Source of the DNA: Oculina patagonica
Taxonomy: Eukaryota
Length of the DNA: 64,000 nucleotides
Assembly (NCBI RefSeq): GCF_052425735.1
Contig: NC_135769.1
Coordinates: forward strand, 24,180,001 to 24,244,000
Reading direction: 5' to 3'
Shown here one piece after another: positions 1 through 64,000 of this stretch. Numbering within the stretch: position 1 is the first letter of the stretch; the number at the start of each line of letters is the position of its first letter. Under the pieces are notes generated by a model. It made no database searches. It was not told where the DNA came from and saw nothing but the letters and a program-made list of their open reading frames with translations. The position numbers and the translations under genes are program-made.

Positions 1-507
1 ATCGAATATTTTAAGTAAAGACCAAAGGATTCGCAAATACTTGAACCGTAGCTGATAATAGCTTTCAAAAATTACGTGACTCAAGGTCTAGCCGATCGAA
101 AGTGAAACTTGTGACGTCAGCACATTCTTTTACACCAACGTAATTATATTTATTCACAGATTTTTGCCCGCTGAATTATATTTCTCTTTAAAAGCGTGGA
201 AATTTAGTATTTTCCACGAGTCAAACGCTTCAAAATTGTATATTTCACACTAAACATTTTTTGTAAAGACAAAAAATAAGAAAATTTCTCCATTTGTTAC
301 TGATTTGTAACTTCTAAACATCGCGTGACATTAAGCATGACCGAGTGGAGGTTTGGGACAGGTCACCAACAAAACGAAAAATAATAATAACAAGAAGCTC
401 TTAGAGCTTAAAACTGCGCTGGTCACGTGACCACCCTAAGGGAGCCATGGCGGGGGAGTGAAAAAAAGATAACTAAAAAATATTGAACAACTTGAAGTGA
501 AATGGGG

Positions 508-521
<14 letters not shown>

Positions 522-557
<36 letters not shown>
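522..557. repeat. (AAAT)n microsatellite
   Basis: Directly visible tandem AAAT units. Confidence 0.95.
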
Positions 558-559
<2 letters not shown>

Positions 560-911
560 CCACATCCTGACAGTGGAAAAAAGCCTTTGCCATAAAAGTT
601 GACCCCCCCTTACCCTAACCCGCCTCAAACAAATTATGGTCGCCCTAAAAAAAACACCCGCTTTCGAAACAAACCCCGAATGTTGATTTCATTACGTCTG
701 GCGTCTGGCTTCACGCCAGGAACGTAAGTATCCGTGAGAATTTCGATAGTATTCTCTCTTTGCACCGAATAATCTCGTTCCCAGATCTCGTGGGCGAAGC
801 AGAAGGCGAGATCTTGTCAAATCCGATTTGCACCACGTGATTGCCTGTCAGGAATGTGGCAGGCGAGTCAATTGCGCATGCCCTAGACAATTCTAAGAAA
901 ATGGCAATCAA

Positions 912-995
912 CATTCTCGTCCCCAGAGGCCGCGATCCTTCTGGTCAGCACCCGGGTGCTGACCAGAAGGATCGCGGCCTCTGGGGACGAGAATG
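912..995. mobile_element. 84-bp perfectly palindromic MITE
   Basis: CATTCTCGTCCCCAGAGG...CCTCTGGGGACGAGAATG is a perfect inverted repeat. 9-bp TSD GGCAATCAA at 903-911 and 996-1004. Confidence 0.9.
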
Positions 996-3555
996 GGCAA
1001 TCAAATGAATATCCAATCCTCAACCAAATGAATAACGAATGCTTTACCATTCTCGTCTTTCCAGGAATAATATCTAGCAGAGTATTTTACTAAAGAATTA
1101 AGCAGAAGGCAATCATGAAAGCTTTAGGTCGGGTAAAAATATTTATTTGATTTAAAAAAATTGTTCATTTGGCGGCGAGACATGTCTAGATTTTATGCAA
1201 ATTAGATCCGGTCACGTAATCAAACATAAATATTCTTACGGCGGATTCTCTGTTTTTAAACATCGTTATTCGTCAGAAATAGCTTTATAATGCTACAAAC
1301 AACTAAAACGAAATCTTCTTGTCTTTTGAGGCCGACTGTAAACAACGAAACGTCTCAAAAACGAATATATTATGATTGCGTGCATGATCTATAATTTGCA
1401 TAAAAAACAGACATTGAATTCTCTTGGGGCCGCATCGCACGTTCAAATTTTAGCGCTGTGACAGCCATGCTTTGAAACAGCCAATCAAAAAAATTGAATT
1501 TTCTTACTTGGCCAGATCTCGCCTTCCGGCTTGTTGCCCCTCTTTCTGTATTACAATAGGCGGTTGTTAAAATGTAGCGAGTGACAAACATGATGATAAA
1601 AAAAGACACCTTGTGTGACATTTCATGGTTGACTAGTTCCAGACGCCATTAATTATTTTTCTTTTATGCAAATGCTGGCCGAATTCCCACGCGTGGACGC
1701 TGAAGCCGTTTTTAGCACAGAGGGTATTCCCCTAGCCTACCAAATGACGTAAGCGGTACAAGTCAGGGCATGTTTGTGAAGGGAATTTTTCTTCATATCT
1801 TTAAAATCCTTTCAATAACATAAAATAGGGAAATACTTTGCAATAAATTTGTTTAGTAAAGACCAAAGGATTCGAAAAGATTTGAAAGGTAGCTGATTAA
1901 TAGCTTTGAAAAATTACGTGACTCGAGGTCTAGCCGATCGAAAGTGAAACTTGTCATGTCAGCACATTCTTTTCCACCAACGTAATGGTATCTATTCACA
2001 GATTCTGGCCCGCTGAATTACATTTCTCTTTGAAAGCGTGGAAATTTAGTATTTTTCATGAGTCAAAGGCTTCAAATTCGAATATTTCACACAAAACATT
2101 CTTTGTAAAGACAAAGAATAACCATTTGTTTCCATTTGTTACTGATTTATAGCTTCTAAACATCGCGTGACATAACCTCGACCGAGTGGAGGTCTGCGTC
2201 TGGTCACCGACAAAACTAAAAAAAATAAACCCCGTGCAGAGCAAGAACTGCGCAGCGCAGTTAATAATAATAATAATAATAAACCCCGTGCAGAGCAAGA
2301 ACTGCACAGCGCAGTTGAAAAGGAGAGTGACTTGACCTTTATCTTCCAGGCCCACAGCAAGCAAGGAGAGGAGTACAGAAGCTTCACTCCCCCTCCCAAA
2401 AAACCTTTTAAATGCAGTTAAATGCAAGTTAACAGAGTTAACAACAATGTAATTTAACAGAGTTAACAACAAAGAGCGACAGTGTTCCCTCGTGGTCAAC
2501 GGGCTCCATGTGCTCCGGATTTCAGGCGTGTGTTTTTTAGTGTTGGCCAGACCAGTGGAGCGTTTGCCCGGAGTTTAGCATTTAGTCTGTTCAACCCCTT
2601 CCCTCCTTCCCTTTCCACTGTTTAATCAGTGTGACGGGTGCCTGTCCTCCTTCTTTCTGCATGGGGGCTCATGGCTGGGTTGCCAGGATTTCCCAGCCAT
2701 GGGAGCAGTCTCCATCTAGGAGCTGGCTGCCAACTGTGGAAACTCCTGTTTGTCCCAGCTGCAGGGCACCCAACCTATATTTAGCGATGCAGTTGTTAAC
2801 TTGAATTAATTGCTACTAAAGTTAAATATTTTTTTTCGAAAATGGACAGCAATCAATAATAGCTGTAGGCTCGATTTTTGCCTCTCTCTAGCAGCTGGTA
2901 ATCAAGCCTATGGTATCTGCAGTTTCAAAATACTGTCAATCATATTTAACTGTGAACTTTTTTTTTTAAGCAATGGCATCATAATGACATCCGGCCAATG
3001 GACCGGATCTTTTAGTCTGTTGCACACAATTGTCCGATCAATAGAACTGAATAGGACTGTGAACTAACTACAGGAATGAATGTCACGTTTAAAAGTTTAA
3101 ATCAACAAGAAATCCCTGCACAGAAAACAAAGCAAAATACTCCCTTGCAGTTAGAAAGGACTACTCGATCGGGTAGTGTAAACAATATTGCAAGACAGTG
3201 TTTGACCTTCCTATAAATCCTCCTATAAATGTCACGCTACAAGGTAATGCAAGTTCTTTTGTTGAACAATCATTCAACACAGAAGATTTCAGCTACATTT
3301 ATTTCCGTTAATTCCCGAAAATTATTTAAGACCCCCTTGTGAAACTTTATTGCTTCTGCACGGTTTGTGTGCTGTTTATTTACAATTTAGAACTGCATGA
3401 GCAATGAACAAAAACAACCAAAAGCTTCAAAAAATATGCTTATTAGTAACAAAGAAGACAGAGCCAAAATAGATCGAAATGCATCATTGACAATCTCTGA
3501 ACTTGATCTTTTGACCTTTTTTGGGTTCCTGAGTAAAACTTCAGTTTTCTAAGAT

Positions 3556-6500
3556 CAGGGGCGGATCCAGGGGGGGTGGATTGGGTGGCTAGCCACCCCC
3601 CTTGATCCACCAGAAAAATAAAAATAAACATATTAAAATAGAAAATAAGGACAATGTCCATCCACCTTTCATAGTCAGGCGGCCGTTCAAAGTTAAGGAA
3701 GGCCATTTTTCCAAAATAGGAGATTTTCAAAAGGCCTGTTTTATGAACTTCTGGCTTAATGTAACAAAACATGTGTGTATAATTTTAAAAAAATTAGATT
3801 CCTTTTAACTTTCAAGAGTTGTTTTAGCCTTGCTGGAATGATTTTTTTCTCCATTTACATCTTTTTTAGCGAGTTTTCGTACCGTTTTTCGCATTGAAGC
3901 GATTTCAAAAGCAAGCAAGTTGTTCCCAGGCCAGTTTCTTAGTTCCTTGCCCCCTGGTGGGGGATAGGGCCGGACATCAATGCTCGCCATCTGTCCCTAT
4001 TCTTGGCCACAGCTGCTGCTGCAGCCCACGATGTTAGTCCCAGCTCAGCGCGTTCCTTCTCCACCGTTCTCCGCCATGTTTCCCTTGGCCGTCCTCTGCT
4101 TCTTTTCCCGCTTGGTGCCCAGGATAATGCCACGTGTGGGTTTCGGTTTGGTGCCATACGCAGAACATGACCTATCCACTTCCATCGCCTTCGTCGTACT
4201 TGTGAACTGATCTTTTCGATTCCTGCTCTTCTCCGAATTTCATCATTAGACACACACATGGGCGAATGGACTTTCAAGATTCTCCTTAGGCATTTGTGAA
4301 GGAAGGTGTCAAGCCTTTTTTCGTCCGCTTTTGTCATTCTCCAAGTCTCGCATCCATATAACAGGACAGAAATGATGTTTGACTTGAAGATCCTCATCTT
4401 AGTTTCTCGGCGGAATTCACCTGTTCTCCACACCTTTGAAAGTCGATGAAAAACACTTCTAGCTTTACCTAACCTACTCCGAATGTCCTGTTCGGCACCA
4501 CCCAAGTTGTTAACAGTGGCCCCTAGATAGACAAAGCTGTCTGTATCCTCTACATCAGTGCCGTTTATCTTCATAGGATCTTGTCTTCTTGCATTGAGTC
4601 TGAGCACCTTCGTTTTATCGATGTTTATCTTCAAACCCGTACCTTCACTGTTGCTCCCCAGTCTTTCTAACTTCGTTTGTGCTTGCGCCCATGTGCTGGA
4701 AATGAGCGCAATGTCATCGGCATAGTCTAAGTCTTCAAGCTGTCTCATCATCTTCCATCGAATCCCCGTATTACCTTGCTCTGTAATCCTACACATAATC
4801 CAATCTATTACCAACAGGAAGAGAAACCCTGACATTACACAACCTTGTTTTACACCTGCTTTCACGGTAAACCAATCCGATTTGCCTGCTCCATCGATCA
4901 CTGCACACTTGGTGTTGCTGTAAAACAGTTTGACCATTCTAATGAACTTTGATGGTATTCCATAAGACTGCATTATCCTCCACAGTGTTTCGCGGTGGAC
5001 ACTATCAAATGCTTTCTCATAGTCTACAAAACAGGTATACAGACTTGCATTCCATTCCAGCGATTGTTCGATGACATTTCGAAGCACAAAGATGTGTTCA
5101 GTCGTGCTTCGCCCCCTTCTGCAACCTGCCTGTTCTTCCCTTAACATCCCATCCACTGCATCGTGCAGTCTAGTAATAATTACTCTTCCCATAACTTTCG
5201 CTGGTACAGATAACAACGTTATTCCACGCCAGTTACCACAGTCAGTAAGATTCCCCTTTTTGGGAAGCTTAACGATCAGACCACAATTCCAGTCCTCCGG
5301 GATTTCCTCTGTCTCCCACACCGTGCGAAATAGGTCTTCTAGCACGCACGCAGTTGTCTCTATGTCAGCCTTCAATAGCTCTGCTGTGATTGAATCCATT
5401 CCAGCTGCTTTGCCATTCTTCATATTCTTCAGAGCCTGCTTTATTTCCTGTCGGGTGATACATTCGTCGCTAACATCTATTTCGTTTGGCTGTCTATCAT
5501 CAACAACTGCGGGGGCCACTGGATCAGGCCGGTTCAGGACACTGTCGAAATGTTCTTGCCACCTATGTCTGATCTCCTCTTCTGTTGTTAATAGCTTTCC
5601 ATCCTGGTCTTTCACCATGTTCATTCTTCGTGGCCGGTCGTTGCATAACGTCTTCGTTACCTCATACACCTCTTTGAGGTTGCCATACCTTGCAGCCTCC
5701 TCGGCTTCCCTTGCAAGCGCATTTGCCCATTCCCTCTTGTCCGTTCTCAAACTTCTCTTTACTTCCTTGTTCTTGTCGTTGTATTCTATTCTCCTTCTAT
5801 CTCTTATCCTTTCTGATCTTGTCTCCTCCATCTTCTTCTTCAATTTCTTTCTTTCGTCAATTTTTCTCCAACTTGTTGCACTTATCCAAGTTTTGCTCTT
5901 CCTTTGTCTATGACCAAGATTTTGCTGTTTCGCTGTAGGCCTTCTTGATGTTCGACCATTTCTCCTCGACGCTTTCGGCATTCTGGGTGTCATCTTCTCC
6001 TGTTTCATCTGACTCAGTTCCTGCCAAGCAGCTAAATCTGTTCTTAAGCTCTAAGACAAACCTTTGTTTGATCTCAGGCACCTTTAACTTGCTCAGCTCA
6101 TATTTCCGTGCAGTCAGTTCACCTTGCTTTCTAACCACCCCACTTAGCTTTAATCGAATATTTCCAACAACCAAGTTGTGATCACTTCCTACATCGGCTC
6201 CTCTGAAAGCCCTGACGTCCTGTATTGATCTCTTAAATATTCCATTAACGGCTATATGGTCGATTTGATTCCTTGTTCTTCCATCTGGAGAGGTCCAAGT
6301 GTACTTATGGCCTTCCCAGGCCAGTTTGCCAAGGGCTAAAAATTTTCACGCATGTGGGTGAGCAAAAAAACGCATATCTGTTCTTTCCTGTAAGTTCCTG
6401 GCTTGTCAACTTTAAATTTTAATCACTGTTCATTTCATAAAGAGTAGACGTTTTCTCCGAAATATAACTCAAGGTAAGTTGAAGAAAGAATATTTTGCCA

Positions 6501-6830
6501 AATTATCAAGGAAAAACAGTGTTTAAAAATAACTTAATTGACAGCTGTATAAAGCTGCTCATAATCGCGGAAATCACGTCTAAGAGGCTTCAACTTTTCA
6601 AAATTTTCTGAGGGGGGCATGCCCCCAGACCCCCCTAGGGGGAAGGAGCCTTTGGCTTCACTAAATATGGGCCACAGACCCAAAATGATTTGCACTCCAC
6701 TTTAAAAAAACTGCCTAAAAGCCCGAACCCCCGCCCCCCAGCATAAAAAGCAAACCGGGGCTTGAACAATATACAGTAAACAAAAATATTGGTAAACAGC
6801 CCCCTTTGAGAAATCCTGGATCCGCCCCTG
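3556..6830. mobile_element. Non-autonomous TIR element hosting the RTE insertion
   Basis: 16-bp TIR CAGGGGCGGATCCAGG / CCTGGATCCGCCCCTG, flanked on both sides by AAGAT. Confidence 0.7.
3938..6312 (-). mobile_element. 5'-truncated RTE-clade LINE (C-terminal part of APE + reverse transcriptase), one frameshift
   Basis: RT motifs KGNLTDCGNWRGITLL, FVDYEKAFDSV, GVKQGC, YADD and an RTE-type C-terminus (LLYGCETW, GKRSRGRPRETW). The APE end (IDH, SDH) lies at 6170-6310. Frameshift near 5920. 15-bp TSD TTCCCAGGCCAGTTT at 3923-3937 and 6313-6327. Confidence 0.93.
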
Positions 6831-6948
6831 AAGATTTTACTGAAAGTCATATGATGTCAGGGCTTGACAAGCAGCTCTCAAGTTTTGCTTACCCTGGGTA
6901 GTTGCATGCTTGTCTTTTTTTTATGATTTAACCAGCATATGACTTCCT

Positions 6949-7608
6949 CATCCTTGGAGACCCAGGGGGAGTTAGCCAGGAAGAAACAAAGTAAACTTGG
7001 CAAAAGTTGGAGCAGGGAAAGTTTTCAAGAAGGCCTGATTCTGAATGAGCCCCTGGGAAACGCATCTCTCCAGACAATTATTATGCCCAATCAGCAAACA
7101 GTGACTTTAGAGTCACTTTTGCATACATGTTCGTACACAGTGGTTATTTGATCAGCTATACTTTTGCCACCAGAGAGAGCCAAAAAATGTCAGAATTCAT
7201 TTTAGGCATAGTAAAGTCTGCTGACAACCACCAGTGCTTCCCAGTGATAAACAAGCCACTATTTATGATACCTCTGATCGATCCAAACAAAAACTTTCCC
7301 TGTTAATCTTGATATATCTTTCTTCCTGACATCCAAAATGATTTCCTGACTTTTTCTGGCCCTCTGATGTAAATTAAAATGAAAATATGGCCAATACAAC
7401 AACCACTATGTAAGAACACACAAAAATAACCATAAAGTTGCTGTTTGCCAATTTGGCAGAATAATACAAAGAATTTTTTCTGCTCAATCAGGAAATGGTC
7501 TGGAGATCTTTGTTTCCCAGGGGCTCCTTCTTGAACTTTCATCGCATCAAGTTATGCCAGGTTTACATCATTTCGCCCCGACTAACTGCCTCTGGTTCTC
7601 TGAGGATG
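6949..7608. mobile_element. MITE, CATCCT...AGGATG family
   Basis: Degenerate TIRs and near-identical flanks ATGACTTCCT / ATGACTTGCT. Same termini as 22266-23258. Confidence 0.65.
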
Positions 7609-8323
7609 ATGACTTGCTGAGTACTTGCTAATTGGGCAAGTGCAAATGAGAAAGTTAATTGCCAAAAGAAAAATCTACTTGCCCCAGACAACTGGACAGC
7701 AGTTTTTCAAGCCGTAAATGTTCTTTTCAAACATGGGCTAAATTGCAGAATACCCCGCAAATGAGATTCATCTTAAACAAGTTTTGGTTTGTGGCTCGAT
7801 TTGGTTCGATAAGACACATCATGAACATAAACTGTTACTATGGTTGTACATTTCAAAACAATCTAAGTTAGATGACCAGAAAGTTCTTTTAATAAAAACA
7901 TCCATCACGCCATCTTAGCTCTAAGTTTGTCAACACTACAGCTGCTATTTCTGTCCGGTTATTTTGTCGCTTTAGTATAAAGCCTTTTGGGAATTTTCAA
8001 AGCAAATGCAAAGGTTTCCACCTTGGATCAATCAAACGGGATTGATCGAGAAAGATGATGTTATAAATCAGTGATTTGCCACTGTCTCGATATCAGTGCT
8101 ACCGAAAATCGACATAATTGAGCTTAAAAAATAAGAAACAGTCTGTCTTACCTCAACACCGTCAAAACTGGCAAAATTAGTCCAATTTCGTGCCTTTTAA
8201 TCCTGGGATTTCGTTCTTAGCGTGTTTCTCTTCGCAAAGGCGGAAGGATGCTATCCCATGAGCATTGGCGCCACTGCCGGCAATCAGGCGGGAAAAAGCC
8301 AGGTAGCTACGTCATAATGTACC

Positions 8324-8492
8324 TAGACTACGAGCAGTCCCTATTTTTTCGCAGAGTCCGTCGAGCTTGAAGCGAATTTTTTTTCGAAGAGTTCGTCGAG
8401 CTTATAGCGAAAAAAATTACGCGTGGGGGGAGGATTTTTTTCGCTTCAAGCTCGACGGACTCTGCGAAAAAATAGGGACTGCTCGTAGTCTA
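8324..8492. mobile_element. MITE with TAG termini and 9-bp TSD (AcademH-like by inference)
   Basis: About 50-bp TIR TAGACTACGAGCAGTCCCTATTTTTTCGCAGAGTCCGTCGAGCTTGAAGCGA. TSD TAATGTACC at 8315-8323 and 8493-8501. Confidence 0.85.
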
Positions 8493-9676
8493 TAATGTAC
8501 CCTAATAATGTTGTTGTAGTGTTCTTCATTTGCTTGATTGATTTTACGTTCTTTGCCTGCTTCCTTACCTGTTTTGCTTTCCTTACTCTAGTTCCTTTAC
8601 TTGACTTGTCTGAGATCCTTTGCTTACTTGTGGTCCTTGGCTAACTTGAGGTACTTGACTTACTTGAGTTGCTTGCTTTGCTAACTTGAGATACTTTACT
8701 CACTTGAGATACTTGCCTTACTTGAGATACTTTACCTACCGTGAGATGAACATTCCAACTGGACTGTGGACTCTATTACTATTAAGGATGCATGATCCAT
8801 AAACAAAAGGCCTCTTTTGCCTCCGTGAATCGTGAAATGGCTATTTTTTTGTACGTGTGGTAAATTGCGTGACCAACCTCGTCCCAAGGCGCTTTTCCCT
8901 TCAGAGCGGGAGTGGCGGGAAAAGCAGTGCGTGACCGTGACTGATTGTCCTTCTGAGCCCCGCCCCAGGTCACTCTACTCCAATAGGTAAAGTAACACAT
9001 TTATCTTGATTTCGAGAAATGACTATTTTATTTCGCATGAAACATAAATTGGCCATTTTATTTTACTTAAATCGTGATTTGACCGCCCCCTCCCCCCCCC
9101 CCTCGCCCTTTTCTTTACCACCCTCGATACAAAACAAAATTTTCCGATTAATTTTTTCAATCACGCATTCCTTTAACAATCTACTGGTAAACGACTTTTA
9201 GCGATGACGTCATGACGATATCGCTTATCTTGGTTTTGACAGGAGCCATAATCGGTTATGGCTAATAATTGTATTTTGCATGAAACGTGTAATGGGCATT
9301 TTATTTTTCTTGAATCGTGATCTGGATCCCCCTCTTTTAATCACCCTCAATACTTGTAAAAATTTTCGATTACTTATTTAATTATTTTAATCACCCAAAA
9401 AAGCTAAGAAGGGTTTCTTGTCTGCTTTACTCGATCGCAGTTCACTCGCCACTCCCACTCTGGCTCCCAAAAAGTCGTCGAGTGGAGCGAGCCGGAAAAA
9501 ACCAGCGTTCAATATCCCAGGAAGTAGCGGCCTGTTTGCAGGTTAGGTCCCAGCTTGAGGTCAGGTGTCAATGGTTGTTACCAGTAATCAGATGCGTAAA
9601 TTTTCTATCAATGACAGCACTAACATAACAGTCACACCGAGAAAACATCAGTGCACAACAGAGGCCATTCCAACGG

Positions 9677-9730
9677 TGCAGTGCAGTGCAGTGCAGTGCG
9701 GTGCGGTGCGGTGCGGTGCGGTGCGGTGCA
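9677..9730. repeat. (GTGCA)n(GTGCG)n pentanucleotide microsatellite
   Basis: Directly visible. Confidence 0.9.
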
Positions 9731-9879
9731 TTAGCACTAACTTACCGAACACGATATCAAACTTCACACTATGTAACACGTGCCCAAATTTCAAGCACAA
9801 AAAAATAACGAGGCAAGGCGGAGCATTCTCACCATTTTATACATTTTTGTTTCAAGGAAGACGAAGATAAGGCTGTTTA

Positions 9880-10318
9880 GGCTCATGTATGGTTGCGAAA
9901 CATGAAAAAAGGAACGATGATGCTAAGAAAATCGATGTGTTTCAAAACCGATGCCTGAGGAGGACAATGAAGATTAAATGGCAAGATAAGATTAGTAATA
10001 GAGAGCTACTGGAAAGGGCTAACGTGGAGAGGTTGAGTGAAGAGGTAGGAACACGGAGATGGCGATTCATTGGACACATCCTCAGACAACAACCTGACAA
10101 TGACTGTGTTACAGCCCTGACATGGACCACAGAGGGAAGGAGAAAGAGAGGCAGGCCAAAAACAACCTGGCGGCGCACAGTAGAAAAGGAGAGGTCCAAA
10201 AGGGGGGTGGCAGCCCTGGAGAGAGGTGTGCACGGCAGCGCGACAGGAATCGGATGGATAGAACATGTGGAGGCCCTATGCGCCAACTTGGCGCCAGGGG
10301 ACAGGTGAGGTGAGGTGA
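9880..10318 (+). mobile_element. 3' fragment of an RTE LINE
   Basis: Translation IDVFQNRCLRR..WRFIGHILR..GRRKRGRPKTTWRRTVEKE is homologous to the C-terminus of the RTE at 3939. It ends in a (GGTGA)n tail. Confidence 0.85.
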
Positions 10319-11163
10319 AATATTTTTTTTTGGAGTGAACTGCAGGTCACCTGAGATATCAAATTTCTTGTGAGTGTGTGTACACTTGTTTAAGGTGGGG
10401 TTTTACCACAATACAAATGAAATTGTAAGAGTTTAAAAGAAGGGATTAAAAAAAAAAAAAAATTGAAACACCACCAGACAGTTGACCCCCACGAAAGAGC
10501 ACTCCAGGTTGTCAGGGGGACTGTCTGGTGTCCGTCTACCATTATTATTTCTCTAACTTTTACTAATCCTTTGAGATAAACTGTCTCCTCCCAAAAATTC
10601 ACAAAACACCGCAAAACAGATAAATGGGATGAGTGGAGCATTTTCGGATTACTTAAAACGCGAGCAAGATATTTCCGTTAAACTCATATTAAGCGTTGGA
10701 AAAACGGCCTTCAGGTAAAACCCCGCCTTAATGTTAACTAACAAACTGTGCTGGGATGTTTGTTGGAAAATGCAAGGTGGGGCTCAAATTCGCTGACATT
10801 AACTACGGTTGCAGACATACAGTGGTGAAGCCGTTTGTTTTAAAACTGTTATTTATTTTAAAACTATGCTTATAACTATGTATATATAAAAAAATATCAG
10901 AAATATAAAGTTCCACATTAAACCAAAAATGCACAGTTGAATCGCTATTATTCACACTAAAAACACTATTTTTTCATTAGTCTGGAATGAAGGCACGCTC
11001 TAGATCTAAGTACCAATACAATTGGTGAAGCTTTGAAAACAAATTACATTTGTTGTGCAGTAATAAGCACAGTATTGTAGTAACATAATTAGTTCAAAAA
11101 TATTGAATGCAGTGTCGCATTACTAGTTATACTAGAATACGGGCATGCAGTGCCGTATAAGTA

Positions 11164-11299
11164 CAGTATGGGGCCCAGTTCTCGGCCGGGTCTAGTTCTC
11201 GGCCACTTTGTGTTCAACGCGTTTTTAAGTTATTGCGGTTCTTCTTAGGTAAGAAATACAAGTTAACGCCAAAAGTGGCCGAGAACTGACCCCATACTG
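11164..11299. mobile_element. Small TA-flanked MITE
   Basis: TIR CAGTATGGGG..CAGTTCTCGGCC / GGCCGAGAACTGACCCCATACTG, with TA on both sides. Confidence 0.7.
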
Positions 11300-11993
11300 T
11301 ACTTAATAGATGTTAAACACAAAACTACTAATTTCAAAATGCTTAAAAAATACACGTCTGTCGAAATTATCAAAATGACAAATCTTAATATATGTATATA
11401 TATAAAAAATATCAGCAATTTTAAGTTCCACATCCAACCAAAATATATAGTTGAATCGTTAGTTCTCATATTAGACATAAATAAATTTAAAGTTAATCAA
11501 AATCCCTATCTATATAAGTTTTTAGCTAATTTTAATTACAAGTTTTTAAGACGTACTATATTTTCTTCTTTATAAGATACCAAGTCTTAGCGTCTCCAAA
11601 ATGGAGTTTATATGACCCTCAAACATTAACTAGAGCTGTTCGTATGAGGATATATATGTCAAAAACAAGAAACGAAAACTATTGCCACATAAGCGCGGGG
11701 CGTGAAAAACCGCAGTAGTCAAATAAACACCACCTGGCCAAATTTGGCCTTCAAAGACAAGAAAGATGTTATAGCTAGTGTCAGGCACCTTGATCTCTTT
11801 GACTCTTACAAGTCATCTCAAAACAGATTCTTTTTTCTCGTTTTTTTTGTCAGTGTCCATTACGTGGCGCGTAATTTATCCGCTCGTCCCAGCTCGCATG
11901 GAACGTACTAAGAACAATTTGAAGAAAGTGTAAGAACTTCGCCGCTCCTTTACAAGTCAAATATTATTGTTCATTATTATATGGCAAAAGCCA

Positions 11994-12363
11994 GTCTTAG
12001 GCAAATCCGAGCGTTCTGATTGGTTGTTTCTTGGTCGGGATTTTGCCATACGGACCGTTTCCATGAAAACGGTCCAAGTCGTATTTTTCGAAAGCCGGCA
12101 AATTCAAAATTTTCAAAACCAAATTCACTAAAATTTTCAAATTTTTAAACCTGCGAAAAGAAAACGTGTACTCTCATTCTTCGCCGTCTTAGGCAAATCC
12201 GAGTGTTCTGATTGGTTGTTTCTTGGTCGGGATTTTGCCATAACGGTCCAAGTCGTGTATTTTTCGAAAGCCGGCAAAATTTAAAATTTTTTAAAAACAA
12301 ATTCACTAAAATTATCAAATTTTTAAACCTGCGAAAAGAAAACGTGTACTCTCATTCTTCGCA
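11994..12363 (+). repeat. About 190-bp tandem duplication
   Basis: GTCTTAGGCAAATCCGAG...CTCATTCTTCGC occurs twice in tandem. Confidence 0.85.
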
Positions 12364-14380
12364 AAGAAACTACAGAACAGATTGATATTTTACAGAGCTT
12401 ACAACGTGGAAGAAGAAAACGAACATTCACTAAGCGAATTTCAGCTCTCCGGCTCTCATTCCAGCTCTCCAGTAGCAAATTATCTTTACATGTAATAAAC
12501 TGTTTTCCCAGTTAAAAGACAAAAGTACAGGAAAAGTGAAACCAGCTGAGTACTCGACTCGAATCCTTCACTTGTTTCTTTTCTCTTTTTTTGGCCCAAC
12601 AGACCAACCCACTTTCACGAGGGACCTGGCGATGGGAACGCTACTTTTTAAGGAGATTTCCTTAGCTAGTGAGATCGCCGATCGACCTTTTTTACAGTGA
12701 TAAAATCATTCTAACAAAAACAGCTTCATGCGTTAACGCAGTAAACCGCCGGGTTGTTCCGCGTTTAGCTATATTGCTAACGAAACCATTCTTTCGGATC
12801 CATGCGAGTTCACTGTAATATTGGCGAACGATAAGTGGGTGTCCTGTCCGCTCGGTGCACTTCTTGCTACTGTGGCTCACTGACTACTTTGCCAAGTAAC
12901 TTTGTTTAAGCTTAAGGGAAACAAATTCTTGCCGTGATCGTTTCTCATATTTTCTCTTCACTCTGTGGTTTCTCACGCTTTATATGATACAAATTTCATT
13001 TCGTTTTGAATATTTTAACACCTTAATTTTTTTAGGTAATGTTTAACAAATGAGCAGCAGAAAATCAAGTTTGAAACACGAGGCGCAGACTTGATAAAAC
13101 ACGGCTTAAAAATCTTCTGATGTAGATCAACTCATTCTTGCACTAATATTTACATTTGGGGTTATTTTGGCCCGAAAAAATTGGACGTAAAGTTTAGCCG
13201 TGTCTTTATCAGATATAATTTCCTTTATGAATTATTAATGAGTATTTTAAACAAAATGCATGAACTACAGGGAGCAAAACCGTGAAAATTTGACAGGTGC
13301 AATGTGCTTATAACACTCTGAGTTACAATACTATTTGATCTACTTAAAAACCAATTTATGTTCAATATTGTAATATCTCCCGATCTCTTCAGGATTTATA
13401 ATTTTACGAGGGTAAAATAGTAAAATTCTCGTCACGTTTTAAAAAAAGCTGTGACATCTTTTGCTCGGTGAAAGGGAGCTCCTATTAGTTCAATATTGGT
13501 TTGGTCTCAGGCCTCGTCCACACGTATCCATTTTTATTTAAAACGTTTCCCTTTTCCGTTTTTCAACACGCATCGTTTTCGCCCGTACATAAATTTCCGT
13601 TGCTAAACGGACATTTTTTATACGGATTGGCCTTGAATCATTCTAAAATTATCCCTGTTACATGTTTTGCTCGGTGGAAAGAACTCTTTCTAGTTTAACT
13701 TGGCCTAAGGCCCAATCCACACGTATCCATTTAAAATTGAAAACGTTTCTTTTTTAATTTCGATTTTTTAACATGTACCGTTTCCGCCCGTCCACAAATT
13801 TTGCTGGGTTGCTAAACAGATATTTGTTTATGTGGATTGGCCTTAGCTTGAGTCATTCTGAAATTAAACTCCCCGTCTCTTTCTCTAAAATCTATGTTTT
13901 GTCGACAAAGCCGCTTCTCCCAGCACTTTTACACATAGCAGTGTTACTTAAAACCTCCGAGGTCTTCCTTGTGGATCTCTGTTGAGTTGTTTAACGCTTT
14001 GATTTTCGAGACCGGATAAATTTAACATAAGATATGCTTTAGGTCTCAAAAAGGCAAGGTGGCAGTGAAACATTCTATTCCGACATGAGACATCATCGTT
14101 TTCACTGTCCACACGAAAACAGAAAACCAGCGTTTTCAAACATTTCCACTCTGGAGAGTTTTTCCTGTCCCAGTTTTCACCGGATACGTGTGGATTTTGG
14201 CCAATCCGCAAATAAAACGTTTTCCGGCAAAACGAAAACGGATACGTGTGTATGGGGCCTTAAACGTTAATTTCGAGTCCTGAATACCCTGACACGAGTG
14301 ATTGCAGTAAAAATACAACCTGAATTCGTTGTCTAAAGTTTCCTTTGCCAAGATCGCACCAAAATAACCTTAACTGAATA

Positions 14381-14769
14381 CCGTAAGGTTACTATTGTTG
14401 GCGTTTACTAATTATTTTTTAGCGACTTTAGCGAGCTGGGCGAAAATTGATTTAATACTCGTCAAATTTAAGCGCCCTACCCACCCCAAAGGGAAACGAA
14501 ATTAAACAAAGTCGACTTGAAAAATTCTGTAAAAATGGATGCCAGTAACTTTTTTCCTTTTGGAAATGCAAATGTTCATTCAATTTCAAGTGAGTTTCTT
14601 CTTTTACTGAACATTTATTTCCATCTTAGCTATATGTTCATTCAAAACTTGTTTACACGATATCACTAATTTTTCAAAATTTTAGGAAAATCGCTAAATC
14701 AAATAGTCGCTAAAACTTGCTCAGAAAAATCCCTAAAATTAGTAGCCGCTAACGATATTTACCTTACGG
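14381..14769. mobile_element. TA-flanked MITE (Tc1/mariner-pogo-like)
   Basis: Imperfect TIR with CCGTAAGGT...ACCTTACGG ends and TA TSD. Confidence 0.65.
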
Positions 14770-15151
14770 TATTTCATTCATTCTTGGAAAATTGCACAAT
14801 CAGTGGAACCACAGGCAGCCCAAGCTTAAGCTGTGAGTGAGCGAAAATCATATTACAGGAAGTAATAGAGGGCGCGGCGAAAATATTACACAGTGCTATC
14901 TTTTGGAAAATAAGAATACACAAAGATTTTCAATAAACTTGTGCTTTTACTTACTTCCATGCTGAAGAAAGAATCCACTGTCCCAGTTGGCTTCAAAGTT
15001 CAGCTGTCAGCAGTAGTCAAATCCCTCTTATTTTTTAAATAAAAACTAAGAAAAGTTTCACTATTATTGTGTGAAAACTTTGTTTATAAAAAAACTTACA
15101 GTTTCAAGACCAGACTAACTGGCCAAATTAGTAGCGCTTGAAAAAATGAGG

Positions 15152-16233
15152 TTAACGTGCCCCCCTGCTGAGAAGATAGTTCACAGCTTCAGCATGACCA
15201 CCAGCTGCCGCGATCGTCAACGGAGTGTCACCATTGTTATCTTTTGAATTGATGTCAAGACCACGTGATAACATTGTCTCGATGATGGCGACATTACCAC
15301 CCATCGAAGCTTTGTGAAGTAAATTTCTTCCATTCTTGCTTGTCAGAGACAGGTCTGCTCCTTTGTCTAAAAGATAGTTTACGGCCTCCATCTTGCCAAG
15401 GAAAGCAGCAATCATTAATGGAGTGTTACCATCACTATCTTTTGAATTGATGTCAAGACCACGTGATAGCATTGTCTCGATGATGGCGACATTACCACCC
15501 TCTGAAGCATGGTGTAGTGAGTTTCTTCCATACTGCCCTGTAAGAGACAGATCGGCTCCTTTGTCTAAAAGATAGTTTACGGCCTTCATCTTGCCACTTA
15601 AAGCAGCAATCATTAACGGAGTGTTACCATTACTATTTTTTGAATTGACATCAAGACCACGTGATAGCATTGTCTTGATGATGGCGACATTACCACCCTC
15701 TGAAGCATAGTGTAGTGAGTTTCTTCCATACTGCCCTGTCAGAGACAGATCGGCTCCTTTGTCTAAAAGATAGTTTACGGCCTCCATCTTGCCTTTCCAA
15801 GCAGCAATCATTATTGGAGTGTTACCATGACTATCTTTGGAATTGACATCAAGACCACGTGATAGAATTGTCTCGATGATGGCGACATTACCACCATCTG
15901 AAGCAAAGTGTAGTGAGTTTCTTCCATACTTGCCTGTCAGTGACAGATCGGCTCCTTTGTCTAAAAGATAGTTTACGGCCTCCATCTTGCCACTTAAGGC
16001 AGCAATCATTATTGGAGTGTTACCATGACTATCTTTGGAATTGACATCAAGACCACGTGCTAACACTGTTTCGATGATGGAGACGTTACCACCCCGTACG
16101 GCTGAGTGCAGTAACTTCCAATCTTCATTTTCAGTTGACTGAGTTTCACCTTTGTCTGCATTTACACCAATAGTTGTCTGATTAATTGTTGGGACAACGG
16201 AACCTGGTGAATTGCTCTGCACTAAACCACGTC
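15152..16233 (-). CDS. Last exon of DED-ankyrin gene: about 9-10 ankyrin repeats
   Basis: Canonical ANK motifs (GNTPLMIAA..GKMEAVNYLLDKGAD; GRNSLH.A..GGNVAIIETMLSRGLDIN). Acceptor taataattag|GA at 16234/16233, phase 1. Stop TAA at 15152. Confidence 0.9.
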
Positions 16234-19200
16234 CTAATTATTAAAAACAAAAAAGGAAATGAGCAACGTCTTAGAGCCTAGATGAAAATGTTTCATTAAA
16301 CCCGCCTCTAAATACTTGCATTTGTTGTTAAATTGCATTTCCCGTTGCTTGATTAAGTGTTTCTACCACGAAATTATAGGAGCTACCTTTGTTACATATT
16401 TTCCCGGCCAGAAACTTAATTTCGCGAAAGTGAAAGAAGCAAATTTCGCGAGACCCAAAATTTGTGATTTGGCAGAAAAATCGACTTAAAAGAAATTTTG
16501 TGACATATTTTACCAAAGAGGGATACAAAGGAATATAGCCTCAGAATCAGCGTAACAGATTTTAAACCCACATCTTACGATAACATTGAACAGAACGGTA
16601 ACAAAATAAAACATCAAACAGGTTGAAATGTGCAATTGCGGCCCGGGAGAAGGGAACTCCCATATATGGCCTATATAGGTATGTGCCGCGGGATAGGGTA
16701 TGGTTTTTTGAGGTTCTCGGTCCTTTAATGGGGTATCATTTTTGCTCCTTTTGGCATTGTGATCCCGGTGTGATCCTTAGATAGGGTACCTACATTCTAT
16801 CAGCTAAAATAAACGCCCAGCTTAAATCTGAACTTTCTGTTCAAGTATTAGTAAGTGATTTTATAAAGATTTGTGTTTTGCCGTGCATAGTTAGCCGTTA
16901 TTTGGGTTGTCATGGAACGCTTCTCCTCCCCTTGAATAGGGTGTCATTTTTCGGGTTTGGGATTTAAAAATAGTATTAACTTTCGCTTTCTTTCTCCTAA
17001 AATAGGGTCAGGGTTTAAGAACCTTCGCAGCACCCCTATCCAAAATTTATGGGAGTACCCACCCCAGGAATTGCGACAACAGACACCTTTAAGTCCCACG
17101 AAAATAAGCAACAATAAGATATGCCACTGATGGTGTAACTTAAAAAAAGCCCAAACAGCCAATTTTTCATGTTTGCCACTCGTAACCTGTCTTTATCTCA
17201 CTGTTATTTATCCTTGATTATTTTCAGTTAAATATTACTTTTTTGGTGTGTTTTTTTTACATTAACAATCATCATTGCAAGGTTCCCTTTAATTTGAAAG
17301 GAATATTGTGAATCAAAAAATGACTTAAAATATTGTGACAGCTTGTTTAATAAAAAAAAAACCTGTTAACTAATAAATCGGTTTAATTTTCCCTCTGGCA
17401 ACTTGAACAAAACAAGTTGACTTTAACTTTGTTGATTTATTTACTGATAGTAAAATTATAGAGCTCCAACCTCCCTACGTACTAAGCGCTCTACATTTAA
17501 ACATTTAGACTGGCAAGGCCAGACATCAAATGCGAGGGCGCAGAGGGCCTCACTTGTTTGCCTGCCAAAAAGACAGGAGGGTGGGGTCGCCCACTACCTC
17601 AACTATTACAACAATGCCCCTTGCTCAAATATGCAATAGTATTTATAATGGGCGAATGAAAACAGAGATCCCAGACAGGTAGTGGTTTACTGGGAGGGTG
17701 GGGTGCCCCTTCCTAGTTGTATGACTGGTCAACAAGGGTAATTTGCAGGCATATTGTAAAACAGGAGTGGATTGAACTGGACTAGACTGGATTTGTAAAA
17801 CATGGATTTAATTGTAAAGGGTGGATTTGTAAAACAATTTCATTTTGGCCTTTACCGAAGAAAACAGTGAATGCATAAACTTAAGCCTGAGATGCTCGCC
17901 TTCACAAGTGTGTTACCAAATTTTTAGATCTGCTTCCAAAAAGAGTTATAATAATTCAAAGCTCGGCGACATGCTTTTCTTGGATGGAAATAGTGTTAAG
18001 CTCTTAGATTTTTAAAATAAAATAAAAAACAAATTCGAAATAGCCCGGAACACTTCTTACTCTGGAAGGGAAGCCTAAAGTATCATTAGGTTAAATTTTA
18101 TGGTTCTACGATAAATTTAAATTCGCTCAAAGAAGACAAATTCTAGAAAATTTAAACCAACACGTTCTAAAAGTGTTGTTCTGAATTGTCACCTAAACAC
18201 ACCAGTCAGCTTGTATCAATATGCTGTACCGTTTACTGGCATAAGACTACCTGAGCTAACAGCCATAATTTCTTTATTATCTACAGTCGAACCCTTGTAA
18301 CTTGAACTCCCTCGCTAACTCAAACTAAAAGTCCCATTTCCCTTGTATTTGATCCCACTTTTCAGTAATTTTTACTCGTTATACTCAAACTCGGATAACT
18401 TGAATTCCCCGTTAACTCAAACTAAATTCTCTATCCCTTGATCACAAGTAACCCTGATAACTTGACTCCTGGTCTATGCAACTTGCCATGGATGCTCCGT
18501 GAAACATCCCATCTAGCTCTTCTTGCTGTGTAATGATCTGAATTTAACACCAAAACTAACACTACAGCAACTTGATTATAATAAGTGCAACAAACAGATT
18601 ATGTATGACAGTCATTTCCTGATCTTATGAGTCAAACATACATGGCAAATTAAAATATTCAATCGACCCTAAGTACTTAAACACCCACTAACATGTACTT
18701 ACCGGGTAGACTGTAAAACAGTCATTTTTACTCTAAAGTCGTTGGAAAAAGTGCTTATCAAAGGCGTGAAGCGCCAAACGTTGAGGTGCGAAGCACTGAT
18801 CATCTCGCGAGCCTCGCACACCCGTCTCTCCCCAGTCTCACTTACAGTTTTGGCATTGGCTCCAGACCTCTCGCTCACTTTCAAAGACCGAGCGCGTTCA
18901 CAAAAGATATGACTGTTTTGCACGTCTACCACTTACTCAAAATGGTTTTCATTTCCCAGCTACCCAGCAAGTTACCAGCAGGGTTCTACTGTATTTACAA
19001 CGTTTTTCTTTTGTCATCGCAAAACATATGATTACAAATCAATTAAGCGTCCAATGTGTTTTATGAAGACTAGGATGCATTTCAAGGACAAGAAAAAGTT
19101 ACATTAAGCCACATCCTACTTAGCCTGCAAATAGTCTGAGCCATTAGTGACCTCTAATCACCCATGGCCAAACCAGTTGGATCTCACTACCCAAGCTATA

Positions 19201-19888
19201 TATTTAACAATATTCACCGAAGTGGAGGTGAATAGTGGTGGATATTCACCGAGCCGCAAAGTGTGCGTGGTAAATATCCACTTCATTCACCAACACTGAG
19301 GTAAATAATTGTTTTAGTATGTACTATACAAGTTATAACTAGGGAACCAAAACATCACTTTCGGTAAACAAAGCTATGCGCCAAAGGCAGTTTGTTTCTC
19401 TTTAGCTGCTCGGAGGTGAATAGTACTTTGCTAACAAATCACCTCCGAGTCAACCAATCAGCGTGTGCGAAAAGCACTATTCACTTGTGTGGCATAAACT
19501 GGTACTAAATTTATATAGATGTTGCTATTTGTTCATATAATTATCTCATGTATAATGAAAATATGAGGAATATTCGCAACAATGCCTGAGCAAAATCAAT
19601 AAAACTCAAATAAATGCAAATGTTAAACCAGCAATCAACACGCTGAGCAATTACGCTTGTCTGCAACTTTTCTCTTGTAGTGAATTGCTGCAGGATGATA
19701 CTTTCTGGCATTTAATACCCAGGAGGACTGGTTAAGCGGACAGTTTGACACCTTTGGATAATGATTTTTGTGTCAACAAAAAATAAAGATTTGCAGGAGT
19801 TTTAATTCTCTGCTACTAAAAGGATTAACTAGGTTTTTTTTGTTCACTAAGAATCAAACTTTTGAAAAATTTCACCCATGAACCTAAC

Positions 19889-20779
19889 CAGCCTGTGTAC
19901 GGCTGTCCCGCTTCCCTCAAAAAAATCGGAGAGGGAAGAACGTCTTTGTTTTGGCGACGTTAATCGTGTTCCAGTATCCTGCTGTTATCGATTTAAATTT
20001 CACATAAATTATTATATTGGATATCCGGATGACCGAATTTGAATCATGCGGTTCCAAATATATCACAACAAACACGAGAGATAAAACATCATCGAGCTCA
20101 AGAGACAAAGTGCTAGATCAATAAAATGCAAGAAGCATAACGTTTACAGCACAAAATCAAGTAACCAACCTTCTTCGTTCTCCAAGTAAAGCTACAACAG
20201 TTTTCGGCAGAGCCAGACACTGTCATTCGTACAATACATTGTGCAACAGTATTAGTTAACGGCCGGGCCCGGAATCACAATTATTAAATCCAAGAAGTCA
20301 ATCGCCTTCACGGATAAATTTAAGAACTTCTCCTTCCAAACCAAACATTTTTAATCGAAATGAGCCAAAACAAACCGCACTAACGAGAGATGTGGCAAAT
20401 TTTAGAGGTTTCAAACTACAGCGTAGAAATTTTTGAGACCACGGTCTTCACCAAACTACGACTCTTTCCAATTACAACTTGTCCTGGTTTAAATAATACG
20501 TACTGCATATCATTTATTATTGTGCCCTTCAGAAACAAGTGAGACGCAAGGTTGTAAAGGTCGAATGTTCGCCGCATGCTGAAATAATTTGGAATGTCAG
20601 AAGCTATCACCTGCATAAATTAAAGGCAATTATGAATAGTTTTTGTGTAAGGGCCAATCAGATCATTTTCCACACATTCCGGGAAAACCACCCACCGCGG
20701 AACACGATTAATGTCGCCAAAACACAGACGTTCCCTCCCCGATTTTTTTGAGGGGAGCAGGACGGCTGTACACAGGCTA
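19889..20779. mobile_element. Non-autonomous TIR element with 9-bp TSD
   Basis: About 85-bp imperfect TIR (AGCCTGTGTAC...GTACACAGGCTA). TSD GAACCTAAC at 19880-19888 and 20780-20788. Confidence 0.8.
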
Positions 20780-22265
20780 GAACCTAACCATGTTCAAGTT
20801 TTTGTTGCAATGAAAGTTAATGCATGTTAATCGCAATTAATAGCGGGAAACTGAGTAATGTCCTACAAATCCACCTTCAACAAGTGCATGTTCTACCGAT
20901 CCAGTCCAGTCCATTCTAATCCACTCTGAATGCTTTTTTACAATATGCATAATTTGTAAACATGAAATGCAGTGAACCTTTTAATAGCGGAGCGCAGAGC
21001 AGAGCCCCATACGCATAGAAAATTAACAGACCCATATTGCTTTTGGTTTTTCATGATCATCATGGCTAGCGGCATGGATCGCTGGCGCGTGGGACTAGCG
21101 ACGACGTCGCCCCAACATGGCGGCCATACTCTAGAAATCGGTAATTATTATGGTTAATGCCAGCTTACATCTTTGATATTAGACATCCATGTCATGGTCA
21201 ATTGACAGCTGTCAAAACAAGGTATCCACTGACCACTGGCTCACATATAGAACTCACCCTGGTCGAACGATTTTTTGAAGTTTACCGCTGACCAAGTAAT
21301 GGTTTACATTGGATCGTGGGCTCAAGTGTTTTATTTTTTCTGTTATCAGTCAGTAAATACGGATTTTCGAAAAAGCGAAGTTAATAACTGTAGAGCTCCG
21401 CTTTTAGGCTTGGCTAAATCTATTTAATATTATGTACATTTTTAAATAAATGATGAAAAATGGAAAGTTATATTTTAATATCCTTTAAACATTTTGGTAC
21501 CATTTGAACTGGTCAAACAAACAGCTTTAATCTATTCTTGTGTAGAGTCATATGCAGTGTTCTAATTGCAAACCCTTGCATTAATTAAGTTAGTTTAAAT
21601 TCCTCCTCATCTGAGGCCACGAGATCAGCCTTAAGCTAGGTTACTATTTTTATGCAGCAAATTTACGAGGTAGAGGCTCAAATGTTGTGCAGCCCCCATA
21701 TAACAACCTTCTCATGCACAACTCCTTCCTGTATTTAATTGCTCACTTGTGGAATCAGTTGCCAGCTAACCCTTAATCCTCGACCATCTTGGCACATTTT
21801 CGAGCTAGTTTAAATGGCATGAAGTTTGCTGGGTGCCAGTGTACGTATGAACTGTATATAGTTTTATCTTGATTTTTTTGTACATATATATATTATTATG
21901 CTTCTTGTGCAAACTTAAACCTTTAAATTTTTAATATTAGAATTAGTTGCTTTCATATTTTAATTCTATATTAATATTAGCATCTCTTTTTAAAATATTC
22001 TATTAAATTCTATTTAATGATTTTAATGTAATATAGTAATGTAAGTAATTTTATTGTAAATATAGTCATGCATTTTTAACATGAGCCCCTGGCTCGGGTA
22101 ATTGGGCAACCACCTATAATACCTATAAATAGCTTAATAGCTAAAATTAAATATAATGAGGTTGCCCAAAAAAAATAATCTTAGATAACACAATTATAAT
22201 AATTATATAATACATTTGTATAGAAAGAACTAAAGAAAAATATTTCAAAAAGGCATGCACTTATA

Positions 22266-23258
22266 CATCCTCGGATACCCAGGGGCAGTTAGTGGGGGCG
22301 ACGTGCAGCTTATCGGGACAACGGGATTTTCGGGCGAAAGTTTACAACATAGAGCGTAACAGCCCCTGGGCACTTTGTCTTACCGAACCAGTTCCAGAAG
22401 CGTTTGAACTCCTTCCTCCTGATTGGCCACAAAAATATTTTTGTGGCCAATCAGCGAGGTTGACCAGAAGAGCGACTCTGCATGACGTCTTCTTACACGA
22501 AGTTGTTTTCCTCATAGACTCGTCGTTGTTGTTAATCCCGTCCATCGGATGATACTACGTGGGTCTCAGATAAAAAAGCAAAACAAAAACCAAAACAACG
22601 AGGCCTGGGAATATGTTAAATGTAGCATAGCGCAAGGAAACCAAAAGTTTTTAAAGCTATACGCGAGCACCTCTTGTTTATAAGTTTTGTTTTTGTTATT
22701 TAAATATCCAACAAATTAAACAAAAACCCTTTGTTTTAACTGTCAAGCTGGCAACAAAATAACAATAGGTGACGACAGCGATATCTTCGCTAACGCGTGG
22801 CCCGTGCAGTGAAGTACCCAGACCGTGGCAAGTTCCAGAAGTCGGGCAACGACCGAGAAAAATAATAAGAATTGTTGTTTACTTGAATAACTATTAAAAA
22901 GCGCGCAACTAACAGTGTAGAACTGGCAGTCGTCTAAGGCTTATTTTTTTCTGAGACTCTCCATGTAATAGCATCCGATTGATGGGCAGAGCATCCACGA
23001 CGAGTCTATGAGGAAAACAACTTCGTGTAAGAAGACATCAGAGTCTCCTGGCCGGTCCTCGTCTCTGATTGGCCACAAAAATATTTTTGTGGCCAATCAG
23101 GAGGAAGGAGTTCAAATGCTTCTGGAACTGTTTCGGTAAGACAAAGTGCCCAGGGGCTGTTACGCTCTATGTTGTAAACTTTCGCCCGAAAATCCCGTTG
23201 TCCCAATGATCTACCCGTCGCCCCCACTAACTGCGCTGCCCCTGGGTCTCCGAGGATG
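22266..23258. mobile_element. Long-TIR (about 285 bp) non-autonomous element with 9-bp TSD
   Basis: 22266-22550 is the inverted copy of about 22975-23258. TSD GCACTTATA at 22257-22265 and 23259-23267. Confidence 0.9.
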
Positions 23259-23317
23259 GCACTTATAGTTTTCAAAGGGTGTTGGGTAAAGAGTTACAAA
23301 CAAACAGTGAACATTAC

Positions 23318-23398
23318 CTGTTACTAACTTGTGTTTGTCAGTTTTGTCCTTTGTGTCAGTAATCTCAAGTCTTTCTACCAGTACAGCTGCACTTTCAC
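23318..23398 (-). CDS. Internal exon 3 of DED-ankyrin gene (81 bp)
   Basis: caatttag|GT GAA AGT...ACA G|gtaatg. Phase 1-1 and open. Confidence 0.7.
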
Positions 23399-24055
23399 CT
23401 AAATTGTTCAAGATAAACAGACAGTAATATCATTCATGGTGAACATTGTATAAATTATGTTGTAGATTAAACTGTTTTCCAGTTTATTTGTTTCCAACAT
23501 AGTTCAAGCAGGGCCGTACCTACGTGTAGGATTTCTTGTCTATGGGTGCAAACACCACTAAACCCCGCTGCGGGGAAAACTCAAATACAGATACAAGAAA
23601 TAGCCCAAGAAAATTAAAAAGGAGGTAAGAAATTTAGTTTTCCTGGTGGGGGCAACTGCCCCCCCCCCTGCATACCCCCCCCCCCCCGGCTGCACTCCGG
23701 CTTAGTTTAATCTCAGGACTTCAATGTAAAACTTTAGCGTGCCTTCGCATCGTATTCAGTCAAGCGAAGAGTAAAAATTGCCCTTCACTGTGATTGGTCC
23801 CCTGACCAAGGAACTCCAATTCTTTTGTTTTGAACTTGTCTTGTGATTGGCTAAAAAAACGTTGGGTGGCCTCGGTTGAGTTCGTTTCACTGTAAGTTGT
23901 ATAGAGAATAATACATGGTTGTGCAGAGATATGAAATTTATCTTCTGCTGTTTAACTCGATATCTCATGAGTAAGCTGTGCTTACTCGTGAGATAACGAT
24001 TTAAACAGCAGAAGATAAATTTGGTATCTCCACGATTTCTGCAACCATTTCACCC

Positions 24056-24360
24056 CTCGACCGATGTATCGGTCGACATATCGACCGACACTCGACCGAT
24101 GTATCGGTCGACATATCGGCCGATACTCAACCAATATGGCGACCAACATATCGACCGACACTCGGCTGATATGTCGACCAAGATATGTTGGTCGATGTGT
24201 CGGTCGAGTATCGGCCGCTATATCGATCGATGAATCGGCCGATATGTCGGTCAATACAGCACCCGACAATCGGCCGATACGTTAACCATTGTTTGTCGGT
24301 GGAATATCGGTCGACTGTCGGTGGTATATCGGTCGACTGGTGGTATATCAGTCGACGTAT
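24056..24360. repeat. CpG-rich GTCGACCGATAT-type degenerate minisatellite repeat (second copy 29990-30165)
   Basis: Quasi-palindromic TCGACCGA/TCGGTCGA units, which also generate the spurious ORFs here. Confidence 0.8.
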
Positions 24361-24776
24361 AATTAATTTTACTACAACTATCAGTTGACCAAGTTTGGTC
24401 AGCAGTTTTTAACGTTAAAATTGTGTTGTTGTCACAGGCAATGAACTCCTTTTCCAGTGGCCTTTGATGTGATAGGCAGCAATTCCACTGCACAAAAGAA
24501 CATTTCGGCAACATCATCAGTGAGGCCATTATAAAGGAATAGAAACGCGAATTAAAAAGGAGTTTGAAGTACTGTAAACTTGCATGAATGAAAAAAAGCT
24601 CAACAAAGACCGTGCGCATAGATAAATAGATAAATTCAGCTTAAGTAATCAGTGCATTTGTAAAAAGGTAAGGTCGTTAGCAAAATGTATTCCTTTTGGT
24701 TTGCATAAAAGAAAACATATTGACACCAACACTTTTACTCACTATAATTTTCTATATGTTTTTTTTTTTCTTACAG

Positions 24777-25113
24777 ACTGGGCTCGATCTCCGTTTGATA
24801 CACGCTCGCTACAACAGTGTACTTAAAAATATTGAAAAAAGGAAATTGTTCCCTCGCGCATGCTATGGAGTCATATGGCGTAGCCAGGAACACCTTGAGA
24901 GACTTCATAGGCATTTTCGAATTGAAGATAATAGACAAGAAGAAGTATAAGACCATAACTGCATTGGAGAGGGACCGTTCAGGAAAACCAGCAGTAAAAA
25001 CGATAGAGAAGAGATGCAGGGCTGCCCTTAACGAATATAAAGCACAGGCCAGAAAATACAAGGAGGATGGAAAACTACAATGGGCGTCAAAAGTCCTTGA
25101 CACAGTTGGATGA
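24777..25113 (+). pseudogene. Degraded exon-like fragment, possibly CCDC106-like and TE-associated
   Basis: Polypyrimidine acceptor ttttcttacag, then RYNSV/LKILKKGNCSLAHAMESYGVARNTLRDFIGIFELKIID with a frameshift. The family resemblance is from memory only. Confidence 0.35.
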
Positions 25114-27389
25114 AATTGATACTAATTTAAATTTCCCGTTTTTTCACCGTTAATCTACTGCCGCTTCTTAACCACTCCCCCTCCCCCTTTTCAATGTTGT
25201 ACTCAAACGAGGCAAGTCTTGCAGATAACAAATACAACATTGTTTCGGGGGGAGGGGGTTATATTGAAGGGGTGAGGGGTAAAATTTGTCTAAGGTACTC
25301 AAAAAGTGCTGACTGTCTCAACACTTTTGGCGCTCATTGTACTTCCATCTTACTTATCGGAAAGCTTTTACAAAGAGTAATACAGAAGACTATTTCTTAA
25401 CATGTACTTGTAAAGGAATTTTTATTTTTATCGTATTTTAAATGAGAACATCCTAATGGAAGTTGAGCAGACGATTTTTGAGAGACATTTAATAATTAGA
25501 GTATAATTACATTATTGATTATCCATAAACTTGTCTGTTAGAATTTGGTTAAATAAGTTGCAAATAACAATGATTATTTGTAATAAGGCGTGTGCCATAA
25601 TGGTCATGATTAATTGTACATGTAGCAGGCTGTGTGCAAGTTTACAGGAAAAATCTAATCAGTTAGCTTTATGCCAACGGTGCAAATTAAAGTGAATTTT
25701 AAGATTGTATTCAATTATTTATGTTGCCAAGGAAAGTACGAAAATGTTAAACTTTACCTCACTAGACTAATAGGCATTTGCGAATTGAAGATAATCGACA
25801 AGAAATACAAATACAAACCTACAGCAAAAATGTCCAACGTCTAATCATAAAAAACAGCAGTGAAAACGATCGAGAAAAGATTTAGGGCTGCCCTTTCCGA
25901 ATATAAAGCGTAGGGAAAATACTCTCATCTTTCCCATCCGAAAGCTTTTATAAAGAGTAATATCAAGAGCTTGGTGATTGATCATTGATTGATTATTTGT
26001 GCCTAGGTGAAAAACACATTTCATTAAGTTAAAACTATTTGTACGAGTAAGCACGGAATTATTACAATTTTACATGGCTAGCATAGGCCGATTTAGGAGA
26101 GGGGCCGAGGGGACGCGGCCTCCTGTTTCGGCCTGAAGATATCCTTTCATGTTGGTCAGTAGAGTTAATGTTATTGTTATTGTTATATCATTAAGAAAAG
26201 ACCATAAATAAATAAGATTTTGTTCATAATTTAAATGTAATAACTCGGATCAGTTCTTTTTAATGAAATAAGTAGTTTATGTCTTTTCTAGAGTTAATCT
26301 CAGCATAATGTTATTAATATTTCACGGATCGAGCAACATGATTATGTTCAACGAAATCTGATAAATTGTATATAAAAAAATTCTCCCCTCAAAAATTTTT
26401 TCGGCTGGTCAAAGTGAAAACTAGAGCCGGAAAGGATACTATCGCAGGCTAACAAAAATTACCAATATACTGTACGTTATTTTGGTCTCCCTATATAGCT
26501 ATAAGGATATATAAATGCTGCCTATCACTGAAGCTTTCTGTAAAATACTATGAAAACTCAGTCTTCGGGGAAGTCTTTTAGTAATTATACTAAGTTGATT
26601 TCAATCTCATTTATACTCCTCTTGTGCACTTCAGTTTCTTGTGGGGGGGGGGGGGGAGGAGAGGGTGGGCGCTTATTAGAGGCTGGGCGCTAATTAACTT
26701 TTCCTACCTTCAGAGTGGGCACTTATTCGAGGTGGGCGCTTATTCGAGGTTGGGCGCTTAATCGAATAAATATGGTAATTCGCTGTAAATGGTTCTCACT
26801 GCAATTGTTCTGTATTATTAAATATTCCCTATGTCAAAATTCAAAAAGACCTTTAATTAAAACATTTCGAACAGACGCAATTTACGGCTGTATTATTTTA
26901 ATGTATTAAGCGCTACGTGAAAATGACAAGAAAACGTCCTGTTCTAAGTCTATGCCATGTCTTTTAGGTAACTATATGAAAGGGGTATCCTTTTTCAGTA
27001 AAAGGTATACGAAAGGGGTACAATTCCTGTCAAAAATGGTATGTAAAAGGGTAAGGGGTCAGAGCTCAGGGCGGAGCCTCCCCGTATAAAACTTTTTTGA
27101 GTGCCCCCCCCCCCCCCCGGCATAATCAGTAAATAACATGATCGCTCTATAAACGGCATATTTTTTTTGCAATCCTTGTGCACGCGCTGAATTGCATCAG
27201 CAAAAGCGAGCACGAAAACTGTGTTCAACCACTAGGCTAATTCATGACATCACTCAACGCATACGTACAGGTAAAATTCTTGGCTCATTGGCAATTAGCG
27301 ATAGCTATAACTGGCATCTTGGATTTAATGTAGAGGTAGTGACTTTTTTCAAGAAATGATATTTAGCATCAACATTTCACCATGCATAC

Positions 27390-27530
27390 CTTTACCCTTC
27401 CTTTCCCTATTCTTGTCCTTGTGTTTTACCAGCTTTTTTTCTTTCTTTTGTTTCTTTTTTTCTCCTTCATCGGTAGCCGTTCCACTAGTGACTTCTGTGG
27501 ATTCTCTTTCACTCTCTGATTTCCTCTCAC
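27390..27530 (-). CDS. Internal exon 2 of DED-ankyrin gene (141 bp, Lys/Glu-rich)
   Basis: ttttattccatcag|GT GAG AGG...GGT AAA G|gtatgc. Phase 1-1 and open. Confidence 0.65.
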
Positions 27531-28166
27531 CTGATGGAATAAAACTTAATTTTAGCAAAAGACGATTTAATTCTGGCAGTCTACCAAGCCTTTTCGCAAC
27601 CCTGTTTAACAAGCAAAGTAAGCAAGTTATTGTTAACCAGTAGTAATCAAAGAAGTAATCAAAGATTAGAGCACGTGTGTACTTCGCATGTCTGATCTAT
27701 TTTTGTGGTGCTTGAATGGCTCGACAGAAAACTGATCGAATGTCAGACAACGATCTGCACACGAAGTTGGAAAAGCGAAGAATAGATTATAGCCTGCGGT
27801 TAAAGTAGTTTTTAATTAATTATAAGTATTAACTTGTACTAGACAAAACATTAAGCGACTAAGCGCATAAGCCCATCCTTAAGGCAGAAAAAGGTAATAG
27901 GCACCCCGCCTCAAATAAGCGTTCACCCACCCCCACATATCTATGATTTAATCTACAGGTGATCGACTCTCTTTCATATATGGTATATAGGGACAACATT
28001 TCACCATGCATACCTTTACCTTTCCTTTCCCTCTCCATGTATTTGTGTTTTACCACCTTTTTCCCTTTCTTTTTTTTCTTTTCTTCTCCTTCGTCCGTAG
28101 ACGTTCCACAGGCAAACGCAACAGCTAAACGCGTCTGTTGTAAATGGATACACCTTTTCTATAATG

Positions 28167-28547
28167 CGGACACTAAAACGCAGACCGAGTAGACTGCAGA
28201 TCTAGAATGCGGACTGCAGACCGTGCAGACCATGCAGACTGAGTACTTTTTTCTTACACTGGTTCTCAAAATTGCTTTCGAGTCCGATTTTTCGGTTCAA
28301 GTGACAAAATAGTGTTAGGCTTTTGAGAACAATGAATTCCAAAGAGTTTACAGTACTAGTTTTCCTGTTTCCGTGTTGCAAGCAGAAAGGGACTGAAGAT
28401 CAGCAGGAAAACAGAGTTAATTTTTGGTTTTCCAAAGGAGCTTCAGCATTTGTTGGATGGTAAAAATTTACACAAAAAGAGACTGAACCTGTTTTCCAAA
28501 AGTACTCAGTCTGCATGGTCTGCAGGGTCTGCGTTTTAGAGTGACCG
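28167..28547. mobile_element. MITE with 9-bp TSD (Mutator-like by inference)
   Basis: Imperfect TIR CGG.CACTAAAACGCAGACC / GGTCTGCGTTTTAGAGTGACCG. TSD TCTATAATG at 28158-28166 and 28548-28556. Confidence 0.75.
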
Positions 28548-29707
28548 TCTATAATGCAGTGCAAGACAAACACCTAATTGCAAAAACGTTGTCTTAAAAA
28601 AAATGAAAAAAGGAAAAATCCAAGTGAATAGGAATAATTAGGCTAAATTAATTAGGGCGGAAAACATGAACAATTCTGGAAACAATGGTTGAAGGCTACC
28701 AAGAGTGCCCGCCTTCGCCGTTAGTGTCGGTGAAAAGTCTATTAAGAGGAGATCCAGCTCTAAAGGTAATTGACGATGGCCGCGAACAACATGGACATTT
28801 GCAAAGTGAACTGGTGCCTGTGCTTGCATGTTTCCTAGTCCCGGGTTAATGTAAATAATTAAATTAATTCGTCTGACCACTCTAGCGTTGGTATCCTTTT
28901 TTCGTCTTCCCCATTTTACCAGACTAGCTTCAAGAAAAACCGAGCTACGGAGAAATTATCTCTCCCCCATGAGCGAATTGTGAAACCAAGGATAACATTT
29001 AATGTCATTTAATTGGCGACAAACAAAGTTCGCTTTAACTTGTAGCTTTCAAAAGGTGATTCGGGCGCTCGCATTTAGTGGTCTTGAAAAATTTGACAAT
29101 TCATTTTATTTCAAAATTCTTGGTATAGTTTGATAGCCAGTTCTATAAAGCTTTAATTTGATATAGGGGTTAAGGTATCTACAGCTTAAATCGGACGCGC
29201 TACATCGCTTGGACGTGAAACACCCCTGAAGGTATACGGTAACCTTAATCGAACTCACCGAAAAGTTACAGTTTGATTATGTTCAATTACAGAAGCAATC
29301 GAACAACTATTCGACCGATTGGGTTCGATTGAGTTGGATTGATTTTTTTTGATTTTTTCGATTTTTTTATTTCCGGTTTCTTCAGATTGACTATGCCAGG
29401 TTTATACAAAGAAGCCTCTGAGAAGCGGGGGCTAGAACAGGGATATCTGCGCTGCTCTAAACTACGTTAAAGTGCTTTAAATTACGTCTGTTAAAAGGAG
29501 ACAACGTGAACTTTATCGTGCTTGGTGTTTTTTTGGTTGCTGTTTTTAATCCTTTGGAGGTTTATCTCCATCGCTAGGCAAACACTCGATATCCAACTTG
29601 TACTTTGCTAGAAGGGGCTTTTTACTTTCTTGATGGTTGCCAAGTATTTCTGATTACTGCGTTGACCTCTAACAACTTGACTGATAGGTGGCGTTTGTCA
29701 AACTGAA

Positions 29708-29890
29708 GTTATTACATTTTGCGTAAAATTTATTACATTTTGCGTTACTTTAGTCTACTACATTTTGTGTTTAAAGATATTACATTTTGGGTTACAGAGT
29801 TTATTACATTATGTGTGCGTCAAAAGTTATTATTACATGTTGGGTTACTATATATTACATAATTTTTGCAATTATTACATTTTGTGGCGT
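29708..29890 (+). repeat. ATTACATTTTG-type minisatellite
   Basis: Repeated TTATTACATTTTG(C/T)G units. Confidence 0.8.
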
Positions 29891-30194
29891 AACAATGTCT
29901 GTGACGCAGGCTACAGACATCAGTATGCAAGTATCAATGCAGTATCGGCGCAATGTCGGTAACCTCTCGATTGACATGACAGCCGACTATTGGACAAACA
30001 CTCTTGGTCGACATATCGACCGACATATCGACCGATACTCGGCTGGTTCGTCGACCGAGATATGTCGGTCGACATACTGGCCGAGTATCGGTCGACATAT
30101 TGACCGACATATCGGTCGAGTATCGGTCGATATGTCGACCGATACATCGGTCGAGTGTCGACCGAGGGGTGCACAAAATACATATGATCCAGAA

Positions 30195-30751
30195 TCGCTT
30201 ATCTACCAATTACAAGTGACCGTCACGACAGACGACAACAACCCTCCCCAAACCTACGTCGGGCTAACTAAAAATTCTTTTAAGACCAGATACTCAAATC
30301 ATAAAACATCATTTACAAATTCAAACAAAAGGTTCAGCACCGAGCTAAGTAAACACATCTGGCATTTGAAAGACAATAAGTCGAAGTTTAAAGTCACTTG
30401 GAGAATTTTAAAGCAAGCTGCCCCATATAACCCCGCTTCTAAACGATGTAATCTATATATGCCTCTGGGAGAAGTACTTTATTATTTGTAAACCTGAGTT
30501 AGGCTCTCTGAACAAGCGAAATGAACTGATAACTTCATGTAGACACGCAAACAAATTCCTCCTGAAGAATGCTAAATTTTGAAGTTTCTCTTGTCACGCA
30601 ATAGTTTTCAATTTGTATTGTATTGTTTTGTAAAATAGTTCACTTTTTCTAGCTACCATATTTCCAACGGCCGCATGTGCATTTCAAATCAGTGTAACGA
30701 TGTAAATTCGCATTTGGCAATTTTATCTGATGAGTGCTGCACGGTTGTGTA

Positions 30752-30783
<32 letters not shown>

Positions 30784-30800
30784 CAAATCTACAGTTGATT
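30195..30800 (+). mobile_element. Penelope-like retroelement 3' remnant (GIY-YIG endonuclease + pLTR)
   Basis: IYQ..TYVGLT.NSFKTRYSNH..TELSKHIW..KRCNL, then after a frameshift EKYFII..LNKRNEL..CRH, which is typical of a Penelope GIY-YIG C-terminus. Confidence 0.85.
30714..30781 (+). ncRNA. Minimal type I hammerhead ribozyme
   Basis: CTGATGA core (30727-30733), stem II GTGCTGCAC-ggtt-GTGTAGTAC, GAAAC, short stem III, GTA cleavage triplet (30767-30769), stem I TTGGC(A)ATTTTAT / ATAAAATGCCAA. Confidence 0.85.
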
Positions 30801-30825
30801 TGTTCATCATCTGTTATAAACAGTA

Positions 30826-32341
30826 CAGTACGTATGTGGCCCTTGGTCCGCGAGTAAAAGTTATAAACTTGAATATCTTACTTGAATCAAAGCCCGATGA
30901 GCTGAAATTTTTCTTGAAGATAGATTTTATGCCTCTCTTTATAATTGCAAAGTGGCATTAATGCCTGAACTAAAATATTTTTCATGTAATTCAAAAAACA
31001 GTGACCGTGCTCGCAGGTCCTTGGTCCGCACATTTGGTCCTTTATCCGCGAGTCACGTAAACAAAGTGAAAATTACTGTAAATCGCAATAATTTTCAAAA
31101 AAGTTGCAATGTTTTAGCAATATTTAATCTATTCTTTACTATTTTTGACATTTTTAAGCTTCAGTCTTGCTGGAAGTCGTTGTAAGGTGCGAGTATAAAA
31201 CAACCAGTATATTCTTTAGATTTCTTTCAGACCGAAGTCTCCAACGAAACCCGCGTCTTAATTTCTTCTCTTTATAACTCTCCAGTTTAATTTTGAAACA
31301 TTTGAAGCGAGGATAAATGCCGTAGCACCAATGTTTGCACCCAGTACTTAATATTTTTCTGAATGATCGTTAAGCGTTGTTTTAGAACATTTTTTTAATT
31401 CACAGTTGAAGGTCACGGACCAAGGACCCATATGCGAAAATTGTTTATAACTTTCATTAGTCGCTAAACCGAAAATTTGCAACTCTGCAGCAAATTTCTT
31501 CGCAGATCCTGAAATCTATTGATCTATTAACCTGTTCTCCAAAAAACACGTTATCCCGTTGCGTTTTATCTATGCACTAGCTTATAATTAGTAAACGCGA
31601 CCATGTAATTCACGGACCCGCGAAAAGTTGAAATTTCAAGTAAGGCAAATTTACCTGTCTGTTGACAAGCGTGAATTTCGCATCGTAACTGACAGTAAAA
31701 AAGCTGAAAATTTAACATACCAAAGAAGAATAGTCAAAGAATCATTGGAAACATTCATTTTTTGCCGAAGTTTAGATATCGAGGAAATATTAAATCTTAT
31801 AACCCACCCATTAATTTTTGCGCGCGCTCATTGGACAAAACGCATCACGTGGTACAAAATCGGACGACGGGTATCAGCGAATATACCCCGTCCGATTTGA
31901 TATCCGTCGCCCGATTTTGTAGGCAAGCAGAAAACAAACGAATTAAGTCACTTTATTCGATTCTAACTTTTAATGAAATCACAGAGTTGAAAATCACGTA
32001 AGCCAATCAACTTGCATTTGTTTCAACCACAGTTAATCCGGGTTTATTACGCAGGTTTTTTCCTATAAATTTACTGGCGATGAAACGCGTTGTAGAAATT
32101 AATCGGAGGGTTATAAAATAAATAAACCCCTTTTGGCTTGCTGGTATATTGGAGGATAATGCCCTCGGCTGAAAGATTGTCCTCAAAATTTCACAGTTGC
32201 CCTCGAAGCTTCGCTTCTCGGCCAACTGTTCATTTTTCGACAATCTTTCAGCCTCGGGCATTATCCTCCAATACACCAGCCGCCTGAAGGGGTTTATTTA
32301 CTAAATATTCGAAAAAGTCGCGGACCAAGGACCACATACTG
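30826..32341. mobile_element. TA-flanked non-autonomous TIR element in intron 1
   Basis: TIR (CA)GTATGTGG.CCTTGGTCCGCGA / TCGCGGACCAAGGACCACATACTG, with internal copies of GGTCCTTGGTCCGC. Confidence 0.7.
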
Positions 32342-32384
32342 TAGTGTATATATAAAAACTTCCAAACATGCTTTGTCTACATAC

Positions 32385-32691
32385 CACCGGCGTTATTGTT
32401 CACAGATGCTGTTAAAAAAGCTTGAATCTTCCGTGACAGATCCACTCTGTCAATTGTTTCGAGCAAATCCTGCAGAAGAGCGAGATTCCGCGGACCAATT
32501 CTTCCGTCTCGCTCGAGAACGTCAAAGAACTGCAATCCAGTGGATATTTTTTCTCTTGTTCCGCGCGGAATGAAATCGGCTCCAACGAAATTTAACATTT
32601 CAACCTCTTTGCTAGAAAGGCCAAACGATAAATCGGCGAGAAGCTTTCTGTAAGGGCTCAAAAAGCTTTTTTCTTCTGCGGACGAAGCCAT
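32385..32691 (-). CDS. Exon 1 of DED-ankyrin gene: death effector domain
   Basis: YRKLLADLSFGLSSKEVEMLNF...LQFFDVLERDGRIGPRNLALLQDLLETIDRVDL, including the RxDL motif of DEDs. ATG at 32691, phase-1 donor G|gtatgt. Confidence 0.88.
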
Positions 32692-33013
32692 CGTCGTGGA
32701 AAAGTCAAAACGCAAAACGCGGAAGTTAGGGGAGTTGCCACATTTTACATTCTTGTTCCCAGAGCTCTAGCTTTTGGATCACGTGGGTTGAGCACGACGA
32801 TTCAAAGGGATACCCCTGGGATACCCACAAAATACAGCATTTAGTGAAGTCAGTGAAGTTATTCACGGTTCTGCTCAAGAACCATTTATCTTCTTTCGAA
32901 GCTTTGTCTCAATAAATTTGATCGTTCTTTATAACTAAAACTAGTAGTAATCAGCGATTAGGGGAATGCGTTCGAGTAAGGCTTGAAAGGAGGGGTAGTT
33001 TTTGGTGTTGACT

Positions 33014-33023
33014 GGGATTTCCC
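33014..33023 (+). promoter_or_regulatory. Candidate NF-kappaB site GGGATTTCCC
   Basis: Matches GGGRNYYYCC, about 325 bp upstream of the DED ATG. Related GGGATACCC motifs at about 32807 and 32818. Confidence 0.4.
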
Positions 33024-33511
33024 CTTTTTAGCTCATTCTCAAGAATGAGGTATTAGAATCGTACAGATGTTGACGGAAGTTGTTTTGCATGCGTGTGCGT
33101 GTACCAAAATTGTGTGGACGGAAGTTGTAGAACGGAAGTTGTAGAACGGAAGTGATTTTACATGCTACCCCTCCCCCCATAGTAACGTCAAAAATAACTT
33201 CAATGAAGCTCAGATGCAAATGTGAAAAGAAATGAAATCCTTGTATAGGGTAATAAATAAATTTAGATGAAATCACAATTTCGGAACTGTCTACAATGAT
33301 AAGACCCCTCAACATGTCCTCGACCCTGATCCCAATCTGTCTACATCCAAGAGAAAGTATAAGGAGCGATCTAAAAAAATATTCAATGGAATTTTTTTGG
33401 TACGTTTGAAGCAGAGTTGGTTTTGGCTCGTGACGTGACGCAGCTGATGTTCACCCGCACGCGACCCTGCACGCATTTCTGTGCGTGCACAATGAACCAA
33501 AAATTAAGTTA

Positions 33512-34038
33512 CCGTATTTACTCGAATAAGCGCCGCGGCGCTTATTTAATTTTTGGCGCCTCAGGTGCGGCGCTTATTCGAGGGCGGCGCTTATTTGAGG
33601 GCGGCGCTTATTAAAAATTTCGACGCCACCAAGAATCTAATCCTTTACATTAATTGAAATAACGTTTTTTGATTGTCACTATTCGCCTCTTGCTGAAGAA
33701 AGAAGTGGTGCTAGCTGTCCTAGCAAAGTTCACGGCCTTCACAACATTTACAGAACTACGTATTGTAAGAATGTTGGACAGAAAAACTAATGGGCGAGCG
33801 GTAAAACAATCACTTTGAACTGCAAAACATCGCTTTTGATGGAAAGAAATATCCAAGTTTTGTTTTAGAGTTGCTTTGTAGTGCTGTTTTTAGTAAAAAC
33901 GGATTTCCTTGAATAAGCGCCGCATCCGGACTGCGGCGCTTATTCGGGGGCGGCGCTTATAAACTTTTTTGTCCGAAATGCGGCGCTTATTCGAAGGCGG
34001 CGCTTATTCGGGGGCGGCGCTTATTCGAGTAAATACGG
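33512..34038. mobile_element. TA-flanked MITE (CCGTATTTACTCGAATAAGCGCCGC TIR; pogo/mariner-like)
   Basis: 25-bp TIR, TA TSD and internal GCGGCGCTTATT repeats. Removing it restores the Helentron 298-bp repeat unit. Confidence 0.9.
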
Positions 34039-34858
34039 TACGTCAACTCTCTTTTTAGAAATGCACGATCTGCGCACGTCGCCGAAAATGTATCAAATAT
34101 ATATTTTTTGTTATTTACTTTCCTCTTTCTAAGAACCCTCGACATGTTGTCTTCGACCGTCATCCCAATCTCCCCACGTCCAAGTAAAAGGATAAAGAGT
34201 CATCCAAAAATTGACTCATGACGTTACGCAGCTAATGTTCACACGCACGCATTTCTCTACGTCTACAATGAACCAAAAATAAAGACACGTCAACTCTCTT
34301 TGTAATGTAGTAAGGCACGACCCGCACACGCGTCCCTCTTAAATCAATAACTTATCACCTCCCCCCTTAGTAAAAGCCAAAATTAACTTCGATTAAGCGG
34401 AGATACACATGTAAAAAGAAATGAAATGTTTTTATAGCCTAATGATTAGTTTATAAATAAATTAACATGAAAACAGAATTTCTGAAGTTCTAAAAATTGC
34501 AACATGGATCGATAAAGCCGAAAGATTTTCACGTAGGGGACCCTGAACGGGTTCACTTCATACGTGCTGACACGCGCAATCGAGTCCACGAGGTAGACGA
34601 TTGAGGAAGCCATATTGGCAAGACGAAGATTTCCTTTCGTATTGGTAAGTAATCATTGCTTTATTATTGTGCTTGTCCTTTGGAGCTCTTCAACATACAA
34701 CGCACACATCAATCATAGCGGCCAAGATAGTCTCACTAAAACGTTTTTTCGAGCTCCAACGTTTCGATCCAGACTTGAGGCTCGCTCGAACAAGAACTGC
34801 TATTGACAATTTGCAAATACAAAGCACAAAAGAATCTCTCATAAAAAAGTTGCTTGAG

Positions 34859-37800
34859 ATGGCTACCACTCACATTAGATCAATCACAGACAGTGCTATC
34901 AAGTTTATAAAGACGAAGCTGTCCTTGTTGGCTCGTAAGTTTACCTTGCTGTTCTCCAAACCACAGGCAGCAACACAAGTGGCTGATCATGCGTTGAATA
35001 CATCGAAAGATAAAGGCAGCATCGAGAGAAAGACAACCTTTTGCTCACTCAGCAATGAAGTCTCAGTACAGGTACAGTATAAAAATGCAATCTTCAGATC
35101 TCGTTACGATATCTATATTAATTTCTGTCAACAAAACGTAAGGCGAAGAAGGAGTAGAGCAGTGTCAAGAATCCCCACAAGCCAAATAAAGCGTGTTATG
35201 CAAAAGAGTAAAAAAGTGGTAATTACTGTGCGGAAACATGTCCGAAAAGTTGTCCCACAGTCATCAAAACTTCATGCGTACTTAAACAAAAAAACCAGTG
35301 CATACTATAGGTTAAATATTGAATTCTGTGGAATTTCTGATCGTAAGCATAAATCAGCTACAAAGCAAAGGTCTAATCACAATAAAAAACATTATGAATC
35401 TACAAATCATTGCTTCATAAAACAACAGAGAATGTTTTTTGTTAATGTACAAACAAGAACACCAAAACACAAGAACTGTGTTGCCTGTGTTTATACTGAT
35501 GAACATGGTTTAAAGAAATTGCAGTGCTATTGTGTACAAATACTGTGGGTGGCTCATCGCACAATATCATTAAGTGGTGATGTAGAGAAGAATCCTGGGC
35601 CTTCCGCTCAGACGAACATTGACAAAAATGACTCATGTGCCATATCAGTCAATTCAGTTTCATTACTTGAATCCAGATTAGCTGAATTTGGTAGAATTCC
35701 AGTTAATGTATTAGGAGATGGGAACTGTTTTTTCCGTGCGGTGTCATGTCAGCTACACAACACTCCCGACAATCATTTTTATATACGCTGTCTTGGAATT
35801 CAGCATCTTGTGCATCACCCTGAGTTGTATATAGAAAGCAACTTCGAACACTCTTGGCAAAACTATGTCAACAATATGGCAAGACAAGGAACATTGGCAG
35901 ATAATATTATAATTCAAGCTGTTGCAAATTCTCTGAATGTCACAATTAATATCATAGAGTCAAATGTAAATTTTTCTCCCATCACTGTTGTACATCCAGT
36001 TAATACTAATGCAGACACAACAAATATTTATATTGGCCACATACAAGAATATCATTATGTGTCTTCAGTGCTAGCCTTGAACTCTAATACCTCTGAAATG
36101 ACAAGTGAGAATAGATTAATCCAAAAATCAGTTAGTTCACGTGAAGACCAAGTAGAACAGTATCAAGAAACACAATTACCACAAAAGGACCATGGAGATC
36201 TTGTCAATAAAGAAGAAGATAATAGGAAGAGAGCAAATGAATCAGAAACAAACAAAGCAGAAAAACGTAAAGTTTCTAAAAGGGAATACATGCGAAAGAA
36301 ACGGGCAAGCCCAGAGTACAGACAAAGGCAAAATACACCAAGAACCAAGAGGTTAAAATTATCAGAAACAGACAAAGCTGAAAAGCGGAAAGCTTCTAAT
36401 AGAGAAAACATGCAGAAGAAACGGGAAAATCCAGAGTACAGACTAAGAGAAAATAGACGAAGAACAGTTGGTTTAGAATGTGATAGTAATATAGTTCTCA
36501 GAGAAAAAATTGTAAATTGTAAAACCTCTGAAAGAGAATTCATACAAACAGAACATGGGGAAGCTGTTAACAAAGTGAAAGATAACCACAAGAGACTAAA
36601 ATTATCTGCTGAAAAGCGGAAAACTTCTAATAGAGAAAACATGCGGAAGAAACGGGAAAATCCAGAGTATAGACAAAGAGAAAATAGACGAAGAACAGTA
36701 AGTTTAGAATGTGATAGTAATATAGTTCTCAGAGAAAAAAATGAAAATTGTAAAACCTCTAAAAGAAAATTTATAGGAAAAAAACATCGGGAAACTGTTA
36801 ACAAAGGGGAGATAACCACAAGAGACTAAAATTATCAGAGGCAGACAAGACTGAAAAGCGCAGACCTTCTAAAATAGAACACATGCAAAAGAAACGAAAA
36901 AAATTGCAACAAATGAAAATACAGAAAGAGACCAATAATCTAAGTACAATAATACCAGAACCTTGCGAAAATTATGCAAATGCTTGCAAATCCATGATAA
37001 GCAATTTTCATGACAATATAAGTTGTGGTCCTGAGTACATATGTACCTGCTGTGATCAATTGTGGTACAAATCTTCAGTTAGAAAATGCAATGCAACCAA
37101 TTATAGCAAATGTCAACAAAAGATTGTCCAGTCTTGTATTACTGGAGTAAAAAGTATCAACAATACTGAATGGATCTGTAATACCTGTCATTTAAATATA
37201 AATCAGGGTAAATTACCGACATGTTCAAAGGCAAATGGCATGGGTTTCCCTGATAAACCAGAAGTTCTTGATTTGACCTCACTAGAAGAAAGGCTTGTAT
37301 CACCACGCATTCCATTCATGCAAATCCGTGAACTTCCAAGAGGTGGTCAGCTGTCAATTCATGGAAATGTAGTTAATGTACCAAGTGATGTCAATTCAAC
37401 TGTGCACGCCCTTCCTAGACATTTCAGTGAGTCACAAACTATCCCAATAAAACTAAAGAGGCGACTAAGCTATAAACACCACTATCAGTTTCAAAACATA
37501 AGACCAAAAAAAGTTTTACAGGCAGCTAAATATCTTGTTAGTACTAGTGAGTTATTTAAAAGTGAAGGCATACAGGTTCAAGATACATGGCAAAACAGTG
37601 CCAGCACACAACCTGAGGAAAATGAAGAATGGCATGAGTTCCAATATAATGTTGAAAATGATTGTGAGAAAGACGTTCAACATAGTGCAAATAATTGTAA
37701 CGACGACAATTTAGGTTGTCTAAATTCTGAAACTATTGATAGTGATGATGACGATGACAATTGGTGTGAAGTTGTTGAACGTCCGTCGGGAGTGACAGAC

Positions 37801-38244
37801 ACCTTGTTACAAGAACCAGAAATAACAGAAAATGGTGATAACATCATAAGCTTTGCACCAGGTGAGGGAAACAAACCTTTGGGTATATTTATGGATAAAG
37901 ATTCAGAATTTCTATCATTTCCCACACTATTCTGTGGAAAACGTAGAGTAGATCACACTAAAAGGAAGGTCCCTGTTTCATATAGCACAGTAGCAAAGTG
38001 GGAATTGAGATGTCAAGACAGAAGAGCAGCACAATCAGTCCCTAATTTGTTTTATAAACTAAAAAAGCTACAAATTAAGCAAATTCAAGACACTGCTTGC
38101 ATTTCTCTTAGGAAATGTAAAACCAAAGGTAAGAAGTACACTGCCGGTGACTTAAAGTCAGAGGATCATGTAAATAAGCTGATACATCTTGATGAAGGTT
38201 TCAGAGTATTAAAAAATTTAAGAGGAAGCCCAGCATATTTTCAA
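34859..38244 (+). pseudogene. Helentron polyprotein N-terminal part: 2A-like motif, OTU protease, basic repeats, Cys-rich region, Rep N-terminus
   Basis: GDVEKNPGP, GDGNCFFRAVS..HYVS (OTU), CTCC/WICNTC, LEERLVSPRIPFMQIRELPRGGQ and LRGSPAYF. A 1-bp deletion near 36809 joins the 720-aa and 475-aa ORFs, as seen by comparing internal repeat copies. Confidence 0.88.
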
Positions 38245-40246
38245 CAAGCAGCTATTTCAAAAAGAAATAGTGTTTCGTTTCCTGATTGCGGAAGGGTAAG
38301 AATAGTGTAACACTTAAGGAGAGGTGGGTTTGGGGTTTACTTTAATTTGGAGAAGGTCCTAGTGTATGTTAAATTTGCCGAATTTATGCACGAGTGCAGA
38401 ATGAAAAGAAGAACTTCATATTCAGTAGTAACTTAAATTCTCATTTTACACCTACTGTCGATTTTATGTAAAGGAGACATAAACTACGTCCTGCTGCAGT
38501 TTGGCTTTCAAGAGTTCAAGTAACACATAAATATTTCTCTTTATAGAAATAGCATATGTCTTTATCTCCAAATTAAGTTAAGTGAAGGGAGCTTGCCTTT
38601 ATCGTTATTACTCATCCAGTGGAAATTAAAATGATTTTTTTTATTTCTGCAGAACACTTTTTTGCTTAAAAATGGCACCCGATAGCATAACTTTGGATGT
38701 TACATGAATGGAAAAATAACTTACAGAAAATATTGAGCGCTCTTCAAAATACATTCTTCCCAAGAAAGAAAGAATAAAGATATTCCTATCAATGTGGGGA
38801 AACATGAAACCACAAGAGTAAAATGCAAGATCAGAGTAATGCAATTAATTTAAATGGTTTATTTTTTGAAACAAACAATGGGTTGTTCCAGAAAAAATCC
38901 ACACCCCCCCGACGGATGGGATTCTGGAAATTCTCGCGGGAGGGGGGGTAAAGGGCTCTGGAAATCCAGGCGGGAGGGGGGGTTGAACCTCAAAAAGTCT
39001 TCTGCAGGGGTCATTTCAACCGATAATTCGAGCGCTTCGAACGTTTAGTTCGGTGACACTTCAGCGCCATCAGATCTTGAAAAAGTCGATTATATTTTTG
39101 TTCATATATTTCTCACCTGACATAAATGATAATCTAAGTTCCTTCACAGGTCTTTTTATAGCAGAAAACGTTGAAGCAAGATACAAAATTAAAGAGAACC
39201 CGTCACAAGATCTCACAACGTTGTTGCAACGAAGATCGTGAAACGCCTGACACATTTCTACTCGCCTGACACATTTCTACTCGTACCCAGACCCAGCGCG
39301 CCACCGTTGTGTAATTTCACGTTAGCTCCGTTGAAATCTTGGTTGTTTGGTGTCATGATAATAAAAAAGAAAAGAAAAACAACTGATTTACTTTCAAACC
39401 TTCGCACTTTGTATTTTTAGTTTTTTTTTTGTTATCTTGGTCTACAATTATCAGCCCAGTCTGCCTACTTCTCGGCTTTTTAAACCTTCAGCACAGATTG
39501 CCCAGCGTCAGCATCTTTGTAACAAGGTTTGCGAAACGTAAATGGAATAAATTTTTTTGCGCTAAATAATTTCTCTCAAGTTTGCTTTGCTTATCATTAT
39601 CCCCTTCCGAGACCTCTGCAGCCGCAGTAGCTTCTGCTTTAACTGTTGCTTATTACTAACGGTCACTGGTCATTAAGTGTTAACCTTTGCCAGAAAAAAA
39701 TGAACACATAATTTTAACGACAAAGACGAGTTTATTTGCAAATATATGGTGTAACAACTATGTATTTAGTGTAACAATAATAAAAAAACAGTCGTTCCTT
39801 ATTATTTTACCCCTATATAATAAATACTATGCTTCTAATATCTTTGTGGGTACGAAATAACGTTGATAATTTGTTCAATTTTGTACTGTAAACAACTTTA
39901 AATCAAAACTTTTAAACAAAAACAACATTTTCGTTAGTAAATAACTGTAACCAAGATACACTTTCTTTCTGTGCTCGCGCGGGCTTACAAAATTATCGTG
40001 TAAAATTATTTCTGACGCAAACTTAGAAAGATATCGAGCTTAAAAATTCATAAACTGGACATCTTTGCATCAAGGTCTTAACTCCTGAACAAAAACAACA
40101 CTTAAATCACCAGCAAATAACTGTAGCCATAATACACTTTCTTGTTGTAATCGCGCTGGCTTTGTAGATTACTGTGTGAAATTATTTCTGACGCGAACTA
40201 AGAAAGATCGATATTAAAAAACACGAACTGTCATTAAAAAATGTCT

Positions 40247-41302
40247 TTAGTCCCAATCATCATCGAACACCTGTCTGGCAATGTCGGCTTCTTCGCCGTT
40301 ATCAATTGCTACTTCGTCAGAGAAGTCTCCGAGCTCCTCTTCAATTTCACTGCTTGCTTGAGCTGCTCGTTTTCCCTTTACCGAAGAAAGCGCCCGGGTT
40401 CGCGAAGTGGTCAGTCCAGCAACCGATTTTCGTAAACGATCCTGTGCCAATTTGAGCTCAGTTAACGAATTCTTCAGTTCTTCTTCTTTCTGCTTGATAC
40501 TCATCTTTATTTGTGGCGAGAGTCCTCGAGCGCGCAGCGCAGTTATTTCCTCGTTTATTGATTTTATTTCCTGGTCTTGCGCTCGTAATAAATTTAAGTT
40601 CTTGCTGACAGTTTTTGCTGATAAAGCCAACTTGTGCCCCTGAATTTCCCGCGACAGAGATTTTGCCAACTCTTCTTCTCGCTCGGCATCTCGGATGCAC
40701 AGTTCGGTGGCATGTATTCGCCAGTGGGTGTCAATGATCCCATGTAGTTCTTGCTTAGAATATCTGGAAAAGCTAGGCGATGAGCACAACTCTTCCGCTT
40801 TCTCGTTCCAGAACCTATAATAATCTTGTCTTCGGTCTGTGGCCTTTTCTATGGTCGATTCTGGGTACAAATACACTCGCCCACGTGCTGCGCTGTAGTT
40901 TGCAGCTGAAGTCGGAGTCGTTCCAGAGGCCTGAAAGTACTTGAAGACGGGCTGTTGACGCAAACGCTTTGGTTTCGGGGTACTTAGTTCGCTCGAAGCC
41001 CTTTTCGCCACCAACTCTGTTTCCTGAAGGTACAGGTTCAGTGAATCATCGTCATCGTGAACGAGGCATTTTCCTAGTGGGACAAAAGTTTCTTGTCCAG
41101 ATGCTACAGGAATACGTGCACACTCTTGCTTTCCAACGGGCTTTGTAAATATGTAATTAAGGGGAAGGAAATCGTTCACAACTTGCAGTACATTGTTTCT
41201 TGTAGCAGCAAGATCGATTTCCTTTTGCTCGTCAGAAATAAAAACTTGACATTTCAGCTCTTCCCCGACAAACACGTTGACTTCGATATGAGATTTCGCC
41301 AT
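40247..41302 (-). CDS. 351-aa accessory protein of the Zator-like element (compact N-terminal domain, helical W-rich domain, coiled coil, acidic tail)
   Basis: Intact intronless ORF from ATG 41302, divergent from the transposase. Heptad-rich C-terminal half and a KPKRLR NLS-like motif. Confidence 0.75.
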   Translation of the reverse strand: MAKSHIEVNVFVGEELKCQVFISDEQKEIDLAATRNNVLQVVNDFLPLNYIFTKPVGKQECARIPVASGQETFVPLGKCLVHDDDDSLNLYLQETELVAKRASSELSTPKPKRLRQQPVFKYFQASGTTPTSAANYSAARGRVYLYPESTIEKATDRRQDYYRFWNEKAEELCSSPSFSRYSKQELHGIIDTHWRIHATELCIRDAEREEELAKSLSREIQGHKLALSAKTVSKNLNLLRAQDQEIKSINEEITALRARGLSPQIKMSIKQKEEELKNSLTELKLAQDRLRKSVAGLTTSRTRALSSVKGKRAAQASSEIEEELGDFSDEVAIDNGEEADIARQVFDDDWD

Positions 41303-42103
41303 GTTCTTTCTCGTAAAATTATTAAAACGCAAAGGTCCGGAAGTGAAAACAAGTAATCCGAGGGTGGTAAAGTGCTGTGTTGTCAAGTCTACTACGACTT
41401 GACCAGCTTTTGACAACTTTATTTTAAACGACCAATTAAAAAGTGAGAAATTATGGTAAAAGAATCTGTCACTTTTTACAAAGCGGCTATGATGGCGGCT
41501 ATGTGTGAAGTCTATTTACAGAGCTTTCAATGGTTCAATGCCCAGATTTTTGTAGTGTCTTTTTTTCGCTTCCTTTTCTACAAAAAGCTGAACACGAATG
41601 TCTTATGAATGCATCAGCGCGCCAGTATTTGATAAACAGTTTATTTAACACAGTTGGATTAACAATAAACAATCACGCAAATACAGTATACTGTAAGTTG
41701 TGATTAAATATGCTCTTTTATTTCCGGTCACTAAATACGTTATACGGAACTGCAAATTAAAGAATTTGTGTTAAAAGAGAGATATGTATATTCTACTTGA
41801 AAAAACGAAAAGGAGACTACCTCGAAAGCTAATTCAAGTAAGGCAAATGGATTTTGTTTATAGCGGTGCTTTGCCGAGTTGTCTGTAGCCATTCTAGTAT
41901 CAGCATGTGACTCAAGGTGACAATAAAACTTGTGAAATTCAAATTTGATGGTTCACGTGCGCACTACGTGGTCGTATGTTCTTAATTCAAGCTAATTGAA
42001 AAGGATCATTTTGTTTTGATTCGCTTAGTCAAGCTACAGTAGGTCTATAATCGTATCGCAACGAATTTTGAGTAGTCAATATTGTAGGTGATCTGTTAGC
42101 GAC

Positions 42104-45100
42104 ATGTCTTCGCGAATTGCTTCGAAAACGACTGTTGTACCATCAGTCATAAGCACTTTGAGTGTACCACAACTGATGTTTCTGGGAAAAACAGAACGCA
42201 CAACAGATCCATCTTTGATGAGAGAAATGCCTCCACTGAACACGTGCCAAAGAGTTCGCTCGGAGTTATATAAAATGCAAGAGGGTGCATCGGATGAAGT
42301 TCAACAACAGTACAAGCCAGTTGCGAGATGGCAGAATTTTGGCACGTTTTCCAGGGATGACATTGCTTATTTCATCCAGCAGTATCAAATTAAGGCTACT
42401 AAAAGGGAAGTGCGAGATGAAGAAGTGTGGTTTGGTCAACTGTTGACCCTGTCCTCTTCAAAAGCGAACAAATCATTCGTATCTAATGTAAGGAGCTTTA
42501 TGGAACACATTTGGATGGCTTCGCCAAATTCTACCGTATTTTCAAGCGGAGTTACAGCAGAACAGCTCAGTAAATTGTGTTGTGATCGTTGGCTATCGTG
42601 TGACATAATCGATGGTGTCTTTGCAATGATTAACCAAAGAAATGACACTCACTATTTTGCAGTTTGTTCTGAAGCATTAATCCACTCAGTGCGAGCTAAA
42701 CAGCGATTGTGTAGTACTATTACTAACAAACTATCACAATTGAAATACATTCATTTCGCTCTAAACGTAAAACGAATGAATGATGGAAAGGTTTTGGTGG
42801 GAAATGGCAATCATTGGACCTACTTCGCTTTTAGTACTTCACTTGATGAACTCTATTACGGCGATAGTCTTGGTTGGAAGTTGCCTTCAAATCTTCTTAC
42901 AGTTATGAAACCAGTGTTTGAAGCACTTTATGCGTTCAGCGGAAAATCCTACACCAAGCCTAGTTATCCGGTCCTTATGCATCAGCCAGGGGCAGCATTC
43001 GGACAGCACAAGTGTGGTGGTTCTTGCTTCAAAGCTTTTCCACTTCAGACATGTGGCTCCGCATGTGGATTGACACCCATTTTCATGGCGGCAATAGCTG
43101 GAAGCAGGGAAGAACTGTGGAAGCATATGATTAAAGAAAGAAATCCTAATCAAAACGTATTGAAAGATGTGAGAAAAATTACGGAAGTAACACGAAATTC
43201 ACCGGTACTAAGAGCAGCTATTATGGGTTGGTTTGTTCGCTCTGCAGTAACGCTTGATGCGTATCTCATCCCTTCGTTTTCTATCTGTAACACAGCGGCG
43301 GACAGTAACACAGCAAGTCCATCAGCTTCTAGCAAAGCACGTCCGTCAGCTACTAGCACAGCAAGTCCGTCAGCCACTAGCAAAGCAAGTCCGTCAGCTA
43401 CTAGCAAAGCAAGTCCGTCAGCTACTAGCAAAGCAAGTCCGTCAGCTACTAGCACAGCAAGTCCGTCAGCTACTAGCACAGCAAGTCCGTCAGCTACTAG
43501 CAAAGCAAGTCCGTCAGCTACTAGCAAAGCAAGTCCGTCAGCTACTAACGAGGCAAGTCCGTCAGCTACTAGCAAAGCAAGTCCGTCAGCCACTAGCAAA
43601 GCAAGTCCGTCAGCTACTAGCACAGCAAGTCCGTCAGCTACTAGCACAGCAAGTCCGTCAGCTACTAGCACAGCAAGTCCGTCAGCTACTAGCAAAGCAA
43701 GTCCGTCAGCTACTAGCACAGCAAGTCCGTCAGCTACTAGCAAAGCAAGTCCGTCAGCTACTAGCGAAGCAAGTCCGTCAGCTACTAGCACAGCAAGTCC
43801 GTCAGCTACTAGCAAAGCAAATCCGTCAGCCACTAGCAAAGCAAGTCCGTCAGCTACTAGCAAAGCAAGTCCGTCAGCTACTAGCAAAGCAAGTCCGTCA
43901 GCTACTAGCACAGCAAGTCCGTCAGCTACTAGCACAGCAAGTCCGTCAGCTACTAGCAAAGCAAGTCCGTCAGCTACTAGCAAAGCAAGTCCGTCAGCTA
44001 CTAGCAAAGCAAGTCCGTCAGCTACTAGCACAGCAAGTCCGTCAGCTACTAGCACAGCAAGTCCGTCAGCTACTAGCAAAGCAAGTCCGTCAGCTACTAG
44101 CAAAGCAAGTCCGTCAGCTACTAGCGAAGCAAGTCCGTCAGCTACTAGCACAGCAAGTCCGTCAGCTACTAGCAAAGCAAGTCCGTCAGCCACTAGCAAA
44201 GCAAGTCCGTCAGCTACTAGCAAAGCAAGTCCGTCAGCTACTAGCAAAGCAAGTCCGTCAGCTACTAGCACAGCAAGTCCGTCAGCTACTAGCACAGCAA
44301 GTCCGTCAGCTACTAGCAAAGCAAGTCCGTCAGCTACTAGCAAAGCAAGTCCGTCAGCTACTAACGAGGCAAGTCCGTCAGCTACTAGCACAGCAAGTCC
44401 GTCAGCTACTAGCAAAGCAAGTCCGTCAGCCACTAGCAAAGCAAGTCCGTCAGCTACTAGCACAGCAAGTCCGTCAGCTACTAGCACAGCAAGTCCGTCA
44501 GCTACTAGCACAGCAAGTCCGTCAGCTACTAGCAAAGCAAGTCCGTCAGCTACTAGCACAGCAAGTCCGTCAGCTACTAGCACAGCAAGTCCGTCAGCTA
44601 CTAGCACAGCAAGTCCGTCAGCTACTAGCAAAGCAAGTCCGTCAGCTACTAGCAAAGCAAGTCCGTCAGCTACTAGCAAAGCAAGTCCGTCAGCTACTAG
44701 CAAAGCAAGTCCGTCAGCTACTAGCACAGCAAGTCCGTCAGCTACTAGCACAGCAAGTCCGTCAGCTACTAGCACAGCAAGTCCGTCAGCTACTAGCACA
44801 GCAAGTCCGTCAGCTACTAGCACAGCAAGTCCGTCAGCTACTAGCAAACCAAATCCGTCAGCTACTAGCACAGCAAGTCCGTCAGCTACTAGCACATCAA
44901 GTCCGTCAGCAACTAGCACAGCAAGTCCGTCAGCTACTAGCAAACCAAGTCCGTCAGCTACTAGCAAACCAAGTCCGTCAGCTACTAGCACAGCAAAATA
45001 TACATCTGGCGAAACGTTACTTCCATTTCCCGGCGTTTCTAAAAGCTTTTACAAGCAGCAAGGAGAAATTTGGGCTAAAAATAATTCGCGCAATTTAGGG

Positions 45101-48100
45101 CGAACGGAAACAATTTGGATCAAGAAAAACGGCGAAACCGTAGGCAAGTGTAGTGAAAGAAAGAATGGAACTCTAGAAGAGAACATTGCAGAACTGGAAA
45201 TTGCCATACGGATCGAGAAAAGACCTAAAAGAGTCGCTGAACTAAAAAGCATTGTGGAAGTGGCCAAGGAAATAATTTCATGCCGTGTGCTCCCTACCCA
45301 CGGAGCTTTTGACCTTTACTGGAAGCAAAAAAATTTTCATCTTGGAACTGAGAATAAAGGATTTTATAGGGCAAGTGACACTTATGACACCTTATCTCAG
45401 CACCTAAATATTGCTCAAGTTATTGTTTCCGGGACAGGGTATTTATGTGAGGCGTATAATACTGACATCGCTAAACTTCAGGAGACATTAACCTTGATGA
45501 CAAAGGAACATTCAAAGAAAGCTTTTTCTTCTGAGGTTCGCAAGCGACTTAACAATTCATTTCAAACAGCCTTAAGCTGTCTTGGCACCAAAAAAGACAG
45601 AGACATTTTTATGGGAATTTTTGCTCATCTGACGAGTGCCACTACTGTAATGCGACTACGGACTCTTCAAAGCCGGAGAGCAATAGTGCGTCAAGCAGTA
45701 AGAACCGATTCCCTTTTCAGAAACTATGAAACAATGAAGATATCAGTCCTCTCTGTTCGCAATGATATGACTAATAAACAGCAACAGGAGTTTGAAAGAA
45801 AGAAACTGCTAAGACTAACTGCAAAATTTTTCAAATCCATATGTGATGGTCGTGGTCGGAGGCTCAAATGCCAAGAATTTCCAGAACTCCCCGCATTGCT
45901 CGAATATGCATTTGGACAACAAGATGTTCTTGCAAGGGGTGGCGGTGGACTACAGGCGCACTCAAAGTTGTACGAGAATACGTTGTACAAAGCAATGGAT
46001 AACAAAACAATAATGCGTGAAGCTCGTGATGTTATTCTCGCATTGGCCAATGAAAACTTCGACGTTAGTCTTTCCTGTCTTTACACTTATACCATGAACT
46101 ATAAAAAAGGCACACATCAAGCAAAGAGGCATCACATTGGGAGAAACGTGAACGCCAACATATCGCTTCACAAGGCGCCAAGCACAGGAGACTTTAAGCA
46201 TCCGGTGAACGCACATTGGTCCACTTCACATGTTAATTACATTTGTGACGAAGCAAATCAGTACAAAAATTCTTGCATGATAGACTCCAAGGATGCCAAG
46301 TGCATTATAAATGGCGAGCTACCTCCTGTTCTCAAACCTGGAAGGACGTGGAAAAGGGTAGAATATCCTGATCACACCTTTGATCAATCGAGGAACAACG
46401 CTGTGACGCCAATAACTCACTTATTCGTAGAATCAAAAGTTTTGCCTTTTAACACGCCTGCTCTCAATTCTGCCAATCTTAATATCCCAGGAACTCAAAC
46501 AGAGGTTAAAGTTACAAGAACAGGAAAAGCCGTGACATTAATAAACTTGTCACTTTATGAGCCAGAAACCGTGCTAAGAGTGTTTAACGAAGTGTTTTAC
46601 CTCATGTCCATACCAGAACTGGATGCTTTTTTTCGTAACCCAGAAACACTGCAGGTCAAGGAAGTTTTAATTTTTGTTGTCGACAACGGACCATCCGAAG
46701 CACCCGCAAGTAACATTGTTCAGATGTTACTTGCAAGACTAGTCAAATTTTTAAATCTGGACAAAGCTGTTCAGCGATCTTTTGCTGAATATTTGAGCAA
46801 ACGGAACTTTGTAGAGCGTTGTCATGCCGCAGAAAACAAAGCCCTGGAAAGGCATGAACCTTTCAGCTCCAAACAAATCCATCCATCTGCAGTTCCTGGA
46901 ACAGAAGCCCACAAAGAAAACATGGAGAAAATGGCGACTGATGTTAAAGTGGCAATAGATGGTACCATGTTTAACAAAGAACCAATTCGCTGCTTCCGTG
47001 GTGTTGGAAATCGTCTTGTTTTCGACGATGACGAGGGCCTCAAGTACTTCTCTTCCCTGTGCAACGATCGCAAGGAATCGTGTGATCTCCGTTACAGTGC
47101 TGTCAAGAATGGTATATATGGTTATCTTGTCCAAAACTGGGGGGTTAAAGATAACTTCACAGGAAGTTACGCTGATGACTACCGCTCCCTGAAGTCTGAC
47201 GCATCGAAGAGCAAATATTCAGTGTCAGTTTTTCGACAAGATGACAAATGGCGTGGAAAAATACAAGAGAAATTAGAAAGGGAGCCGATTCCTGACCTCT
47301 TGAGGTTCGAACAAACCCGGGCTATGCATTACCTTCCGTACGAGGTTCGCAGAGATTTACCTAAAGGAGAATGGGATGGAATCACACAGCTATTTCTCCC
47401 CTCAGATATCCTTGATTTGTCACAGAAGGTATTCTACCCTAAACCAAATCAAGATATTTTATCCACCATTGCATTTTTAGCCTGGATTCCACTGCGTCAG
47501 GCAGAAGAATTTTTTACTTGTGCGAGCAAGGGTGCAGACCTTTTAGCTGAGGACGATGCTTCCAAAGAAATTTGGTCCAAACATCCCCTCTTCGTCGAGA
47601 ATACTCGAGAGGAACTTGTGGCAATCTGTAGCTCAAAAAAACTTCTGGAAACGGGGAAGAAACACGAACTGGTAGCACGTATTGTGAAAGCAACAGAAGG
47701 AGAAAGTGCGTGTACAGGTTCCTGCAACATATACAGTGGTTACCTTTCCGAAGTCCCATCTTCCGTAGCACAGTTGAACAAGCAGCCAGTGCGTTTTCTT
47801 CGAGCAGTTTTAAGATTCCATGGGTATTGTCCATTGGGCACCAAGGATGAACTTATTATTCGAGTGGGATTGCTAAAGGGCGGCCAAATTCAAACTGCGT
47901 TTAGTAGAGAACGAATGGAACTAGTGAAAAGAATTTCAATTCTAAGGGACATCTACAAGCTACTAGCTCAGGAAAAGGAACATAAGATGTATATTTTTAA
48001 GAGTCGTACCTTTGGTTCAGGCGGTGCTGTTCTTTCAACTAGAGACAAGTGTGGTCTCAAGAAAGAAGTTCAGGACGAAAAACTTGAAGTGCAAGGTACC

Positions 48101-48505
48101 GTTAGCGACATCCTTGATCGACTAGAACAAAGTTTGCTAAAGCTCGAGAATGCTGCAGTTGAAAAACTTGGAAAGAGTGTGAAGCCTCGTGAAGAAATGT
48201 CTGCCGTCCCCTCCAAAAGAAGGAAGTACCAGGAGAACGGAGAAGAAGCAACGCCAAGCAGAAAGTCAACCCGGGAAAAACAACAACCAAAGAAATTGCA
48301 AGAAAGCTGGGTGGCAGAAGAGCGAGAACTTATCACACAAGTAGGAGCCAGGATTAATGTGCTTTGGACTGCAAATGACCTTAAAGGAACCAAGTTCAAA
48401 CCAGGCTGGTACGAGGGGGAAGTACAAGAATACGATGACGACAATGATGTAATTCGCGTACTTTACAAAGATGAAGAGATGGTGACATCTTCAAGGACGA
48501 CTTGA
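42104..48505 (+). CDS. 2133-aa Zator-like transposase fusion: Ulp1/C48-like protease + S/T/A/P repeat + DDE + 2 SAP + Tudor-like
   Basis: Protease motifs WLSCDIID, GNHW, GDSLG, QTCGSACG. Zator-like motifs LYTY..GTHQAKRH, HPVNAHW, DSKDAK, PDHTFD, VDNGPSE, NFVERC. SAP motifs at about 47603-47685 and 47770-47866. C-terminal GWYEGEVQEYD. Confidence 0.85.
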   Translation: MSSRIASKTTVVPSVISTLSVPQLMFLGKTERTTDPSLMREMPPLNTCQRVRSELYKMQEGASDEVQQQYKPVARWQNFGTFSRDDIAYFIQQYQIKATKREVRDEEVWFGQLLTLSSSKANKSFVSNVRSFMEHIWMASPNSTVFSSGVTAEQLSKLCCDRWLSCDIIDGVFAMINQRNDTHYFAVCSEALIHSVRAKQRLCSTITNKLSQLKYIHFALNVKRMNDGKVLVGNGNHWTYFAFSTSLDELYYGDSLGWKLPSNLLTVMKPVFEALYAFSGKSYTKPSYPVLMHQPGAAFGQHKCGGSCFKAFPLQTCGSACGLTPIFMAAIAGSREELWKHMIKERNPNQNVLKDVRKITEVTRNSPVLRAAIMGWFVRSAVTLDAYLIPSFSICNTAADSNTASPSASSKARPSATSTASPSATSKASPSATSKASPSATSKASPSATSTASPSATSTASPSATSKASPSATSKASPSATNEASPSATSKASPSATSKASPSATSTASPSATSTASPSATSTASPSATSKASPSATSTASPSATSKASPSATSEASPSATSTASPSATSKANPSATSKASPSATSKASPSATSKASPSATSTASPSATSTASPSATSKASPSATSKASPSATSKASPSATSTASPSATSTASPSATSKASPSATSKASPSATSEASPSATSTASPSATSKASPSATSKASPSATSKASPSATSKASPSATSTASPSATSTASPSATSKASPSATSKASPSATNEASPSATSTASPSATSKASPSATSKASPSATSTASPSATSTASPSATSTASPSATSKASPSATSTASPSATSTASPSATSTASPSATSKASPSATSKASPSATSKASPSATSKASPSATSTASPSATSTASPSATSTASPSATSTASPSATSTASPSATSKPNPSATSTASPSATSTSSPSATSTASPSATSKPSPSATSKPSPSATSTAKYTSGETLLPFPGVSKSFYKQQGEIWAKNNSRNLGRTETIWIKKNGETVGKCSERKNGTLEENIAELEIAIRIEKRPKRVAELKSIVEVAKEIISCRVLPTHGAFDLYWKQKNFHLGTENKGFYRASDTYDTLSQHLNIAQVIVSGTGYLCEAYNTDIAKLQETLTLMTKEHSKKAFSSEVRKRLNNSFQTALSCLGTKKDRDIFMGIFAHLTSATTVMRLRTLQSRRAIVRQAVRTDSLFRNYETMKISVLSVRNDMTNKQQQEFERKKLLRLTAKFFKSICDGRGRRLKCQEFPELPALLEYAFGQQDVLARGGGGLQAHSKLYENTLYKAMDNKTIMREARDVILALANENFDVSLSCLYTYTMNYKKGTHQAKRHHIGRNVNANISLHKAPSTGDFKHPVNAHWSTSHVNYICDEANQYKNSCMIDSKDAKCIINGELPPVLKPGRTWKRVEYPDHTFDQSRNNAVTPITHLFVESKVLPFNTPALNSANLNIPGTQTEVKVTRTGKAVTLINLSLYEPETVLRVFNEVFYLMSIPELDAFFRNPETLQVKEVLIFVVDNGPSEAPASNIVQMLLARLVKFLNLDKAVQRSFAEYLSKRNFVERCHAAENKALERHEPFSSKQIHPSAVPGTEAHKENMEKMATDVKVAIDGTMFNKEPIRCFRGVGNRLVFDDDEGLKYFSSLCNDRKESCDLRYSAVKNGIYGYLVQNWGVKDNFTGSYADDYRSLKSDASKSKYSVSVFRQDDKWRGKIQEKLEREPIPDLLRFEQTRAMHYLPYEVRRDLPKGEWDGITQLFLPSDILDLSQKVFYPKPNQDILSTIAFLAWIPLRQAEEFFTCASKGADLLAEDDASKEIWSKHPLFVENTREELVAICSSKKLLETGKKHELVARIVKATEGESACTGSCNIYSGYLSEVPSSVAQLNKQPVRFLRAVLRFHGYCPLGTKDELIIRVGLLKGGQIQTAFSRERMELVKRISILRDIYKLLAQEKEHKMYIFKSRTFGSGGAVLSTRDKCGLKKEVQDEKLEVQGTVSDILDRLEQSLLKLENAAVEKLGKSVKPREEMSAVPSKRRKYQENGEEATPSRKSTREKQQPKKLQESWVAEERELITQVGARINVLWTANDLKGTKFKPGWYEGEVQEYDDDNDVIRVLYKDEEMVTSSRTT
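43308..44995 (+). repeat. Coding 24-bp minisatellite, about 70 copies (TASPSATS/KASPSATS)
   Basis: Directly visible A(C/A)AGCAAGTCCGTCAGCTACTAGC units. Confidence 0.98.
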
Positions 48506-48900
48506 GCGTTACTGTTGCTTTGGCCGAGGGGTTAATAACCTTAAAGCGGGCAAAAACATATTAATTAGTTGAAACAAACAGGTAGTACAATGGAACCTTA
48601 ACATAACGAAAGGCCGGAATAGAAAATTGTGTAAGCTTTTACGAGGTCTGCTGTATTGAAGTTATTTTTTATATGTTCCTCTAACTGAGAAGAAGAATAT
48701 CGTTCGTTACCGCAGAAGACTTTGTTACACAGAGGTTCGTTATAGAGTTGAGGTTCCGCTGTGTTACAGACTAGAGAAATCTTAGTTTCGTTGTAAATCC
48801 CGCATTTCCCATTTTATCTAGTTGTCAAAACACCACTGCAACCAGTTTCTTCAAGATGTTTATTTTTAAAGTTTATGGAAAAATTTACATCGAACTTAAT

Positions 48901-49102
48901 AGGGGCCTTGCCAGGGTGGTCCCCGAGTCGCTTCTGAATTTCAAAATGCCCGGTGTCGGCTGTTTCATCGGTCATTATAGGCCTTTTTGTCACTTGTCGG
49001 AATTTGGCAAGAAAGGTTATTACTTGTCGCAGTTTCATTTCATGTGCTGTCGCTACTTTTTGGGCCATGTCACTTGTCGGAATTTACCCTGGCATGGCCT
49101 CT
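48901..49102. mobile_element. Small MITE inside the Zator-like element
   Basis: AGGGGCCTTGCCAGGGT / ACCCTGGCATGGCCTCT termini, flanked by TAAT. Confidence 0.55.
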
Positions 49103-51070
49103 TAATAGTTAACAGGAAAACAAAACAAACACGCTTCCCAAATATCTGCAAAAGCCTGGTAACGAATGTTGTTCACAGCGGACTTTTGACACAACGCAAT
49201 GGACGAATCTGAAAGTCATCTTAAGCCGCTTTAAAAATAATTAGTTGAATGTACATGTTAGAAAATTATTTCGTGATTGGGAGCTGTTTCAAGTGCTTTT
49301 GTCTTGGCTACATACTCTTCCGCATAAATTTTGCCTTCCCAATTTACTGACGAAAGCCAAAAAGACTTTGTAACTATGGGCAGTATGGCGGGCATAATAA
49401 CTGAGAAAGCGGTTCACAACGCGAGTTCCAACTTTCCTTCCACTGCAGATTTGAACTTCTGGCTCTTGAAGGTAGGATATGTAAATGAAGTTATCCAGTC
49501 CTAAGTTATAGAAGAATTTGGACGATAAAGAATTAAGTTTAGACTTTTGATATTCGAAAGATTTTGATTTAGAAGTTCTCGATCTTCAGTGGACGGGCAG
49601 ACCTTATGTCTCGAAAAGCAGGCGAAGAGGAATGACTATTTGACTCTTTTATCATATTTTTTACTAATCGTATTACTTTAGGACCATATCTAGCGCAGAG
49701 TAGAATAAAGGGCAACTGATTTTAATGAGCTAAGAATGTAAACACTCGTTCACTTTTTCGTATTTTTGCTCCTGTCTTCTTTTAGTTCCACGCGATAGAA
49801 TTCTTAGCTTAATATTAGCTGATGCTTTAGAAATTAAACAAGAACATCTTCTAGCCGTGATTGTGCATATTTTCTATTAAAATTTAATTAAATTTAAGCA
49901 TAATAATTTTTTCTGGAAATCCAGGCGGGAGGGGGGGTCTTTGGTCTTGGAAATCCAGACAGGAGGGGGGGTCTTGTGCTTCAGGAAATCCAGGTGAGAG
50001 GGGGGTTAAAAAACGACCCCATCCGTCGGGGGGGTGTGGATTTTTTCTGGAATAACCCAATCCTAAAATAAATCAGTTCCATAAATAAAGTGTTTTGTGA
50101 CTACTGATCTCTGATAAAATGCAAAACAACACTTTAATCGAAGATGAAATTATTACCTTTTGACAAAAAGCTTGAGGTATATACTTCTCTGAGTTGATCA
50201 CATGCTCAAATCAAATAAATGCCAAATTCATACAAACCAAAACCCTGGTCGACAAGAACAGAGATAAGCACACTGTTTCGAAGCCATTTCTTCAAAATGA
50301 AATGCCTGTTGTCACTTTACAAAGACACGTAAACAACCAAAGCAAATTAATGTAAAAAGCTACCATACACAGATTTTTAACAAGGATTTTTAATTAAGCA
50401 AAATTCAAGTTTAAAGAAAGTTATATGTTATATATAGTCGTACCAGGATTGTATTTTGCTCGATCCGCGCTGCACGCTCTCCCGGCAAATATAAAATTAT
50501 CTCCACAGAATAAGACACAGCCAAGTTGCTTCTGTTGTCAGTGTAACAGCCTTGCATTGGTAACACTGATAATAACGATTTGCATTTTTGGCGATACTGT
50601 GGAGTTTCGATTAGACCGCGATGGCTTTGAATAATCCAAATAATGTTTATATCATTAATTTAATCTCAGAAATCTGCACCAGCAGTTGCAACGGTAGTTA
50701 ATATTGAGCGTTACATCAACTAAGGAGACGAATTTAGTTCGACACGGCAGTTGCACACCTTGCTATACGATACTGTCCATACAAAATTTAAACTTTGGGC
50801 AGAACTCATCAACTTTCCGTGCAGACTCGAATGTTTTTGCGACGCCGACGTGACACTGATCACGCAAGTCCGGGTACATCCACGCGAAAACCCACGCAAT
50901 TTTGCGTGTATTCGCGCTGTTTGTGACGTCGAAGATGCCGTGCAATTTTCCTGTACAAATAGAATAGGGCAATCTCCCACATTTATACATTCCTCTGTTA
51001 CATGAAGTGAAATTAACTTTGTAAGTCACCTGCAAATATGCACTTCTCTTTGTAGCGCACTTAAGCTCTA

Positions 51071-51760
51071 CCGTGCGAGCAAACACGAGATACGCCAAGT
51101 CATCCCGTTTTTCTTTGCGCTTGTAAACACTGGTTGGTGGAAATTTACTTCCGTTTTAGAATAATATTAAACGCTAGGAGAGCTTTCTCTAGTTTTCTTA
51201 CAATACGTATACATCGCTTTAGTCAAACTCTCTTGGTCAAACTTAAAACCATTGCAGTCGTCAGATATTTCTGTTTGCAACGAATCTAAATTTTTTTGGT
51301 CATGCTGAGGAATATATTTCCGATATTTGAAGAACATGACTGTTTTTACGAAATTAATTGCCATCGGTCATACGTATTTACTTTGTGGTTACGACCGTTC
51401 TTGTGATTGGCTAGCAGCCCCCCGTGCGAGCAAACACGACAAGTCATCCCTTTTTTGTTTGCGCTTGCAAACACTGATTGGTGAAAATTTACTTCCGTTT
51501 CAGAAAATCGCTAGAATGTTTACTTAACAATTAAACGCTACGAGAGCTTTCTCTAGTTTTCTTACAATACATCGCTTTAATCAAACTTAAAACCATTGCA
51601 GTCGTCAGATATTTCTGTTTGCAACGATTCTCAATATTTTTTTATCATGCTGAGAATATCTTTCTGATATTTGAAGAACATGTTTTTACGAAATTAATTG
51701 CCTTCAGTCAAACGTATTTACTTTGTGGTTGCGACCGTTCTTCTGATTGGATAGTAGCCC
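51071..51760 (+). repeat. About 350-bp tandem duplication within the HINE
   Basis: CCGTGCGAGCAAACACGA...GACCGTTCTT.TGATTGG.TAG.AGCCC occurs twice (51071 and 51422). Confidence 0.85.
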
Positions 51761-51826
51761 TCACTGTGTAAATAGTTCACATCGAAGCCAAAATAATACC
51801 GTATCGTTTCTGAGGAAACGAAACAA

Positions 51827-54800
51827 AAATGCAAAAGGGATTTGTTTGCTATGATCCGTCAGCTTGGGAACCCTACATGGTTCTGTTCTTTCTCAGCCGC
51901 AGAAACGAGGTGGACTCATTTGCTCAAAACCCTTGGCAGAATTGTTGAAAAAAAGGACTATTCTGATGATGAAATAAATAACATGACTTGGCAGCAGAAA
52001 TCGAATCTTATCCAGAGTGACCCGGTAACATGCGCAAGAAATTTTGACCACATGGTGCAACTATTTATACATGATGTTCTCAAAAGCGATGTTATGCCAA
52101 TAGGACAAATAGCTGATTATTTTTACCGTGTCGAGTTTCAGCAAAGAGGCAGTCCTCATGTTCATGGTCTATTCTGGGTGAAAGATGCACCACAATATGG
52201 CAAAAGTTCTCATGAGAAGGTTGTCAGTTTCATTGACAGATACGTAACTTGTCAGAAAGCTCATACTAGTGAAATGGAAGATCTTGTCAATCTACAGCTC
52301 CATAGGCATGCTAAGACATGTAAGAAAATGGGACACAAAATTTGCAGGTTTAACTTTCCGTTGCCACCAATGCGACAAACTATTGTTTTGACACCTCTTG
52401 AAGACTATGACACTTTAGACAATGAGAAGCAGAAAAACATTAAAAAACATGCAGAGAATATTAAAGACCAACTTGACAGGATGAAATATGGCGAAGATAT
52501 AACTTTTGATGAATTCCTGGACAAATTAGGATTGACTGAGGAAACTTACATAGTAGCGTTAAGGTACACAATAAACCACAATACTCTATATTTGAAGAGA
52601 CTGCCCTCAGAAATAAGGATTAATAATTACAACACACAATTATTGCAAGCATGGCGGGCAAATATGGACATGCAATACGTCCTAGACCCTTATGCCTGTG
52701 CAACATATATTTTATCTTACATTACAAAAGGCCAGAGAGGCATGAGCCGACTTCTCGAGAAAGCTACGGAAGAAATTAATTCTGGCAGCAAAGATATTGC
52801 CCATAAAGTAAGACACATTGGCAACAAATTCCTGAATGCTGTAGAAATAAGTGCTCAAGAGGCTGCATACTTGGTATTACAAATGCCACTGAGGAGATCT
52901 ACCCGGGACTTTCAGTTTATTAATACTTCACATCCTGATGAAAGGACATTCCTGTTAAAGAAATTAGACAAGATCAAGGAGCTACCAGATAACTCTTCTG
53001 ATATAGAATCTGATAACATTATAAAGCGTTACCAAAGACGACCAAAACAGTTAGAAAATCTTTGTTTGGCTGACTTTGTTGCCTGGTTCAACTGTGTCAG
53101 GGCCAATGAATCAGACGTTCCAACTGTTGATAAATCTGACATAGACCCTGATAATTATTTTATACCAGAAACTCTTTTAGAGGCCAACACTAATGATGAT
53201 GACCCTTATAATGTAGATGGTAATATTTATGAAGATCAAAATGAACCACAAGAGCTCAAAATTAAAGGTGGTATGAAACTTGTAAAGAGAACAAAACCTA
53301 AAATTATCCGGTCAGTCCGATTTCATAAAAGCAAAGATCCCGAAAATCATTATAGAGAGCAGCTTATGCTTTATGCCCCTTGGCGTAATGAGAACACAGA
53401 TTTACTTGGAAATTGTGAAACCTATCAAGAACGCTTCGATCAGGTCAAGGAACAGCTTCTCTGTAACAGACTAAATTATGAATATCAAAGTGATTTGCTG
53501 GATAAAGCAATGGAGCATTTTGACAATGACCATTTTGATGACAATGTTGCTCCAAATGCACAACATATTAATGCCCAAGACAGTGCAAAGAAGCAAAAGC
53601 CAAGCGAATTGTTTGGTTGCTTTGATCCAGGGAATAATAAGCAATATAGCCAGTACGACTTACTTGATGACATAGGCATCTTTCCTAGATGTGATGACCA
53701 GGAAGACCTTCTTGTAAAACACATTTCCAATGAGGAATATCATCAGCTTGTTCGCTCATTGAATGAAAAACAAAGACAGTTTTTTTATCACGTACTACAT
53801 TCAGTAAAGACTAGCGATGACCCTCTCAGACTTTTCTTGTCAGGAGGTGCCGGTGTCGGTAAATCCACAGTGACAAATGCGTTGTATGAAGCACTGATCC
53901 GGTATTTGAATAAGATGGCAGGTGAAAATCCTGATGAGATCAATGTGATTAAAGCAGCTCCAACAGGAAAAGCAGCATTTAACATCAAAGGAAATACATT
54001 GCATGCAGCCTTTAAAATACCTGCCAACAAGGGATTTGAATACTGTGTTCTTGATAGTGACAGACTTAACACAATTAGAGCAAAATTAAGGAAACTCAAA
54101 ATTTTATTCATTGACGAAATTTCAATGGTGGGAACTGGAATGTTCAATTTCCTCAATCTAAGGCTACAACAGATAATGGGAACCAAGGAACCATTCGGAG
54201 GTATATCCGTAATAACTGTTGGGGATCTGTTCCAGTTGAAACCTGTTTTTGACAGATGGATTTTTGAAAACGCAAACACGTGTTATGGAGCTTTGGCAAG
54301 TAACTTGTGGACCGACTTCTTTACCTTATTTGAACTAACAGATATAATGAGGCAGAAAGATGATAGACAGTTTGCAGAGTTACTCAATCGTCTCAGAGAA
54401 GGAACGCATACTGAACTTGACATCGATTGTTTGAAGGAAAGGCTTTTACACATAGCCCCTGGACATAAAAATTACCCCATGGAAACAACCCATTTGTTTA
54501 CCACAAATGCATCAGTAAATGCACACAACGACAGCATGTATGCCAAATCTCAAAATGATAAATGTCAGATAGAGGCAATAGACATTGTGGTTGGAGATAT
54601 TTCTGACGACCTTAAGAAACAAATGAAAGAGAAAATACCAAATGATCCAACAAAAACAATGGGTTTATATTCACCCGCCTCAATAGCCACCAATGCGAAG
54701 TACGATTTAACAACAAATGTTGATGTAACAGATGGTTTAACAAATGGTGCACAATGTGTCATTAAAAACATTGACTATCGCATAGAGAACTCTAGTAGAC

Positions 54801-55903
54801 CTAGTATTATATGGGTATTATTTCCAGATGCTGGCATCGGTAAAAAGCAGCGAAAAGAAAATGCACACTTATACACAAAAGGCATTATAGATAGGACATG
54901 GACACCAATTCTCGAAGTAACAAGGCAATTCAGAATAAACCGGAAAAGCCAAGTACAAATTCTTCGCCGACAATTTCCATTAAGACCAGCAAGTGCAAAA
55001 ACAATTCACCGTTGTCAAGGTGACACTCTAAGTGCAGCAGTTGTCGATTTCCCCACCTCCACTCAAGAACACATGCACTATGTAGGCTTAAGTCGAGTTC
55101 GCAACAGTTCCACTCTACATATTATCAACTTAAATGAACACAAAATCAGGGTCAGTGAGAAGGTTGTAAATGAGATGAATAGACTGAGGACCGAAGCATA
55201 CCTTGTCCCTTTGGTGACACTAAAAACTGTAGACAACTCCTTTACAATTGTATTTCATAACGTTAGATCCTTACATCTTCACATGGATGATGTGCGGAGT
55301 GATTACAACATTCAAAAAGCTGATGTGAACATTTTTGTTGAAACAAGACTTTGCAAATTAGACAAAGATAATACGTACAGCATGAAAGGGTTTACACTTT
55401 GCAGAAATGACTACACTCGATCACCAAGCAGAAGTTGCTATGGATCAGCTGTTTATGTTAAGAACCCATTTCACTTTAGAGAAATGCCCCACCGATGTAA
55501 CATGAATGGAGTAGAAATCACTATAATGGTTACCGACCAACTAATTCCAAACCTGCATGTAGTTGGTATTTACAGATCCGGTTCAAATGTCACTTTGGCA
55601 AACTTTATTGATGCTCTAAATTATCTTCACGACTCAAAATTAACAACTCCTGACATACCGGTTATACTACTTGGCGATTTCAATGTAAACTTACTGGAAA
55701 AGTCATCTGAGCAAACAGCACTAACAAGATGTTTAATAGCAGAGAGAGGTTATACGCAGCTAATTAAACAGTATACTACAGACTATCGCTCGCTAATAGA
55801 TCACATATATACCAATGTTCCGCATCTTGTAGAGTCTTCAGGTGTCTTAGAGTCATACTACAGTGATCATAAACCAGTGTTCATTTCATTGACAACTCGG
55901 TAA
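51827..55903 (+). CDS. Helentron Rep (HUH) - PIF1-like helicase - EEP/APE endonuclease, C-terminal part
   Basis: VEFQQRGSPHVHGLFW (HUH), YILSYITK, GGAGVGKS (Walker A), IDEISM, GDLFQL, TIHRCQG, YVGLSR, and EEP motifs HNVRSL, GDFN, IDHIY, SDH. Confidence 0.95.
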   Translation, partial: KCKRDLFAMIRQLGNPTWFCSFSAAETRWTHLLKTLGRIVEKKDYSDDEINNMTWQQKSNLIQSDPVTCARNFDHMVQLFIHDVLKSDVMPIGQIADYFYRVEFQQRGSPHVHGLFWVKDAPQYGKSSHEKVVSFIDRYVTCQKAHTSEMEDLVNLQLHRHAKTCKKMGHKICRFNFPLPPMRQTIVLTPLEDYDTLDNEKQKNIKKHAENIKDQLDRMKYGEDITFDEFLDKLGLTEETYIVALRYTINHNTLYLKRLPSEIRINNYNTQLLQAWRANMDMQYVLDPYACATYILSYITKGQRGMSRLLEKATEEINSGSKDIAHKVRHIGNKFLNAVEISAQEAAYLVLQMPLRRSTRDFQFINTSHPDERTFLLKKLDKIKELPDNSSDIESDNIIKRYQRRPKQLENLCLADFVAWFNCVRANESDVPTVDKSDIDPDNYFIPETLLEANTNDDDPYNVDGNIYEDQNEPQELKIKGGMKLVKRTKPKIIRSVRFHKSKDPENHYREQLMLYAPWRNENTDLLGNCETYQERFDQVKEQLLCNRLNYEYQSDLLDKAMEHFDNDHFDDNVAPNAQHINAQDSAKKQKPSELFGCFDPGNNKQYSQYDLLDDIGIFPRCDDQEDLLVKHISNEEYHQLVRSLNEKQRQFFYHVLHSVKTSDDPLRLFLSGGAGVGKSTVTNALYEALIRYLNKMAGENPDEINVIKAAPTGKAAFNIKGNTLHAAFKIPANKGFEYCVLDSDRLNTIRAKLRKLKILFIDEISMVGTGMFNFLNLRLQQIMGTKEPFGGISVITVGDLFQLKPVFDRWIFENANTCYGALASNLWTDFFTLFELTDIMRQKDDRQFAELLNRLREGTHTELDIDCLKERLLHIAPGHKNYPMETTHLFTTNASVNAHNDSMYAKSQNDKCQIEAIDIVVGDISDDLKKQMKEKIPNDPTKTMGLYSPASIATNAKYDLTTNVDVTDGLTNGAQCVIKNIDYRIENSSRPSIIWVLFPDAGIGKKQRKENAHLYTKGIIDRTWTPILEVTRQFRINRKSQVQILRRQFPLRPASAKTIHRCQGDTLSAAVVDFPTSTQEHMHYVGLSRVRNSSTLHIINLNEHKIRVSEKVVNEMNRLRTEAYLVPLVTLKTVDNSFTIVFHNVRSLHLHMDDVRSDYNIQKADVNIFVETRLCKLDKDNTYSMKGFTLCRNDYTRSPSRSCYGSAVYVKNPFHFREMPHRCNMNGVEITIMVTDQLIPNLHVVGIYRSGSNVTLANFIDALNYLHDSKLTTPDIPVILLGDFNVNLLEKSSEQTALTRCLIAERGYTQLIKQYTTDYRSLIDHIYTNVPHLVESSGVLESYYSDHKPVFISLTTR

Positions 55904-57744
55904 CAATTTCTACTTTGAGGATCATAAATTACATTTCAGAAGAATATATAAATAAATTATTTAAAACCAGATTAATTTATTACCACTGTGCAATGAACAG
56001 TCTTATTCTATCAAATAATAATGCATGCACACTAACAATTGCACCAAAAGCAACATCAAACAAGACAGGGGGGCCTCTAAACTGGCATCCCTGTCTTTAG
56101 TTTGTTAGCTCCTTGAGCACACAAGGGAGGTAAGTTTTACATATATCAAAATAGACAGTTAAAGGCACTACTAAAACCTTTATAAGCAACTTCATATATT
56201 TTCTTATAATACCAATCACTTTTATCTCAATTTGTAGGAACAACTACAGCAGCAAGATAAACATTACAATCCTCTGGAAAGGAAACACAACACAGAGATG
56301 TACTTACAACAACAAGACAAAGCCATCTCCCACATGCAGCTGAACAATAACTAATGTTGTTACACTGGTGTGATTATTTCAAGGCATTGTCAAGATCTAA
56401 AGATGATAACAAAACTTCAGACATGGGCTGTTTCCACCTGAACAATTAAACTCATGTCAAAATCTAATGAAACAGAAATGAATGATCATGCACGGATTTC
56501 AAAACAAGCCAGTGACTGAGACAGTTCACCAACTACTAGATAATATGTCACCAATTACTCTGGTCATACTGTCAGCTTATAACAAACAAGCTCCGGGTTT
56601 TCAGACCCTTCTACTCCTGTACTTGCTGACACTTCAAATCATTTTGAAATGCCTGCGGTCACTGACATGCACTTCTGATTTGACGACATTTACAACAAGG
56701 AAATTTATGGTAACATGGCATCATTCCTTGCTGAGTCCTGCTCCTCTTCAAAGAACAAAGCTTGTCAGGTTTTACTGCCATACTCATACTCATGTTGACT
56801 GTTTTGTACTTGATGAAACTACTGAAGTCAAATAACGAAAGGCATTTATTGCCACATTAATGACAATCAATTCATCTGACTAAAAATGTCTTAACACAAT
56901 GATAAAACAAACTGATAAACTTCTTTCAGAAATATTTAATGCCACTTTTTACATGTCAATTTTATTATAACCTGCCTTTTATGTGTGCACCTATCAAGTT
57001 CAAGTTGAACATTAATTTTTATTGTTACAAGTTCTGTTACAAATAAACAAATTACAACACAGTGAATACATTAATGTCACGAATTGTTTTCCACCGTGTA
57101 AACTGACTCATTAGGCTGTCATTTAAAAGTAGAAAAAATATGGAATAATGGCAAGCACACTATCGTTTGTCAATACTTCAAAAGTGTTAAAACAATCGCT
57201 TACAAAACAGGTGTATTAAAAGACTGTATTTTTTATTTCCAGATCAACATAGCAAAACGTAACAGTCTTAAAAAACACAATGAATAAATGTGTGACAACA
57301 TATTTATTCAACTTATCGATTTATTGTACCCTACTCCTGACAACTGTTAACAAGTGAAGACTTCTATAGTACTTATTAAGTACAGCCGACCATTTCAGAC
57401 AAAAAAACTGATGGTACTTCCAGCTTTCTCACAAAACATTATCTACCCACGTCACGTGACTGAGAAAGTGCAAATAGCGGTAACACGTTGAAAGGTCAAC
57501 ATTTGGCCGCTTTCGATTGCTCTGTCACCAAGCACTATAGACTATTCACAGCCCCCTTATTTTTCCATGAAGTCGTAGAGATCCATCGTTCCCAGTCCCA
57601 CGGACCGCCGTCTTGGTTCACGAACGCGAGCGAACACTGGGAAGAGTATGCTCCACCACCCCCACCCTATAAACACCCCACTACCCTACCCATGGGTTTT
57701 TGCAGTCTCCCCAGCATTCGCTTGCGTTCGCAAAGTTTTCTTGT

Positions 57745-59050
57745 ACGTTTGAAACAAACTTTGTTTTGGCTCGTGACGTTACGCACCCGATGTTCACCGG
57801 CACGCGTTTCTGTGTACGATGTACAATGAACCAAAAATAAAGCTGCGTCAACTCTATTTACAGTAACGCACGAGCCACACGCGTCGCTAATAGGAAAATT
57901 TATCAAGTGTGTCTTTTTTTATTTCTTTCTTTCTTCTAAGACCCTTAAATATCTCCCCGACCCGGGCCCAAATCTATCTACTTCCAACAGAAAGTAAAAA
58001 AGCCGGATCGAAAATAAGCTGTTCACTAGAACGTTTAATTGCACGTTTGAAACAAACTTTGTTTTGGCTCGTGACGTTACGCACCCGATGTTCACCGGCA
58101 CGCGTTTCTGTGTACGATGTACAATGAACCAAAAATAAAGCTGCGTCAACTCTATTTACAGTAACGCACGAGCCACACGCGTCGCTAATAGGAAAATTTA
58201 TCAAGTGTATCTTTTTTTATTTCTTTCTTTCTTCTAAGACCCTTAAATATCTCCCCGACCCGGGCCCAAATCTATCTACTTTCAACAGAAAGTAAAAAAG
58301 CGGGATCGAAAATAAGCTGTTCACTAGAACGTTTAATTGCACGTTTGAAACAAACTTTGTTTTGGCTCGTGACGCTACGCACCCGATGTTCACCGGCACG
58401 CGTTTCTCTTTACGATGTACAATGAACCAAAAATAAAGCTGCGTCAACTCTATTTACAGTTATACACGATCAACACGCGTCGCTAATAGGAAAATTTATC
58501 AAATGTTTCTTTTTTCATTTTTTTTTCTTTCTTCTAAGACCCTTAAATATCTCCCCGACCCGGACACCAATCTATCTACTTCCGACACAAAGTAAAAAAG
58601 ACGGATCGACAATAAGGTATTCAATGGAACGTTTTATTGCACGTTTAAAACAATGTTTGTTTTGGCTCGTGACGTTACCCACCTGATGTTCACCGGCACG
58701 CGTTTCTGTTTACGATGTACAATGAACCAAAAATAAAGCTGCGTCAACTCTATTTGTAGTAATGCACAACCCACGTCGCTTCTACCAAACTTTTTAAAAG
58801 ATATTCACTTTGACTTCGATTCTTCTTCTCAAAGTACCCTTAACATCTGTTCGACCCTAATGCCAATCTGTATACGTCCAAGTCAAAACACAAAAAGCGA
58901 TGACGAAAAAGACATTCCACTCTTTTTTTCGCACATTTCTTAAACGCAAGCAGAGTTTGTTTACGCTCCTGACATGACGCAAGTGGCGTAGGCACTGAAC
59001 GTGTCTGGCTACGTGTACACTAAACCTATAAATAAGGGGACGTCAACGCT
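57745..59050 (+). repeat. 298-300-bp tandem repeat (about 4 copies plus a degenerate one) inside the Helentron
   Basis: Unit anchors at 57747, 58045, 58343 and 58643. Homologous units at about 33300-33510 and 34040-34330. Confidence 0.92.
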
Positions 59051-59116
59051 CTTAGCCAAGTCATTTAAAAGTAAGCGCCTTCTTGGAACTTGTGTTTCTA
59101 CACTCAAACTGAATTT

Positions 59117-60262
59117 ATGGCAGCTAGAGGAGCATCGTACACTGAACGTAGTGGAAAACCAGAAGTGAAAGACGTAGAAGGATATATCCACGACGTGTCA
59201 GAATTCCAAATTCCACGTTCTGGAACGGGCAACAGATTCTTCGATTTCACTATACAAGAAAAAGAACAGAACAGACGAGTGTATTGCTTTAGTCCAAACC
59301 AGAGAGAGGGCATCAAGGATAAAGAATCCAACAAATCACCCGTTCGTTTAATGAACGTAACTCCACAAAAACGAAAATGGGTTCCAGATAGCACCGAATA
59401 CCGATTCAACAACTATTCCAAGGTAATGATCGTCCAGAACCTTGCGTTCCCTTGGAAAGATCTACCGAAACAACTTTCCAATGAAACGACGACCATCAGA
59501 CATATTAAAAATGAAACCTTGGATGGACAATACGTGTCACTCACAGCTAAAGTCGTGTTCAAAGGCGCAACCGAAACAGTCTTTTCCAGTGCACAAAACA
59601 AGGATCCCAAGAAGAGTGAACTCATAATCGCGGACACCACTGGAGCAATCCCTGTAACACTCTGGGAAGAAACTATTGACTTAATAGAAACTAACAAGTC
59701 ATACCTTTTTAACAAGGTGAGAGTCTGCTTTTACAACAAGAAATATCTCAGTTTTACAAAGACTAGTACATTTGAACTTCATCAAGATGACATTCAACTC
59801 ACTAAAGAAGTCATGAACGATGTAGAACTTCTTAAACCTAATCAAAACAACCAACTGATCGTTGGACAGATCTTAACAATACATGTAGAGAAATCTTATT
59901 CTTGCATTAATTGTAAGTCAAAGATAACAGTCAAAGAAGATGCCGACGACGACTCTCAATTCACCGAATGCGACGCTTGCAAACAAACGATGTTAACAGA
60001 AAATCTAACGGCCTCGACCACAGCAAACATCACTATTTCCCACGAAGGAAAAAATATAGGACGTTTTTTCTGTTCTGCAAAAGTTCTGAACTCTATGCTT
60101 AAATCTCTCTCGACCACTGTAAATTACAACATCGCACAAACTACAACTAATCTCTCAAAAACCATGATCAAACAAACTCTTCTGTTACTGAAAAAAGTTA
60201 AATTTCAGCTGTCTATGGAAGATAGACTAATATATGCAATGAATACAATTGACGATCCATGA
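59117..60262 (+). CDS. RPA1-like multi-OB-fold ssDNA-binding protein with Zn finger, carried by the Helentron
   Basis: OB-fold motifs (VSLTAKVV, IIADTTGAIPVTLWEE) and a CINC...CDAC zinc ribbon. Lies inside the Helentron termini. Confidence 0.75.
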   Translation: MAARGASYTERSGKPEVKDVEGYIHDVSEFQIPRSGTGNRFFDFTIQEKEQNRRVYCFSPNQREGIKDKESNKSPVRLMNVTPQKRKWVPDSTEYRFNNYSKVMIVQNLAFPWKDLPKQLSNETTTIRHIKNETLDGQYVSLTAKVVFKGATETVFSSAQNKDPKKSELIIADTTGAIPVTLWEETIDLIETNKSYLFNKVRVCFYNKKYLSFTKTSTFELHQDDIQLTKEVMNDVELLKPNQNNQLIVGQILTIHVEKSYSCINCKSKITVKEDADDDSQFTECDACKQTMLTENLTASTTANITISHEGKNIGRFFCSAKVLNSMLKSLSTTVNYNIAQTTTNLSKTMIKQTLLLLKKVKFQLSMEDRLIYAMNTIDDP

Positions 60263-63200
60263 ACAATGTCACACATTTTTTTGGTATGCCTACACACGAC
60301 TAAAACATTTGTCCTTGTTGTTGTTGTTTTTTTTTTCTAAAAAAAGTACCACGAAACTTAAAAGAGGATAGCAAACGGGATGTTGCGATCACGTTTCACG
60401 CACAAATTTCAACCACATTCACCCGTCACGAATACTTGAAAGAGCACAGATTCACGAACTGAATCACGTTTCTTTTCTAGCTATTTAATTTCACTCATCA
60501 CACTCTAACTTTTCCCCTATTGTCACCCGTCACGGACTAATTTTTGCCCTTTCACGTGTCACGCACAACCCCTTTGCTACCCTCTTAAAACAAACAAAAA
60601 GTCAAAAAAGATTATGATACCACTCTAGCTTTGCAAAACACCATGCTCGTAAACAAACAATGGTTAGAGAAAAAATCTCTCCATCGTCCGTCGACAAATG
60701 AAATAATTTTCCATAAAGGACAAAATATAGCTCGCTTGTTTGGCTTTGCAACTTACAACGATTAAATTGATCAGCATAAACTATTACTTGAAGGAAATTA
60801 TATGACCATTGTATGTTTACACAATAACATATATTTCAACAAACACGATTCTCCTCTAGCTGCCATATGCATATCGCAATTATCATGAAATCATACTTTA
60901 GTTGAGCATGAACATCCCCACTTGTACGTGATCACGCCACTACCGGACGCGAAACGCCTGGACACATTCCTTTACACTCACAAACAGAGACAACCACTTT
61001 TTGGCCTAAAATGTGTAAATTACAATTTGCCAGCGTATCGAAAAACAAACCTGCCCATGACATTTGATTTTAAAGCTAGTTGCTTATCAAACCAAAAAAG
61101 TAACCGACATGTCCTCACATTCAAAAATCACTTGAACCTAAAGTTTAAATCTCACAAACAATCTTAAAATGTCTTCGCTCTAAGAAAAACTAGATTCAAA
61201 CTTATGTCGGTACAAAATTAATTTACTCGCCACATAAAACACTCAGTAACGTCCACACACCTTTTTTCGTTTCACAAACCACATGACCAATCTCGTTGAC
61301 GATTCCCAAATCAACTGTAACCCGTATCTCTCTTCTTCGAACCCCTACGAACATTGTCTGTTACACATTTTACGCAAAAACTGGTTATCCTTATTTAGCA
61401 CGTCCTCGTTACCCTAATTTTCCGTCCCCAAATCCCAGGCAACACCTTCCCACATCCGAGGTCCAAAGCACGCGTACTCAAGCCCCACCCAGCCCTCCTG
61501 AAGTATGACTTCATAATAATTGGCAACTTCAATCATTTTACAACCAAGATAAAAACTACGTTGTTTTCCTTTATGCTTTGAAAGTTTACATTGTAATGTT
61601 TAAATTCAAATCTACATAAACTGATGCCTCGATATACGGCTCTAGCTGTAAACAAAGATTATGATTACCACTGTTAGTTTCCACAATGTCATGCTTGTAA
61701 ACAAACAACAATGTTCCTAATATTAGTAGCCTCGACACTTCAATAGATTTCTAACAATAATGAAACAAAGTTCGTTTTCCTTTCTTTCTGTTCTAAAACT
61801 TAAACTGTATTGCAATGTTGTGTTCATTAAAGTTATGTTTTTTGGCAAACACTGACTTTTGTCTCTCTAACAAAAACATCATGCTTAGATAACACTACAC
61901 TTCCGAACAACCCAACTTCGTTACGCCAAAACACTCATACTCCCACTCCAACTAGAAATCCCAGGTAATTCTCAAAAATGTCAAGCAAGTTAAGAGTTTC
62001 CTAATAACAACTTACAAAAATACAGTTTGACCACTCTACTCTACCACAAAACAATTTGAATTCCCCCTTGCACATTTTACGACCTTTTGAAATTAGCACC
62101 TGCTCATACATTATAACACTACACAAAGATTTCATTTCCTTAAAACACACGTATCCAACCTTCCTTTTGACTTTACTAGGGAAGCCTAGACGACTTTATT
62201 TTCAATATACCCTATACCCCGGACAAAAGCTACCCAGCTATTACCAGAATGAGCTGGCCCAAAGCGCCCTTTGATTAGTGTAGTGTTTGAACTACACTCA
62301 TGCGGTAGATTGTTTGTGAGGTGAAAAGTGCTACGGGGATAACGCTAGCTGTAAACAATTCCAAGCATGCCATTTATTTCAAAAGATCGGCTTTCAAATA
62401 GCCTGCGTCATGTTGCAGCCAGACGTATCACCAAATCCTTGATATACTGCCAGGCTGCTTTCAAGAGATCGTGTGTATTAAATTATAAGCAAGATTTAAA
62501 TCCTCGCGTTTCCAGGTATGAATTGCAAGACTTACTTGTCTTTTGCCGAACAATTGAGGAAAAAAACCCTGAGAAACAGCAAATACATGTCAAAAAGCAA
62601 GTTTCTTTGATTTGTCAAACATGCACGAAAGCGAATGTTTCCAAATTTATATTTAAGCAACATGACCTTTTCCCGACATTAACAATCCGTCACGCAAATT
62701 GAATATTTCTCAAGTATTTCCTTCCATGAATGAAACTTTTGTTTGAGAGCGGAATATTTTCTCAGAAGAAAGTTTTTAGACCGTCGCCTCGGACATTATA
62801 ACACTGAAGTGTGCCGTGTGAAATCTTCGTAGTGCAAAAAACAATACTTTCACTGCTGATTCCATCTGTTGAAAAAAAAAACATTTACCGCAGTTTTCTG
62901 TTTTTTAACGTGGGGACAGTGGCTTCATTGTGAACTAAGGAACGGTTATATAGGTTTGGCTTCGTCAGTTGGAAGAGCTTAATCAAGCTTAAGGGCCGAA
63001 AATTTCGAAGTCCACTTTGACTGGTTTGTCAACTTTTGTTATTCAACTGAAGAGAAATAGTTAACAATTATTCCATGAGCCCGCGTTGGATACGAGGTGG
63101 TAAATATTGAATGAAACATACGAGGAAAGCGAGCCAGAGAGTTTTCTTTCCAAGATTTTCCTCGAACAATCCCCTCTAAAGTCGTCTAAATATCCTGGAA

Positions 63201-64000
63201 ATTGTGACAACAGTTAAGATTTACGAGAAGATCCGAAGCAAAAGCTTTTCTGGAAACTACAAGTCTTGTGCAAGTCGAACGAAGCAAGTGTTTACATTGT
63301 ACTTCTTTACGGCTCCACGGCTGTCATCAAGACTGCTATATTATTTGAAGCGAAATTCAGCTTAAAGTGGAACAGGTTTGTTGAAGTATAAAAGGACAAA
63401 ACCAAGATTGAAAGGTAACAAACTTTACGGAAGTGCTGAGCCTAGTTTTATGACGTACACTGAATGAAACTGTGTCAGTTTGCCGTTCTTTCGTAAATTA
63501 TTTGATGCTTTTCTACTTTATTGACTCGCTCTTGTTGTGTGTTTACAAGTGTTATTAATTAAACTTTTCGCATCAATCCTTTTGTTTTGCGTAGTTAATT
63601 TTACTATGGCATTTCTGTGGTTGTGGTAGGCACCGCTGATTATTTCTTGTTCATAAAGTTCGCCAAATTTGCTGTTTTTCAACCATTTTTCCGATGGAAC
63701 TGTCGCTTCCCGTAGAAAAATTTTAGCTTGGCAAAAGTAACGCAATCATTTTCCAAATAAGGTCAAACTAAGGTATACGAGCTGACAACCGGGATTGAGT
63801 GAACCAATCAGAATGCTAGAAATGCAATATCCGTGGCTGAAAATTTAATAATTATTGATATATTGTATTGCCCATCTTTTCGATTTTCATTGTGATTTTC
63901 TTGTCCGTGACATTGTTTTGCTTTTGGATTTTCGGACGGTCTGTAGTCAACATAAGTTTGTAAAAAAATTTCGCATATTGTGATTATAACGAAAATTAAA

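Follow-up and report, generated by a model that had tools for sequence, protein, structure and literature searches.

A Helentron interrupted by an antisense HINE, itself interrupted by a TIR DNA transposon, in a coral genome

The window, i.e., the whole stretch of 64,000 nucleotides that was analysed, holds a nested stack of ordinary transposon insertions of known kinds in a coral genome, and is a clean case of such nesting, not a new type of system. All the long ORFs of the nest are open. Its features (positions in the window) are the following:

33025–62274, plus strand: outer Helentron, ~15.7 kb once the nested HINE and TIR element are subtracted
33512–34038, no strand assigned: TA-flanked MITE in the 5′ non-coding region of the Helentron, with 27-bp perfect TIRs and TA at 33510–33511 and 34039–34040
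34667–36829, plus strand: ORF of an OTU cysteine protease (Pfam OTU, E 5e-9)
36883–38244, plus strand: Rep/helicase/endonuclease ORF, N-terminal 454 codons, with a DUF6570 zinc-finger-like region
38245–38879, minus strand: 3′ part of the HINE; read on the minus strand, it has the subTIR AGGAAACGAAACA, the hairpin CTATTTC-TTTTT-GAAATAG and terminal CTGCTTG, as well as one of the two AAT copies that flank the TIR element
38880–50058, plus strand: TIR DNA transposon of 11,179 bp, with TIRs GGGTTGTTCCAG.. at 38880–38920 and 50018–50058
40247–41416, minus strand: second ORF of the TIR element
42104–48505, plus strand as the element: intact ORF of 2133 aa in the TIR element
50059–51826, minus strand: 5′ part of the HINE; read on the minus strand, TT plus the subTIR GTTTCGTTTCC.., a 5′ hairpin with GAAACGA and two central repeats
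51827–55903, plus strand: Rep/helicase/endonuclease ORF, C-terminal 1358 codons (second half of Rep, PIF1 helicase, AP-type endonuclease)
59090–60262, plus strand: OB-fold (Ssb/RPA-like) ORF of the Helentron (Pfam Ssb-like_OB, weak, E 1e-3)
62275–64000, plus strand: third Helentron-type non-autonomous (HINE-type) element, adjoining the 3′ end of the Helentron and extending beyond the window

The outer element is an autonomous-type Helentron, with OTU, DUF6570, Helitron_like_N, PIF1 helicase and C-terminal Exo_endo_phos domains and an OB-fold ORF. According to Pfam, Rep and a PIF1-type helicase belong to a single ORF (Helitron_like_N, E 3e-23; PIF1, E 2e-29), with HVH and YILSY motifs in the translated second half of Rep and Exo_endo_phos (E 6e-8) at residues 1200–1343 of the C-terminal piece, and a GDVEKNPGP (2A-like) motif stands immediately ahead of the OTU domain. 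At the 5′ end, a run of five T (33025–33029) precedes the 5′ subTIR AGCTCATTCT (33030–33039), which pairs with 33042–33049 into a hairpin; its complement, the 3′ subTIR, lies at 62246–62255, and these are the sole two matches in 64 kb (0.07 expected). This 10-bp subTIR is shorter than the 12–15 bp described for mites, and the 3′ hairpin (62260–62273, 5-bp stem CAAAG/CTTTG) is weak (z −0.7). The nearest relative in the same genome reaches 74% at the nucleotide level, and neither a close second copy nor an empty site of the Helentron itself was found there.

A sequence-only reading of the locus had proposed a three-level nest spanning 33025–62279. Its 5′ end stands, as a multi-copy family begins at the identical base (TTTTT plus the subTIR), the T5 run being common to all family copies. 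In contrast, the 3′ end has to be moved to ~62274, because another Helentron-type element begins at 62275: this neighbour starts with TTAGTGTAGTG in nine other loci, and bases 62275–62279 thus belong to it. It opens with TT and the palindromic subTIR AGTGTAGT..ACTACACT, and is itself interrupted at 63064–63846. Likewise, the three layers are present but the count falls short, since the 5′ region also harbours a TA-flanked MITE and the HINE-type element adjoins the 3′ end. The MITE is absent from related non-autonomous copies, and locus L030 shows its empty site (..AAAAT TA CGTCAAC..).

The Rep domain is interrupted near profile position 100 of 191. Positions 38242–38244 read CAA (Q) and 51827 onward reads AAA TGC AAA AGG GAT (KCKRD), both being codon starts in their respective ORFs, and the N-terminal frame runs on for 22 codons inside the HINE to a stop at 38310. 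Cutting out 38245–51826 restores the Rep frame, as had been proposed, ..GSPAYFQ joining KCKRDLFAMI.., and the equivalents of this Q and K are neighbouring codons, without gap, in all 14 uninterrupted paralogous Helentrons (L014–L027, 80–87% amino acid identity). Moreover, the empty junction was recovered letter for letter from a public coral run (X2), in which a contig matching 37682–38244 goes on with AAATGCAAAAGGGATTTGTTTGCTATGATC, i.e., window positions 51827–51856. In contigs of runs X1 and X3, the match ends exactly at 38244, followed by 674 and 2,835 further letters, respectively; the uninterrupted sequence of X1–X3 may represent another copy and not the same locus. None of the longest contigs listed, out of ~2,000, bridges 38244/38245, so that the evidence for the occupied junction is the assembly. 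Since CAA stands on both sides, the boundaries of the HINE can be shifted by up to 3 nt, which leaves the empty site unchanged. The five T ahead of the HINE were considered as part of the element and rejected, because the empty site already has five T.

As its 454 N-terminal codons are split from the HUH/Tyr, helicase and endonuclease parts, the window copy would be unable to make its transposase. The idea that a non-autonomous element disabled an autonomous one is thus retained for the window copy, but other coral samples have near-identical copies that lack the interruption, which suggests recent insertion events, perhaps still segregating. Each of the three layers looks young.

The insert in Rep is 2.4 kb long (without the TIR element), lies on the minus strand, antisense to the Helentron, and has the HINE termini that the sequence-only reading had recognized there, ending at identical bases in 11 other family copies. 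TGTTTCGTTTCCT at 38271–38283 and its complement at 51813–51825 are the only two matches in the window (0.16 expected) and constitute a 13-bp subTIR pair, which starts 2 nt inside the 5′ end and 39 nt inside the 3′ end. The 3′ hairpin (7-bp stem, T5 loop, 7 nt from the terminus; z −2.0) is conserved among copies, the two central repeats of the 5′ part (~350 bp each) are 80% alike, and no ORF of at least 120 aa belongs to the HINE itself. The insert is a HINE under the definition of Thomas et al. 2014 (PMC4067079), which asks for subTIRs of 12–15 bp, one lying 2–4 nt inside the 5′ terminus and the other tens of nt inside the 3′ terminus. Genome-wide, exact 28-nt 5′ termini reveal at least 182 intact 5′ ends, versus 0 for the control, and the copies differ from their consensus by 0.5–0.8% (0.8% for the window HINE). 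Head-to-tail junctions occur at loci L004 and L012, within the T5 loop of the hairpin. HINE and outer Helentron belong to different families, as already suspected from their subTIRs, because these are wholly unlike, whereas members of one family share 11 or more identical subTIR bases under the published rule (PMC4067079); BLAST finds no similarity between the two elements either. Among the 100 listed of the 182 HINE 5′ termini, none lies at the distance from a Helentron copy that is expected for an autonomous partner.

On the strand of the HINE, the target is a T run: the empty site has T5, the occupied site T5 plus T2, and all 11 other copies (10 independent) have ttt ahead of the 5′ end and tt past the 3′ end. 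The earlier description of an A/T run with no TSD therefore holds for the T5 target and for the lack of a detectable duplication, but an absent TSD is here indistinguishable from a TT duplication, a known ambiguity of Helentrons.

The HINE is interrupted in turn by the TIR element, whose TIRs match at 41/42 positions and which is flanked by a 3-bp TSD, AAT (38877–38879 and 50059–50061). A single AAT at the matching place in uninterrupted HINE copies represents the empty site, which is also seen in reads, read contigs show loose ends at 38879, and all other HINE copies examined are devoid of the insert. The TSD is genuine, and AAT or ATT duplications are found on both sides of 10/10 independent non-autonomous relatives. 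The coding DNA of the element is single-copy in the 529-Mb assembly. In its 2133-aa ORF, the N-terminal region bears a weak likeness to CE-clan proteases, and a 24-bp tandem repeat (~43150–45000), a DDE core, SAP and a Tudor-like tail are also present.

Calling this element Zator-like, as the sequence-only reading did, is plausible on the basis of the 3-bp duplication and the predicted mariner-like DDE fold only. There is a substantial, though not prevailing, chance that it is not a Zator but a member of a different DDE superfamily, named or not, in which duplications are likewise 3 bp long. In favour of Zator, this superfamily is related to IS630-Tc1-mariner (PMC7386202), and a TSD of 3 bp is reported for it (PMC12905397). 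The predicted model of the DDE core (pLDDT 79.5, pTM 0.80) has an RNase H-like fold with conserved D, D and E, the last two separated by 43 residues; Mos1 and Sleeping Beauty fill the nine best Foldseek matches (E 9e-5 to 5e-3), the best ones being Mos1, and the longest structural alignments in VIA-align are those with Mos1 and Metnase (160–178 residues). In a language-model search, the nearest clusters are those of PF07592/DDE_3 (PF07592 being presumably the former Transposase_36) and fungal unnamed ones (0.85–0.86), to be taken as a lead only. Against Zator, Pfam reveals no transposase domain in the inner protein (also scanned in pieces) or in 34 relatives, only SAP, OTU and weak noise; the PF07592 HMM has no match across the whole genome, and no sequence link to Zator/TP36 appears in the protein, the 34 relatives or the genome. 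In VIA-align, retroviral integrases and IstA (Z 9.8–8.9) are level with Mos1 (Z 8.6). Finally, the target is AWT, versus TWA for amphioxus Zator-1 (PMC12905397). A search of PDB sequences with the inner protein returned nothing, and a large HMM search delineated a big family of 2,022 clusters, among the best 150 of which no link to annotated bacterial transposases was seen. The two ORFs, termini reading GG..TGTT and a duplication of 3 bp had also suggested PIF/Harbinger, which was rejected because Pfam would have detected DDE_Tnp_4.

Altogether, the best explanation of the locus, which we hold to be quite probable, is a succession of three insertions. An autonomous-type Helentron (33025 to ~62274, plus strand), encoding an OTU protease, a Rep/PIF1-helicase/AP-endonuclease and an OB-fold protein, would have come first; a 2.4-kb HINE of an unrelated family would then have integrated antisense, presumably by a rolling-circle mechanism, into a five-T run (on the HINE strand) within the Rep domain; later, an 11.2-kb cut-and-paste DDE element would have entered the HINE, duplicating AAT. 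This order is favoured because the coding DNA of the TIR element is single-copy. The HINE might instead have gained the TIR element elsewhere, the resulting 13.6-kb composite then moving into the Helentron as one unit, since long cargo is possible for Helitron-type elements and the composite has both its HINE termini intact. Yet rolling-circle transposition leaves the donor in place, and the single copy of the TIR coding DNA means that the assembly holds no donor composite; the insert is also absent from every other HINE copy examined and loose ends occur at 38879, which makes such a joint move improbable.

Two further readings concern the insert itself. That the 2.4-kb element would be a TIR-type MITE producing a 2-bp TT duplication, and not a rolling-circle element, could be argued from its 13-bp inverted repeat and from the TT found at the 5′ start and directly past the 3′ end in every copy, all the more so as target modification by Helentrons is acknowledged as unresolved (PMC4067079). 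Its ends are asymmetric, however, the inverted repeats lying 2 nt from one and 26 nt from the other, and the 3′ hairpin, the head-to-tail junctions in its T5 loop and the central repeats, all published HINE/DINE-1 features, together with a 5′ architecture shared with the adjacent coding Helentron, leave the MITE reading very improbable. Least probable of all, to the point of being barely credible, is an assembly artefact in the form of a repeat-induced chimeric join at the HINE: the family is high-copy, no listed contig crosses 38244/38245 and three runs have the uninterrupted form, but a misjoin would not put complete HINE termini at a T5 run with base-exact restoration of the ORF on removal, nor would it be expected to create the matching AAT of the TIR element.

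The locus provides base-exact boundaries, targets and empty sites for three coral transposon families, among which a very young HINE family and a TIR element that is intact, autonomous and single-copy and has numerous short derivatives, all of use for repeat annotation and as insertion markers. The known workings of such elements are unchanged by this case. A joint reading, which we offer as doubtful, is that T runs (at ends, in 3′ hairpin loops and in coding sequence) might be preferred landing sites for other Helentron families, so that rival rolling-circle families in the coral would inactivate one another and accumulate as arrays; separately, ~150 MITE-like derivatives might have their live source in the single-copy TIR element of 11 kb, which might also stand for an unnamed mariner-like lineage of DDE transposons with fused protease, SAP and Tudor-like modules.

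Compared with known systems, the inner element has TIRs a few tens of bp long and duplicates 3 bp centred on A/T, as do amphioxus Zator-1 (PMC12905397) and its superfamily (PMC7386202), and its predicted catalytic fold may resemble that of Tc1/mariner, as in that superfamily. It differs in targeting AWT, not TWA, and in its 2133-aa protein, which carries protease-like, repeat, SAP and Tudor-like modules and has no detectable TP36/PF07592 sequence similarity. The outer element resembles OTU-carrying animal Helentrons, including cnidarian ones (Thomas et al. 2014; Erven et al. 2022, PMC9741609), in its Rep/PIF1 helicase, C-terminal AP endonuclease, OTU protease and RPA-like ORF, but the window copy is interrupted, is the sole member of its subfamily in the assembly, and has a subTIR of only 10 bp and a weak 3′ hairpin. 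Oyster HINEs with satellite-like repeats (PMC7492417) are also non-autonomous Helentrons of a marine invertebrate with internal tandem repeats and many dispersed copies, whereas the coral HINE has only two ~350-bp internal repeats. With respect to HINE/DINE-1 (Thomas et al. 2014, PMC4067079), the coral HINE differs by its host (coral versus arthropod) and by the lack of a same-subTIR autonomous partner among the listed termini; its 5′ subTIR is not a palindrome in itself but, like that of DINE-1, folds into a hairpin together with a short repeat next to it. The likeness extends to the 13-bp subTIR pair, with 2 nt between the 5′ one and the terminus, the short palindrome past the 3′ subTIR, integration into T runs without clear duplication, central tandem repeats, a noncoding and high-copy nature, and head-to-tail junctions.

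The locus (G+C ~38%; eukaryotic) is an ordinary nesting of transposons of known kinds, and this nesting looks recent. The sequence-only reading had described three levels, i.e., an autonomous-type Helentron on the plus strand, split by a 2.4-kb minus-strand HINE, which itself carries a Zator-like element, found here to be an 11,179-bp transposon with terminal inverted repeats (TIRs). Both the observation and its interpretation were largely right, except for the right limit of the Helentron and for the name Zator given to the innermost element, which is unproven. The four open frames of the outer element form the gene set of a Helentron, and a MITE adds a further insertion upstream of them.

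Open frames of the outer Helentron and MITE in its 5' region
33512-34038: MITE, TA-flanked, 527 bp, perfect 27-bp TIRs (CCGTATTTACTCGAATAAGCGCCGC..), in the Helentron 5' non-coding region
34667-36829, plus strand: OTU protease open frame
36883-38310, plus strand: DUF6570 open frame
51842-55903, plus strand: 1353-aa open frame with the second half of Helitron_like_N, PIF1 helicase and Exo_endo_phos endonuclease
59090-60262, plus strand: OB-fold open frame (weak match)

OTU-bearing Helentrons were previously described from cnidarians (PMC4067079; PMC9741609). Directly ahead of the OTU domain, in the same open frame, lies a GDVEKNPGP motif (2A-like, ribosome-skipping type; ~35540-35602). A 23-nt inverted repeat (22/23 matched; begins ATGGCAGCTAGAGGAG) has one arm at the start of the OB-fold frame (59116-59138) and the other 1.7 kb further downstream, on the other strand (60845-60867); the two arms may be the starts of two paralogous genes in convergent orientation. 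The empty site of the MITE is visible in related copies, the TA being duplicated, and its interior holds several copies of the motif GCGGCGCTTATTCGAG in both orientations. At 33025, the Helentron begins with TTTTT, and AGCTCATTCT comes next; the identical base is the start, in every copy read and always with different flanks, of a family of non-autonomous elements (394 candidates), which is 92-93% identical to the first 490 bp of the Helentron and 99% among its own copies. This family (L029-L037; window 33025-33512) is very young and, over the 1.7 kb that was read, has nothing in common with the 3' part of the Helentron; at one locus (L037), two units lie head to tail, 927 bp apart. Elsewhere in the window, the complement of the Helentron 5' 10-mer is found at a single place (62246-62255), the 3' hairpin is weak, and no other copy of the last 400 bp was found in the genome (529-Mb assembly), nor any close second copy of the whole element (nearest: 74% at the nucleotide level). 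We place the 3' end at ~62274 because a third, non-autonomous family of Helentron type adjoins it (62275-64000), so that the limit first proposed (62279) lay 5 bases too far. This third family begins with a T run (TT) and a palindromic subTIR (AGTGTAGT..ACTACACT) and recurs at nine other loci with unrelated, T-rich flanks; relative to copies L040-L047, its member in the window is interrupted by a ~783-bp extra insert (63064-63846).

That the empty junction restores the Rep frame was borne out in two ways. The codon CAA closes at 38244 and AAA TGC AAA AGG GAT opens at 51827, and in all 14 fetched Helentron paralogs (14/14) the counterparts of this Q and this K are encoded by neighbouring codons. 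Moreover, the public sequencing runs containing this stretch are coral samples, and in one of them (X2) a 1,304-letter contig matches 37682-38244, then continues with 30 letters identical to 51827-51856; in contigs from X1 and X3, the match also breaks at 38244 and the contig runs on. Therefore, near-identical (~99%) uninterrupted Helentron sequence is present in other coral samples, at the same locus or as another copy. The occupied junction is bridged by none of the longest contigs listed, out of ~2,000. Across the runs X1-X3 and X19, the unique part of the Helentron is present for organism A, for organism B and in a coral metagenome, and absent from organism C; that of the inner element occurs in X1 and X2 only, and the HINE and the short TIR derivatives in 4/4.

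On the minus strand, the HINE opens with TT GTTTCGTTTCC TCA GAAACGA, in which the subTIR folds with a repeat beside it (z -3.4); at the other end, the complement of the subTIR is followed by a 7-bp hairpin, whose loop is T5, and finally by CTGCTTG. Across the genome, its 28-nt 5' terminus has 182 exact matches versus 0 for the control, and copies lie 0.5-0.8% from their own consensus. The interior holds two ~350-bp central repeats; neither a long ORF nor similarity to the outer Helentron was found in it. Under the family rule for Helentrons (at least 11 identical subTIR bases; PMC4067079), the two elements belong to different families, as proposed. An autonomous partner, whose coding part TGTTTCGTTTCCT would be expected to flank, was not found among the Helentron copies and HINE 5' termini compared in the genome. 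The insert had been described as lacking a target-site duplication: the T-run target stands, with ttt preceding and tt following every independent copy, but a TT duplication fits equally well. Indeed, on the HINE's strand the empty site has five T and the occupied site five plus two, so that the element either contributes two T or duplicates TT, an ambiguity also described for Helentrons (PMC4067079). At two loci (L004, L012), one HINE breaks off within the T5 loop of the hairpin at its 3' end, and the next copy's 5' end starts there, head to tail; these junction sequences suggest insertion into the hairpin, the loop itself being a putative target, in which case TTGAAATAGCTGCTTG would follow the downstream copy's 3' end.

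The inner element is delimited (38880-50058) by TIRs of 41 nt (the repeat as detected is 42 nt long, with 41/42 positions matched), and an AAT flanks it at each end. HINE copies devoid of it were looked for and found: the halves 38245-38879 and 50062-51826 are directly contiguous in at least eight other copies, and a single AAT stands at the site in uninterrupted copies and in reads. Candidates for short derivatives of it (0.9-1.5 kb) number ~150, and each of the ten whose full sequence was read (10/10) is flanked at both ends by AAT or ATT; the 3-bp duplication and the AWT target are therefore real. In rolling-circle transposition, the donor stays in place, so that a second copy of the composite would be expected had the HINE already carried the TIR element. 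None exists in the assembly, where the coding DNA of the TIR element is single-copy (other matches are fragments, ≤83% identity), which favours insertion of the HINE into the Helentron first and of the TIR element afterwards.

The 2133-aa ORF of the inner element is intact and has relatives in corals, an octocoral and a mussel; its core has ~2,000 cluster-level relatives, among which neither a name nor a transposase Pfam domain was found. Four relatives (alignment A2) bear an OTU protease domain, in place of which the N-terminal region of the window's protein is of another kind, with a weak resemblance to a CE-clan protease. The domain model of the core (pLDDT 79.5, pTM 0.80) adopts an RNase H-like fold, with conserved D, D and E residues on the expected elements. 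In VIA-align, Mos1 and Metnase (Z 8.6) give the longest alignments and rank on a par with integrases and IstA (Z 9.8-8.9), and a language-model search gives a weak pointer to PF07592/DDE_3 and fungal clusters. The Zator label is reasonable but unproven: the nine best Foldseek matches of the domain model are Mos1 and Sleeping Beauty, and Zator elements are related to Tc1/mariner (PMC7386202), but the PF07592 HMM has no match in the genome. As for amphioxus Zator-1 (PMC12905397), a 3-bp duplication is common to both elements, whereas the target sequence differs, AWT for the inner element versus TAA/TTA for Zator-1.

Follow-up and report, generated by a model that had tools for sequence, protein, structure and literature searches.

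The window, a stretch of 64,000 nucleotides from Oculina patagonica, holds an intact cut-and-paste DNA transposon of about 11.2 kb with 41-nt terminal inverted repeats (TIRs) and two genes between them. One gene encodes a large transposase, and the other, read in the opposite direction, encodes a smaller protein that we refer to as the accessory protein. The features are as follows, in window coordinates and with the basis of each in parentheses.

38877–38879, no strand: target-site duplication AAT, left copy (ends read)
38880–38920, plus: left TIR, GGGTTGTTCCAG... (homology to the copies of other species begins here)
39835–40246, minus: 3' untranslated region of the accessory transcript (X1 contig spanning 39835–41312, sequence)
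40247–41302, minus: accessory ORF, 351 aa plus stop, intronless and intact (ORF listing, homologues, RNA contig, dN/dS)
40250–40348, minus: residues 319–351, acidic tail ending in DDDWD, net charge −14 (sequence)
40349–40645, minus: residues 220–318, predicted long antiparallel helices or coiled coil, net charge +11 (AF2 model)
40646–40891, minus: residues 138–219, conserved family core with I151, F164, N166, and W194 (alignment, model, dN/dS)
40892–41011, minus: residues 98–137, predicted disordered basic linker, net charge +6 (pLDDT <50)
40958–40975, minus: NLS-like KPKRLR, residues 110–115 (inside the basic linker)
41012–41302, minus: residues 1–97, predicted ubiquitin-like beta-grasp domain, no GG after it (predicted fold)
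41303–42103, no strand: divergent spacer of 801 bp, up to the transposase ATG at 42104 (sequence)
42104–48505, plus: transposase gene, 2133 aa (ORF, domain searches)
about 42404–43303, plus: putative N-terminal cysteine-protease-like domain of the transposase (motifs, weak profile match)
about 43250–45000, plus: ASPSATS(K/T) tandem-repeat linker of the transposase (sequence)
50018–50058, minus: right TIR (inverted-repeat pair)
50059–50061, no strand: target-site duplication AAT, right copy (ends read)

The two inverted repeats are 98% complementary, with AAT directly outside each. Repeated G-rich subterminal motifs lie at both ends of the element, those behind the left TIR reaching to about position 38990. 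Across Porites evermanni (L059) and a further four coral assemblies, homology to the element starts and stops exactly at the TIRs, and the sequences outside them are unrelated. A 3-bp ATT/AAT duplication also borders the complete copies in which both ends were readable (L056, L058/L059, and L064), a 1.6-kb derivative likewise found in L064, and three C4 paralogues, each with TIRs of its own, similar in type, around both genes. In the Oculina genome, candidate copies of the element end number at least 166 (83–98% identity), and there is one full copy only.

On the minus strand, the accessory reading frame extends over 40247–41416 if opened at a TTG, and its first ATG at 41302 yields the 351-aa protein. 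A 1482-nt contig from run X1, the RNA nature of which is a guess, is collinear with 39835–41312 apart from six differences, and on this contig rests the conclusion that the gene is intronless. The 3' untranslated region includes a tandem duplication of about 130–145 nt (39915–40046 and 40079–40221), visible as secondary blastn matches. RNA-type contigs from four studies, which carry no strand information, cover the accessory ORF and the 5' part of the transposase gene, so the accessory gene is apparently expressed; in the same four studies, no contigs from RNA libraries lie over the middle of the spacer (41462–41944). The initial annotation had described an intact, intronless 351-aa ORF that stands head-to-head with the transposase inside the TIRs, and all of this holds. 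It had further spoken of a shared intergenic region of 800 bp. The length is right for this copy, but the arrangement is not a fixed one: the spacer varies from 612 to 2004 bp among close relatives, it is moderately conserved only beside each gene and unconserved in its center, and in three other elements the two genes are co-directional. A conserved bidirectional promoter is rejected on these three grounds.

The accessory protein is no chance product of an open frame, since full-length homologues occur in other corals at 80–94% identity and a profile search (E<=1e-3) retrieved 520 family representatives, each standing for a cluster at 50% identity. The family spans anthozoans, a hemichordate, and probably a scyphozoan; a second word search with a profile of 68 sequences added nothing. 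No Pfam family matched the window protein at E<=0.1, and judging from these searches the protein founds a large family for which Pfam has no model. A transposase homologue adjoins the accessory gene in the window, in L056–L062 and L064, in the three C4 paralogues, in L067 and L068, and also in Exaiptasia (L066) and Saccoglossus (L065). For one 491-aa relative (L069), no transposase was found within 10 kb. Distances between accessory proteins follow those between transposases across 10 elements (Mantel r 0.98, p 0.0002), and from corals to acorn worms the accessory family thus appears to have stayed beside the transposase and to have diverged together with it.

Substitution patterns indicate purifying selection on the accessory gene, with an overall dN/dS of 0.18–0.44 and Fisher p values down to 1e-21. 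Between Oculina and Porites evermanni, the dS of the element is 0.49. By region, the ratio is about 0.2 for the ubiquitin-like (Ubl) domain and for the helices, 0.07 for the core (compared with the Porites copy), and about 1 for the acidic tail among close copies. Co-occurrence with the transposase in other copies and non-neutral evolution across them, both raised in the initial annotation, are thus borne out. The gene lies within the TIRs, recurs in copies and lineages that are independent of one another, and is constrained. Given this constraint, the homology that ends at the repeats, the RNA contigs, the 520 clusters, and the linkage to and co-divergence with the transposase, the accessory ORF is a genuine second gene of the DNA transposon.

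What kind of protein does this second gene encode? The features ascribed to it earlier (an N-terminal domain, here delimited to residues 1–97, the KPKRLR motif, a segment YYRFWNEKAEELC...IIDTHWR at residues ~160–196, long helices, which the AF2 model places at residues 223–323, and the acidic tail) are all present. For residues 1–97, the AF2 model (pLDDT 67–91) predicts strands at 5–12, 16–23, 50–56, 59–66, and 88–94 along with helices, in agreement with the beta-beta-alpha-beta-beta-(alpha)-beta order of Ubl domains. Foldseek against the PDB matched this head to the SHANK3 SPN, PI3K ABD, DIX, Raf RBD, and UBX domains with probabilities of 0.97–1.0 and target TM scores of 0.53–0.65, and to a USP7 Ubl within a 662-residue chain with probability 1.0 over 94 alignment columns. 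VIA likewise gave Z 7.1 to a USP7 Ubl, and the Foldseek matches of the head in the PDB, BFVD, and the ESM Atlas were exclusively Ubl-type domains. Among the Foldseek results for the accessory protein are also proteins that combine a Ubl with helices, e.g., Rad23-like proteins and TBK1. All of these are weak hits, with Foldseek E values of about 1e-2 and VIA Z scores of about 7, and the likeness they express is confined to fold and architecture. Within the limits of a predicted structure, they support the earlier suggestion of a ubiquitin-like beta-grasp at the N-terminus.

The same suggestion had made the accessory protein a possible substrate of the fused protease. As a classical substrate, i.e., a conjugatable modifier bearing GG behind the Ubl, it is unlikely, because the window protein lacks GG there and only 4 of the 68 relatives have it in that stretch. 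An HMG box in the W-rich segment, also proposed, fares no better. In a dedicated model of the core (pLDDT 93.9), a short helix and a two-helix hairpin are predicted, whereas an HMG box would have three helices in an L shape. No HMG proteins came up in a profile search of the PDB that used only the core, and none appeared among the Foldseek and VIA-wide matches of the core model, although a missing match is not a strict exclusion. Pfam HMG_box (PF00505) was matched weakly by 2 of the 68 relatives (best E 0.002). The core fold has no known match at all, with a best Foldseek E of 2.7 and a best VIA-wide Z of 6.6 to generic helices. Sequence-profile searches of the PDB with the whole family, the core, or the head gave coiled-coil noise or nothing, and a feature search of the ESM Atlas with the accessory protein gave no lead (best 0.82, unnamed clusters). 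In Exaiptasia, a gene model fuses a CIDE-N exon ahead of the accessory core. CIDE-N was rejected as a homologue of the head (probability 0.05 for its profile against the N-terminal alignment of the family), and the exon, whether it reflects replacement of the domain or a chimeric model, is not evidence on the head.

The partner gene is of interest here for its N-terminal domain. The C-terminal part of the transposase is large, with a SAP domain and a weak Tudor-like match. The protease-like domain contains NHW, YYGDSLG, and QTCGSACG in that order, of which the former two are invariant in all four aligned copies and the latter is retained in the three that extend this far. Pfam Peptidase_C5 matches the window transposase below the cut-off (E 0.04–0.08), and the protease alignment had no match in a profile search of the PDB, so that the domain is weakly identified as Ulp1/adenain-like (clan CE). 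Protease types were read in the window lineage, c4_225, c4_407, and L067, with Saccoglossus (a gap) and Exaiptasia (introns or decay) set aside. In c4_225, whose transposase has 1746 aa, the N-terminal 357 aa (L003:2866-3936) match the OTU family (PF02338) above the cut-off with E 2.3e-7; the accessory ORF paired with this OTU domain is L045:7958-8974. There are matches below the cut-off at L052:2187-3041 (E 3e-4) and L067:9002-9640 (E 0.004). Pfam OTU is accordingly the type seen in c4_225, c4_407, and L067, and the CE-like motif set is that of the window lineage; all of them have the accessory gene. On this reading of the domains, sister elements would have swapped the Ulp1/adenain-like protease for an OTU and kept the Ubl-bearing accessory protein. 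No protease was recognized in the L068 transposase.

Pfam DDE_Tnp_4 did not match the transposase, and DDE_Tnp_ISAZ013 (PF07592) matched neither the protein nor the genome, the control genomes being unresponsive too. The nearest named neighbor in a language-model feature search (ESM Atlas) is a cluster of ISAzo13-type transposases (0.80), which is a lead only. TIRs together with a 3-bp target duplication, the Zator criterion, are found in the window, three complete copies, one short derivative, and the three C4 paralogues, and by the A(A/T)T duplication the element may be called Zator-like. Zator-1 of amphioxus has 33-bp TIRs and a 3-bp TAA/TTA duplication (PMC12905397). Our element shares the short TIRs and the AT-rich target duplication of 3 bp, but the descriptions of Zator that we found include neither a transposase of 2133 aa nor a fused protease or a second gene; a literature search for a second ORF in Zator-type elements returned nothing useful.

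Taken together, we consider it probable that the accessory protein is a trans-acting, nuclear, self-associating adaptor that is encoded by the second gene and works with the transposase, most likely as an oligomeric cofactor of transposition. It would be produced from its own unspliced transcription unit, divergent from the transposase gene, as a protein consisting of a non-conjugatable Ubl head, a basic NLS-like linker, a constrained hairpin core with the FWN...W residues, a coiled coil or helical bundle, and an acidic tail. The linker may provide for nuclear import, although only 21 of the 68 relatives have a basic cluster there, and the helices may provide for oligomerization; the protein would help to assemble or regulate the transposition complex. 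The Ubl head, finally, may dock on the N-terminal Ub/Ubl-type cysteine protease of the transposase. A role as protease partner is plausible, and docking as such, taken alone, is tentative and rather doubtful. The protease need not have a Ubl partner, since the OTU and Ulp1 fusions in Ginger1, MULE, and Helitron elements have been described without such an accessory protein (PMC2836005). A more specific version, which we think fairly unlikely, holds that the non-cleavable Ubl serves the fused protease as its dedicated ligand or as an allosteric switch. It would set when the transposase is active (e.g., by tethering, activating, or auto-processing), and the partnership would predate the exchange between OTU and Ulp1/adenain types. 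If true, this would be the first mechanistic role for the protease domains in many eukaryotic transposons.

Two other functions for an element-encoded protein deserve consideration. It might disturb host silencing or repair that depends on ubiquitin or SUMO, acting with the fused protease as a Ubl decoy or targeting subunit, or it might limit the element's own transposase. The Ubl head, the recurrence of OTU or CE-like proteases in the partner gene, and the purifying selection would all suit such a regulator, as would the resemblance to Rad23-like proteins and TBK1. Nonetheless, nothing points specifically to host targets, and a direct partner would account at least equally well for how closely the protein co-diverges with the transposase. 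We judge this explanation improbable. Quite improbable, too, is a DNA-binding architectural factor (HMG-like or other) that reads the repeated G-rich motifs near the element ends and brings in the transposase, comparable to the Myb-like ORF2 protein of PIF/Harbinger. Such repeats do occur at both ends, the linker (+6) and the helices (+11) are basic, and the F, P, and W residues of the core are spaced in a way that looks HMG-like by eye; two relatives have weak HMG_box matches. However, the core is slightly acidic (net charge −2 over residues 138–219), its confidently modeled hairpin resembles no DNA-binding fold in Foldseek or VIA wide, and the window protein has no Pfam match.

Alternatively, the gene could be foreign to the element, either a captured host passenger or a domesticated host gene within an old element. 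The single full copy in Oculina, the L069 relative that lacks a nearby transposase, and the Exaiptasia model joining the core to a CIDE-N exon would agree with this. Against it, the accessory gene is a neighbor of the transposase in all the subfamilies that were examined, which range from corals to the hemichordate, always lies within the TIRs wherever TIRs were located, and co-diverges with the transposase, while the flanks are not syntenic between species and the element ends exist in many recent copies. We therefore hold a host origin to be very improbable and retain the adaptor working with the transposase as our preferred explanation.

The transposition adaptor proposed here has relatives in spirit among known systems. 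Integral Ubl domains such as the USP7 HUBL, UBX, the Rad23-type Ubl, and the TBK1/IKK ULD are not conjugated; they dock on or regulate enzymes of the ubiquitin system. They are the best structural matches of the accessory protein and share with its predicted fold a beta-grasp without terminal GG that is followed by long helices, but there is no sequence similarity between them and the window protein. PIF/Harbinger elements likewise have two genes inside the TIRs, a 3-bp AT-rich duplication, variable gene orientation, and an accessory protein co-inherited with the transposase. Unlike theirs, the window accessory protein has no Myb/SANT or other recognized DNA-binding fold and instead carries a Ubl head and a coiled coil. 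Ginger1 transposases possess an OTU or Ulp1 protease domain C-terminal to the integrase-like transposase (Bao et al. 2010, PMC2836005), and Ulp1-bearing MULEs and OTU-bearing Helitrons are known as well (PMC2836005). In these elements, too, a Ub/SUMO-type cysteine protease is fused to the transposase, and OTU and Ulp1 types alternate between related elements. No Ubl-encoding second gene has been described for them, however, whereas in our element the protease is N-terminal and comes with a conserved Ubl accessory protein.

Ulp1 and OTU domains in MULE, Ginger1, and Helitron elements have been noted for about 20 years without a known role (PMC2836005). The Ubl head of the accessory protein may explain why such transposases carry Ub/SUMO-type proteases, and an intact, apparently transcribed two-gene copy makes the role of the protease testable with two clonable genes and defined ends. 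Recognizing the accessory family would also improve transposon annotation in marine invertebrates, where its members are currently annotated as hypothetical host genes.

The accessory gene belongs to a mobile element, the termini of which were returned by an inverted-repeat search as follows:

38879-38920: first inverted repeat, 42 nt
50018-50059: second inverted repeat, 42 nt, 98% complementary to the first

Read directly, GGGTTGTTCCAG... begins at 38880 and its complement ends at 50058, with AAT directly outside the terminal inverted repeats (TIRs) on both sides of the window copy. The initial annotation had described an intact ORF inside these repeats, and this stands: the ORF listing gives a minus-strand frame at 40247-41416, the first ATG of which (41302) yields 351 residues, and 40247-41302 lies between the repeats at 38880-38920 and 50018-50058. 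From the transposase ATG at 42104 to the accessory ATG, the spacer measures 801 bp. Just inside both TIRs (38920-38990 and 49940-50017) lie G-rich subterminal repeats (GGAAATCCAGGCGGGAGGGGGGG and variants), which are candidate protein-binding sites. A segment of about 130-145 nt is tandemly duplicated in the accessory 3' UTR (39915-40046 and 40079-40221), as it is in the copies of other species.

Full-length accessory homologues were found in a word search at 80-94% identity, one cluster including Porites evermanni CAH3018218.1. When the surrounding DNA of five assemblies was compared with 26-62 kb of the window, homology spanned 38876/38879 to 50059/50071 and ended there, with no match in the flanks outside these boundaries. 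Between the window and the other assemblies, identity amounts to 74-81% in non-coding and 85-87% in coding parts (87-93% for one assembly). A 3-bp duplication (ATT or AAT) surrounds every complete copy with two readable ends (coral loci L056, L058/L059, and L064), as well as a 1.6-kb internally deleted copy in L064. In the window's own genome, the terminal 131 bp (38880-39010) have at least 166 candidate copies, probably short non-autonomous derivatives; the 40 that were scored (83-98% identity) lie on all large contigs. For either gene, the window copy alone exceeds 50% protein identity in that genome, making it the only intact two-gene copy of the family found in the assembly, next to the family's many short derivatives. 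The P. evermanni locus (L059, CALNXI010000081.1) matches 38877-50071 at 74-87% identity, including non-coding parts, with an accessory dS of 0.49. We take the two corals to belong to different major scleractinian clades; if they are that distant, horizontal transfer and unusually slow change of the element are candidates that should be examined.

The accessory gene does not evolve neutrally. Pairwise dN/dS (Nei-Gojobori) between the window and four other intact copies ranges from 0.18 to 0.44, with one-sided Fisher tests giving p values from 4e-4 down to 1e-21. Constraint is distributed unevenly over the protein, as follows from the comparison of the window with the Porites copy:

Core (138-219): dN/dS 0.07
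Ubiquitin-like (Ubl) head: dN/dS about 0.2
Linker: dN/dS about 0.2
Long helices: dN/dS about 0.2
Tail: dN/dS about 1

Transcript evidence comes from contigs of four runs from four studies aligned to 39000-43200; three runs are declared metatranscriptomes, and the RNA status of the fourth (X1) is a guess. A contig of 1482 nt shows 6 differences from 39835-41312, none of them a gap in the ORF, and extends from 10 nt upstream of the ATG into a 3' UTR of about 410 nt. As this contig, from X1, is collinear with the ORF, it agrees with the earlier description of the gene as intronless. Further contigs, at 93-95% identity and thus from related species, overlap the ORF in part, the transposase gene is covered from 41945 or 42062 onwards, and 41462-41944 in the spacer is covered by no contig of the four runs. 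Two separate, divergently transcribed units with an unspliced accessory mRNA would account for this coverage, a good but not final reading of contigs that show neither strand nor exact ends and among which DNA carry-over is possible. X1 also holds a 773-nt contig (depth 133) that matches 39000-39263 and then continues into unrelated sequence, so that this segment is common to the element and another abundant sequence.

The accessory family is unannotated. The protein has no Pfam match, and a profile search of 1.84 billion representatives returned 520 relatives at E<=1e-3 (297 at E<=1e-10), few of them named: Porites, Desmophyllum, Exaiptasia, an Aurelia-type gene id, and the hemichordate Saccoglossus kowalevskii. 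In the window's genome, divergent accessory paralogues (20-36% identity) lie nearly all at 22-41 Mb of one contig (C4), and transposase paralogues do likewise; almost every old, divergent, or decayed copy of either gene falls in this 19-Mb stretch (loci L002-L055), suggesting a transposon-rich region of low turnover.

Co-occurrence with the transposase, proposed earlier as a check, is found in other copies and in divergent elements from corals to Saccoglossus. Three intact C4 elements each enclose both genes within their own TIRs of the same type (TG(G/T)G..TTCCAGAAAATATCC...) and an AAT duplication, and the two homologues adjoin each other in Exaiptasia, Saccoglossus, and two further coral contigs. 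Over ten elements, pairwise distances of the accessory and transposase cores correlate closely (r 0.98, Mantel p 0.0002), the accessory protein evolving somewhat faster. The accessory gene either has descended alongside the transposase from a time before cnidarians and bilaterians split or was exchanged along with it. The pairing breaks down in a copy that lost its transposase (L063), in fragments on C4, and for a 491-aa relative (P0120, L069:10001-11476, ERZ25066843), which lacks a transposase homologue for 10 kb to either side and may be a solo or domesticated copy.

The accessory gene always lies on the 5' side of the transposase gene; its orientation varies, ten loci having the genes divergent and three having them co-directional. 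The ten divergent loci represent nine elements, since L058 and L059 are one and the same Porites insertion. In close relatives, the spacer measures 612-2004 bp and its middle is little conserved. The head-to-head arrangement around a shared intergenic region of 800 bp thus holds for the window copy but is a trait of this lineage, not of the family.

All described protein features were found: the N-terminal domain (1-97), KPKRLR (110-115), a W-rich helical segment (about 160-196), long helices (223-323), and an acidic tail of net charge -14. A full-length AF2 model (25-sequence alignment, mean pLDDT 74) predicts a beta-grasp-like head at 1-97 (pLDDT 67-91), disorder at 98-138, and helices at 148-153, 157-174, 183-219, 223-258, 263-323, and 335-346. 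Against the PDB, Foldseek matches the head to ubiquitin-like domains only (E about 1e-2: SHANK3 SPN, USP7 Ubl, PI3K ABD, DIX, Raf RBD, UBX, TBK1), with target-relative TM-scores of 0.53-0.65 for single-domain chains; structure comparison with VIA aligns residues 4-99 with a USP7 Ubl at Z 7.1. ESM Atlas shape search and a viral library again gave Ubl families, Rad23-like proteins from giant viruses among them, and profile search found no sequence relation to any solved Ubl. The suggested ubiquitin-like N-terminus is thereby borne out at the level of models and, since GG is found behind the head in no more than 4 of the 68 relatives, the head is predicted to be an integral, non-conjugatable Ubl-type domain.

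The core, folded alone (residues 134-226, 67 sequences; pLDDT 93.9, pTM 0.78), is modeled as an extended strand-like N-terminal segment, a short helix, and a two-helix hairpin. Foldseek found nothing for it (best E 2.7), and VIA found generic helical arrangements at best among 48,161 chains (Z 6.6). The HMG box once suggested for the W-rich segment is absent from these matches, with weak Pfam HMG_box hits in only 2 of 68 relatives, and is abandoned. The long helices resemble BAR, Vipp1, and TBK1-scaffold bundles at Z 8-10, below the meaningful level for helical bundles. An Exaiptasia gene model (P0172 in L066, GCA_001417965.1, LJWW01000141.1) fuses a CIDE-N exon (Pfam E 3e-13) to the family core. 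CIDE-N is a beta-grasp domain; as a homologue of the family head it was rejected (hhalign probability 0.05), leaving P0172 as a chimeric annotation or the result of a domain swap.

Within its first 400 residues, the window transposase has three motifs in the order NHW, YYGDSLG, QTCGSACG; NHW and YYGDSLG are invariant in 4/4 aligned copies, and QTCGSACG is kept in all three copies that reach the site. Pfam Peptidase_C5 (adenain) matches this domain only below threshold (E 0.04-0.08) and PDB profiles do not match it, and the protease is thus likely, but not proven, to be Ulp1/adenain-like. An HMM of the domain matches all close copies and the nearest C4 paralogue and has no match in two other intact C4 elements (c4_225 and c4_407), where Pfam OTU occupies the equivalent place:

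L003:2866-3936, plus strand: OTU of c4_225, E 2e-7, inside residues 1-357 of a 1746-aa transposase
L052:2187-3041, minus strand: OTU of c4_407, E 3e-4, in an ORF just upstream of the transposase
L067:9002-9640, minus strand: OTU of a third element, from another coral assembly, which a Pao retrotransposon has cut short

The insertion in the third element is a BEL/Pao LTR retrotransposon (L067:3030-8295; RVT_1, Pao_retrotransp, Integrase_H2C2) inside the transposase gene. L052 (C4:40.73 Mb) also holds two tandem accessory paralogues of different subfamilies, on the same strand as the OTU ORF and the transposase and upstream of both:

L052:3662-4600, minus strand: accessory paralogue, 312 aa
L052:5380-6288, minus strand: accessory paralogue, 302 aa

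All these OTU and Ulp1/adenain-like elements keep the accessory gene with an aligned N-terminal domain. Alternation of the two is in itself familiar, Ginger1 transposases being known to carry either OTU or Ulp1 (PMC2836005); the novelty lies in its occurrence beside a conserved Ubl-bearing partner gene. This lends circumstantial support to the proposal that the accessory protein is a partner of the fused protease.

We consider it fairly probable that the accessory protein works together with the transposase, as a cofactor or regulator of transposition. It would act in trans, its basic linker serving nuclear entry and its helices self-association, which could join two transposase molecules or two ends; the invariant core is envisaged as binding some conserved surface. 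For the Ubl head, the docking partner might be the fused protease, through its Ub/Ubl-binding face, or else host Ub receptors; docking specifically on the protease seems rather doubtful to us. The gene itself is shown to be element-encoded, selectively maintained, and represented in RNA libraries. The rival readings, all of which we hold unlikely, would make the protein a DNA-binding recruiter or a host-directed counter-defence factor, or the gene a passenger.

The element falls into a known kind, that of two-gene cut-and-paste transposons such as Harbinger, CACTA, and MuDR, and its 3-bp AT-rich duplication is reminiscent of Zator (PMC12905397). The nearest named neighbour of the transposase is an ISAzo13 cluster (0.80, Atlas feature search), and the Pfam ISAzo13 model matches neither the transposase nor the genome, in a search where control genomes gave no response. 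In the searchable literature, we found no description of this accessory family paired with protease-bearing transposases. The transposase linker (43250-45000) consists of about 70 tandem copies of the eight-residue ASPSATS(K/T), with a 24-nt period, and the array varies in length among copies and species. Upstream of the element, 34667-38310 holds Helentron genes (OTU E 5e-9, DUF6570 E 1e-18), a second, unrelated OTU-bearing transposon adjoining it.
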